A stretch of DNA of 64,000 bases from Zygnema circumcarinatum SAG 698-1b (Eukaryota > Plantae > Zygnematophyceae): assembly GCA_037447605.1 (NCBI GenBank), contig CM074814.1, positions 2,232,001-2,296,000 on the forward strand, in the 5' to 3' direction. Under the pieces are notes generated by a model. The model saw nothing but the letters and a program-made list of their open reading frames with translations. It was not told the DNA's origin and ran no database searches. Of the stretch, positions 1-64,000 are shown piece by piece. Position 1 is the stretch's first letter. Every line of letters starts with the position of its first letter. The position numbers and the translations under genes were made by a program.

Positions 1-241
1 TCGCCCCCTCGCATGCCGCCGGCGCTTGCAAAAAGTTGGCCAAGGGTAGACATAAAAGGAGAAGCCTGATCTGGTCTGCAGTACGAGGAAGCAGGCTTTG
101 GAGACACAGGAAGGGAGGGAGAGGGAGGGAGAAGCGGGAAAGGAGAGGGGCTGAGATAGTGAGGGAGAGGGAGAGAGAAGCGGGAGAGGAGAGGAGGAAA
201 GGGGCAGAGACAGAGAGAGGGAGAGAAAGGAAGCGGCCACA

Positions 242-1887
242 ATGTCGCGTATCTCTCTTGCGGCTATGGCGGTGCTTCTGCTGCTGGTGGGGCCATCCGC
301 CATGGCGCTGATTCCCCCTCCTCCTCCTCCTCCGCCTGCGGCTCTGGGGGTTCCTCTCGGGGAGACTGATCTCTTCCAGGTCAGCGCTACATTGAATCTT
401 ATGAAAATTAGGACGTCAGAAATTATGCAAGGATCGCTTTTAATATTGAGAAGCTGAGTTTTATTACGTTTCCCAATGAGAAAGGAAACGCCATGACTAA
501 CGTAATGTTGATTTTCCGTATAAACTCTGGCAGCTGGCCCTCAATTTAGAGTATCTGGAAGCGGAGTTCTATCTTTTTTCAGCCTATGGGGTCGGTCTCG
601 ACGCCTTTGCCCCCGAGCTCAATGGAGGCGGGCCTCCTCCCATTGGTGGAAGGAAAGCGAATTTGTCGCCCGAGGTGGAGAAAATAGCTGAAATGCTCGC
701 CTTGCAGGAGATAGGGCACATCAGGTGAAGGTCCTTGTCTAATACCGCAGATCTTTAGCAAGCCCAGTCTCATTGTTGTTGAGTCTTTGCGCATCACTAT
801 GTTCGCGCCATTGTGCAAGACATTTAGATGTGGGGAAAAATTACTGGACAATGCCGATTCCTTTCACTTTTCATGCAATCTACACCTATTTTAAATATTA
901 AAGGAGGTACTTGCATGCAGAATTATCCGCGAGTTTCTTGGAGCCCAGCAAATTCCCCGTCCTCTCATAGACATTGGTACGGCGTGGTCGGTCCTTTTCG
1001 AGGAAGCAGCGGGAGCCACACCCTCCGTCCCATTCGACCCGTATGTGAACGACTTGAGTTGGCTTCTGGGTGCCTTCACTCTGCCCTATGTGGGCCTAAC
1101 CGCCTATGTCGGCGCCAACCCCCTCCTCTACTCAGTGGCGGCAAAGGAGGTAAAAGGAAGTTTGTTTGTTTTTATTGTTTGTTTCTGTTAGTCACTCATT
1201 TCCTTCGCAGGTAGAAGGGGAAAGACTTGCGAAAGATTGAAATTTCTAATTCACTGGAAACTTGAATTGTTTCGCCTGTGGCAGCTCTTGGCGGGCGTGT
1301 TGGGAGTGGAGGGCGGGCAAGATTCGCTCTTGCGCACAACGCTGTGGTGGAAGCGCAATGCGGTGGCGCTACCTCAGCCTCTGAAGGTGGTAGTCATGAC
1401 CGGCTTGATTACTTCGGTGAGCTTGCACGGCCTCACAAAACCCTTCCTTTTAAGAAAAAAAAAAAAGGAATCTAAAGCATAACAAGCCTCATTCAAACCA
1501 GAAGACCCCCTCCTTTGTAAAGGAGCCTTCTCCGGTAACTTTTAGTGATGCAAATGTGCCTTGAATTCTCGTTGTGAAGTGCTCCAACCCATGCATCTGA
1601 TGCATGTGCAGCTCCGCGACCGCTTGGATGGGTCTGACACCATCGAGGACGAAAACATTGTGGTGCCCCAATACCTCGGAGCGGAGAATAGGACCACAAC
1701 CAACATCCTCTCCGCCAACGCGGACTCGCTCTCCTACGCGCGCAACCCCGCGCAGACTCTTAGCATTGTGTACGGAACCGGCAGCCCCTCCAAGCCCGGC
1801 GGCTTCTGGCCGAGAGGGGCCGCCGGCAACATCGCCAACTACTACCTCACGCACCCCTCCACTGCCTTGGGAACGCCGCTCTATTGA
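242..1887 (+). CDS. PCC13-62: Desiccation-related protein PCC13-62-like (ferritin-like domain, secreted), 5 exons
   Basis: Exons 242-379, 534-724, 921-1149, 1285-1416 and 1612-1887 have GT-AG borders and join in frame. Signal peptide MSRISLAAMAVLLLLVG. Family motifs LALNLEYLEAEFY, QEIGHIR, PFDPYVN..PYVGLTAYVGANP, GVEGGQD, SLSYARNP..IVYGTG..PGGFWPRGAAG. Confidence 0.93.
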
Positions 1888-2861
1888 GGAGGGGCTGGAG
1901 GAGAGCTTGCTTGCAATGGTTGGTAGAGGTTGAAGCATGCAGTCAGGGTTTGGTTGGTTGCCCTCTGGTCAGGCAGTGCGGATGTTGTTTTTCAAACATA
2001 AGAGTTTGGTTTGTTTGCATTTGGCAGATGTAAGTAATAGACTCTCTATTTGCTGCAGTGTGTCTAGGAGTTTCTAAGGTCCTGCAGGATGTATGAAAGA
2101 CTATAGACAGGGTGGGAGTAGGAAGAGGATTTGGTCGCTTTGTTGGGTATCCAAACTGTTTTGATACCCCCCTTTTTTTATAAGATCTGAAAGATCTTGG
2201 TTGAGCGGTTCAATCAGATGCATAAATTTTACATTCGTGATGCAGCAACATCCTGTATCGTGCCCGGTATTTCCGTTTCTGAATTTTTTCGGATCTGTCA
2301 TTGTTAAAGCTGGACATAATGCCCCCTCTCCCTCTCTCTCGCTCTCTCTCGCTCTCTCTCTCGCGATCACACGCAGAATCCCCAAAGATGGTGAAAACAT
2401 CGTTCACTTCACAGCAGCAGGAAACAAGCAAGAATTTTCATGACATCAAATTCTCTTATATTATCAACAATCCTTAGATTATCAAAACAATCTGAACCAA
2501 TTCAGGGGACACTCTTCAGATAATTTCTGAAACAGCACACGATAATCTCTTACGTCCACAGGCCAATCCTCATTTTATTCCAAAAAGGAAAAACCCAAAC
2601 ATGCATGCAATTTGTCGACCTGAAACAGCAAAAGGGTCGGCAAACCTGACAAGGAAACACAAAAGTGAGAGAAATTATCCCGCAGCCACTTTTGGAGTAT
2701 CAAATGTCTGCATGCCTAACTTTGTACAGGTTACAATTCCTTACGTGCTTCAAAATCTGTTTGGTCTCAGATTCATGCACAAGAAAAGATGCACTGAAGT
2801 CTATCTGCCTCCACAATCTCCTTCAGACCAGCGGCACATCCTACTTTTCCTCTCCTGGGAG

Positions 2862-3377
2862 TCATCCAGAAGCAGCTGTTTCCTCAGAAGCAGCTGTTTC
2901 CCCTTGTGTACCTACTGGAGGATTCTCATCGGATGGAAGATTGAGCCGTTTGCGATCTTCATCCGATACAAGCTCGTCAAGTTCGAAGCACTTTTCGCTC
3001 CACAGCACAAAAGCATTGCAGTAGTTCTGATGCGCCTGACTGAGCCGGGCCTGTGCTCCCACCAGGAGCGCATCCTTCCTCACATCATCCGCCGGCTTGC
3101 TCGCCTTCTTCGCCTCTCGCATCGTCTTCTCAAACTCCCACTTGGAGTTGCGCAGCTCGTCAATACTCGCCTCCACCACGTCAGGCAGCTTCCTGCCCTT
3201 CTTGCCTGTTATCACGTCCACTATCCCCGCCATGGCTCGCACTTGCCGCCCCTTCTGAGCCTGCTTCCAGACAGACTGCTTCTCCTGAGGGCGGAGAACG
3301 AGAGATGAGATGCTTGCAGGCTGTAAGACGAGCTGGACAGAGCTTCTGCCAAGGAGAGGCGCAGGCGAGCGCAGCAT
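2862..3377 (-). CDS. Small unknown protein with transit-peptide-like N-terminus and helical charged body, single exon
   Basis: ATG-initiated 171-aa ORF. S/R/L-rich N-terminus ending ...RQVRA|MAG, then an acidic/basic helical domain. No family recognised. Confidence 0.65.
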   Translation of the reverse strand: MLRSPAPLLGRSSVQLVLQPASISSLVLRPQEKQSVWKQAQKGRQVRAMAGIVDVITGKKGRKLPDVVEASIDELRNSKWEFEKTMREAKKASKPADDVRKDALLVGAQARLSQAHQNYCNAFVLWSEKCFELDELVSDEDRKRLNLPSDENPPVGTQGETAASEETAASG

Positions 3378-4755
3378 CGCAGCTTGCAGAAGTACCTTCT
3401 TCTGCAGGCGGCTTGAGAACTACAATACTGAGTGCATCTCTGGCCGAGGTATAGGCATGGCGGCATCAATCTACATGGTGCCGACACATGGCGCCTTGCG
3501 TGGAGGCCAAGCGCCAGCAGGCGAGCAGAAAGCAGGAAGATTTGCCATGCAGGGGGGAAGGAGAAGAAAATTGTGGGAGAATATCCAAAACCGGCTCAAT
3601 TCATTACGAATAAGCGACGCATGTTCGAGTTCCATGTTGAACGCTGCATTCAAAAGCATTGTTTTTCTGACATTGCTCTTATTCAGATTCGAGAAAGTTC
3701 ATCCTGTAAGCCATTTTGCTCCTCTGCTCGTACAAATCCGGTGTGCAACCACCACCACCTATCATTTAAGAAGATTGCTTTTTACTTTTCCCACATAAAA
3801 AGAAGCACCGAATATAAATACGTGAAAATTACGACCTTAGTCGTTCTGAAGAAAAAACGTCCTCAGGCTTGACACTCGGCTCTGTCTTCGTTGTCTTTTA
3901 GGTGTTTGCCTATCGCTCCACTCGCGCCAAGGCCAGCACAACTTCTTAACATTTCCAGATGTATGCATGTATGCGGTATTGCAGCTGAGTTTATTTCCCC
4001 ATAGCATGTAGCACGTTTCAGAGAGTAGCTTGCCTTCCTGGATACATCAATCACACCCATACTTTTTTCGGTTTCAACTGTGGGTTTCTAAGTGACGACG
4101 AAAACTTGTTCCTCTTTCTAAACCCTCGCACTTATCCGCTTTGCGAATGATTAAGAGTATTTCGCACGGTCCAAATTTTATGTTCCTATGATTACCCTTC
4201 TTTCATTCGATCACAATAAAGAGGATGGCTTATACATTTAATATTAACTCATCGACACACCTTCTATTTTGCAAAATACACGAATGCATTCGTACATGCT
4301 GTTTGTTACGTCTCCTCGTTTCTCCAGCAATGTGTGAGCGTGCTTTTTGCTGAAATCCAAATGTAATCTGTTGTTGTTCCTCCATGAATCACTCGAAATT
4401 TTCCAAATTTACAAAAATATGCAGCAATGCTTGCAGTTCTATTTGAAAGATAAGAAATTTCCCAGAGTATTGCGCAACATGTTCATTAATATCATCACAG
4501 ACTCCAAAAACGCATTCTGCCAATGGGGAATCCTGCAGTTCAAAGCGCACGCAGACGCTGTCTGGGTGCCATGATTCATTTCACGATTCAGGCTAGCACT
4601 TTCGAGCAGTCTTTTGTTATTGCACAGGAATCAAGCATCCTTGATGGGAAGGTAACTCGTGTGCCATTCCAACATGCGTGAATTGCAGCATGCCCCAAAA
4701 TCTCATATGATGAATCATGGATGCACCTTTACGTCGATAGCAATACGTAACTGGA

Positions 4756-4855
4756 NNNNNNNNNNNNNNNNNNNNNNNNNNNNNNNNNNNNNNNNNNNNN
4801 NNNNNNNNNNNNNNNNNNNNNNNNNNNNNNNNNNNNNNNNNNNNNNNNNNNNNNN
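4756..4855. other. Assembly gap (100 N); further 10-N gaps at 22478-22487, 44125-44134 and 45431-45440
   Basis: Runs of n in the sequence. Confidence 1.
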
Positions 4856-4895
<40 letters not shown>

Positions 4896-5177
4896 TCAGG
4901 GAGAGAGGTACTGAAAGCAACGTCAGGCAGCCGAGTGGTGGAGGAGAGGAAGAGGAAGTGATGTGAGAGTTGGAATCGAGAAGTGAGAGAAGTATAGGGA
5001 AAGTGGGGAGGTGGGATTTCACCTACCAGAAGGAAGTGAGGCGTAAGGGGAAGGGACTGGGGGAGGGGGAGAGAGAGAAAACGAGGGAGAGAGAGAAAGA
5101 GAGTGAGGAATGGGAAGTGGGGTTGAACTGAGGGGACTCTGAATTCTACTTTGCTGTTTTATACATGGGCTGTGCAG

Positions 5178-5471
5178 GTTGCAGCAGAAGCACTATCCGA
5201 GTTCATGGAACTAAACGTCTCAAAAGAAGATGTGGTGAGGGCAGTGGTGATGGCAAAGCACACAAAACCTGTGCACAACGCAAAGCTTCCCCAGTTTGGA
5301 ACTGCTCTCAGCTTGGAGGAGTTTTTTGCCCTCAGAGCCGACATGTGGCCCCTATTGGCGGCCTCCCGCACTTCACCATTCTTTTGGCCAAAGGAGGCCC
5401 ACGACTGGCCCTCACTATCAGACATCCTGCAGGGAGGGAAAGAGAGGAGCACGGAATTCGAGTATTCGTGA
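5178..5471 (+). CDS. Probable terminal coding exon of an unidentified multi-exon gene (upstream exons near 3.4-4.7 kb unresolved; 100-N gap in between)
   Basis: TGCAG acceptor at 5177, then a protein-like open frame VAAEALSEFMELNVSKEDVVRAVV...WPLL to a stop. Upstream splicing could not be made consistent by eye. Confidence 0.35.
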   Translation, partial: VAAEALSEFMELNVSKEDVVRAVVMAKHTKPVHNAKLPQFGTALSLEEFFALRADMWPLLAASRTSPFFWPKEAHDWPSLSDILQGGKERSTEFEYS

Positions 5472-6266
5472 TTGTATTGGGAGTGGGAGTGGTAGGAGGG
5501 AGGGTTACAGAGGGAGGGAGATGAGTCAGGTTGGGAATTGAACCAAACTTGACTCGGTTGAAGTGAGAGGGAGAGGGGTTGACCTCATCACCCGCTCTCC
5601 CTCCCTTCCCTCCCCTCGCCCCTTTTCTCTCTCTCTCTCTCCCTCCCTCGAACGTAGTCTGAGGGGGTGTTTGAGATTGAGATTTTAGTCTGCCAAGCTC
5701 CCCAAGAGGATAGAATGTAGAAATTTTATATGTATGTATTGTAAGTAGGCGAGATAATGAACCAGGTTGTAGGGTTTTTGAAGGGCCATTTTTTAAGATT
5801 ATGGGTCATCTTAGCGGTTGCTTTTTGTGGGCTCTTTCTGGCATTGCGAGAAAGGTGCGATTGTTTGTTTGTTACGAGGGAGGACCCCTCCTATTGCCAA
5901 ATACAAAATTGCCGCATTGCCGGTTTGCCAATACAAACAAGTTTTCAATAATCCAAAAAACTCTAAAACCCCTCATCATGCAAATTGCAATGTTGTTGAT
6001 CGATGCCGAATTCTTTCATCCTCTTTCCGTTGTTGCTGTATTTCGTTTTGTTTGTTTGTTGGTTCAACATTGCTCTCATGTTTAGACCTAGACGAAACAG
6101 GGATGCTTCTACGCCTCCAACATTTGCCTCATGTGCAGGAGACAATGTATCGAGGCATGAAACGAGGCATGCAAAAGTTGCGAATGCAGACCCAACAAAT
6201 GGTCTAGCGCCGCTGTGCCTTCGCCTTTGGGCCCTCCTCCCAGCGCGAACTATGGGCGAGCATCGT

Positions 6267-6368
6267 CCAATCGCGACTCGCCATGTCAGCAACTTTTCCA
6301 CGTGGCGAGTGGTTTCCAATCACGACTCGCCATGTCATCAATGTATCCACGTGGCGACTTGCGATTGG
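6267..6368. promoter_or_regulatory. Two tandem CCAAT/G-box dyads upstream of the YrhK-type gene
   Basis: CCAAT-N8-GCCATGT-N13-ACGTGGC twice; the second ends in N8-ATTGG. Confidence 0.6.
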
Positions 6369-6874
6369 AGAAGGCCCGGCCGTGCTTGGAAAGCCCTGCA
6401 GGCCTGCACTCGGCCGGCCTTGCAGGCGGCCCTGCATGGCGGATCCATGGCGGCTCGGCATCCTCGCCAGCGGCTGCTTCTCTCAGCCTCGTGATTCGTG
6501 ACTCATCGACTCGAGCCATGCAGGGCAGTCGCCATGCGAAACTCCTATGCTTTCCTGCATCCATCCAGATGCTTCCCTGGCGCCTTCCATCTCTCTCCCT
6601 CCAACACCACCTCTCCTCTCGCGGGTTTCCTCCTCTCAGGCACAGGCTGTGAGAGCTTCGAAGCGGTAAGAATAAATTTGATCGTTATTTCGAGGAAAAT
6701 TATTGTGTTTCTTTAATTTGAAACTGTGGTTTAGCCGGTTAAAAGGATGTTACAGCAGTGCAAGGAGGACGGCAGTTAGGGTCGATTATGAGTGGTAAGG
6801 GTTGGGGGTCTGAAGGGAGTTTGCTGGCGGGGGTATTTTGCAGGAAGGAATATAAAAAAAAAAAAAATCCGAAG

Positions 6875-9042
6875 ATGGTGAAGTTGACATCTGTGAGGAG
6901 CACACGATGCTACGGCTATCCAGAACCCTTGAATGATATAGCTGAGCTGGTCAACGCTCTTATATATCTAGTGGCGACGACTTTGCTACTCTCTGCTCTT
7001 GCATTTGATCTGAACCGAGAGTACGTTTCGTTCATTCTTTGAAATGCAACGTTTGTGCTGTGGCTTCCATCCAGTTATTCACTCGGTCAAAGCAGCCTAT
7101 CACGATGATGATTTGATAGGCTTGCTGTAAAGTTGCCTTTTACTCGTTGCTTTATTATTTACCATCGTTAACGGAACGCTGCATGGCTAATTTCCTCCTG
7201 TCTAGAATCCATTTGATACTCCGTCATTGTGAACAATGTTAAACACTGGACGCAAGCGAGAAGCTGAGAGTATCTAATTGCTAATCTCTTGTGCATGCCA
7301 AAGCTTCACGAAGAAACCGTCCTACATATGCATCTTTGTAATTTCTTCAAGTTACTGCAACTGAATGTGTACCAAACATCATTAGAGGAAGTCAAAGGTG
7401 CAAAGATTCTCATTGTATGTCGTAAGCCTTGTAGAGTGTGTGCCCAATTGAAGCCTGATGTCTGGATGTCTGCATGTGGTTTTTGCAGTCATCCGGGGGT
7501 GGTGCCATGGCTTCTGATGATCTCAGCGCTGCTGCTCGCAGCAGTGAACATCCATGACCTAATAGCACAGCTGGCAGGATTTGATTTCCGCCTCCCCCTC
7601 CTAACAGTAGATCCACAACTTGCGCTTGTGGAAGCCCTTGCGCCAATCTTACATACGATAGGGTTCCTTCTGGCGTTTGGAGGATTCCTTACACTTCACA
7701 TTGTAATCTTCGTTCCCAGCTACTGTTTATGCTCTATTTTTTTCACCGATTTGTGGCTTCAAGTATAATGATGTAATTAGGGGTGTGCCTTTGAAATACG
7801 TAAGAAAGATCCATCCAGCCAGCCAGCTACAACTTCACACAGGTTTGTAATTATATTGGATTAGATTAGTTTAGATTGTCGATAGACTTGATGATTGCAA
7901 CCAGGAAAAATACTGTATAAAATGCTGTTTTATTTTATTTCTGTTATTGCTTTCCTATTCATTTTATGCGTGACCTTCTCAGGCTGGCGACAAAGACTAT
8001 TCTAGTGACGTGGAGAGAAGTGGCCGAGAATCACTTTTGGCGGGGTTAGTGCTCCTTCTGATTGGCTCTATTCTGAACAATTTTCAGGTGCACGAACACT
8101 TCCACCAAATAATCCAAACATTTAGAAAGCATCTTTAGCATATAAGGAGGTTTCAGCATGAGCATTAGTTTATTTTGATTCGTGCTCATTCATGTTGTGG
8201 CTACCATTGGCTAATGATCTGTATACCGCGTTCTTCTCACTGCCTGCACTTCCTTTTCTGTGAAGGAATACGTTATGTAAAAAATAGCAAAAAATGACAT
8301 CCCTGTCTCCCCCGCATTTACATGAAGTTGATTTGACACAATACTCTGAGCAAAGCGATTGAATGCAGGTGTACGAACGTTTGGACCTTGTTTCTCAAGC
8401 AGAGCAGCATGCTGTCAGTATCCCAATGACGCTTGGATCGCTGCTTCTTCTTATCAGCGCAGTTGTTGGACTCGTGCAGTGGCCCAAACCTGCTTTGGGT
8501 CAGGCGACGGTACATGTTTTTCAGATCCAGCACAAACTTTCTTGTTTGTACGAGTAGGCTAAATCACCGGGGGCATTGCATATGGAACATCTTAGTTGAT
8601 GCCTTTCCTTCTTTTACCATGCGCTTATGTTTCCTTAAGCATCCGCCATCCGCCATTTGCCATTTCATCTGCCATGAATCACAAATTCAAACCCATTACA
8701 AACTCAATTTACATCTTTTAAATGAATTGGATGTTTGCATGTTTGCAGGATCTGTCTCGATGGCTGGCCCTTTCAGCAGGCATCCTGTGGTTCGTCTCCG
8801 CCCTCATCAATGTGGACCGAGTCCTCCGCGTTCAGGAGTCGGACGCCATTGGGAGAGTGGAGCCGCTGAGGAGAGGCGCTGCGGAGGTGTTGGAGGCAGC
8901 GAGGGAGCAGGGCACCCCCCTTATGGAGGCGCCGCGCGTGGAGACGGCGCCGGCGGCTCGCCGGACGCCGCCCCGCGATGTGGAGAAAGGGCAGCACGCA
9001 GACGCTCGCGCGGAGGTCGGGCAGAAGGCCGGCTTTCAGTAA
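6875..9042 (+). CDS. Plant multi-pass membrane protein of the MVKL..AR..YG family (YrhK-like), 5 exons
   Basis: MVKLTSVRSTRCYG..ELVNALIY; VNIHDLIAQLAGFDFRL..DPQLALVE; GSILNNFQVYER; LINVDRVLRVQESD..RVEPLRRGA. Canonical splice sites near 7020/7490/7703/7983/8087/8369/8510/8749. Confidence 0.85.
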
Positions 9043-10089
9043 GGATACTCTCTCTCTCTCTCCCCATCTCTCTCTCTCTCCCCCTCTCTCTCTCTCTCCC
9101 TTCCTCTCTCTCTCTCTCTTCCCCCCTCTCTCTCTCCTTTTCCCCACACACACTCTCTCTCTTTCCCCACTCACTCTCTCTCGCACACACACACACCCGT
9201 CATTTTAGCAGATTGTGTGAACGTCTTGTCCGACTAGCAGTGACTTTACTCGGGTCCCATTATTCATGTATATATGTTTTTTGCTTTTCAGGCCTGCGGA
9301 GCGGCCCTGGGCAGGATAGAAAGAGCTTGCAGACATTGGAGGGCGATTCAGGGCAATTCTGTAAGAAGGGAGGGTTGAGAGCAGGGCCTCACCACCTGAA
9401 AGACGCTCCTTTCGCAGCTCCCCTCCTTGTCGAATGAATGGAATGGCAGAGGCCGCAGTGCCCCACGTTTGGCGAAGTACCGTAAAGTGTGCAGCAGAAC
9501 TAGCGTAGGAAATTTGCTGTTCCCCCGTCACGAGTATTGGACGGGGTAAAGGACTAAGGATGCTTCGGGATTGGGGGATGATGATGATGATGATGATGAT
9601 GTGAAAGTAGGGCCATGCATGTACTGATGATGCCATTCATGGGGCATGGGTCGATGCATGGCATGTGCTCCACCTGCTGCAAGTACACGGGACGTGAGCA
9701 TCGTTGATTTTCACTTCGATTTTTTTGTCATGGGGGGCTTAAGAAGGAGCAAAATAAACAGTACGACGTTGTTTTGAATTTTTTGCAAGGAGAAAAATTT
9801 GTTGTATGTACCACAAATCACGCAATTCACAAACAGCAAAGAAGGCCAGTCAGGGTCTTTTCTAAAAGGGAACTATAGAAGCTTTCCATTTCATTGCCGA
9901 ACTTGTAAGATTTCAAAAAATGGCCTTCAAAAATCCTACATAGCTCAAGACCGGGTCTCCGCCAAAAGACAATTTTTTTTTCATTGGTTTAGGGTTTCTG
10001 GTTTTTCGGGACTTCTTGCCAAAATCTATTTGGTTGAGACCAGCAAAAAACGAGTATTTACCGAATGATGTGATCTGCACTTTAAAAGG

Positions 10090-10149
10090 GAAAAGCTCTA
10101 CTTCCTTCTCTATGTACAGGAAAAGCTCTACTTCCTTCTCTATGTACAG
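10090..10149. repeat. Perfect tandem duplication, 2 x 30 bp
   Basis: GAAAAGCTCTACTTCCTTCTCTATGTACAG twice. Confidence 0.9.
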
Positions 10150-10314
10150 CACCAGGACTCGTATACTCTCGACTTCAAAACAACGGGAAAAATGAAAAAG
10201 GGAAACAAGGGGGACACCTCACAAAATGTACACGAAAACTTGCCGCGTCTTTGACATCACAATCCTTTTTGACTTCAGAACCTTTCAAACTCACGTTTTC
10301 TTACACCATCACGA

Positions 10315-13167
10315 TTATTCGACATCGCCTTCGACCGCCTCCAGATACAAATTGTCCAACACGGCGTCCCGTTCGCCATACGGCGCCAAGACGCGGGTGT
10401 CGAGCTGCTTGGCGTCCGCCAACCCTCTGGCGAGGAGGCGCGAGAGAGGAGCGGCAGACATGCCGTGGAGGACGATGGAGCAGAGAACCACGAAGGAAAC
10501 CACTTGGAAAGCCCTCTCATCTCCTATTTCCTCTTGAACGAACGTGGTGTAAAAGAGTGCTCCAACACCGATGGGACCGAAGAATCCGGCAAAACCAGCC
10601 TGAGAAAGATGGAAGTGGACAATGGGGATGGACGAAGGTTAGGGGGTTTGGTTGAGTTTGTCTGCTGCAGTGACTCGTCATCAGCTTAGAAGACTATGCA
10701 CATGGATGGCAGTTGACTTTCCTGGAGACGGGAACATGGAATCTCCATAGATACAGGACCAGGGACTAGGGAGAGCGGGAGGCGGAGGAGGAAAAAAGGG
10801 GAGAAGGAGGAGAGACAAGAGGAGAGAAATAGGAGCTGGGAAGAGGGAGGGAGGGGCGGGAAGGGGAAAGTCGAGAGGGAGACCAACAATAAAAAGGGAG
10901 AGGCAAGTGAAGGAGAGACAGATGCAGGGAAGTGGCAGGGGGGGAGTGCAGGGGGAGCGAGACAAAGACCCCGGATATTTTACCCATAAAGGAGTGAGAG
11001 GAAGCGGTAATCGTAAGCACCTGAATGAGCATACTGCGGCTTCCTCCAGACTCTCTCTGAAGTTCGGGAATAAAGCGGCAGAATGCGAGGACGACAGGGA
11101 GGCGACGGAGGAGGATGACAGCCAAGCTGTAGAGAAGGAGCCGGCCGAGCCCCAACTGGGCCCATGCATGGAACGGCAGGAAGGACCCAAAGAGGGTGAA
11201 GAAAGAGACTGTGATGATGATCTCCAAACCGTAAATTGCATCATAGCTGCCTTCTTCGCCGGTCGGATCTCTGCTGCAGAAAGCCACACTGCCGGCAAAC
11301 ACTGCCAGTACACCAGAGGAGCCTGTAAAGGGAGCAGGAGAGAGAGAGAGCCCGTATTAAAGGGAGAAGCACCCTCTAAGGGTTGATTTGAAAGAAAAAA
11401 GCCGTCGAAGAGGAGGCATGGACATAGGGCAATGGTGCGATGGTTTGGTTGGACTTGGAAAGTAGTTCAGAAAAAGACACGGTCTCGTGGAAAATGGTCT
11501 CTTTCTCTCTCGCTCTCTTTATCTTTTTCTCTGTCTTTTCATTCATGCACATGCAAAACTGATTTGGTGACCCCTTAATCCCGGCTGAGCAGAAATTCAA
11601 CCAAGAGGATTTCAGTAAAAAGTAAGAACATTGTATTTTGGCCCTTGAATTAACTACATGAATAGTTATCGCCCCGAGAGAAAGACCTCTTGAAAAAGCA
11701 AATTGGCTGAAGTCTTACCAATGGCCCGCACAAAGCCCTGAATGCCGAATGCGAGCCCAATTATATGCGCCAAAAAGGAAGGCTCATCTTGCAGCGAATG
11801 TTTGGTCGATATCCACTTTATTCCCCGAGCACATAGTCCAAAAAGAATGCCCACCAATATGGCAAGCAGCACCTGCATCAGTTCGACAGGAAGTGAGGAT
11901 AAGACTCTGAAGGCTGAAAAAAAATCGTCAATGTCTGATTTTTGAAAGCGTGGCTTTTTTCTTCCATACATACTCGCAAGAAGGGAGGGCGAGAGTATGA
12001 CCTGGTAACCCCATGCTTCATAAAGCCACTGTGCTAATCCTTTCGCGGGAGAAGATGCCTCCAGCAGCATCAACGGAAGCATCACAAAGGGTAGTGCAGA
12101 TCCATCATTTGCTGCACTTTCTGCAGAAAGCAAGTGTCGCAGACCTGGAGGAAGATGTCTGCAGTGAAAGACAGAAAATTCAAAGCTTCAATAAAAGATG
12201 TCAACTGCAGTCAGCAGAGAGGACAGAAATATGTTCCAGTCAAAGGCAAAAGAAGGAGTGAATAAAAACTGAAATGAAACATAAAGGAAATGTTAAAACA
12301 AGCTAGCTTTCTCACATCCTGAAGATTTAACGAGAAGAGAAGTCTATGGTCAAAACTTACAGTGCAGCGAAACGCCCCTGAATCACGGTTGATGCAAGAA
12401 CTGGATCCGTCGGTGTGAGGCATGCGGCAATAGCAAGACACCTGTATACTCCCAAGTCTCCTAATAGCAGCCAAGTGATAGCAAAGGAGACTCCCCACGT
12501 AATCACTGCGATCGGACCTAACATCATGGCGAGGGATTTCCATTCCACCTCCACATACATGAAGGGCAGGCCAGTCGCAGCAGAAGCCAGCTGGATGGCC
12601 AACACTAGACGCATCACCTACAACGTGTGATAGATGACACATGTTAGTCAGGAAAGATACTGCTCAAAGGACGGACTTCTGTGACTTCTGTGGGGCAGTG
12701 GGAACAAGAGATCTGCAAGAGAGTTTGAAAAGTGTCGACTTATTGCAAGCAACTCACATGCAACCATCAAACGATGATACTTTAACAAGTCCATGAAACA
12801 GATTGCAGGTACACTTCAGATGACTTTTCCAGGTTTGGCAGTACATGTGGTTTCAGCTCCCAATTCTCCACTTGTAGTTTTATCAAACAGCGCACATGAT
12901 TTGAACTTTATTTTATTTTCGAGTCCCAATTGTCACCTCTTGGATGAACTGGAAGAAGGTATCCTCATTCTCAAACCAGTCTCGTGGATAAAATATTTTG
13001 CCCACTGCCGGTCCAAGGAGTGTGCCCACAATGGTCGCCATCAAAACTTCCGATACCAAATACCGCTCTTTCAACAGGCGCTGAAGGAATGTATACACCA
13101 TGATCAGAGCGCCCACGATTCCAGTTGTAAAATGGAGCCATACGTTTGGAGGAACCAGTTGCAACAT
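10315..13167 (-). CDS. Fungal-type (Nha1/Sod2-like) Na+(K+)/H+ antiporter, multi-exon
   Basis: LLKERYLVSE..VGTLLGP; AACLTPTDPVLASTVIQGRFA; LSAESAANDGSALPF; LLRRLPVVLAF; AGFAGFFGPIGVGALF; SFVVLCSIVLHG. These parallel the yeast Nha1/Sod2 motifs TATDPVLA, SAESGCNDG, RRIP, GHFGPIGVGA and SIIVHG. Confidence 0.88.
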
Positions 13168-13329
13168 TTTTCCAGCTTTCTCTTCCCGTTTCTCTGAAAG
13201 GCTCTTTAGGGAAAATGCTCGTCAACTCATCTGTGTTCTGCGTCTAAAGATATCAGCTCATATTGGTCATAATCGTTCTGCAAATAATCTCACATAAGAG
13301 AGTTACCAAGTAAGATCTTACTTCAGCCT

Positions 13330-15407
13330 ATGTCTGACTTGGAAAGGCTTCCAGAGCTTCAAAGGCGCCAAAAACATTCCAATAATGCCTTCAGTAGCTT
13401 GTTGCCTGACAGTGTGCGAGTGCAGCACAAAGTTCTTGAGTTTCTAGATGTTTCTGCTCTCTGCTTATTTGTAGCCTCCGCAGCGGCCGGGAGGAAGTAT
13501 GTCCGCCATAGAGCTGATGTGCAGAGCACTATGTTGGCACTTTTCCTAAAACGTGCAGATGTTTGTGTTTCAAGGAGATGTCTGTGCTTACAACACTATC
13601 CGCCAAAACGTCAGTGTTTCACCAGAGCGACGCAGAAGCACTGATAGAAGTGAAACTCGTGGCAGTCGGCAATCTGCAGGATTGCTTCGGCAGCACGGCG
13701 AGATGCCACACTGCGCACTCTATAGTCTCAACTTCAGGCAACAACACCAAAGAAGCAAATCGACAAAGAATGAATGCAATCACATCCTTACGAGCCAAAC
13801 TGTTTGCTTGCAAGAATCTGCTTTTCGTCCTCTTGACATCTCTCTCCTCTCTCTCTCTCTCTCTCCTCTCTTTCTCTCCAGGCCTTCCAGACGCCTTGCT
13901 CTGTCTATTATGCTGCAGCCAAGGCGTGGCGGAAGGAGGAGCTGCCTGCTGCCTGCTGCCTGCTGCCATGCACGCCATTTTTTCTGGTTGACATATAGCC
14001 TGCCTGTCGCGCAGAGGCGAGTACGCGTGGCCGCCAGGCCGCCATTGGTGGCGATTGAAATGCCAATGGATCCAAAATGACTTTCATGCTAATTTTTCGT
14101 GAAGGTTTTTTGCTTGTAGTGCGTATGTTATCTTTTGAAACGCATGCCTATGGCACAATTCTGTGAGAAGAAATGTGTAGAATGCGTAAAAAACTGTCTG
14201 TGTGCTTCTGATGCTTAGTCTTCCGAGCACCAACGACACAGGGATTTCGAACTGCTGCCTGCTTAGCGAATGTGTCTCAGCTTTTATTCTTTGTAGGGTA
14301 ACTTGCAGTTTTGGATTTGTCATCGAAAAAAGCTGTCTGTGCGACCACACAGGGATTTCGAACTGCTGCCTGCTTAGCGCATGTGTCTCAGCTTTTATTC
14401 TTTGTAGTGTAACTTGAAGTTTTGGATTTGTCATCGAAAAAAAGCTGTCTTTGCGACCAAATGTAATTTTCCAATCTGTAGATAAAATTGAGAGGAATTA
14501 ACCCCTTGCTGCCCCCCTCCCCCTATTTCATTTTCCTCAGGAGCCTTTGTTACCAGGCCGCTTCCAATGTTTCATTTGAAAGAACCTTTCCAAATTCTGC
14601 CAAGATAAGTCGGACAAGCTTTTGACAAGCTTAATATCCTGGTGTCGATCCCAGATGAAGCGACAGCCTCCTCAACTGTTGCTTTCAGTGTGGACTGTAA
14701 CCACAGTAAAGGAGAGCCAAGCCTGTCCATTAGACCTGGGGAAAGGCTAGCCAACCTCTTCCCGAACTGATTGCAGCCTGGAAAAGTACTTCTCATAGAA
14801 TAGACAGACTCTTAGGGCTTTCAAATGAGGGTTTCCCCTCGAGTTGATGTTTAGGAAGCTACTCAGGCCACCCTTGAATGCTGTCGAATGCGGGAATGCA
14901 CAAAATTAACAAGAAGCAACCACGGCGATCAGACGGATACGTTAGCACATGCTGATAAACATAGTGGCACGAAGATCATGAAGGATGAACCTGAAAAAGG
15001 GCGATCTATGGAGATCATTGAGCGATTTGAAGCGAAGAGTAAGAGTCCATCCCGAGGAAGGGGCTCAACTCGGAGCAACGAAAGCAGAAAGTAGGAGGCA
15101 GAGACTTTTAAGAGAGAGAGCCCCAGGCATTGCCTGGTACATTGGGCGAGAATCTGGAGAAAAGACAGCCATTATTACTTTGTGGGTAGCATAAGCTCAC
15201 GACGCTGGAAGACACATCGCATATGGCTAATTGCCGAGAAAAATGACAGGAACACTGCTCAGATGAGAGAATCCTGGTAGAAAAAGATCCTGACATGCAA
15301 CTCATTTTGCGCATCTTTCTCACCATCAAGAAAAGCCAGTCGGAAAAACTGGACAATGCGAAGCAAGAGGAGCTTGTTAACAATATTCTCCTGAAAATGT
15401 GTACATA
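13330..15407 (+). CDS. Possible unidentified multi-exon gene divergent from the antiporter
   Basis: ATG ORF at 13330; a CT-tract acceptor near 13880; a protein-like last exon EHCSDERILVEKDPDMQLILRIFLTIKK..LLKMCT*. No complete model or family. Confidence 0.22.
14236..14459. repeat. Tandem duplication, 2 x 111 bp
   Basis: ACACAGGGATTTCGAACTGCTGCC... at 14236 and 14347, with few substitutions. Confidence 0.9.
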
Positions 15408-15481
15408 AAAGCTACCCTGCGAATTTCAGCCCTACCACTAATTGAACGAATTACACGAGATCTGCAAAGATCTCTCCCTTC

Positions 15482-15850
15482 CTAGTCCCGGGCAGATTCC
15501 TCCACTGCAGCTTCCACCCGCAGGAGCACGAAGCCAAGGGCAACGCCTGTCAACACAAGTCCACAAATGATAGGGACCACGCCGAAGATCTCGGCTGCAA
15601 TGCTGCACTCTGAAGCCAAAGCTCCTCCCTTGGAGCCACTGCTCCTGTAGCCAGCCATCACCTGGGCAAACTCCTCCTCCACAGACTTCTTGGGAGCCAA
15701 TCCGCTTACTGACTTGGTCACCTTCAAGCCAGCGAAGTTTCCAAGGGCAGGCACGCTCGCCTTGGCTGCCTTCCTCTGAGCCACTGCCGCCTTCACGGGC
15801 ACGACAGCTGCAACCGTCAAGCCACTGCAGGTAGATGCCATGGCCGCCAT
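15482..15850 (-). CDS. petM: Cytochrome b6f complex subunit 7 (PetM), nuclear-encoded, with transit peptide
   Basis: Ala/Val-rich transit peptide followed by AAEIFGVVPIICGLVLTGVALGFVLLRVEAAVEE. Confidence 0.93.
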   Translation of the reverse strand: MAAMASTCSGLTVAAVVPVKAAVAQRKAAKASVPALGNFAGLKVTKSVSGLAPKKSVEEEFAQVMAGYRSSGSKGGALASECSIAAEIFGVVPIICGLVLTGVALGFVLLRVEAAVEESARD

Positions 15851-17138
15851 TGCACGTCTGGCGATGATCCAAACTCAGACTTCCTTCCTCTCCCTCTCCC
15901 TGTATTGATCAAGGGCTTCCTGCAGCAACAATGGCGCTTGTCTGGCCGTCAAGAAAAAGGGCCAGGGGGGGCATCTGTGCCCCTTCCCCGTGACCCTGCC
16001 ACGTCATCATGCCCCATGACCCACTTGTGAACGTACACCATTCGTACAGTTCGTACATCCTTCCTTACCGTTAAATAGTTCAAAATTGCTGAATTGCGTC
16101 ACGTGACGGGGCATGGTGACGGGCATGGCGAATATGCCCCAACCCGTCCCCCACCCGCCCAGAGGGAGCCGCGCCGCCAGGCCCTGGAAGAGAGGGGAAG
16201 GGCCGCCTGGCTTATCCGCCGACGAGCGAGCGCATCTTGGTCGTCCACCAGAACCTCCACGCGTGTAATCGACGGCCAGATATCTCCCAGAGCGGCGATC
16301 GGAGATAATGGCCGATGACCACACGTGTGATCGACGGTTCACGATCGGCGATCGGAAGATAAAGGCGGTCCGCAGCGGCGGCCGCACGAGCGGCGAACGG
16401 CCGAGGGCGCGCCCGCGAAGCGCGCGAATGGGGGAACGCAAGCAGCGATATCGGGATATAATGTTGATACGATATGGTAACGTTGACACGATACGATACG
16501 ATACTCGTCGTAACGGTACAGGGAATCTTTACTTGACAGGATGCCGTGACGTCGACAGAGCTCCTTTCTGCTCGTGATGATGACGTCATTGTTTGACGGT
16601 TTCAAACCCGGGCATGTTTTGGTTTGCACTGGGGAGTTCGCCCAAACCCTAATTCTAGTCGTTGCTGATAAAGAAGGGCAAGGCTCAGTAATTTCGTTAA
16701 CATTGAACTGCCGCCTCTTCCATTTCTTGAGTCACTACTACACGGCAATGGCCATGTGAAAACAAGGAGCAGCAGGATACGCCTTGTATTCTTCAAGTAC
16801 AAGCGATCGTTCGAGCTTACCATGCAAGAAGGCCGCAACTTCAAATGCTTCCTGCTGGAGGCCACGGCTTTTCCTGCTTTTCTTAATTTCTCGATGCATG
16901 TTTGCTCTGTTCAAACGAGCAAGCAGCTGTGGTTCCTAAATTCTCCGAGCTTTTCTAATCTCTAACCATACGAAAATGCAGTAATCTTGCTCCTTAACCT
17001 CTTACATATGGAGGACCAACATGCGCCCCCTTATTGCTCAGAGCTGGCTGGCGCTGCCTTCCCTCTGGGAAGGAGACATTTCTCCAGCCACTGCAATGGC
17101 AGTTGCATTGCTTCCGCCTAAAAAGAAAAAAAAGTCTC

Positions 17139-17192
17139 CCAATGGGAGGCTGCCATGTGTACACAATTGTCTACGTGGCGGGCTCCCATTGG
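17139..17192. promoter_or_regulatory. CCAAT/G-box inverted dyad with no assigned gene
   Basis: CCAAT gggaggct GCCATGT N14 ACGTGGC gggctccc ATTGG. Confidence 0.5.
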
Positions 17193-18025
17193 ACGATGCT
17201 CTCAAGGAATTTCCGGCTCATCAGTGCAGAAGCGTTGGCCTTAAAAGTGTGGACTTTCCACAGCCAGCGTGAAAATATTCCCACTCTGACCCTCGGGTTT
17301 TACCCCTTCAAACATCTCAATTTTTCTGTCTCCAGGATGTCTTTACACTGCGTATTTTACACTACAAGGTTTGTCATGGCGAGACTAATTGACGGCACGA
17401 CAATTCAAACACTTGATTGCTTTGCGACACTAGATCAATACTGATCCATTCTTCATTCAAGCTCCAATCTGAAGGTACCCTTGGCAAGCATGCTCCACTC
17501 CGCTCCATTTCTGGCCTGAGCCATACTCTGTTCATCCCCCATTTGTGCACTACTTTCTGAGCTTGCATTAGTTTGTAGACCAGTACATGGAAAATGTACT
17601 GCACGTGAAATGTAATCCATCTTGGGCTTAACATCTCCAGTCCTTGAAAGCCGCAAAGGCCAGATAAGTGACTAGGTGAACGAAAAGGAATTACAGTGCA
17701 CTTTTCCTCATATCAATAAAAGATAAGGAACATATCTGAAGATATGTATTGGAAAGCTTGCATCCCTTATCGAAAGGACACTTCCCATTAAAAAGGCAGC
17801 TTGAACGCATCAAACGTGGAACGCATGGTACAAAGTGGTTCAGCCCAGCCAGGACATGCAGGACATGCAAAGGTGCAGGAAATGCCAAAGGCGACCTTCA
17901 ATTTCCCAGTCGATGCTGATGCAGGCCACTGCGATCTCTAGAACTAACTCCTCAAGTTACTCCCTTTGAGTATATGAACAAGCCATTTTCCCGCATGCGC
18001 ATGCAAGATGAAAAAAAGGAAATCT

Positions 18026-21000
18026 CTAGGCACGCAGTGGAAGTGCCACATCCAAAGACTTTCCGTACTTCTTGTCTATGGCTTCAATGCACCATGCATG
18101 GCCATCATCAACAGTGGGCATGCGGACCTCCATGAGCTGCACAACTGGCTCCTCCTGATTTGGAACATAGACACCTGCCACAACCCTGAGGGTATCCATG
18201 GCGTCTACATCCATGCAAACGTTAATGATGGGGTTTCCCTTGGGGAGGGGCGGGATGCCTGATAGGAGGAGGAAGCCGAGGAGGTGGCCATCTTGGACGC
18301 GCTGCCCTTCACCTTCGTACACAGTTATAAGGGCCTCAGTCTGGACATAACGAACATATGCAAGTCAGCAAGGGCAGGAACTGTATGTAGTGAAGTCTTC
18401 AAAACAGTAAGGGTGAGATATGCCAATGAAGAGGAACTCACATCATTAGACTGCATTACTTCAGCCTAAAACAACCGAAACCGCAAAGCAACTAAGCAAA
18501 CGCCGTAGCGTCTGCCATTAGAAAGCATATGCAGGGCTTGCCAATCCCATTAGCAAAGGCCAGGACTTACCTGGTTATCTCGGGAAGTTGTCACCATCAC
18601 GTCTTTACGGTGGGGAATTGTGCTATTGCGATGCAGGACAGGATAGAGCTTTCCACCCTCTATTCCGATCCCAAGGCTGAAGGGCATGGCCTGAATAGTA
18701 AGCAGGTCGAGATTGCCTTCCGAATCCCTGCATGTCGAACATCACTCCATGGTATCAGGACTGAGTTGAGAGTTAAATATTTTATCTGCTGTTCGTGATA
18801 AGAGAAATTTGGGAGCAGACCAACCCCTTTCGAGACAGAAGATTCCCCAACATAATGATATTGAAATACCCACTTGATACCGCTAGTGATAGCTGCCTCC
18901 AGAGCTGCTCCATAAGCAACCTCCTGCCCAGGTTTCAGTTTCAGTGCATAGGGTGGCCTTCCTCCCATGATTTTTTGTAGCATGTTTCGGATGTAGGGGA
19001 TGTTCGAGGAACCTCCAACAAGAATATAGTCGTCGAGATTGCTAGCTTCCAATCGAGCATCCGTCAGAACCTGCACTAAAAAAAACCTGTTACCGGACAA
19101 GGCCATATTGAAAGCCACTCCTTGCCAAATATATGCTGCTCATTCTCTCATTCCAATTGTCAGAAAATGGACACATTAAGACGATCTTGAAAAAAATTGT
19201 GTGATACAAGATGCAACTACCTAAGGTACACACAACAGCTTAGACATTATGTCTTGGAATGAAGGCTAACCTGTTGCACGAGCTCTTGGCAGCGTGAGTA
19301 TACGGGCTCACTCCAAGCATCAACATCGGCTCGAGTGACCTTTATAACTTCCACATCCTTTGATGATTCAATTTTTGAAGGCACTGAAATCTCCGCATCC
19401 GTTTGTTCAGAAAGTGTAAGTAATGCCTGCATACATTGCACTCTGAGAGCACCTATTCTCTGCCGGTCCTCCTTTGTACGAGCATTTGTCGGCATCTGTG
19501 AAGCAGACAACGAGACACGCTGTTGATTAATGAAGTTACGTAATAAAAAAACAACATTCAGAATAGCATCATCTTCTCTCGCCAATACATGAAACGTTGT
19601 CTATCTGACCGTGATTGAATTTGGAGCCCTTGACTTGCAACAATCATCGCAAAAGGGAAAGAACCATTCCGCACCTTATTCTGGCCGACAAGCCTCTTCA
19701 TCATCAATCCCAGAATATCCTCGCCCCCAATGGCATCTCCTGTAATAGCCTTAATCTGGCAGAAGCCACCTGCTGTTGCTGCGATCGCGACATCGCAATG
19801 GCCTGCTCCAAAATTGAAAATGAGCGCAAGCTTCTCAACTCCGCTACCGAGATTTGCTGCACATTGTGAAGCGACAATACCCAATCGACCAGAGAATAAT
19901 TAATCAAAGATGGAAAAAATTCTCTTCGCCTAGATCCTTTCTTATCCACGCTATAGAGATGTAAAATCCCAACTCTACAGCCATTAGTTTGTTCATCTTA
20001 TTCGCTTTCGTCTAATACCAGGCTATTAAATGTCGAGAGTAGTAAAGTAATCCGTTAGAGGTAAGTAACGACTATTAAACGAGTTAAAACATCGAAATGG
20101 AACCATTGAGCGTCACCCTTGCTGCTTCTTACTTAGTTTCTCAATGGCTTCAAATACGATTTTTTTCTGACCTCTTCCGTTTGGACTGGAGGGAAGCATT
20201 CCATAAAAATACAATTCAAGAATATATTATTATTATTATTATTATTGAAGTACTTGCAGGAGAGAGAAAATGCACCAAGCAACTGTAGCTCCTATCCAAA
20301 GTAACACTGCTTATCGCCTATTTATTTCACTTTAATATCCTTACTTCCGGAACTTGCATCCTGTTGCTGCTGCTGCTGCTGCGCATATATCAGGGCTACA
20401 GGGCTTGGCTCCGGCATAATCCTCAGGGCATTCAGCCCTGCCATGCCACATGCTCGTTGGAGGCGAGCTTGTTGAAGCCGGGTGAAACAAGCAGGCATAG
20501 TGAGGACAATATTCTGGCAAACGCGGCCTGTTTGGGTTTCCGCAATGCCTTTCATTTGAAGCAGAATCATCGCCAGAACTTCTTCAGGTGTCGTGAAACG
20601 CCAGACTCCCTTTCGCATGATACCAAGGAGCGGCTTCACTCCTAATCCCAACGTTTGCACCAAGAAAGGAAGGAAGGCCGTCGCTCTTTCCACGACAGGA
20701 TCTGTATCTGTTCGTCCAATCAGTCTTTTTGCTCCATAGAGAAGTTCACCGGACAGGAGCTGCTCTTCCTTTGGACGCAAGTCCGCACCCATTGCTCCTG
20801 TTTCCTCCGAAAATTGCACATGAGAGGGAATGAGGTATGATCCCTCGCTATCAGTTTGCAGGACCTCCACTTTACCGTTCCTCCACACTGCAACACTGCT
20901 GTAAGCGCTCCCTAAATCGAAACCGAACGCAATACTCCCTGGCGCCTGCGAATCAACGGCATGATCGCTGTCACACAAAACCGTATACTGGTCCACGTCT

Positions 21001-21038
21001 GCATCAGTCATCGGATCAGGCCTATCCTTGGAAGCCAT
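18026..21038 (-). CDS. HSP70-8: Heat shock 70 kDa protein 8-like (Hsp70T-2 clade), about 6 exons
   Basis: KRLIGRTDTDPVV, LPFLVQTL, TTPEEVLA, MPEPSPVALIYAQQQQ, LIFNFGAGHCDVA, GGEDIL, LVGGSSNIP and the clade-specific C-terminus EVRMPTVDDGHAWC..KYGKSLD. Confidence 0.93.
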
Positions 21039-21467
21039 GGAAGTACGTAATTGAAATACTATAGATGCAGGAGATATTATCCCTCTCCCTAAATATAAAC
21101 CTTGCCGCCACTCCTCGTTTGAAAAGGAATACTGAATTCCACCTGCAGATAAAAAAAACTCCTAAATTCTCACTCGGAACCTGCTATACTCGAAAGGTTC
21201 CAAGACGCCAAGACAATACCGACTTTGACAGATTCGAGCCTTCTAGCACGTTTCGGGCACAACTTCCAGACGAAGTGGGAGAGAGAGAGAGAGAAATAGA
21301 GAGACGAGAGAGGGATAGGAAGCGGGAGAGAGAGCCATCTGGAAGGCTCCTGAAAGAGAGATGCATGGTGCCTGCTTGCTCGCTTTGGCCTTCGGAACAA
21401 ACAGGGCGCACAGAATTGCCCTCACCGTGGGTCGCAAGTACCAAGAGTACCATTCAAGCGAACTAAG

Positions 21468-21815
21468 CCAATCAGGACATGTCACGTGGAAACACTTTAT
21501 GATATGGCAGTCTTGGATTGGCCTAGTATATGCCACGTGCACAAAACTGCTGACACGGCAGTCTCGGATTGGTCCAGTCCCGCCGTTTTTTTGGGGGGCC
21601 CCGCCGCCGGGGATCTTTAGGGGCCGCGGGCCTTCTGGAAGGAGGAAAGGGACGGCTCGCACGTGTGGGACGGTCAATGCACACGTGACGATCGGCTATT
21701 GGTTTAACGGTCGGATGGTGACGTGTTCCAAGCAAGGAGAGGCCGCCATGTGGCATGCATGACGTGTGACGAATCGGATGGCGACTCTGGATATTGGACA
21801 AGTCTGCCACGTCGG
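21468..21815. promoter_or_regulatory. HSP70-8 upstream region: dyad, extra half-sites and a dense ACGT-box cluster
   Basis: Dyad at 21468-21521; half-sites at 21553-21572 and 21683-21702; seven ACGT cores in about 330 bp. Confidence 0.6.
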
Positions 21816-22039
21816 ACGGCTCCAGTTGGAAAGGTGGTAGTCCAACATAGAAACCAGCAGTTTTCAAAATATAAAGCTAGTTCTAAGTATAGCTGTAGCT
21901 ACACAGGAAATGAACTGCCGTCTGTTTGTCGCATGGAGTCCGCTCCCATCTGGTGACCGGAAACCACGAGCAGGATCATGGAAGGCGTACGTGAGCCGCC
22001 TTAGTATGGATAACATGAAATAGTTCCTAAGTCGATGCC

Positions 22040-22190
22040 CACATGACATGGTGCATGACATGATGCCATGATGCAAGACATATGATGCAAGACGTGATGC
22101 ATGTCATGATGCATGTCATGATGCAAAACATGATGTATGCCATGATGCATGTCATGATGCATGTCATGATGCCAATGGTGACAACATGAC
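22040..22190. repeat. Degenerate 12-bp satellite (CATGATGCATGT)n
   Basis: Visible periodic CATGATGCA units. Confidence 0.8.
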
Positions 22191-22515
22191 ATTGGGACGA
22201 GAGATGCCAACAAGGTAGGCGAGAGAAGAGAGGAAAGAGGGAGCTTAGGACTCCGCAAAACCCTCGTGATGAATGAACAGAGTGTATGAAAGTTCTCAAG
22301 ATTGAGAGTGAAGTTAAGTCAAAAGGGACTTTGCGTATATGTGTAAAAAGGAAAGTTACGCCTTTTGATTTCAGCAAACAAACGTAATGGACGAATAAGA
22401 CCCTCAAATTCCTCTCTCTAAGTTCCAGTCTGTAGAGGACCCCAATCAAAGCCCCCCCCCCCCCCCCCCCCCCCCCCNNNNNNNNNNCCCCCCCCCCCCC
22501 CCCCCCCTTGCTCCT

Positions 22516-25500
22516 TCATAACAAGTCGTAGAAGAAGTCAAGGCCTTGCCCCAACTCCCATATTGAAATCCCTGCGCCCCAAACCCTAGCTTCCTCCAAT
22601 CTCAAGGCAATTGACTTTAGAGAGGGGTAATACACACGGCGGCGAGCACCGCCAATGTACTCAAAAGCATGTTCAGAGGCTTCAGCCTCCCATAGTAAAC
22701 TTGGGCGATATCTGTCAAGAAGTGCCAAGTATTCATGGCCTACAATGGCTCCCCCCCCTGCATACAAAACAGGATATAAGGATTTCAGACTTCAGGATTT
22801 GCGAGAGTTCAGGTTTCTGGGGAGTAAGGATGGGTACATTCGTTATATCATCGACTGAATGTAGCCCTTATTTCCTTTCTTGTCTCTCTCTCCCCTCTTC
22901 CTGCTTCCCTCTCCTTCTTCTCTCTTCCTCTCTCCTACCTCCTACTCCTGCTCTTCTCACTCCTCGCCGCTCCTTCCCCTTGCAAAAACGACTTGGGCTA
23001 AGAACTTCACAACCATTTTTAAAACCTTAACACTACTATTTGTTAAAAAAACATTCTTCCATAAATAAATTCCAACTAACCCCTCAAGATTCTCTACGAG
23101 GAGGAGGGGCCTCACCTGTCGGAAGAACAAAATCGTTGCCATAAAAGTTCAAGCCAACAAGGACCCCACTCGAAAGCCTACTCTCCCTCTCTCCGTCTCC
23201 CTCACTCCAGCTTCTCAGCTCCCTACTACGCCAACTCTCGGTCTCCCCCTCCTCCCTCTCCTCTCCCTCCTCTCCCTCCTCTCCCTCCTCTCCCTCCTCC
23301 TCAAGCTGTGGAGTAGGCACCAATAGTGACAAGCATGCTCGAACCCATGGGAGAGGAGAATTCGGACCAGGTCTTCCGGCATTGGAGAAGTCATATGTCA
23401 TAAGTGAAAATCCTTCAACATAGGGGCTGAGAAGCTTAAGGTCTGCAGAGGAGAATACTGCAGGATGCTCTTGTTGGGAGGGAGGAGGGATAACAAAGAG
23501 GAGTTCCATGGTAGGAGGGCTTCTACTCTCTGTATGCATGATGGGTGTTTTCTGTAGACTGAACCCCAGTTGAATGATGAACTCCAAGGCCTGCAAAATG
23601 GAGCAGAGATTTAGTCATTAAGAGTAGCTAAAGCTGACTGGTTATCGTCCTGCAGTCGACTAATCGGATGCTGCTGCTTTCTCAGCGTTAATGAATGGTT
23701 AGACGCAGTTTGTGGTACTAAAAATTGGGAAAGTCCCATTTGAAAATATTCCCAAGTATTATGTTTCTTGCTTTTGTTTACTTTATGATGCCTACTTATG
23801 TCAAAGGAAGAATGAGAGATAATGCTACCCACCTTAACTCTGAGAGAGGGAGACTGCAATATTCCATTGCCTGCCCATGCAGTCCATGCTTCCAGAACGA
23901 GGCCGTCGAAGCCCATGTTTCTGCCACGAATCAAAAAGACTCCAGTTAATCTCAATTAAAGGAAAGCAAATTTTAGCTTCCAAGGGATACAGAGCCTTCT
24001 TGAGGGAAACAGCTGCCATAGAAATGCACAGAATAGAGAGAGAGAGTGCGAGAGAGAGATAGAGAGAAAGAGAGAAAGAGTGAGAGAGAGAGAGGGAGAG
24101 GGAGAGAGAGAGGAGGGGGAGAGAGAGAGAGGGAGGGAGAGTTCCGCACTTGCATTCTCCAATCAGCTTGTTGATGGCCCTCCTCTGCTCCCTCTCATTG
24201 ATGAGCAGCTTTTCCAATCCCGGCCCCTCCAGCACTACTCTGGGAACGATCTGCACATTTTCATTATTATTAACATTATCGACAGAAAATTTTAAGACAT
24301 GGAACCACTTTTCAAGCCCCTTCACTGAATTTCGCTCTGAACATTTTTTAAGGCTACAGAAACTCCAAATCTATGTATCAACCGGAGTGTTTTTTAATCA
24401 AGAACACCATGTTGGCAGTTTATTTATAAAAGAAATTTGTTTGTAGACTTTGAATACACTACTCTAATAGGCTTTCAAAAACTCGAAGCCAGTCCTTTTG
24501 TGGCCCAAAGAAAACTACTATTCATTTATGCAAAAGGCAATGAAGCAAGTGATTTTAGCAATGAAGTGTGGAATGAAGTCTTTTTGACCTCTTCGTCTAA
24601 TGTGATGCTTAAACATAGAAGCTAAATTCTTGAACCGAATAGATCGCTTAAAATGATGCCTCCAAGTGAATGGAATTCACCTTTGAAAAGCCTCCTTTGC
24701 GAATCTCTTTCATCCAAACTCTGTCAACAGCGCCCCCTCCTTCCAAAGAGAAGCCCTCTCCACTCCTGCAAGCTCACAATATCAACAACCAAGTTGCTTT
24801 TAGAGTTTTTAGGGCTCTTCTGAGAATCAATATAAGGTCAAAAGTCGTTGTTGACGTTTGATAAGAAGCTGAAAAGAAAAGGCAGGCGAGGCTCTCTAGA
24901 CTTTGTCAAGCTACCCAGAAAGTGAAGGGAAGCTTTTCTTACCACTTGAGCTGATACCAAACGGGAGAAAGATGGGTGAATTTTGCTTGAAATCTTGTAG
25001 CAATTTCAAAGCCCTTCGTGTTCCTGCCAGGTGCTATCCAACGTTTAGAAAAAGCTGCTTGTAGCTAACACCTGTTTGCAATTAATCGTGAGACAAATGC
25101 CAATTCATTTCTCTTTACCAACAACGACGAGAGTAAACTTCAGATATCGACAAAAAACATCACAGTTTAACGCTTTCAAAAGCTTTTCAGTTGTAAATAC
25201 ATGCGTATGGACCTATTGTAAAAAAGAAAGATTCAGGAAATTCTGCAATGTTGAGAGCAGGAGGTACAAAGGCGCACCAAGGAGTGATGTATCCAAGCAC
25301 ATTGCCATTAAAATGGCGATGGCTGGTATTGGCCCAATAGCGCCCATGCTCCTGAGTTCGCAAGACACAAATTGTCACTGACCATAAAAGCAAAAAAAAA
25401 TCGTGGAAAAAGCAGGAGTTCATCCGCACTTCATGGTGATAAAAATTCAGCAGGTGTACCTTACCAATAAAAATTGCTATCCATGGGGGAGCCAGTTATG

Positions 25501-25915
25501 TGGATTGTTGACTCCCGCTATTCTGCCTAGTAAAGCCTTCTGATCGAGCAAACTTGCATTGCGGAACAAGGGGAACATCAAGAAAGTACTCATAAAACTG
25601 CCTGTGCCTGCCTGTGCCTGTGCCCGTTTTACCACTAGCTGCCAAACAAAGTGGTAAAACAGCTAGTGGTAAAACGGGCACAGGCTGCCTTCCAGAGTTA
25701 AAGATCTCGCAATCATTCAGTCAAAGGCTTCTTCTGAGAATAAAACGTACCTTAAGAATGCTGCGGTAGCTCACCCTTTCGCTCACAAGCCCCCTCAGGA
25801 AGACCGATTCCTCCGCGGGCCCACCCTCTGCATTCAACAAGCTTTTGTGTGCAGCTTTTTTGGCATTCACATTCTGCAGAAGGGCTAGCAGGAGCACAAG
25901 GGAAAGCAGCTTCAT
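22516..25915 (-). CDS. CHID1: Chitinase domain-containing protein 1 (GH18 chitinase-like), multi-exon, signal peptide
   Basis: [13 protein letters not shown] signal peptide; VLGYITPW; [11 protein letters not shown]; IVPRVVLE; GFDGLVLE; [18 protein letters not shown]; GLNFYGNDF; [10 protein letters not shown]; [14 protein letters not shown]. Confidence 0.92.
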
Positions 25916-26175
25916 TGTCAAACAACACTCCTTTCCTCTACATTTGGCACTCTCAATCATTCAAGCCTGTTTGCTATAGAGTCCTTGCAATAAGCTTCTG
26001 ATTTTTAATGAAGTCGCTACCGCCAACGAGAGGCGCATAACACCTCTTAACTGGACGAGTAAGATTATTGTAAAGCCGAGCTTGCGCAGCTACTTGAGAG
26101 CTTCTGCTTACGAATGCCGCAAATATGGCATTCGGTTAGAACTGACTTCAGCAGACTGTCTATCTAGCAGCAAAG

Positions 26176-29100
26176 ATGGAAGTACTACAATGCTGCCATG
26201 GATTCCACAAACCTTCACTCGCAATCCGTCTCGAAACTGCAACTTCTTCCTTTCCAGTTCTTCGTTTTTCACAACGTTGGAGTGTGCAGGCCCGCAAGCT
26301 GCGACAATGGAAGCTGCAAAATGTAACAGCGCGTCTTGGCAAGCAAGAAGGAAAAGATTCCAGAAAGCAATCCACAAGGGCAGGGTGGCTACTTGGCACA
26401 AGATCCGCCCAGCCTGGGCAAGAGAACAAAGCTGTAAAAGGGAAAAAAACTGGAAGAAGGCCAGATGTTGCAACTTTCAAGGGAAAGGTCCTGCCATTGT
26501 GGACTAAACTGCAGGAGAAGATGGCTCTTTCGTATGCACCAGCATGGTATCAACAGCTGTCAGAGGTGCAGGTAGAATCTGCCTACAATAGCTGTTTCCT
26601 TTGATGCACAAATTTATTTTCTCATTAAAAGGGTTGCCAGGAGGACAGAGTGCTTCTTTATGCGTTTATGTGCTTGTAGAGCTCCGAAATGGATGAAGCG
26701 GTGGCAGAAGATTTGACGACGATAGGCATTCTGTGTTTTGGCATTGTTGTGCTTTTGTATTTCTTCGTCCTTGCAAAGCTGCTGCAGCGCCATAGAGCAT
26801 TCAGGGAGGTTCAAGCGTTTTGTCATCTTCACAAAAAATGTTTTATTGCGAGGAGATATCGTTGTTACTTTCTTCTTAGCAGTGTGTGTGATGGCAGGAA
26901 GGCCTCATTATAACATCGGGCTGGTTGAGCTTCGCAACAGCTGTGGTGCGTTGTAAGCCCTTTAGAAAGCCGCATGCTTACAATGAAAGTAAGAAAGAAA
27001 GGAGAAGAAGAAAAAGGATATTTCATTTTTTCGTTTGTCCTTTCAAAATGGTAAGATATATTCGTAAAACACTGCTCCACCACCCAAATGCTAAAGATTT
27101 TGCCAGCATTATTGCATTCTTATATCCAGGCCCTTCTCCTGCGAGTGGCCGCTTTTAATCCAGCGTGCGTTCCATCGTCCAGCATGGCTCCGACCCTGCT
27201 TGTGAGTGTCTTCCAAAGCTTCAAGATACAGCTTCCTGCATACCCTCAGATACGTCCTGAAAGATGTAGCGAACAAAAATGCTGTTGTCTCTTTTCAATG
27301 GATAAAAGAACAAGACACGCAGTTCGTGTTCTAAAAACTTCCATTCACTTCCATGAGGCAAAGAACATTTAGGATGATTTTTGCTACCAACTGACGTAAT
27401 GGCAATGAACATCTTTTGCTCCTTTTCTCGTGGTTTTCCACCTCAATTGTGGACCAAGTTACACGAACAGTTGTCAAAGCCTTCTGCAAATTCCTTCAGG
27501 CATATGGATATGTGTTTTGATGCTCGTCACTTTTTATGAAACGTGGTATCTGATGAGACCTCACTACTACCTCCTGACTTCAGCCTCTGACTTTTTTTCC
27601 AGCCCGGAGACTGCGTTTTTGTGGAGATCCCAACATATCGCTTTTTACGACCTCCAAAACGAGGAGAAGTGGTATGTCCATGTTGACCCCCCTCTAATTT
27701 TCACCTTCTCACCGTTTGGAGCCGAGGTCAGCATGCGCATGAGACTATAAAACCCTTAACCTTGAACCCTTATTCACTAGTCTTAAGCTTCCTCTATACT
27801 CCTGCAAGAGGAAATTCCATGCTTACTTGCAGCTCCTTCAGATAGATACCTTTAGTGAGGTTTCCCTTTTTCGAATTCTTTCGGTCATTCTTTTTGACCA
27901 TTTTGTTTCACTCTTGTAACTGTTCACTAAGGAATCCTCACAGCCTTTTCTTTTCTTCTTTTGTGTGGTGGGAACATGCGTTCTTAAAGGTGGTTTTCTT
28001 CCCTCCAAGTGCTCTTGCACAAGGTGCCAACATCAATCCTTTCAAACTATAACTTGAAAACCATCAATGGAAGACAGTTCTTGTTCTAAAACTTGCTTGA
28101 AGGCATTCGAAGGTTCTGCACCTCTGAGCTGTTGTTCATGGCTTGATCTCGTTAAGCCTTATACGAATATTGGACTAAAAACATACCTCACATGCTTATG
28201 TAGGAGGCCTTCTACGAGGTACTTTTATAGAAAGTAGCCACATTATTGGGGAAAGCAGTGCAGGGCTGATAAAGTTCAAATTTCCTCCATGCAGATGAAA
28301 AGGAAGGAATCATTGTCGATGGCCAAAATTTGCGTGTCCAATATGTGAAAAGAGTGGTGGCAGTTGCAGGGGATACTGTGGAGGTATGCTCAGCTACATT
28401 CCTGATGCTTTATTTCTGAAGTTTTAGCCTTCATTTCTTGAGTTTTCCTTATTCCTACAAGCACATTCGAAAACCTTAGCAAGGAAAAGTATTCATAACG
28501 ACTGCTTGAGAAAAGCTGAACTGCGAGAGATATGTGCGTTCATGTTGAGCCTGTCTTCTGCTTCTGCTCAATTGGCGGTTTGCCTTTGATGAAGTTCAGG
28601 TGACAGGAGGCAGAGTGCTTGTAAATGGGACTCCTCGAAAGGAAGAGGCAGAAAAGTATCAAAGGAGAGAAAGAGGGTCTGATCCACGAAGGGCATTTTC
28701 TGAAGACAGCGCCCTCTTGCAGGTGAGAGTCGAAATGTGCAACAACTGGTTGGCAATGGCTGCAGAAGAGCACTTCTTAACAGTTGAGATATTCACGATA
28801 ACTTGAAGAAATTACACAACTAAGATACGAATGCATTAAAGAGTTAAATCCAGAATTTATGGTCCTATGGCAAATACGGAACTTAAGAATTGGAGGGGCT
28901 CACTTTAAGACTTACTTTGAATCTGCGCTCTAAGTAGGTCATAACGGATTTGGTTGTGGGAAATTCCTGGTGCATCATTGCTAGAACAGGCCAACTATGA
29001 GCTACCTCCTCTGAAAGTGCCACCCGGAGCTCTGTTTGTACTGGTAAGCCCCCCCCCCCGCTCCCTTCCGCTCCCCCCTCCACCCCCTCATCCCTCTCTC

Positions 29101-29408
29101 TCTCCCACCTCATTCGTCCCTCTCCCTCTCCCTCCCCCCCCATCCCCTCTCTCTCTCCCTCTCCCACCCCACTCGTCCCTCTCCCTCTCCCTGCCCCCAT
29201 CCCCTCCTCTCTCTCTCCCACCCCACTCGTCCCTCTCCCTCTCCCCCCAAACCCCCCACCTTTAGTCTGTTTGCTTCTGTTGAGAGTGCAGGGCGACAAC
29301 AGGAACAGGAGCCAGGACTCGCACGTGTGGGGCTTCCTTCCCGAGTCCCGCCTTGTGGGGCGATGCTGGTTCAGATGGAGCCCCTTCACTCGCCTGGGAG
29401 TGCTGTGA
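26176..29408 (+). CDS. Type I signal peptidase (S26A), probably a thylakoidal processing peptidase, multi-exon
   Basis: Catalytic Ser box VPSSSMAPTLL|PGD; VKRVVAVAGDTVEV..GRVLVNG; VPPGALFVL|GDNRNRSQDSHVWG. Transit-like first exon from 26176; 5' exons less certain. Confidence 0.88.
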
Positions 29409-31540
29409 ATGCTTCTGGGGGGAGCTTTTTTGTCAATTGAAACCACCACTAGAAAATTGATGTTGAAACTGCAGTTGACTTCTCGATTGTGCAGTTGTTC
29501 TTTTGTAATACGATTTATTTCATGTGCTGAGTGGCAGTAACGAGGGAGTACCATCGTAAAAAGGGACACAAGCGGAAGCGCTTTATTTATTTCATACAAT
29601 GCCAAAAAAGTGTACAAAAAGGTCACGACTTAAATTTACTGGAAGCCGACAACCTACAAGCAGTCACGAAGGGAACATCTTATGCTGTCTTTGTTTTCTC
29701 AGTGGAGAAATTCCAACCGCTTTCGCAAGTGAAAAAGTCACTCGCCTAAAGGTTCTGGAGAGGCTCAAGTTCTGGAGAAACCGAAGAAACAATAGCCTTA
29801 GTCCCTGCACCAATCTCTTCAGGAAAGCAGCAGACGCGGCAGATGAGAGTGAGTACGTGAAGTTAGAACAGAGATACAAATTTGCATTCGCTGCTACACA
29901 GTCGGGTTGTAAAGTAGGTCGATGTTGCCATTCTCTGGAAGGACAAAGTAAACACAATGATGAGACAATTCCTACTATGAACTATCAAATGTTGAGCTTC
30001 CCCTGACGACAAAGGCATGGTGCCTGCCAAGCCGTAAAGCATGCAGTCGCTCATTTCCTTTGCGCACCGTTAATTAGGCTGGGCAGGACAAATGCCTGTC
30101 CAGCCTCAGTACATGTGCGTAAACCATGACAATGGATAGCAATATCAGGCTGAAAGATTCAACATGCCACTTTGGCAAGTTGAAAATCAACTATAATCAT
30201 GTCAGCACACCGAAAGCGCATCCTGCAGCACCGACCTGCCAAACCCTAAGTCGTGCACTGTATTGTAAGATCAACCCTAAATTGAAAGAACCATAAACCG
30301 AGAACCAGAAACCACAAACCACAAACCATTACCCATGCTGTATGTCGAAAGTAGGCAAAGTAGGCCCACAGGCCATCCCACAGCCACCACACAACCAACA
30401 CTGTCATTGTTTTCTTCTGAGAGAATTTTTTTTTCCTTCTATAACGAATACATAATTATTATACTCAGCTGAGATCCATCCTTTAGGTGAAAGGAAGGAA
30501 ATACCTCTCCATCCCTGCCTCCACTTTCATCTTGCCATCTGGGCAGTCCTCAACCCTAAAACCTAAACCCTAGTCCATCCTCAATACATCTCACTCTCTC
30601 TCCATAACTGCCTCCGTATTCCCTCCCACACCCGGACCCATCCGGGCCGCCCTCCCGAGTTACCAGAAATGCTGCGCCAATCAAACAACGCTGCGTGTCA
30701 ATCAGTGATTTTCGGAAAAGCTTCACTAATTGAATAAGCGGAATGCTTTACATCATCCACATGTGACATCACTAGTCAGTAATGGGCTCCATGGTGTCCT
30801 CAGCTCTCATAGCAATAGTACCCTCATGGAGTGGCATTAGCAGCCGCCATAGCCATCTGGAGCTCCATAGGAAAGAAGAGTGGAAGAAGATGAGAGAGCA
30901 AAGGGTGAACGAATGGAGAAGGTGGCGGAAGCGGAGAGAGATGGAGAGAGATAAATCGAGAGGAGATGAAGGAATGAAGAAGGTGATGGAGGCGGAGAGA
31001 GGAGAGGAGGAGAGGAGTTGATGAGAAGGAGAGAGAGGAAAGAGACTCCAGAGGCCAGTGCTAGCTGCCCACCACTTTTCCTTCAGGCTTTGGTTTTTCC
31101 ATCACAGGACACCATAAATGGAGCACAAAAAAAAAAAAAAAAAAAAAACCAATAGGAAAGAAGACTTAGTTGCAGCCAAGCCGCAAACACCCATCGTTGT
31201 TATTTTTTTCAGATTGAACTCGAAAGGAGTAGCAAGGGAACTTCAATCTGAGATACCAATGTCAGTATTCACAGCATCGGAATTCGCAATCCTGATCCTC
31301 TAAATCTAAATGTATCCGATGAAACCGAGGTAAAATGCCCATTCTAGAGTCAGGGAATGGGAAAAAATACCACTTGTTTTGCAGCCATAGCCAAAACACC
31401 TTCAATCCCCATGAAAACTGGGCTGAATCCAAATCGACTCCACTCGTTGATCCCAATACAACGATTTTGTGAGAATTGGATTGGAAGCTTTTGCCCATAT
31501 AGAAGCCTCTTCAAGCCTCTCGCTCTTATAACTGCAGCTC

Positions 31541-34500
31541 TCATCTCTTTCCTGCCCATCCTGGACAGGGCTCCGCTGCATCTGAAAGACCTAACGCCAT
31601 TTCCTTCAACCTTCGCTTCAACCAGACCAAAAACTTCCTTCCCTCGCATTCAAGTCTGCCCGAAGACTCGTCGAAAGCACTGAAAGGGGCTCCCATACTC
31701 CTCAGAATCCCTTCAATGTATGCTGTTAGTGACTCCTCAACTTCTCCATCTTCCACCGCCTTATCCCAACTCATTGCTATGCCATTCTTTGCCATACAGA
31801 TTGCGACTCTGTCAGGACAAACCGATGGCTGCTCAGCTACCGCTACCTCACATTTCTCCAGCCATTGCAGAATTGCTACTGCAGCTGCTGCAGGTCTGAG
31901 AAGATGGACATCCAAAGACCATTCTGAATCCTTAAAAACAGACCCACCTTTCACGGAACCTCTCCGCTGACCCTCTACAAATACCCACTTACTCTTCTCT
32001 CCCAAGCCAAAACTCCATAGAGCTGCAATAAGTGCATCGTAAAAAGGCCCCCATTTACGAGCGATGGGGTTCAGCTTTCCCAAATGATCAAAGAGCTCAT
32101 TTACCTCCTTCAAAGCTGCAGCACCTCTATGATCCCTCACATTCTTTCTGCTTCTGTAGCCATCAAGTGGCTCAGACCTCCAAGAGAACGAAGAAGATTT
32201 CTCTCTAAACGCTCTCCCTGTCGGTGATTGCAGCATTGCAGGCACTGTGAACTCATACCTACTATCATCTGGCTCTCCAAATACTTCAACGTTAACTTTA
32301 TCAGAACTCGCAAAGCTTGACACCATGTAGTCAATCTCCCTTTTCTGCTCACTAAAACTAAGCTGAGCGCTGCCATTCTTCGAATCTTTCCTTAAAGGGC
32401 GAGCAGAATACTCTGAACTGAACAGCCGGCAGAGAGGAGAGTATCTTCCCTCCTCAATATGAGCCATCCAACGAAGCACATCTCTTGCATCCTCCCATGA
32501 TTTTGACTCACTCAAAACCCAAAGCAAAGCAATACACGCTTTCACCGAAGGAGGTCGATCTGGAAGCCCCTCCACCTCAAGAAGCTGCCCAGAAACTTCT
32601 TCCACCATGTATGACCTTCCCTGAGCTATTAATAGTGCAGAATATGTTGTGGGATCAGGCAACATCCCGTCTTCTTGAATCTCCTGAAAAACCCTCTCAG
32701 CTTCTCCTGGTCTCCCTGCCTTTCCGTATGCTGTGATAGCATGTGTCAGAATGGAAATCGCAGGCTTTAACTTCATTAATCTCATGGTCTTCATAGTCTT
32801 TTCCATCTGCTTGATCTCACCATTTACCGCGAATCCTTCTATCAGTATTTGGAATGTTCTAGAGTCAGTCTGACACTTGGAAGCGAGCATGTTCGCATAT
32901 GTCTTAGCCATCTCCTCGTAGAGACCAGCTCGACAATAAGATAAAATAAGGTGATTGAAAGTTTCAGTGTCTGCCTTCTCGCCCATTCTTCCCAACTCAC
33001 TCCATAATCTCCGGACTTTTTCAAAAAGACCCACTTTAGAATAAGCCCCCATCATTGCCTTCAAACTTTTCGCATTTGCTCGTATGTCTAGATGACTCAT
33101 TTCCTCATATAAACCTTCCATTTTGCTCAAAAACCCACCTTTAGCGTAAACTGAAATCAGCGAAGCATACGTTATATTGTCGGGTTTGCAACCTTTGGCA
33201 TTCATTTCTTTCCACATAGACTCCACCATCCCGAACGCCTGAGCTTCCCCATAGGCATCAATAGCTGCATTATAAACTGCAACATCCGGCTTCACTCCAG
33301 CTTCGTTCATCTGGACGAGGGTCCTTCCCACAAGCTTGGACATTTTCTGCTTCCCGTATGCATAAATGATTGAGCAGTACGTTATTTGGTTTGGCTTCAC
33401 CTTCAGCTGCTTCATTTCCCTCAAGCAATTCTCCATGTCTTGCAACATCCCTGCTTTACCATAGGCATCTATTGCAGAATTGAAGGACATTGCTGTCAAC
33501 CGATAGCGACTTCGAATCATATGCCGGAGAGTGCGCTTCATCTTGTCCAGAAAACCCCATTTTCCATAAGCATCAATAAGTGCATTGTAAGTGAAGTGGT
33601 CTGGCGCACTTCCCTCAACCTGCATGCTCTCAAATGTGGCTTCCATATTCTCAATTAGGCCATACCTGCATCCGGCAAAAACAGACAATGGATAATGAAT
33701 GACTCTGAATGGCAGGATGAAAGGACTGCTCAAAACATAAACACCTCGAAATCAACAGTTTCACCAGGTGCTTTCATTATTGAATTGCACTCTGCATACT
33801 CCATCCACAGTGAAGAAGCGATCTTCAATCTTTTCTGAATCGTCTTGAACTGCTCAAGTTAACCATGAGACACAATTCATGGTTTCAAAGGACTTCCGGC
33901 CTGTCAGAGTTTCAACTCTTTCTAAGGACTTCAAAATTTCATTGGAAAGCTGTTACATGCTCAACACCAGCGCCACAAAAGACAAAAGTGGGGTCCCCAA
34001 GGAAAGCGAGTCCGTGAGAACAGCATACTTGCCAAAACTGCGCACAAGAGTATTGTATGTGACCGTGTCTGGCACACATCCCGCCTCTACCATCTCCACG
34101 AACTTGCTCTGCATCTTCTCGATCTCGCCCAAGCGCCCATATCCATCGATGACAATGTTGTAGGTCACTTCGTTTGCCAGACAGCCCCTCTCTGGCATCT
34201 CCGCAAGCAGAAGTTCCGCATCCATCATCCGGCTCGATCTGCATAGAGCCCTTATCACTGCACTGCACCTCAAGACAAGTCAACGCTATCCAATTCAAAT
34301 ACTGGAAATGAGATTAAGTGAGGGTACGGCGAAGGGTAAGTATGGAGCGGAAGCAGCATGAACATTTGCAAGTGGGGCCAATAGCAGCTCACGACACTGG
34401 CATGCATAAGTTGCCGATTTCTGTTGCAAAAACCTAGCCGGAGGAAAAATTTAGCTTTCGTTTCTGTAGGATACCATCGTATCTTATTTCGCATTCAACA

Positions 34501-36054
34501 GAAAACAGTCTTGGATTCAGACTTCGCAGGTTCCAATAAACTCATGAATAATGCATATCAATAATTGTGAAATCTTTTCACAAATTTAAACATTAAAAAA
34601 CTACACTTCACATGCGACTGGTTACACACAGTATACAGCATACGGCATACAGCTTCAAAACAAGAACTAACCCAAACAAAAAAAAATGTCCTATGCACAT
34701 TCCAAACCCACTTCCAAAAAGTTGTCCCAGGAGTCCACTGCTAGCAAACCTGTATGTTGCTTCATCAGGAGGATACATCTCGCTGTGCTTCATCTCCTCA
34801 AATAAGCTCATTGCATCCCACAGTCTTCCATGTCGCCCATAAGTATCCAACATAGCTGTGTAAACAGGCGTCGTTCGGGGGCACTTCTGGAGGTCCATGG
34901 CTCTGAACAACTCCTCGGCCAGCTGAACCTCACCAGCCTTTCCGGTGAGTGCGATGAGGTACGTGTAGATCATGGGGTCCGGCCGATACCACTCGAGGTT
35001 GCGAATGGTGTCAAAGGCCTGCACTGCAAATACCGAAGCTGATTCAACCCCATCAGCAGGAGAGGCAAGAGAATGACCTGGGAAGGGGAGGGCAAGGGGG
35101 AGATAAGACGAAGGAAGGAAGGAGGGAAGGGAGAGATAGAGAGGAAGGGAGAAGGCGGGGGGGGGGGGGAGGAGAAGCGGGAGGGAGGGACGAAGAGAGG
35201 GAAGGACTGAGGGAGAGAGAGGGGGATGGAAAGTAGGAGAAGGGAAAAGGGAAGGAGAAAGAGTCAGAGGGAGGTGGCATTGCCAGAGAAAGTGAGCGAC
35301 TTCTACAAAGCAACACCCTTTCCAGCCGCATGTATTCCACTTTACAACATTTCAATTTCTGGATGAGGCAATTGCTTCCCCATCTATAAATTTAAAATCT
35401 CAAACTCCTTTCCTTTCTGCCGATTGACAACATGAACTCAAGAAAGCCCCTCCTCGTACTACTCACCTCTATTGCCCTGCGCCAATCCCCTCTGCGAATG
35501 AGCTCCCATACTGTCCCTAGGGCACACTCAGGCCCGAGCTTCCGCGAGTATTTCTTAACGACAGACGATAATGTCTGCTGACTCTCCGGACTCAGTTTTG
35601 ACAGTTGGACCATCACTGTCGAAATCTGCTGCCTCACAACATCCTCCGATTTCTGGCCCTTCCTCCTCACTGACATGGCTTTGACATGCTGTAATACACG
35701 CTTGGGTGCAGATTGCCCTTGCAGGCCTGGCCCTAACCCTAACCCTAACTCTGCCCCTCGTGAAAGGAATGACAGCCTGGAACCACGCCATGGCGTGGCT
35801 GGCACCTCACGGAAAATATATCGACCACTCTGGAAAGGAATGGTTCTCAACCCGCAAGAGGGAGCGGCAGGCAACTGCGGAGCAAAGCCGGCTGGTACTG
35901 AAACAGAGCATAAAGAGACAGAGAGCTCTGTCGGCAGGGAGGGCGCAGAGGAACAAGGCCGCCATGTGAAGAGCTTCCCGCAGCAAGCCCCCTTGCTGGA
36001 AGAAGCTCCCTGCCATAGATATGGCGGCTGCAGGGCTACAGCTCCGGCAGCCAT
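31541..36054 (-). CDS. P-class PPR protein with C-terminal Smr-like domain (GUN1/pTAC2-like architecture), organelle-targeted
   Basis: More than ten 35-aa PPR repeats (PDxxTYNALIDAYGK...) over 4 exons. C-terminus FYDALIAALW..EWSLDVHLL..WL..ILRSMGAPF..GRL..WL resembles the PPR-SMR tail. Confidence 0.9.
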
Positions 36055-36108
36055 GGCGGCGATAGAACCCCCCGTCTCGAACGCAGGGCTCCTATAGGCG
36101 AACATCGT

Positions 36109-36161
36109 CCAATTGGGAACGGCCACGTGTACATACTGTATACGTGGCGCGTTTTCATTGG
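36109..36161. promoter_or_regulatory. CCAAT/G-box inverted dyad 55 bp upstream of the PPR-SMR start codon
   Basis: CCAAT tgggaacg GCCACGT N13 ACGTGGC gcgttttc ATTGG. Confidence 0.62.
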
Positions 36162-36287
36162 ACAATGCGTTCGAGAAAGGTGCGAACTCGCTGGAAGCGA
36201 TCCACAGGTCGAGGAGGATGGGTCGTGGATCGCAAGAGATGGGGATGATGCCATGGACATGTATGGACATGGACATGGATGGATGGA

Positions 36288-36623
36288 CACATAGGGCGGA
36301 CCATTAGACCAACCATTTGACTGAGTGCCAACCATTGGCGCCAGACCGAAACAACCATTCGACTGGTTCGGAACCAGTGGATGCCAATGCTTGGCAACCA
36401 TTCGACTAGTTTGGAACCATTGGTTCCAATGCTTGCCAACCATTCGACTGGTTGCAAACCATTAGATGTCCAACCATTGGAAAACCAATGGATGGCAATG
36501 GTTGGAAATCCAATGGTTGGAAATCGACTGGTTGCCAACCATTCGACTGGTTGCCAACCAGTAGACGTCCAACCATTGCGATCCAATGGTTGTCAAATGG
36601 TTGCCGATCCTCTGGTCCCTGTG
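36288..36623 (-). mobile_element. Degenerate short copy of the same element family
   Basis: The reverse complement reproduces the left end (GGACCAG.GGATCGGCAACCATT.GACAACCATTGGAT.GCAATGGTTGGACGTCTACTGGT) and the right end (GTCTAATGGTCC). No central hairpin and no intact TSD. Confidence 0.75.
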
Positions 36624-36996
36624 AAGCGATATTAGCACAGTAAAAGTACCACCTCGCTAAAGCGAGAGACAATATTACATTATAGAGATGTATACCCCTC
36701 TAAAGTAAATCCGCTTAAAAAAAGGAAATATTACATTATCTCAGATTTCTATGCCATAACAGTTCCGTATTACGACCAGTACAACTATAGAAATCGTTCC
36801 AAGCATATAACCAGTCCTCTGCAGCCCAAAAATTATATCGGGAAATCCCAAAATAATAACGTTTCGGATCCTCCCCCGCCGGCCCCTTCCCTTTCCCTCC
36901 CTCCCTCGAGCTGAGCTGAGCACCAAGGGAGAAGGCAGCAAGGAAAATTAGGGTTTGTGCTGCAGGAGGCACTGTCTGCCTAATCTCGGGGCAGCC

Positions 36997-39078
36997 ATGG
37001 CCACGCGTCTGGTGGCTGCTGCAGCAGTCAGAGCAGCGCGCAAAGGGAAGAGAGCGCTCTTCTCGCGCTCGCTCTCTACGCAGGCTGTGGCTCTGCAAGA
37101 CGACCGCTTCACGAAATACAGCTCCCCTGTCCCTGTGAGCATAGATCACAGCGACATTCTGCGCTCTCTTCCCACAAAGATCACCACTCTTCCGAACGGC
37201 CTGCGCGTTGCAACTGAGTCGAGTCCCTTGGCGCAGACTGCAACAGTTGGAGTTTGGATCGACGCTGGGAGCCGCTTTGAAACAGATGCGACTAATGGAA
37301 CTGCACATTTTCTGGAGCATATGATTTTTAAGGGCACAGAGACGCGAGGGGTGAGGCAGTTGGAGGAAGGGATAGAGAACTTGGGAGCCCGGCTTGATGC
37401 TTACACTTCAAGGGAGCAGACGACATACTATGCGAAGGTTTTGAAGAGCGATGTTCCGAAGGCGGTCGAGATCTTGTCGGACATCTTGCAACATTCGAAG
37501 CTTGGGGAAAGGCACATAGAGAGGGAGCGCGACGTGATCTTGCGGGAGATGGAAGAGGTGTGTGAACGTTGAGAGTTTGAAAAAATGGTTGCATGCGGAT
37601 TAGGTTTCCACTCCTAAACTTTGGAGGTATGTTTCTTTTAGTGAGAGCCGCGTCCAGTATCACTCTGCATGCAAAAGAGTTGATTCTCACTGAAAGTTTG
37701 CTGTTATATTGTGCATATTACGCTTGCGTTTGCGTGCATTCATGGTAGCATTTCTTCTATTTCTTACAATGTACACCCTCTGCAGGTTGAGAAGCAATCG
37801 GTAGAGGTGTTGTTCGACCACCTCCATGCAACTGCATTCCAGCATACGCCCCTCGGCCGTACGATACTCGGGCCTGCGGCGAATATTGCAAGATTGAGCC
37901 AAGCAGACTTGAAAAAATATATTGAAACTCATTACACGGGCCCTCGCATGGTGAGGACTAATTCCAATACTGTGTTCACTTTCGTTTTGTTGATGAAAGA
38001 AATTAGCTTGATATGGCTTGCTATTTCGAGGGACACACTTCTAACTGTAAAGTTTGATCCATGTTGATACGATGAATGGGCTATGTGAGGTTTGCGTCTT
38101 CAATGCTTTCTAGTTGAGAATTGTGAACGTCATCAGTTGATCATTCCAGGCAAAAAGACACCCTCTGTCGTCACGTCTACCTACCTACCTGTCGTCGTAT
38201 TGGGTTATGAGTGACAATACGAGAGCGAAGGCGTAGTAATTAGGTTTGCTAAGTTGCTTCCTTTTAATGTCAACTTTTGTTGATTTGCAGGTGATAGCTG
38301 CTGCTGGTGCCGTTGATCATGACGAAATAGTTAAGCTGGTCGAGAAATCGTTTTCCTCGTTGTCAACAGATCCAACAACTGCAGCTGACCTGGTGGCTAA
38401 GGAACCGGCTGTTTTTACCGGGTCTGAGGTGCGATTTTTAACCTAAGCGCCAAGTCTGTAGATGCTTCACATTGATGCAGCGAATGACATGAATGGTCTT
38501 GAGTATTTAATGAACTTATGGATTCCATAATCTTCGCTGAGTTTGCTGCGTTGCCTGCTTGCCTACTAACTCTGAGGTTGTGTTTTTGTGGAGGATGTCC
38601 TGTCAGGTTCGAATTCGGGATGATGACAAACCACTAGCACATTTCGCGGTCGCCTTTGCCGGTGCTTCTTGGACAGACCCCGATGCCATCCCTTTGATGG
38701 TCATGCAGAGCATGCTCGGAGCCTGGAATAACGCTGCAGGAGCTGGTGTGCATATGGGGTAAACTCGTAACCATGTATCATATATAGATACAGCGGCTCA
38801 GTGATTTCAATAATTACCCTTTGCTCTGGTTTTCAGGTTTACTAGTTTCGCACACAGGTACTGAGCTTGAGAACTCTTTCTGCATGCCCCTTTCTAAAGA
38901 TGCTTGCTTTTCTTTCTGTTTCTTTCTTCGAACTCCCTATGTATGTTCAGTTCTGAGCTCACACAACTGGTGGCCGCAAATGGTTTGGCGGAGAGCGTGA
39001 TGGCCTTCAACACTAATTATAGCGACGCTGGACTCTTTGGAGTTACTGCTGTGGCACCGGTGAGCTCGATGGCATGGC

Positions 39079-39111
<33 letters not shown>

Positions 39112-40948
39112 GATATATATATTTTTTGTAGCGTTGTTGCTCTCTGCTTTGGATGTTATAGGGACAGGGTATGCAAAATATGGAATGCAGCATAACATCC
39201 CGCTGCCCCGTTTGTCTCATTCATCATTTTTAAGGCCAACTTTATTTCCATGAATGCTTGCTGGTGTGAGGAGTGAAGAGCCTGTTAAGTGCTGCTAACT
39301 TGCCTTGATGGGCCAGCAGGTTTCTGAACAAGTTTATGAAGATAATGGCGCAAGGTTAAACAGATACTGTCCAGTAGCTAACGTGAGGGTAAATGTTTGG
39401 GGTGGGTTCAGCCCGACAGCCTGTCCGATTTGTCTTGGGCAATTATGAATGAGATGACACGCATGGTGTATCGTGTATCGGAGGATGATGTTGTGCGAGC
39501 ACGTAATCAGGTATGTGTGATGAAGAACTGAGAGACAGGAAAGAGCCCTTTGTGATACTATAGTGCCTATGATGAAGAAGCTTCTGTGCTGGACTATGGT
39601 GGTTGGGCTCCCAGTCGTAATAGTACTCAGGAATACAATGTCAGCGTCAAGTCACAACATGCACGATGAATCACAATTTTTTCCCACTATAAACGTGTCA
39701 AATGCAGGCTGCATGATGACTCCATTCAGACTATGTCTATTCGTTTGCGACCAGATCAACGTTGGAAGGAACTAGCCTCTTATATGTGCTAGAATTAATC
39801 CTTAGACTATGAGTCAAAGTGGCATACCACTTTTTTGACAATGGCCAGAACTTCAGCTCAACAATTTATTGAAGTTTTAGGTTCTCCTGTCGCTTGAATC
39901 CAAGTATGGAGAGTCATTCGGATTCTAGACTTTAGGAATCACTTCTCAGACACATTCGAGGTGGATTATTCTTCTGAACCAGAAAGAGAAGGCTTTCTAA
40001 ATTACACATCTTGACATCTTTAGGGCCTTATCTTCCGGTATAAATAAGTAGGAAGTATATGTGCCTCATGGTGGAATATACATTCATATTTTTCATTGTA
40101 TCACTGCCTGAATGCAGCTGAAATCGAGCCTGCTGCTCCATATGGATGGAACAAGCGCTGTTGCTGAAGACATTGGCCGACAGGTATGTCTATACTTTCC
40201 TACTCGAGGAAGAATATCTTCTCAGATATTTGCAAACCACAACTTCTTTTTGAGTTCCTTTCTTTCCTGGGTGATACAGCTCATTTGATATGCTGTTCTA
40301 TCCCATTCGTGGTTGTGATCTTTTGGTGCAGCTCCTTGTCTATGGTCGACGATTGCCTCTTGCGGAGCTGTTTGCTCGCATTGACGCTGTCGATCCTGAC
40401 ACAGTAAAGAGGGTGGCGGAACGGTTCATTTTTGACAAGGTATTGTTTCAGGCACTATTGGGTTCAAACATAGCCACTATGGTTTTGCACTGTCTTGTCC
40501 CCTTGCAGCCCCCCCCCCACTTTCCCTTTCAGGCTCCCTTCTTACGTTTTCTATCTCCACCACACTTTCTCTTTCAAGCTCCCTCCCTTTTTCTTGTTCA
40601 GGCTACCTCCCTCGCTCTCTTTCAGGCTCGCGTCCTCCTTCTCTTGCAGGCTCTCTTTCACTTTCAGCCTCTCCCTCTCCCTTACAGCCTCCTTCCCTCT
40701 CTCTCTCTCTCTTCGCAGTGGAATGTAGAAGCTGATCCCGTTGTCCCGGCAGCTTCTTGTTTGTCCCTTGCATGGGAACTCTGAAACACATCAGACTTGA
40801 AATATAAGTCCTTCACTCACCAAATCTCACCTCTGAAACTGTTCCTGTTGCCTCCTTACAGGACGTAGCAATCACTGCTATGGGCCCCACTCAGTTCCTT
40901 CCCGACTATACTTGGTTCCGCCGCCGCACCTTCTGGCTTCGCTACTAA
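36997..40948 (+). CDS. MPPB: Mitochondrial processing peptidase beta subunit (M16), about 9 exons
   Basis: Presequence; [11 protein letters not shown]; [11 protein letters not shown]; [11 protein letters not shown] (HxxEH); AYTSREQT; HYTGPRMV; [16 protein letters not shown]. Confidence 0.96.
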
Positions 40949-41728
40949 GTGTTAAATTTTACCATTTGGGAGAGCCTAGAAGGAAACAAGCAGGGCTGTT
41001 GAACGAGCCAAGTCCGGTCAACTCTGGTCAACTCTAGGCAGGCGCACCATCCCAAGCAATTGGAGAATACATCGGTCGGTTTAGTGAAGTTTAGGTAAGG
41101 AAGGGAAAGCCCTCAGCTTTTAGGTCGAACTATTGGCTGGGCAATGGTTGGTACTCTCACAATTCTTGTGGATATAATATGGGGGCCAGCGTCGAGCAAT
41201 TGATCGGCCTGTTCCGGAGCGCTGTCAAACACCTCTCTCTCTCTCTGTTTCACAAATGCGTTTTGGAAGTTGGGAGCTGGACAGGAAGAGTAAGGGCCTT
41301 CCCTGCATATGGGGAAGTATGTGGTCGAACTGGTTAGGGCTGGCTTTCTTATCGCAGTGTGACTGGAGGAGAGCTGGGGAAGTTCACTCGAATATCCTAA
41401 AAACCCCAAAAAACCCTAAAACCCTACAACCCAAAATTCTAAAATCGTAAAACTGTAAACCCTAAAAACCTTTGGGAAGAACTGCTTTGAATGCAAGTGA
41501 TGGGCATTGGCGCCGTGGTTGTGAACGTCAGAAAAATCGACCCTTTTTTCGGAATTTGCTTTTTACACATTTTTTGGCTAGATACACCTTTACAAAAAAA
41601 ATCAGGTCTCTGAAAGCCCTAAATAGAATCTGACCGGTTAAAAGGGTGTGTGTTTAGCCAAAAAAGGTGTGTACATAGACCCTAAGATTTTCTGCGGATA
41701 AGATTCCAAGAATTGTACTCACGACAGA

Positions 41729-41844
41729 TCCAACGGTCGTCAGAGAATCTACCTTATATCTAACGGCTGATACTCCGCCAGGTCAGCACTCCACATCCAG
41801 AATTGAAGATCTCACACGTGTGCCCTTGACCTATCCAACGGTCA
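41729..41844 (+). promoter_or_regulatory. Cluster of three MSA-like (MYB3R) elements
   Basis: TCCAACGGTCG, TCTAACGGCTG and TCCAACGGTCA, against the consensus YCYAACGGYYA. Confidence 0.4.
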
Positions 41845-42446
41845 GCATCAACAGTGACTGATTTTCCATTCCATGGGATCTGCTCTTATCCTTCCTCTCA
41901 AAAAATGGTTCAGCAGTTCCTCGTGGTTCCTCATGCTGGTTTTGTTCACCATCAGTTGGTTGGTCAATTTCCAGACTGACACAACTCACGAGCCACACCC
42001 CACATGTGAAGACCACATGACAAGTGATTTTTTTTTTTGCCCCAAAGAAATTGTGATAGTAGGTGGTTTCGAACTTTTGAAAAAGAAAAAACACACTAGT
42101 GTAATTCGAAACCGATACACGAAAATAAGCACTAACATCGAAATAAAAACTACTTTAAAAAACCAACAATTTCCATTTCGATATTTAAGTCTGCACCTCC
42201 AAAATTTGCTAACGCTCTCGAACAAAGGCGTGCGAAAAAATCCTTCGTTCTTTCGAGCTTCTACTTTAACTTACATTTTCCCCGCTGCCTCACTATTCAC
42301 AAAGCAAGCTATAACACTTCAAACCCCACCTCCTTCCCATCTCCCTCTCCCAACTTTCCTCCCCCCTCTCTCCCTCCCCCCCCTCCTCTCAAACCCCACC
42401 ACCTCTTAGTTATAGACCCATCCCCTCCTCCCTCCCTCCCTCCCTC

Positions 42447-42848
42447 TTAATCCTTGTCGACCTGATTGAGCTTCCCCAACCCCTTACAAGTCTTGCACAC
42501 TATCTGCTGATCCTTCCTCGCCGCGTTCGCCCTAAGGGCCCCCGCCCCTCCCGCCCTCACAAAGCCCGCCCCGTCGCAGTCAGGGCAGGTATCCTTCCTC
42601 GAGAAGAAGACGGGGAAGGCGCTGCCAATGAGAGCAATAGCTATTGCTCCGCCAATGAGAAAGTTGGTCCCTTCGGCCGCCACGTCTCCGGCTGCGCAGC
42701 GGACTCGGCTCTTGGAGGGACCCACTTGGACTCGCACAGTTTGCTTCAAAGAGGCGATGGGGCGAGCAAAGGAAGCGAGCTTGGAGGGAGAGGTGAGACT
42801 GGCGGTAGGGTGGAGGGCAACGACTGCAGATTGCGTAGCCATAGCCAT
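42447..42848 (-). CDS. FIP: Thylakoid DnaJ-type zinc-finger protein, FtsH5-interacting protein/SPA-like. CDS intronless; 5'UTR intron of about 1.15 kb.
   Basis: GDVAAEGTNFLIGGAIAIALIGSAFP..RKDTCPDCDGAGFVR..LRANAARKD..IVCKTCKGLGKLNQVDK. Acceptor just upstream of the ATG, donor near 44027 and TATA near 44085. Confidence 0.92.
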   Translation of the reverse strand: MAMATQSAVVALHPTASLTSPSKLASFARPIASLKQTVRVQVGPSKSRVRCAAGDVAAEGTNFLIGGAIAIALIGSAFPVFFSRKDTCPDCDGAGFVRAGGAGALRANAARKDQQIVCKTCKGLGKLNQVDKD

Positions 42849-45430
42849 GGTGTGTGACACAACCTGGAGGACGAGGGAGGGAGGGAGGGAGGAAGGGAGG
42901 GAGGGAGGGAGGAAGGGAGGGAGAGTGTGAGATGTTTTTCCGAGTTACAAGACAAGATGAGCACTCTCACACGATGAGATAAGCAAGAAAGAATGCTGCG
43001 GGTCTAGAACTGCTCGTTCAAGTGTTCATCTAAGGAACCATGACGCTTTTACTTAGAGAGAGGGCGAGAGAGAGAGAGGGGGAAAGAAAAAGAAATGTGG
43101 TTTCAGCTTTCCTTAAAAGGGAAATGCATCGGAGCACATGTTTTGTAGGTAGAATGTGCCGCGTGGTCTGTAAGCAGCAGGCCATGAGAAGCTACGCATG
43201 CAATAAAAATAAAAAATAAAAGGTCCTGCTTGCATATCTGTACTCTCTTCTTCAAGAGTAGGGGAAGTTCAAAGAACAAATGAAACAACTCGGAGAGACG
43301 ACGAAAATATGAAAATAAACCCAAAGAATGATCACTTTCGCATTTATAATAAAAAAACAATAATAATATGCAGACAAATAATAGTAATAATAATATGCAG
43401 ATCTCATCTCCCTCCCCTTTTCATTTCTTCATGGTCAGACGAAAACAAGAAACGCAGCAAACGCGGCTCTCCTTCACATGGTTCAGTATCTTAGGAACAG
43501 ACTAATCTCGTTCGCTTGCATTCACGTTCCATGAAAAGTTTCATTCGAAAAAACCCAGCCCCACCAGCTTCACAAAAGCTCAGAAATAAATACTAGCAGG
43601 AAAGAAAATGCTGACAAGTCAAGACATCATTGCATCGATGCAAACCAAAAGGTTGTCCCCACTCTCTCTCTGCCTCCCTCCATCTGCTCTCTCCCTCTGC
43701 CCCATCCATCCTCCCCTCTCCGCCTTGCCCAGCTTCTCCTCTCTCTCTCTTCCCTACCCCCCCATCTCCCTCCCCTACCTTCTCCATCTCTCCCCCTCTA
43801 ATAGCATTCATCGCTTACCCTCTCCTTCAACAAGACCCTCCTTCTCTCTCCCTTTCCCTCTCCCTCTCCCCCCCAACCCCATCACTCTAACACCATCCCT
43901 AACTCACCTCTCCTTACGACTCCGAGAATGCAGACTATAGCCCCTTAAAGAGACAACCTCCTCTCGGTCTTGTAAGCCCCCGAGCCCCCTTTCGCTGCAG
44001 CAGTAGTAAAGAGAGTAACCCTGCACCTGTTTAATAAGCAAGCTCTTCTGCCAGAAGAAAAACTTCCTCAGGCCTCCACCCTATATATGGAGGGAGGGAA
44101 GGGGGGGGGGGGGGGGGGGGGGGGNNNNNNNNNNGATTGCGTAGCCATAGCCATGGTGTGTGACACAACCTGGAGGACGAGGGAGGGAGGGAGGGAGGAA
44201 GGGAGGGAGGGAGGGAGGAAGGGAGGGAGAGTGTGAGATGTTTTTCCGAGTTACAAGACAAGATGAGCACTCTCACACGATGAGATAAGCAAGAAAGAAT
44301 GCTGCGGGTCTAGAACTGCTCGTTCAAGTGTTCATCTAAGGAACCATGACGCTTTTACTTAGAGAGAGGGCGAGAGAGAGAGAGGGGGAAAGAAAAAGAA
44401 ATGTGGTTTCAGCTTTCCTTAAAAGGGAAATGCATCGGAGCACATGTTTTGTAGGTAGAATGTGCCGCGTGGTCTGTAAGCAGCAGGCCATGAGAAGCTA
44501 CGCATGCAATAAAAATAAAAAATAAAAGGTCCTGCTTGCATATCTGTACTCTCTTCTTCAAGAGTAGGGGAAGTTCAAAGAACAAATGAAACAACTCGGA
44601 GAGACGACGAAAATATGAAAATAAACCCAAAGAATGATCACTTTCGCATTTATAATAAAAAAACAATAATAATATGCAGACAAATAATAGTAATAATAAT
44701 ATGCAGATCTCATCTCCCTCCCCTTTTCATTTCTTCATGGTCAGACGAAAACAAGAAACGCAGCAAACGCGGCTCTCCTTCACATGGTTCAGTATCTTAG
44801 GAACAGACTAATCTCGTTCGCTTGCATTCACGTTCCATGAAAAGTTTCATTCGAAAAAACCCAGCCCCACCAGCTTCACAAAAGCTCAGAAATAAATACT
44901 AGCAGGAAAGAAAATGCTGACAAGTCAAGACATCATTGCATCGATGCAAACCAAAAGGTTGTCCCCACTCTCTCTCTGCCTCCCTCCATCTGCTCTCTCC
45001 CTCTGCCCCATCCATCCTCCCCTCTCCGCCTTGCCCAGCTTCTCCTCTCTCTCTCTTCCCTACCCCCCCATCTCCCTCCCCTACCTTCTCCATCTCTCCC
45101 CCTCTAATAGCATTCATCGCTTACCCTCTCCTTCAACAAGACCCTCCTTCTCTCTCCCTTTCCCTCTCCCTCTCCCCCCCAACCCCATCACTCTAACACC
45201 ATCCCTAACTCACCTCTCCTTACGACTCCGAGAATGCAGACTATAGCCCCTTAAAGAGACAACCTCCTCTCGGTCTTGTAAGCCCCCGAGCCCCCTTTCG
45301 CTGCAGCAGTAGTAAAGAGAGTAACCCTGCACCTGTTTAATAAGCAAGCTCTTCTGCCAGAAGAAAAACTTCCTCAGGCCTCCACCCTATATATGGAGGG
45401 AGGGAAGGGGGGGGGGGGGGGGGGGGGGGG
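42829..45430. repeat. Apparently identical 1.3-kb direct duplication across N gaps (probable assembly artefact)
   Basis: 42829-44124 is repeated at 44135-45430 (offset 1306). Both copies end in poly-G followed by 10 N. Confidence 0.85.
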
Positions 45431-45440
45431 NNNNNNNNNN

Positions 45441-45472
<32 letters not shown>

Positions 45473-46114
45473 CGTGGAGATCTGCGCGTGCTTGAGCGCG
45501 CACGTGAAGAGCGGCTCACGGCCGCCACGCGTGACGTGGATGGATGGTCCCGGGGAGCGGCCTTCCATGCGCGCAGTTCTACGGGACGCGTAGTTCAGCG
45601 CGCAGTTTTACCGGCTCACGTAGACGGATGAAATGGAGGACTCTGATTGGCCGGGAATTGCGCGGGCCAATCGGAAGGGAGCTGAGGGGTGATCTATACG
45701 CCGTAGCGTGAGACGAGAAACGGAGCTGAGGGTTACATTTGTCGCCACGGGTCGCTTCCGTACATTTTGGCTGGCTGGCTGGCTGGCTCCCTCCCTCCCT
45801 AGTCCCTGCCCTTGTCGTGGGCTGTGGGTATAATATAGTGAGGGAGTGCTCTCTCTCCCTCCGCAACATGGTGGTGGCTCTGGCTCGCTAGAGCACACAC
45901 CCTTCCCACCCTCCCTCCCTCCCTCCCTCCCTGCCTGCCTAGCCCATTCAAACCATAGAACACAGAGTGACATTGTCTGCATGTTTTTTGTTTGGGATGG
46001 CACGGTTGCAATGCTCGCGATGGTGAGGGCACCCTCAAAGCGAGGACGGGTGAAGCCAGCCCTTCATGGGACCTAGCGCCCCGACACTGCGTTGTGTTGG
46101 CAACTTGCGCAATT

Positions 46115-46155
46115 GCCATGCCATGCCATGCCATGCCATGCCATGCCATGCCATG
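46115..46155. repeat. (GCCAT)n microsatellite
   Basis: About 8 perfect units. Confidence 0.9.
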
Positions 46156-46257
46156 CGAGAGCAACTTGACCCATATTGTTGTTGGGAGCAAAGGGCATCC
46201 CTAGTGAGAGAAATCAACGTCACTAGGTACCAATCCGTGGACCACAGGAGACACCTT

Positions 46258-46311
46258 CCAATAGAAATGCGCCACGTGTACAATAGTACTTACGTGGCGA
46301 GCTTCCATTGG
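46258..46311. promoter_or_regulatory. CCAAT/G-box inverted dyad upstream of the PPOX-like gene
   Basis: CCAAT agaaatgc GCCACGT N14 ACGTGGC gagcttcc ATTGG. Confidence 0.62.
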
Positions 46312-46556
46312 TCTGGTGCTTGAGTATTGGCCGCAGCGGAGAAACGGCCTTTGCTCGCCTCGCTCTCGCTCACTCTCACATCCCCCTCTCTCCCTCTCGT
46401 CCTCTCGCCCTCCATCTCCCCCTCTCTCCATCTCTCCCACTCTCCCTCTCCACCCTCTCCCTCTCCTCTGCGGGATTTCGCGCTCCGCAGGGAGGGAGCT
46501 TGATGCAGCTGCCGAGCCATATGTAACCCTGATTTAGGGTTGTCTCTTTACCGGCC

Positions 46557-48326
46557 ATGGCCAGTGCGCCTGCCTGGGTGCAGGCCCTTCAGCACGCCAT
46601 CAACCTGAACCGCAGCGCGCGGCATGTCAAGCATGTGCAGGTGGGTGCTTTGCCTGGGTTCATCGGTATTGCGCTTTCATGTGTATCTTATTAAACATCA
46701 TATCAAGGAAAGGGACCGTCACACACACAAAAGCTATCAGATATAGCTGCTTGGAAACATCTTGAACTTTTGCGCAGAGTGAACCGAGGAGTTCTATTGA
46801 TCGTGCATTGTTCCTGAATTAAAAAAAAAATCAGTTCAAGAAAAAACTATTAAAAAAAATCAATATAAGCTGCGGCATCCCCCCCTATTTTTTCTTTTTT
46901 TTTTCATTCTTGAATTTGTTTATAGCTTGCAACAGTGAGGCCAGACGGCAGTCCCGCATGCCGTACGATTGTGTTCCGAAGCTTCTCGAATGATCACCGC
47001 TTACTGTTCTGCACCGATTCCAGGAGCAACAAGGTGAGTTGAACGAGCCTGCTTGTAGGCCTGGACAGCATTTTGCGCGAAGCTGTGGGGGATGCCGAGA
47101 TGAAGTCTGCGAATGACGTAGGATTGTAGGAGAAGTAGGCGTTGAGGAGGCTTTGATCCCATTGTGTGTGAGTTAATATAGAGGCAGCAAAGGATACTGA
47201 AAAAGACGGAAGGAGAAAGAGGCAAAAAGAGGCTAGGACTGATAGAGAGTACTTTTCAGGTGCCTTACCAGTCGAAATTGAGTGCCGATATTGTGAGAGA
47301 GTGAATGGTGTGGGGTATTTGGTGACTTCTAACCAACTTGGTACTGCTCCCTTCCGTCATCGCGTCATATCGTATCGGTGTCTTTTTTTTTTTTTTTTTT
47401 CCATTTTGATGATAGTCTATAAAGACATAGAAGAGAACAATCCGGAGCTATGAGTGGTTGTACGTAAAGTACGGTTGCAATTTGACATCACCAATGTGAC
47501 CCCCCTTTCTGCGAGGCTTCAGGCTGCGGAGGAGTATGGGCATGAGCGGAGAGCGGAAGTGTGTTGGTACTTGACTGTTTCCCGCGAACAGTTTCGGCTC
47601 AAGGGCAGTCTGGACCTTGTGGGCGCGGACTGCAGCGATCTCTTGAAGCAGGAGGAGCGTCTCAAGGTGCGGAGGGTGACTTGAGCAAATGACCAATGAT
47701 GAATGATGTCCAATATCAGCACTTCTGAATGGGTGTGTGCTCTGCACAGAGTCGACAGGATGCTGCATTTGCATCCCTTCTTTAACATGCTAGTGAGTTA
47801 TGTGCTGTAGATCGTTCTCCCTCTCCTTCCTTCCTGCCTCTTCTCTCACTTGCAACCTTTCTCCCTCGCTTCCCTCCTCCCCCTTCCCTTGCGTGTGTCT
47901 TGACTTCTTTTGACTTAACAGTGCATGGAACCTGGGGAGCAGGTGTGGAAAGGAATGTCGGAGGTTGCCAGAGAACAGTTCGGATGGCCACATCCCGGCC
48001 TTCCTCGAGCTGCGAGTGAGCGTCTGTACAGCGGTCCTTCACTTGATCAAGATTCTCTACCTCTTGATACCTTTTGTCTGCTCTCTCTCCTTGTGGAAGA
48101 AGTGGACCACCTTCAGCTCAAGGTGAGAGGCAACCTCTCTCTCTCTCTCTGTCACACTCGTACAAATGGAGTTCAGAAGCATTCTTCACGCCTTCGGACG
48201 AGTCGCTTAGCTAAGCCTTGCCCTTTTATTGACCATGTGAAGGCCAACCGAAGGTTTAAGTATGAGCGGCAACGAGGCGAGAATGCGAACGAGCAAACGT
48301 GGAGCAAAGTAGAAGTCAATCCGTAA
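46557..48326 (+). CDS. Pyridoxamine 5'-phosphate oxidase-like FMN-binding protein (At2g46580-type), multi-exon
   Basis: APAWVQAL..VQ|LATVRPDGSPACRTIVFR; AEVCWYL..REQFRLKG; FCLLSLLVEEVDHLQLK; WSKVEVNP*. Confidence 0.9.
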
Positions 48327-49511
48327 CCTCACTCGGATGCTAATGAGGAGCAGCATCATCACTCACTCTCTAAGGCGAGGCTGTTTGGGACAAGGAGTTG
48401 ATAAAGCATTGGACCAAAAAAAGTCTGTCCGTTTGCAAGGAACCAGAGAGTAACGGTGAAAGAATACGGCTTTTTTCCTATGGCCAGACCTTCACACCGC
48501 CAAATCCTCCATGCAAAGCCATGCAGTTTCCATGGTTCCAGCGTGCGATGTTCTGTGCGCTCTCCAGTTTCACCGAGCGTCATTCCTGCATGCATGAGTT
48601 TGCAATATTCCTGACCACAGTCTGTTCCTCGTGGTTCCCTCCCCATAGTGTTGACTTTGTCCATGTACATTTGATGGCCTCATCACATCATTTTCCCCAT
48701 ATTCCAAGCCACCCACCCATTAATTTATCCTACCGTACCTTCCTCCGATGGCCTACATTTTCCATTGATTACCTCTCCTCTTTCTAGAAAGAAAGAGAGA
48801 GCAGGCCGAGACAGACAAATACAACCTTGGAAAGCTTCTAGCTTTGAAAGTAAACAAGACGGAACGGAGGACTGGAACGGTGCACATAGACATGTAGACC
48901 GACCGACCGACCGAGCCCCAGAAAAGAAATTTAAGGAAATTTGCAGCTATGGCACTGGGCCCTCCCAGGCCCAAGAGAGAAAGACAAATTCGTACGAATG
49001 CCGCCTGTCCGTACCATACGGCGGAGACAAGTACAGTATATGCCGGCCCATGGCAATCCCAACGCCATTAATGACGTACTTTTTTGTCGTACACTAATGT
49101 ACGGTTTTGCCTGGCTGGCAGCCTCCGCTCGCACAGTTACTCACCAGAATGGCCTTTGTGTGTGTCGTTCACCTTCATGCCAAGATCCAGCCGTACAGAT
49201 CAACTTGTCGTTTAGGCAGCGGACGCGCATCCGCACCGTATCCGTTTGCGCCCAAAAGTACGGTATGAAAGAAATGTAAGAAAGAAAGTCTTTTCGATTT
49301 CGGCAAATGGCGGCGCGCCACGTGGCTCTCCGTTCGTGCGGGCGCGCCCGCCCGCCTGCCGGGCCGCGGCCCGAAGCTTTAGGGGGAGGGCGCCTTGCAA
49401 GGTGTGGGCCTGAGAGCAGGGAGGGAGGGAGGGAGTGAGGGACCTGCAGGACTCTTGGAAGGGGGGGGAGGAAGAATTAGGGTTAGCGTTAGGGTGAGGG
49501 GGAGTGCTGGC

Positions 49512-50990
49512 ATGGGACTATGGGGACGCATATTGGAGAACATGCCATTGACAGACATAGAGGAAGCCTTCTCGTTCGGTCCCGAAGTAGGGAGTGGGTC
49601 GCTTGGAGTGGTGAGGCTCTGCTATGAAAGGGTTTCAGGGGAGGTGTTTGCTTGCAAAACCATTCAGAAATGCATATTGAGGGAGGAGGAGAGCATAGAG
49701 GACGTGCGCAGGGAGGTGAAGATAATGCGGCTACTGGCGAGGGAGGCGCATCCGCAGGTGGTGCAGCTGAAAGCGGTGTTTGAAGACTCTGCAAGCCTGC
49801 ATTTGGTGATGGAGTATTGCCGCGGAGGTGAGCTCTTCGGCGTTCTTGCAGAGAGAGGGAACTTCACGGAGCCGGAGGCGGCGGACATATTCAAGCAGAT
49901 AGTGAAGGGTGTGCAGTTCTGCCACTCGCAAGGAATTTTGCATCGCGATTTGAAGCCGGAGAACGTACTGGTGACGGAAACTCTTTCTGGAGAACTCAAG
50001 GGTTTGGGCAGCCATGGCTCCTTCTTGCGAAACTTCAGTATGGGAAGCGCCAGCAGCTCGGGCATCTCACTCACTTCAGAAGACAGCCACCGCGAGGCAC
50101 GGAGCGTTTTCTCCGAGCCTAACACGTGGGAGAGGCTTGATAGTGACAGCTGGCAGGGAGGAAGCCCTAGAAGGCAGGATAGCGTGGGATGGGAGGTGAG
50201 AGGAGGAGTGGAGGGAGCAGCACAGTCGGAAACTGTGGGAGAGCTTCCAACCTCGAGCACGGAAAGCTGGGAGAGAGAGGAAGGCGGTGAATATGATGAC
50301 GACGATATCCATGCAAGCAGAAGTAGCCGAGAGGAAACCAACATGCGAGTAAAGCTCGGAGATTTCGGCCTTGCAGTTTTTATGGATTTGGATGGAAAGC
50401 ACCGCCCTTTAGGCAGCAAGGCCAGCGAGGTTCAGTGCCCTACTCCACTCTACAGTGCGCCGGAGCTCGCGTTTGCAAGGGCGTATGGTAGGGAGGCGGA
50501 TATGTGGAGTCTGGGAGTGATTCTATATGCACTTCTCGGAGGGGAGCTGCCATTCAGGGGTTCAACGCAGAAGGAGCTGGAGCACTGCATTCGAAGAGGG
50601 AGGCTTAAGCTTTCAAGAGGCGCATGGCTTTCTGTTTCTGACTCTGCGAAATCTTTAATCCGGAGTTTGCTTGATACAAACCCGCAGAAGCGGCCGCTTA
50701 CTGCAGAAGTTCTCGAGCATCCATGGGTAGAGCAGGGGCAGCATTTGCACTTGAATAACAACCGGAAACGCCTTGAGCGGTCAAAATCTGTCGGAGCAAA
50801 CAAAATTTTGTCGAGACGAGCACACTTTGAGAGGCTCTTCGTGTGGACTCCCAGCCCTCCTTCTACGCCTAACAGCTGTGCAGGAACTCCAACTAGTAAG
50901 ACTGCAAGCGCACAGGGGAGCAGAACACCGCCGTTCTCTCCTTTTTCGAAATTCTCTGGGAAGACCGCCCATGCTTCGCCACGTGGGTGA
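49512..50990 (+). CDS. Intronless CAMK-group Ser/Thr kinase (CDPK/PEPKR-related catalytic domain, no EF-hands)
   Basis: GSGSLGVV, FACKTI, LHLVMEYCRGGELF, HRDLKPEN, DFG, YSAPE, DMWSLGVILY, all in one ORF. Confidence 0.92.
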   Translation: MGLWGRILENMPLTDIEEAFSFGPEVGSGSLGVVRLCYERVSGEVFACKTIQKCILREEESIEDVRREVKIMRLLAREAHPQVVQLKAVFEDSASLHLVMEYCRGGELFGVLAERGNFTEPEAADIFKQIVKGVQFCHSQGILHRDLKPENVLVTETLSGELKGLGSHGSFLRNFSMGSASSSGISLTSEDSHREARSVFSEPNTWERLDSDSWQGGSPRRQDSVGWEVRGGVEGAAQSETVGELPTSSTESWEREEGGEYDDDDIHASRSSREETNMRVKLGDFGLAVFMDLDGKHRPLGSKASEVQCPTPLYSAPELAFARAYGREADMWSLGVILYALLGGELPFRGSTQKELEHCIRRGRLKLSRGAWLSVSDSAKSLIRSLLDTNPQKRPLTAEVLEHPWVEQGQHLHLNNNRKRLERSKSVGANKILSRRAHFERLFVWTPSPPSTPNSCAGTPTSKTASAQGSRTPPFSPFSKFSGKTAHASPRG

Positions 50991-52751
50991 AAGTGGGGAG
51001 AGAGAGGCAGCCTTGCAACTGCCTCGGAAAAAAAGAGGAAAACTGGTAAGGATATTGAATGAATTCAACCTCTAGATAATGAGTTCAACATCTCTTTTGC
51101 CCTAAGAATGCTACGGGTCAAACTCTGAGAAATCTCAAGGTAACTATTTTTGTTCTCAGATGTAATCGTATCTTAAGAAACTTGTTTGTACCCCTTTAAT
51201 AACCTGGCGGTGGGCCTGAACAGGTGCAGAGAGAGCTGCTGCCCTGATGAGCTGAGTTCAAGCACATGCTGTAAGCTACCTCGTTTTCTCCAGCCTATCG
51301 CAACCCCTCATGTGCCCCACCATTGCTTCAGCAATCAGGCCCTGCGCAAAATTTTCTGTTGTGAAGCAGGCAATGCGGACTGCAGCCAAGGACGAGGTAT
51401 ACTCCTCACCATTGGTATTCTAGTTTCTGCAGACACAGTAGGCTGCTGATGAGATGGTTTTGTTTTCCATTCCGTCATGCAAGCAATCAGCACAAAGGGG
51501 ATTTCCTTCTTCCAGATGTACTCAGGTTTTTCCTTTGAATTTGTTATGATGCCTGCAGACAGCCAGTAAATCCTGGGCCTCGAATAACCTGAGTGTGATC
51601 CCATATTCGAGCTTCGCAAGAAGTTTTCAGCAGACTTGGTTTCTCAGGTGGGATGCCATGTGAGAAAGGCATCCATGGAGCTTCTGCGGCAGAACACATC
51701 AACTGAAGCATTCGCCATTTTGCCTTTTGCAGAGAGTAGGGACTATTATGACGACTGTTTTGTCTATGGCGACAAGAGTAGGCAGGAGGCATTCTTTATA
51801 GGGGTCTGCTTCTGCAACTGTCGCATTGGGTAAGCAGAAGTCTCACTTAAGGCTGCTATTTAAAGAGCTCGCACTCGTGATCCTTAATGCCTGGACACAA
51901 AGAGGTTATAGTTTGATTAAGTCAGCGGAATTCTGTGCAAATAGATGGGGGTGACGTAATCCGCAGGCACGTCATCATGGAAAAATAAACGCCATGGGGT
52001 CGTTGAGCTAACTCAACCACCATTGCCATAGCAAACATAGTTGTTGGCAGTTTGCACTCTGCGGAAGGGCAGGGTGAATAATGATCGCAGGGCGAAGGCA
52101 GCAAGCTTCTGCGATTTGACAAGCACAATCACAAGTAGAATTCCTCAGCGAAGGGGTGAGTGAATAGCCTTTTTCCGGTTCCTGCAAAGTGCAGGAAGTG
52201 GTGTTAGGGTTCCAAGTAGCGAGGTTGACACCCAATCAACCGCCCTGTTTTGCTTGACGAATATCTCGCGAATGTGGCATCAGAGGGCTGTGCTTTATCT
52301 CTTGTTTCTAAGGCCACATTAATAAACAAAGTCCTACAGTGCCCACACGCGTATGGACCTATCATGGCCCATCATCACCCACACCTATCACGCATCATCG
52401 TCCGCAACAAATTTATCCGAATTGGAATTGAAAATTAAGTAAAAATAGTCTTTACTCCTTTGTTGGTTCTACTACGTCGAGGCTAAAAAAGACGACAGCT
52501 TTAGAACTGCATACAGTACTTCTCAAAAAAACATCCGCACATAACCGTACATATTCATCGTTCGTACATACCTTATTTACGGGTTTTCTAGAGCAAAATT
52601 AGGGGACAGTCTCCTATTGTAGGTCCAAATCCCCTATTTGAGGAGGCCTGGTACATGGGAGCCTCCAGCGATAAAGTACACACCTTTATAGTACCGTACC
52701 ATTAGCCGGAGCGGTCGGCTTCCATTAAAGGCACCCTCTTTGAGCCGAAAG

Positions 52752-52909
52752 CCAATGAAAATATGTCACGTAAGCAGGTATGACACGTGGTGTCTTTTAA
52801 TTCGATGAAACTAAATCGAAAGGCTTACAGCAATATAGATAGAAACGCACCTTTACGAATGCAGAATTTCCATTGGATATCTGTACGACACGTGGCGAGC
52901 CGCGATTGG
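52752..52909. promoter_or_regulatory. Degenerate dyad plus a perfect half-site upstream of the P450
   Basis: CCAAT gaaaatat GTCACGT N13 ACGTGGT N8 ATTCG (52752-52804); ACGTGGC gagccgcg ATTGG (52890-52909). Confidence 0.55.
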
Positions 52910-52960
52910 CTTGTGGCTTCATTTACACAGCGGAGCGCCTTCCCTGCAAGCTCGCCCGCC

Positions 52961-55900
52961 ATGGCTGCCGTAGCTCCTGCAGCTGCGGCCGCTACCTTGA
53001 AGGGGAATCCCTTCGTAGGGCGGCCGCCATGGATACTGCAGGGGGGAGTGGTGCTATCACAAGAGCCAATTGGCCGCCAGGTACGCAGAGCGCGCCACGT
53101 GCCAGTTCAGGCAAGCGCAGGGCCCGCTGTTGGCTTGGAGGGGGGCAGCCATGGAGGCAAGAGGGGAGGAGGAGCCGCGAACTCAGAATTAGTATTTTGC
53201 CTCCTTGAGGCAGCTTACAAACGTCAGGTGACGTGTTTTTCTTTGGTTTATGGAAACAAGTATGTTTGAGGCCAAGGCGTGAAGTAGAAATGCGGTTTTT
53301 TGGAGTTTCTAGGCCTGTCCTGCTGTCGCTTGAGACGACTGAGTGCGAACCTGATTGTAATCGAACATGTTTTGAAACTATTCAAAAGTAATGCAACAAT
53401 GCTAAATATGTCCTTCATGTGTTCACAGATCGCAAGCATCGATTCCGTTAGAGAGGCCTTTAACGCGTCAGCGTCACAGTTACGGAAACTGACACAGCCG
53501 CTTCCACATGGATTCCCTCCGGGGCCTTCTGGAGACTCGGCGCTTGCCCTTGCTGCAAACCCTCTTAAGTTTTTGGAAGATGTGAGAGAGAGCCACGGAG
53601 GAGTGGTAGGGCTCAAGCTGGCGGGAGAGAACGTCGTTCTTGTCGGAGAGGCGTAAGTAGCAGCTCCATGCTCGGTTTTGGTTGATTTGGGTTGATGTGT
53701 TTTTCTTATTTCATGGCTATGCTTTAGTGGAAAAGAGAGAGAAGCAGTTCTATGCTGCCTTTTGACGCCCCAAGGGATTCCGTTTGAAGTGTTGGCTCTA
53801 CTAAGAAAAGTAAATGTTCGGGTTGACAGAGAAGCAGCATACGAGGTTTTGGTCAATCAGTCCAACATTTTTATTAAGGTACTGCTTTTGATCTATTGCT
53901 TCCATCTCTCTCACTTTTCTCCCCCCTAGTTTCTTTTCCTCTCATTTTTTCTGTTCATCCCCCTCCCACTCTTCCCCATTCCGCCCCTGCACCTCTCCCC
54001 TTTCCCTCCTCTCTCGCAACCATTCCTCTCTATTCCCTCTCCCTTTCCCCCTCCTTTCCAAGCTTTGTCCTGCAACGCAAGCTGGTAAAGGATAGTTTTG
54101 CGAGTTGTTTTGGGCCAGGCAGGAACTGCTTTCTTTCCGGGCAGCAGCCTTGCTGGTAATGGATTATTGGTCAGTGACGGAGAAACATGGAAGCGGCAAC
54201 GGCGACTATCAAATCCTGCATTCAGAAAATCCGCTATTGACTCATATTCTGAAGTAAGAAGAAGATAGGGTTTTTCTAAGGAATGCATTGAAGTTTTCTA
54301 CTCCTCTCCATGCCCATCCTATGTTCCTTTCCTCTCTTTCTCTTCCCTGGTTCCTTTACAGATTGCTTCTCCCTCACCTCTCCCTCCGTTTTGTCACGGC
54401 CTACTCGCCCCCTCTCACCTTTGTTGAGAAATGAGTACACTTTCGATCCTTCCTCTCCCTCAACCTCTCTCCCTCCTCTCGTGTCTCCCTCCTCCCTCTC
54501 CCCTCTCGCCCATTTACGTTTCCCTTCTTCCATCCTATCTCTGTCGTCTCTCCTTTCCCTCTCCTTCCAGCCCTATCCTCTATCCCTCTCCTCCTCTCAC
54601 TCTCACCTTCCTCACACCCTCCCTCTCCCTCTCCCTCCTCCCTCTCCCTCTCCCTCTCTCCCTCTCCCTCTCCCTCTCCCTCTCCCTCTCCCTCGCCCTC
54701 TCCCTCTCCCTCTCCCTCTCCTCTCTCCCTCTCCCTCTCCCTCTCCCTCTCCCTCTCCCTCTCCTCCTCTCACTCTCACCTTCCTCACACCCTCCCTCTC
54801 CCTCTCCCTCTCCCTCTCCCTCTCCCTCTCCCCAGGCTATGGTGGATCTCAGCCAGCAACTGGTTACCAGCACATGGGGAGCAGGAGGGAGCCAAAGTCA
54901 AACCCGTGATGTGTACAGCGACTTCAACTCTCTCACTATGAGCATTGTGGCAACAGCCCTTTTTGGCGGGACACGTGGCGATGCGGGATTGGAGGAGGTG
55001 GGGCCCGCCATCACGACAGCTTTCCAGTTCTTCACAAAGCGTGCGACCACCATGATGATAAGTATGTGGGGCCCACAAGGGGGCTCGTTTATGCCTTGTT
55101 TTATATTTGCTCTGTTACCTTCGTTTTGTTTCTTTCTTTCACTTCACTTTCTGTTGGTCCACATTGTGGAATACTCCTCCTCCTCCCCTTCTCTCCTTCC
55201 CATATTTTGGTTTTTTCACGATTTTACGTCCCTTCTCGTATTGGAGGAGAGGGGGATGGGGAAGGGGATAGGTTTCACGTCTGTCGAGTTTTACTAGTAA
55301 GGAATTTGGCATTTTTTTTTGATGAAAGGTTTGGGTTGGAAGTAATGTGCAATTTCATAGTGGCTTGCATCAATGTGTACTTCTTGCGATTATGTATCAA
55401 GACAATTTGAGTGCCACGTGGCAGTTCCTGAGTGGGTGCCCACTCCCGACAATCTTCAGTATACGGCGGCTGTGGAAAGGCTCGACCAAGTAGTCTATCG
55501 TCTCATTAGAGAGAGGAGGGAGGAGCTGAAGGAGGGAGGAAGGGAGGAGACAGTCGAGGGAGGAGAGAGGAGGCGCGATTTGCTGACTCGTCTCCTTCAG
55601 GTGTGAAAGTGGGATGCTCTCTCGCCACTTCTGGAAGGAGAGAGAGGAGAGGGAGGAGGAGAGGGAAGCGATCCACTTTTCTCGTTCCCAAAACTTTTTT
55701 GTCATTAGTCTCTTGTTGCTGGATATTGCATGAAGTTGGGGTGTACTTCTTCATTAGAGTGCTTGCCGATTCTGTTGTTGCAGGCGAGGGATGAGGATGG
55801 TTCAGAAATGGATGATAGGGCGCTACGCGATGAGCTCATGACTCTTCTTGTTGCGGTTCACACTCTCCCTCTCCCTCTCCTTCTCCCTCTCCCTCTCCCT

Positions 55901-57815
55901 CTCCCTCTCCCTCTCTCCCTCTCCCTCTCCCTCTCCTTCTCCCTCTCCCTCTCCCTCTCCCTCTCCCTCTCCCTCTCCCTCTCCCTCTCCCTCTCCCTCC
56001 CTCCCTCTCCTCTCCCTCTCCCTCTCCCTCTCCCTCTCCCTCTCCCTCTCCCTCTCCCTCTCCCTCTCCCTCTCCCTCTCCCTCTCCCTCTCCCTCTCCC
56101 TCTCCCTCCCTCTCCCTCTCCCTCTCCCCTCTCCCTCTCCCGCTCCCTCTCCCTCTCCCTCTCCCTCTCCCTCTTCCCCTCCCTGTGTTTCATCTCGCCC
56201 GTCTCCCTTTCCTGTTACTATGGGCTCCAAACTTACTGTCCTCCCACTTTCGTCTACTACCTCATATGCCCTTCCTTTTATGTTTTCTCTCTTCCTGTAC
56301 GACGTTCCTTCATTTCAAACCTCTGAAGCCCCTCTTTTGTCTCACTTCCTTTCCTTCTCCCCCTCCCCTCCCTCCCCTCCCTCCCTCCCTTTCTCCCTCC
56401 CTCCCTCCCTCCCTTCCTCCCTCCCTCCCTCCCTCCCTCCCTCCCTCCCTCTCTCTCTCTCCCTCCCTCAGGGCCAGGAAACGTCCGCCATTTTGCTTGC
56501 TTGGGCGTGCACCCTCCTTGCCTGCAACCCGAGGGTTCAGCGCAGACTGGCAGAGGAGCTGGACGCCGTCCTGGGAGGGAGAGAGCCAAAACCCTCCGAT
56601 ATGGCCAGCCTCAGGTCGGACCACACCTCCACCTTACTGGAATCTCTCACCCCCCTCCCTCCCTCGTTTCCTCTCCCCGCCCCTCCCCATCCCTCCCCTC
56701 TCCCTCCTTCCCACCTCCCTCTTTCCTTTCGGAGACTTTTGACTCATCGCCATCTCCGCACCTTCTCCTTTGTTCCTCCTTCATATCCCTTATTCTCTAC
56801 CTTCCCTTGCCTTCTTCCTGTCTTTCTCTTTCTCTCCCAGGCCTCTCTCATCGTAATAGGTCCACTGCTGAGGCACACTATGCCTATCCAGCACAGCATT
56901 TGACTCGTTCTTTACCAAAGTACTGCCAAACTCTGTCTCCGCTTCAGTGCCAGTCCCAGTCCCAGTTTCAGTTTCAGTTTCAGTCTCAGTTTCAGTTTTG
57001 TGGCCCATGACGCAGGTACATGGAGGCAGTGATATGGGAGACGATGCGGCTCATGCCTCCCGCATACATCGTTGGACGCTGCGCATGTGCCAATACTCGC
57101 CTGGGCACGTGGGACCTGCCAGCTGGCACCACCGTATTGGTTAGCCCATATCTGCTGCACCGAGACCCGCTCTATTGGTCAAGGTCAGCTGCGTACTTAA
57201 CCCGTGGGGGCTCTCTTCGTGCTGAGCAAGGAAGGACACTGGTCAGTGGTGGCAAATTTGAATTTTTTTTATTTTTGCACCTCTCCCGTCTCATCTGCAG
57301 CTGTGTCTTTGAGTTGCCTCTTGTCATAAGAATATTCATAATGTTCACTGAAATTCGGGCAGGGCAAAAGATTTTGATCCCGAGCGATGGCTGCCCGGGG
57401 GAGGTGCTTTCCTGCCCAACAACAATAACTCCTATTGGCCATTTGGGGGCGGACCAAGGAACTGCATAGGGATGGGCTTCGCCATGATGGAGGCCTCCCT
57501 GGTACAGCCTCTCCCTCTCCCCCCATTCATTGGATGCAAAACCAGGGGAGGCTTGTATTGGTATTGACAATGTGAACAGGGCTTGGTTTTGTTCTAGTTC
57601 TTTGTTTGTTGTTGGCCTCATGTTGGTCATGTTGATCGCTTTGTATGCATGTGCATGCATGCATGCAGGTCCTTGCCGTAATCATGCAAAGATGCGTCCT
57701 GAGACTGCCACGTGGCGCGGCCCCGCCAGAACCCAAGGCTATGATTACTCTGCGTCCCGCGGGGCAAGTCAACTTGCTCATAAAGCCGAGACGACCTCGT
57801 GGTGTAAGAGTGTGA
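52961..57815 (+). CDS. Cytochrome P450 with transit-peptide-like N-terminus, bacterial/algal type, about 11 exons
   Basis: FPPGP; GNGLLVSDGETWKRQRRL..PAF; LRDELMTLLVA|GQETSA (I-helix); ETMRLMPPAY (ExxR); FDPERW; PFGGGPRNCIG (haem Cys); ITLRP. Exons join in frame. Confidence 0.93.
54590..56465. repeat. Intronic (CTCTCC)n and (CTCC)n microsatellite tracts in the P450 gene
   Basis: Long polypyrimidine arrays at about 54600-54830, 55865-56175 and 56360-56465. Confidence 0.9.
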
Positions 57816-58448
57816 GAAAATAGCATTGAACTCACATGGTCATGGTCATGGTCATGGTCATGTGGTAAGACCGTCTTGAGGAAGATGAAAATCGCTATGT
57901 CAATAAATGGTGCGATGCGTACTTGGAAAGCGCAGTGACATGCCAAGCTGTTTATTGTCAGTTTGCGGAACAACTAACAAGCTTCCTTGCGTAAAATTGC
58001 ATGAACTCTATGTAGCGTTGAATCGAATGTTGGTCGGATAGACCGTTAGATTTTCTTAAACATAACGTTCTGGTCCTTGCCCTTTGTTGTCAAACCAAGT
58101 TCCAAGATCTTGTGATGCTGAGCCACACGTGCGAGAGTCAGAGTCTCAAGTCTCAACCGGGCCGAGAATGCGGACTGCCGCACAAAAAGTTCCTGCGTTA
58201 TCCCCACACCTTGAAAGCAACCTATCACTGTACTGTTTGGAAATTTTAACTTAGGGCGCATGGTAATGGGAGAACGGAGAAAGCTCATAGCTCTTTCCTT
58301 TTGTCCTCAGGTACTTTGTGACCGGTTGGTTCCTCGTGTTTCCCCATGTTGCTTTATGGTCCCTTTTCTCCTTCAGAGAACAGAGAAATAATGAACTGAC
58401 ACTGACCTCACGATGGCTTCGATAACGACTATGACTGCATTATTATGT

Positions 58449-58669
58449 GATATAACTTTATCACGATTCAACCCTTTTTTATCAGTCTACCGTATAAAGT
58501 AGTTGACTTTATCAAGGATATTCCATTTTGACCACCCTCTACCCTACAAAACACCATTAACGTTTTCGAGGACTTTCCTTTCACCGCTTATCTTAAAAAG
58601 TGATATAACTTTATCGAGGACGTTCCCGTTTTTCTCCTACCCTATAAAACGGAATTACTTTATCGAGGG
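58449..58669. repeat. Degenerate ~50-bp minisatellite (core ATAACTTTATCGAGG) hosting the element; continues at 59640-59712 and 60722-60745
   Basis: ACTTTATC cores at 58455, 58506, 58608, 58657, 59651, 59700 and 60732. Confidence 0.7.
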
Positions 58670-58677
58670 CATCATTT

Positions 58678-59617
58678 CACAGTTCGGACCAGTGGATCGG
58701 CAACCATTGGACAACCATTGGATGGCAATGGTTGGACGTCTACTGGTCGGCAACCAGTCGACTGGTTGCCAACCAGTGGATGCCACTGGTTGGCAACCAG
58801 TCGACTGGTTCGGAACCAGTGGATGCCACTGGTTGGCAACCAGTCGAATGGTTGTTTCGATCCGGCGGCACTGGTTGGCAACCAGTCGACTGGTTGTGAA
58901 CCAGTGGCATCCACTGGTTGTCGAATGGTTGTTTCAACTGGTTGTGAACCAGTGGCATCCACTGGTTGGCAACCAGTCGAATGGTTGTTTCGATCCGGCA
59001 GCACTGGTTGGCAACCAGTCGAATGGTTATATCCATTAAATCAAATGGTTGGCAACCATTAAATTGTCGGTGTACGGATCCCCGTATTGTCGATATACTG
59101 TAAATATTTTCCGTACGATTTTCCGGCAAATTTTTTTTTTTGCAGGAAAATCGTACGGAAAATATTTACAGTATATCGACAATACGGGGATCCGTACACC
59201 GACAATTTAATGGTTGCCAACCATTGGATCACTGGTTCCGAACCAGTCGAATGGTTGTTTCAGTCCTGCGCCACTGGTTCGCAACCAGTCGACTGGTTTC
59301 CAACCAGTGGATGCCACTGGTCGGCAACCAGTCGACTGGTTTGGAACCAGTGGATGCCACTGGTTGGCAACCATTCGACTGGTTGCGAACCAGTGGCATC
59401 CACTGGTTGGCAACCAGTCGAATGGTTGTTTCGGTCCGCAACCACTGGTTGGCAACCAGTCGACTGGTTTGGAACCAGTGGATGCCACTGGTTGGCAACC
59501 AGTCGAATGGTTGTTTCGATCCGCAACCACTGGTTGGCAACCAGTCGAATGGTTGTTTCGGTCCGCAACCACTGGTTGCCAACCAGTCGACTGGTTTGTC
59601 TAATGGTCCGATCTGTG
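58678..59617. mobile_element. Non-autonomous foldback/MITE-like element, copy A
   Basis: TIR CACAGTTCGGACCA...TGGTCCGATCTGTG (13/14 match). Flanked by CATCATTT on both sides (58670-58677, 59618-59625). Palindromic modules and a central hairpin inside. Confidence 0.8.
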
Positions 59618-59720
59618 CATCATTTTACCAATATCCTATGAGGTAATATAACTTTATCGAGGACGTTCCCGTTTTTCTCCTACCCTATAAAACGGAATTA
59701 CTTTATCGAGGGCATCATTT

Positions 59721-60698
59721 CACAGTTCGGACCAGTGGATCGGCAACCATTGGACAACCATTGGATGGCAATGGTTGGACGTCTACTGGTCGGCAACCAG
59801 TCGACTGGTTTGGAACCAGTGGATGCCACTGGTTGGCAACCAGTCGACTGGTTTGGAACCAGTGGATGCCACTGGTTGGCAACCAGTCGACTGGTTCGGA
59901 ACCAGTGGATGCCACTGGTTGGCAACCAGTCGAATGGTTGTTTCGGTCGCAACCACTGGTTGCCAACCAGTGGATGCCACTGGCTGGCAACCAGTCGAAT
60001 GGTTGTTTCGATCCGGCGGCACTGGTTGTGAACCGGTGGCCTCCACTGGTTGGCAACCAGTCGAATGGTTTTTTCGCTCCGGCAGCACTGGTTGGCAACC
60101 AGTCGAATGGTTATATCCATTAAATCAAATGGTTGGCAACCATTAAATTGTCGGTGTACGGATCCCCGTATTGTCGATATACTGTAAATATTTTCCGTAC
60201 GATTTTCCGGCAAATTTTTTTTTGCCGGAAAATCGTACGGAAAATATTTACAGTATATCGACAATACGGGGATCCGTACACCGACAATTTAATGGTTGCC
60301 AACCATTGGATCACTGGTTCCGAACCAGTCGAATGGTTGTTTCAGTCCTGCGCCACTGGTTCGCAACCAGTCGACTGGTTTCCAACCAGTGGATGCCACT
60401 GGTCGGCAACCAGTCGACTGGTTTGGAACCAGTGGATGCCACTGGTTGGCAACCATTCGACTGGTTGCGAACCAGTGGCATCCACTGGTTCACAACCAGT
60501 CGAATGGTTGTTTCGGTCCGCCGGACTGGTTGGCAACCAGTCGACTGGTTGTGAACCAGTGGATGCCACTGGTTCACAACCAGTCGAATGGTTGTTTCGA
60601 TCCGCAACCACTGGTTGGCAACCAGTCGAATGGTTGTTTCGGTCCGCAACCACTGGTTGCCAACCAGTCGACTGGTTTGTCTAATGGTCCGATCTGTG
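59721..60698. mobile_element. Same element, copy B (tandem)
   Basis: Same TIRs and CATCATTT flanks (59713-59720, 60699-60706), with a different internal module order. Confidence 0.8.
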
Positions 60699-60994
60699 CA
60701 TCATTTTACCAATATCCTATGAGGTAATATAACTTTATCGAGGACCTGCCCCTTTATCCTCCGACGATATGAGGTGGCGAGCCCTGCGGCCATCGCCGGA
60801 TAATGTACGGACTGTACGGACTTCACTGCTTTTGGACGATACCCTGATTATTTCCGTACGGTGGATATGTACGGATTATATGTTTCGGTACAGTTCGTAC
60901 GACGTGGGCGTCGGGCTGCGCCGTCTGGCAGGCGGACGGCTCCAATCTGCGGCGGGCGCCACGTGGCGCTGCGGCTGGACCGCCCCCCGCCGCA

Positions 60995-61390
60995 GCTCGC
61001 ACGGGAGAGGGAGAGGGAGAGGGGGAAGGGGAGGAAGTGGGAGAGGGAGAGGGAGGGAGGGAGAGGGGAAGGGGGGAGGGAAGGGAGGGGGAGTGGGAGA
61101 GAGGGAGAGGGGAAGGGGAGAGGGAGGGGAGGGAGAGAGGGAGAGGGGAAGGGGAGGAGGGAGGGAAGAGGGAAAGGGGGGGAAGGGGAGGAGGGAGGGA
61201 GGGAAGGAGGAGGAGGGAGGGAAGGAGGGAAGGAAGGAGGGAGGGAGTGGAGGGAGGAGGGAGGGGGGAGAGGAGAGTGGGGAAGTTGAGGAAAGGAGAG
61301 GAGAGAGGGAGAGGACAGAGAGAGAGGAGTAAGAGAGAGAAAGGGAGTGGGAGAAGGAGATCAAGGAGGAGAGAAGGGCGAGAGAATTGA
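60995..61390. repeat. Polypurine GA/GGA low-complexity tract upstream of the G3PDH gene
   Basis: About 400 bp almost entirely G/A. Confidence 0.85.
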
Positions 61391-61548
61391 GAGCTGGTGG
61401 TAGAGTGGTGGAAGTGGAGGCAGAGAGGTAGACAGTGGGAGAGAGAGAGAGAGGTATATCTGCATACCTGATGACGGCTCTAGATGTATGCTGTTACGCA
61501 ACGCAGTTAGGGCTTCCAAAAAATGAGCGCGACGTCTCAGCTACTGCA

Positions 61549-63303
61549 ATGGCATCTTGCAGCTCGGTCTCAGTCTCAGCCTCAATCTCTGCTCGTCTAT
61601 GGAGCTCTGGCAGCACCTGCTCCGCCTCCCAGAGCTTTGCTTCGTTTTGTTGCCAGCCTCCTTTAGACGCATTCAACAGACATTATTCTGCAGTGCAATC
61701 TTCGAAATCTCTCAACAACACAGTTTTCGCCATTTCTGAGTATTCAACACAACTGGATCTTAACACCTCTTGCAGTCAAGGCTTTCCTGCAAACGGCATT
61801 GCCTGCTGCCCTAGCGGCTGGAATAAAGGCACCTTGTCTGGCAGCCTGCGTAGGGAAAACCTGCCTCGCGGTCCAAATAGCAGTAGTTTAGTACTGGAGC
61901 AAAGAGGGCGATGCTGTTGCTCAAGCAGAGTTCAAGCAGGAGCAGGCATTTGGAAAGGCGCCGAAGAGTCGGAGATACATGAAGGAAAGGTATCTCTTAT
62001 TGGATTGTTGCAACAGAATAATGCGGCGACAAAAGCAGAAAGAGGAGAGCTGGATGTGACAGGTGTGTTGGAACGAAGCTGTGATGAAGCCGCTGGAGGA
62101 ATTGACGTGACAGCTGGCGAGAGTTTACGGCGAGGGTCTCATTTTTATGGCCACAGTCAGGCTGTTGAAGAAAGCACTTCATCCGCTGAAATTGGTGGTC
62201 GACTTCATTACAGTGAAAGTTTGGCTACACAGGAGGAAACATGCGCAAGAGGAGCAAGCAGTGATGGAAGTCAATTATCGAGCTATGGTGGAGTAGGAGA
62301 GGAGAGTAATTCCCAAAGAGAGGAAATGTGGATGAATCATGGGGTATCATTCGGTGGTGCAACGACAGAGGAGGCAGTGAAAGAGAAGAGAATGGACTCT
62401 ACAGTTCCACTGCTGACAGAGGCAACAGTCTTCAAGTCGGAGCAGAAAAGTAATCATGTAAAGGCAGCATGGGAAGCTCTCGTCCGGTGGTCAAGGTTCT
62501 GGCGGTCATCCAAAAACAACGAGGATAATGCATTGTTGAAGACGACAAAGGTGTAATTTTTTTTTCTAGCTGCCGCTCCCCTCCCCCCTCCTCCACGTTT
62601 TCCTTTATATTTGCCCATTCCATGCGCTTTGCGGGGCTTTGGGGGCAATTTAGCCTTATAGCAATACAAAAACTTCATTTTCACTTTCTCACTGCCTAAA
62701 CTGGTTGAATTTGGCTGTCTGCACAATCCCATGCACGAAGTGATTGCCATAGGAAGGGAGTGGGTCTCCTTCAGTCTTCCTGCAGGTTAGGTCTTTGGAT
62801 TGACTATGCACAAAGAATCTATGAGGGCTTGTTTGCATGAAGAGGATTTTGCATCTGGTATCTTACGAACAACAGTATTTTTTGGGGGCAGATTGCGATT
62901 TTTGGTGGAGGTTCGTTCGGCACAGCCATGGGAGTGATGCTTGCAAGAAATAAAGCAGATATGGATGTCGTACTGCTGATGCGCAGTACTAATGTGTGTG
63001 AAGAGATCAACGACCAACGGACGAATAAGTGAGTCTGCAACGAGCGGGTTTGCTGAACAATGCAGCTTCTTATTCAGATTTGCCGCGTATGTTGTCCTTC
63101 TTCATGTAGAAACTGAATAACTTTGTAGTATCAAGTTTCTGCTTGCAATATCATGTTAAAATCCCTCTTCAGCTAAGTACGTATTGAATGGATGCAGGAA
63201 ATATTTTCCAAATCATAAATTACCGGATAACGTGAGAGCTACAACAGATCCAAGGGAGGCTATTGATGGAGCACAGTATTGTATACATGCTGTACCAGTT
63301 CAG
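61549..63303 (+). CDS. GLY1: Plastid NAD(P)H-dependent glycerol-3-phosphate dehydrogenase (GLY1/SFD1-like), first 3 exons only; the rest is not seen in the window
   Basis: AAWEALVRWSR; IAIFGGGSFGTAMG..LARNKADMDV; YFPNHKLPDNVRATTD..YCIHAVPVQ. Exons 61549-62550, 62892-63029, 63198-63303. Confidence 0.88.
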
Positions 63304-64000
63304 GTCCTTGTCTGAAACCCTGCTCGCTCCATGTTATTGACCTAAGCCGATTTCTTCAATTTTCTTTCCTATAGTAGAGCCTCACTCTTTGGCCGGGATA
63401 AGCGTGGAAGTCTTTTTGCCTAGTGCCTTCTGTTGATCATTCCTCGTTGTTGTGGCATCGGTTAGACTTGGGAGTAACAAGCTTCCAAGCTGAGGACAGT
63501 TTTTTTCCAGCCAGTAGCTGAAGGTTCTGCTTTTCAAGCAGCACCATGTACACAAGAGATAACCGAGAAAGGTTTGATGACAGTCAAACATTGAAAAGTC
63601 GAATAATTGGAAGCTTATATTTGGAAAGACTCAGCCTTTGGTCCTGTTGGTTAAGAATACACGTTTTTGAGGGGTGGGAGATGGAGGATAGATTTTTTCT
63701 TTGGCAGGGACAGGAGTACAAATGTGTACAAATTAGATTTACAAAAGTGACACAAATGTTGGATTTCAATTGTCGTTTTCAATTAAATTCGATGAAGTAG
63801 CGTAACTTCTGAAAAGGGAAAGGAATCTGAGGATTGAAAGCACGAAGTCGAAGAACTTGGAAAAGGTTGAAAAATGCTTAAACCTTCCTCGAGATGTTCT
63901 GGTGAGGTAATGCGATTATAGTTGATGATGGCCACTTGCTTTCCTGACAGATTTAGAAGCCACTGAAATTGAGTATGAGGCATTTGAACGTTATATTATA

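Follow-up and report, generated by a model that had tools for sequence, protein, structure and literature searches.

Results

Genes and composite sites in the window

The window analysed here is a 64-kb stretch of the Zygnema circumcarinatum genome. The genes recognised in it include a membrane-protein ORF, an HSP70-family gene, a PPR gene, a Peptidase_M16 gene, a Pyridox_oxase_2 (PPOX-like) gene, a single-exon protein kinase gene, a P450 gene and PetM. Gene starts were read from open reading frames, Pfam and one layout of RNA contigs. The loose end of the PetM RNA contig had no match within the window. Codon-usage scoring of the open reading frames was swamped by GA/CT microsatellites. A composite site recurs among these genes; its half-site reads CCAAT-N9-CCAYGT and has the same layout as the ER-stress element ERSE-I. 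Two half-sites facing each other form a dyad, and six dyads were found, at a density of approximately one locus per 10 kb. The total length of every dyad was 53 or 54 bp, and within it 17-18 bp separate the ACGT cores and 48-49 bp the CCAAT boxes.

The first dyad (6316-6368, 53 bp) has CCATGT as the left core and CCACGT as the right core. It is preceded by a 49-bp tandem partial copy of itself (6267-6315), which holds an intact left half, CCAAT-N9-CCATGT, and ACGTGGC, and lacks the outer ATTGG. The second dyad occupies 17139-17192 (54 bp). In the third (21468-21521, 54 bp), the left core is TCACGT and the right core has decayed to CCATAT. A minus-strand half-site with the core CCGTGT at 21553-21572 is a tandem copy, about 51 bp off, of the right arm of this dyad, and another minus-strand half-site, with the core TCACGT, lies at 21683-21702 within the ACGT-rich promoter of the HSP70-family gene. 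CCACGT is the core of both arms in the dyads at 36109-36161 (53 bp) and 46258-46311 (54 bp). The sixth dyad (52752-52804, 53 bp) is degenerate; its cores are TCACGT and CCACGT, and its right outer CCAAT reads CGAAT. A perfect minus-strand half-site follows at 52890-52909, 52 bp upstream of the P450 ATG. The coordinates of these dyads and half-sites had been reported in an earlier note on this DNA, and all of them were confirmed when the sequence was re-checked. Two half-sites were absent from that list, i.e. a degenerate plus-strand one at 49304-49323 (CAAAT-N9-CCACGT) and a perfect minus-strand one at 54973-54992. The latter lies in a P450 coding exon (reading ...GTRGDAGLE...) and is probably not a promoter element. 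The assembly gaps at 22478-22487, 44125-44134 and 45431-45440, within poly-C/poly-G runs, are at least 776 bp away from every site; therefore, no element is touched by them.

Spacing of the half-sites and excess over chance

Since CCAAT (148 occurrences) and CCACGT (42 occurrences) are each common in the window, the pattern could be a coincidence of short motifs, due to chance or base composition. However, 20 half-sites with at most one mismatch were present in the window, compared to 1.79 +/- 1.30 expected, and none of 100 shuffles reached 20. The exact dyad occurred four times in the 64 kb, against an expectation of 0.00. When CCAAT-Nk-CAYGT was scanned for k from 0 to 24, there were 14 matches at k = 10 and 0-3 at each other k. 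Facing pairs of 40-120 bp had lengths of 53 or 54 bp only, besides lengths of 102 and 105 bp that were due to the tandem copies, and 8 of the 23 GCCACGT in the window had a CCAAT at exactly N8. The earlier note had claimed a fixed geometry and suggested a comparison with alternative spacings. Run within the window, this comparison gave one sharp peak, and the claim is borne out by the single N9 spacing and by the 53 or 54 bp of all six pairs. The CCAAT box and CCACG are exactly nine bases apart, so that the ERSE layout proposed for each half is matched exactly. Furthermore, the pattern was essentially absent from 596 Gb of prokaryote genomes, in which one exact dyad was found, on a bacterial contig with 66% GC; a scan of JGI metagenome contigs yielded no exact dyad. 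Chance coincidence is thus refuted by the spacing scan, and its probability is close to nil.

Position-specific conservation and state of the cores

The information content of the sites was highest at CCAAT and G-CCACGT, and spacer positions 11-12 were at background. Spacer sequences varied between loci; spacer lengths were exact. Two conserved features fall outside the search pattern. A G preceded CCAYGT in all 11 composite sites, compared to 21 of 73 occurrences elsewhere (p = 7e-6), and the NF-Y-type flank CCAAT[C/G][A/G] was present in 10 of 16 composite sites, compared to 42 of 132 elsewhere (p = 0.02). The ACGT core, as found in the ABRE/G-box, was intact in 8 of the 12 dyad arms and at least once in every dyad; the four broken cores read CCATGT (three arms) and CCATAT (one arm). 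Since the broken cores represent changes of the CpG-decay type, some of the arms could be non-functional and symmetry could be dispensable. It follows that not every locus requires a four-part complex with strict symmetry.

A palindrome of this kind could also act through its structure, whether as a cruciform in DNA or as a hairpin in RNA, instead of being a set of protein sites, and three dyads did fold strongly as single strands (-14 to -20 kcal/mol, z = -5 to -7). However, two dyads folded no better than shuffled sequence, and chimeras of arms taken from different loci folded nearly as well as the native dyads (mean -9.4 versus -11.4 kcal/mol), so that the stems are due to the motifs that all dyads share, not to any matching of the spacers. 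Moreover, 95 of 720 permutations of the arms equalled the folding energy of the native dyads, spacer identity was only slightly higher within a dyad (3.8/8) than between dyads (2.8/8; p about 0.05), and outside the motifs the two arms of the six dyads were not found to be complementary. On these folding results, the structural explanation was rejected and is considered very improbable.

The dyad might instead be, or recently have been, a small mobile or transposon-borne palindrome, and it would then be close to genes because of an insertion preference or a later co-option, not because of an ancient promoter grammar. It resembles transcription-factor sites carried by MITEs or MULEs in being a short multi-copy unit near genes. 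The local tandem copies (6267/6316 and 21521/21572), the CpG-decay type of the core variants, and a 9-13 nt outer flank (GAGCATCGT-like) recurring at three arms speak for such an origin. Unlike MITE/MULE-borne sites, however, the six Zygnema loci lack terminal repeats, their flanks are not shared, and their spacers are dissimilar from locus to locus. Around the six dyads, a search to a distance of about 600 bp gave no enclosing terminal inverted repeats of at least 14 nt, no direct repeats were seen in the immediate flanks of the dyads, and their 200-bp flanks had no likeness beyond the short outer extension. The whole-length likeness of copies was lacking, with spacer positions 11-12 at background and the flanking extension at three arms only. 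Differing spacers with exact lengths, and conservation at the protein-contact positions, are unlike decaying repeat copies. In addition, a fold-back element at 58.7-60.7 kb of the window contained no such site even with up to two mismatches. The transposon explanation was rejected for these six loci on the absence of terminal repeats and shared flanks, and we judge a mobile origin to be quite unlikely.

Position relative to gene starts

Five of the six dyads precede a gene start by 55-510 bp, in support of the closeness to genes that the earlier note had described, and the distances from dyads or half-sites to the ATG were 55, 52/157, 246 and about 507 bp. On the side facing the gene, none of the six dyads had the motif TATA[AT]A within 250 bp.

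The dyad at 6316-6368 precedes the plus-strand membrane-protein ORF, the ATG of which (about 6875) is about 507 bp downstream of it. A pyrimidine-rich leader lies between them, and it likely contains an intron. The dyad at 21468-21521 is 64-82 bp upstream of the 5' ends of two spliced RNA contigs of the minus-strand HSP70-family gene (21404 and 21386), contig ends being only approximate start sites. The N-terminus of this HSP70-family protein has no signal peptide, and further ACGT elements are packed into its promoter. The 3' end of the same gene, where an RNA contig reaches down to 17306, is separated by a 150-bp gap from another RNA contig (16390-17152). The dyad at 17139-17192 lies in this gap, and the latter contig terminates inside it; no recognisable gene could be assigned to this dyad. 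RNA contigs of two deep runs crossed the dyads at 17139 and 21468 uninterrupted, which counts against a promoter role of these two.

The dyad at 36109-36161 is upstream of two genes. The likely ATG of the minus-strand PPR gene (about 36054) is about 55 bp away from it, and the ATG of the plus-strand Peptidase_M16 gene (36997) is 836 bp away. The dyad at 46258-46311 precedes the plus-strand Pyridox_oxase_2 gene, with 246 bp and a CT-rich leader between it and the ATG (46557). The degenerate dyad at 52752-52804 is 157 bp upstream of the P450 ATG (about 52961), and the P450 product carries a plastid-type leader. The degenerate half-site at 49304-49323 is about 190 bp upstream of the protein kinase ATG (49512).

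Of the gene starts that could be recognised in the window, about half had the element. The search for gene starts carries an ascertainment bias, as it was guided in part by the presence of a dyad. PetM and Peptidase_M16 have no such element; therefore, the module is not universal. The neighbours of the dyads are unrelated to each other (HSP70-family, PPR, Pyridox_oxase_2, plastid-type P450 and membrane-protein ORF). Judged by gene identity, none is an ER chaperone, the class of target expected for ERSE-I, and the use on non-ER-stress genes suggested previously is thus supported.

The same composite and the same factors could nevertheless mark a condition-specific regulon, responding to ABA and desiccation, heat or unfolded proteins. 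The core of the ABRE is ACGTGGC, further ACGT elements crowd the HSP70-family promoter, and ERSE is stress-responsive in Arabidopsis and mammals (PMC5499772). However, the dyad neighbours have unrelated housekeeping or organelle functions (PPR, plastid-type P450, PPOX-like and membrane protein), with no ER chaperone among them, and a narrow regulon would not be this dense, with the element at roughly every second gene start recognised in 64 kb. We consider such a regulon rather unlikely; the share of gene starts with the element fits a general module better.

Other genomes and orthologous promoters

No half-sites at N9 spacing were found in Closterium loci totalling 83 kb (partly redundant) or in a 22.6-kb Arabidopsis lyrata locus with seven genes. 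This suggests that the high density of the element is not general, in a sample of other genomes too small for a statement on lineages. The nearest PPR orthologue (50% identity) was on a Logan contig that resembles a transcript and has no promoter, and a full-library search found no further PPR orthologues. Among PetM relatives, one 4.8-kb contig was obtained, in which the element was absent.

Discussion

ERSE-I is bound by NF-Y together with ATF6 in mammals and together with bZIP28/bZIP60 in Arabidopsis. The ERSE sequence, CCAAT-N9-CCACG, is conserved between mammals and plants and is bound by NF-Y and ATF6 at the fixed N9 spacing (PMC5499772). The Zygnema half-sites have the identical layout and spacing and are promoter-proximal as well, with the bZIP half-site extended to a full ACGT core. 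Unlike ERSE-I, they are paired face to face at a fixed total length of 53 or 54 bp, and they occur at non-ER-chaperone genes at about one locus per 10 kb. Our literature searches found no description of an inverted paired form of an ERSE-type composite, just as the earlier note had stated that none was known.

Other known systems share part of this arrangement. The ABRE/G-box of plant ABA promoters has the same ACGTGGC core and likewise needs a partner at short distance. However, the ABRE partner is a coupling element (CE) or DRE at loose spacing, whereas in Zygnema a CCAAT box takes this place, always at the same distance, and the unit is symmetric. Animal TATA-less promoters with multiple CCAAT boxes also have two boxes at a fixed distance near the starts of unrelated genes, and NF-Y acts there as a promoter organiser that helps to place the start site. 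In those promoters, the CCAAT boxes are direct repeats about 32-33 bp apart that are not known to have an obligatory ACGT partner, whereas the Zygnema boxes are inverted and 48-49 bp apart. The Arabidopsis FT gene reportedly has enhancer modules in which a CCAAT box and a G-box stand together in one regulatory block, as they do here. The FT modules are distal enhancers of a single locus; to our knowledge, no fixed N9 or palindromic geometry is known for them.

With their fixed geometry, excess over chance, position-specific conservation, closeness to gene starts and diverse genes, the sites are best read as a promoter-proximal composite of NF-Y and an ACGT-binding (bZIP) factor, which would be used as a general module and not as an ER-stress-only switch; we place the probability of this reading at about 0.6. 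The putative factors are named from motif resemblance alone, and their binding, their cooperation and their effect on transcription are what we infer by analogy. As in ERSE, an NF-Y histone-fold trimer would sit on each CCAAT box and aid the loading of an ACGT-binding bZIP dimer onto the adjacent CCACGT. The unit sits within roughly 50-250 bp of the start of transcription at unrelated genes with TATA-less promoters, where the pair may open the promoter and help to position the start site. More speculatively, and with considerable doubt, the NF-Y/bZIP composite could be the default architecture of TATA-less core promoters in this alga, which belongs to a little-sampled part of the plant lineage. 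A symmetric complex of two NF-Y trimers with two bZIP dimers, assembled on 54 bp, would then open chromatin and set the start site, and what land plants and animals retain as the ER-stress-specific ERSE would be the specialised relic of a general NF-Y/bZIP promoter grammar that is older.

The ERSE layout is one of the few strictly spaced composite elements common to animals and plants, and it is regarded as a stress switch. An alga with a mirror pair of this layout on about half of the promoters, as in this window, would offer a natural system for studying how NF-Y helps bZIP proteins onto DNA, and such a lineage also bears on which of the two roles is the older, stress switch or general promoter element. 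In addition, the element is a compact, well-defined candidate synthetic promoter for streptophyte algae, for which genetic tools are few.

The inverted ERSE-type dyad recurs at a fixed spacing

An earlier note had described an inverted dyad of two facing half-sites, and this architecture was read directly at all six places (dyads starting at 6316, 17139, 21468, 36109, 46258 and 52752). The half-site, written there as CCAAT-N8-GYCAYGT, is CCAAT-N9-CCAYGT with G at the last spacer position, and thus has the exact ERSE-I layout CCAAT-N9-CCACG. At one mismatch or fewer, 20 half-sites were found on both strands of the window, compared to 1.79 ± 1.30 expected, and none of 100 shuffles reached this number. 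The spacing control proposed in the note was performed within the window with CCAAT-Nk-CAYGT, where k = 10 equals N9 before CCAYGT. Among k values of 0-24, k = 10 gave 14 matches and each other k gave 0-3, which excluded chance. When facing pairs of 40-120 bp in total length were searched, six were obtained, all 53 or 54 bp long; other facing pairs occurred only at 102 and 105 bp and arose from local tandem copies. The exact dyad pattern was present four times in the window (0.00 expected). Across 596 Gb of prokaryote genomes it had a single match, which lies on a bacterial contig of 66% GC and has no G ahead of CCACGT; none was found in JGI metagenome contigs. The assembly gaps, which fall within poly-C and poly-G runs, come no closer than 776 bp to a site and so affect no element. 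Between 42800 and 45440, a 1306-bp segment (~42.85-44.12 kb) is followed at once by a second copy of 100% identity (44.15-45.43 kb). Both copies terminate in an identical poly-G run with a 10-N gap, which looks like an artefact of assembly at this homopolymer rather than a real duplication.

Sequence conservation within the dyad

Alignment of 17 half-sites revealed high information content limited to CCAAT and G-C-C-A-C/T-G-T. Weaker preferences were seen elsewhere: CCAAT tends to be followed directly by C/G then A/G, positions 9-10 of the spacer favour purines, the base preceding the G is more often a pyrimidine, and position 25 favours A. Spacer positions 11-12 were at background. Two features outside the search pattern marked the composite sites, that is, CCAAT and an ACGT-type core at this spacing. 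The G before CCAYGT was present in 11/11 composite sites and in 21/73 other CCAYGT (p = 7e-6), and CCAAT[C/G][A/G], a flank known for NF-Y sites, in 10/16 composite sites and 42/132 others (p = 0.02). Furthermore, GCCACGT occurs 23 times in the window, and in 8 of these cases CCAAT lies at exactly N8. At least one intact ACGT core was retained in every dyad; the variant cores (CCATGT in three arms, CCATAT in one, CCGTGT in one single half-site) are the kind of change that CpG decay produces. The centre of the best three dyads also reads GCCAYGTGTACA ... TGT(A/C)TACGTGGC or TACTTACGTGGC. Three dyads folded strongly as single strands, as would be expected if the dyad acts as a hairpin or cruciform. 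However, arms taken from different loci and joined as chimeras folded almost as well (95/720 permutations), and the pairing therefore stems from the shared motifs.

Transposon spread is a possible origin, but transposon copies do not describe these six loci. No inverted repeats of at least 14 nt enclose the dyads within about 600 bp, the spacers are unrelated from locus to locus, and the 200-bp flanks have nothing in common except a short outer extension, like GAGCATCGT, ahead of three arms. Moreover, the fold-back element at 58678-60698 lacks CCAAT-N9-CCAYGT, even at two mismatches.

Position of the dyads relative to genes

The note had placed five of the six loci shortly upstream of genes. 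This held for five dyads, which lie 55-507 bp from gene starts (64-82 bp from contig ends for the HSP70-family gene); the 17139 dyad had no assignable gene. The likely ATG of the PPR gene (- strand, Pfam PPR matches) is at ~36054, and the 36109 dyad lies 55 bp away from it. A short tandem/inverted unit array at 36290-36620 (periods 42, 25, 19 and 15; core like CCAACCATTCGACTGGTTG), rich in CCAAT/ATTGG, directly adjoins this dyad in the interval that separates PPR from Peptidase_M16. The PPOX-like gene, with Pyridox_oxase_2 over two exons, starts at 46557. Its distance to the 46258 dyad is 246 bp, and a CT-rich leader lies in this interval. The P450 gene, recognised by a Pfam match and by PPGP and WKRQRR exons, starts at ~52961; the degenerate 52752 dyad is 157 bp away, and a perfect half-site at 52890-52909 is 52 bp away. 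Another perfect half-site lies within a P450 coding exon. The P450 introns at 54300-56300 are full of long GA/CT and GAG/CTC microsatellites, which yield many spurious long ORFs. The membrane-protein ORF starts at ~6875, and 507 bp separate this start from the 6316 dyad.

The HSP70-family exons were defined by RNA sequencing run X1 together with runs X2-X4, whose GT..AG introns on the - strand indicated that the material was RNA. The first exon ends at 21404 (X1) and 21386 (X2), which leaves 64-82 bp up to the edge of the dyad at 21468. In the deeper runs X3 and X4, contigs (20345-21899) pass from exon 1 over the promoter dyads and reach past 21899, which could reflect a start site farther upstream, an overlapping transcript in the divergent direction or carried-over DNA. 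Further ACGT elements outside composite sites are dense in this promoter at 21484-21812 (CACGTG, CCACGTG, ACACGTGAC, GACGTGT, TGACGTGTGAC and CCACGTC), and CATGACATGATGCATGTCATG-type units, some direct and some inverted, form an array upstream of it at 22040-22195. The 17139 dyad sits in a 150-bp gap past the HSP70-family 3' end, and an X1 contig (16390-17152) terminates within it.

If up to 20 gene starts are assumed as a rough bound, zones reaching 510 bp upstream of them cover 16% of the window, and the presence of 5/6 dyads in such zones gives p about 5e-4, a value only indicative because genes were sought near dyads. Three gene starts were located independently of the motif; the composite element was absent at those of PetM and Peptidase_M16, and the kinase start had a degenerate half-site only. 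The single-exon PetM gene (15485-15850, - strand; cytochrome b6f subunit), whose relatives carry Pfam PF08041, was very abundant in X1 (word depth 3281), and the 19-nt loose end of its contig, at 15935, matched nothing in the window.

The dyad as a putative promoter module

In ERSE, NF-Y is bound at CCAAT and ATF6 at CCACG, with the spacing fixed at nine (PMC5499772). In line with the note, which knew of no description of this form, no inverted or palindromic ERSE pair was found in the literature, within incomplete journal coverage. The N9-spaced half-site was absent from small samples of Closterium (83 kb) and Arabidopsis lyrata (22.6 kb) and from one 4.8 kb algal contig. By analogy with ERSE, we infer all binding steps at the dyad: NF-Y would occupy both CCAAT boxes, and each core would be bound by a bZIP dimer that recognises ACGT. 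Within the dyad, the distance from one ACGT core to the other is 17-18 bp, and from one CCAAT box to the other 48-49 bp.

The dyads might also mark a stress regulon; however, the functionally unrelated genes and the high element density argue against a narrow one. On the gene side, TATA[AT]A was not found within 250 bp of any of the six dyads, and a pyrimidine-rich tract was present within this distance in 4/6. We propose that the dyad unit serves as a general module at TATA-less promoters.
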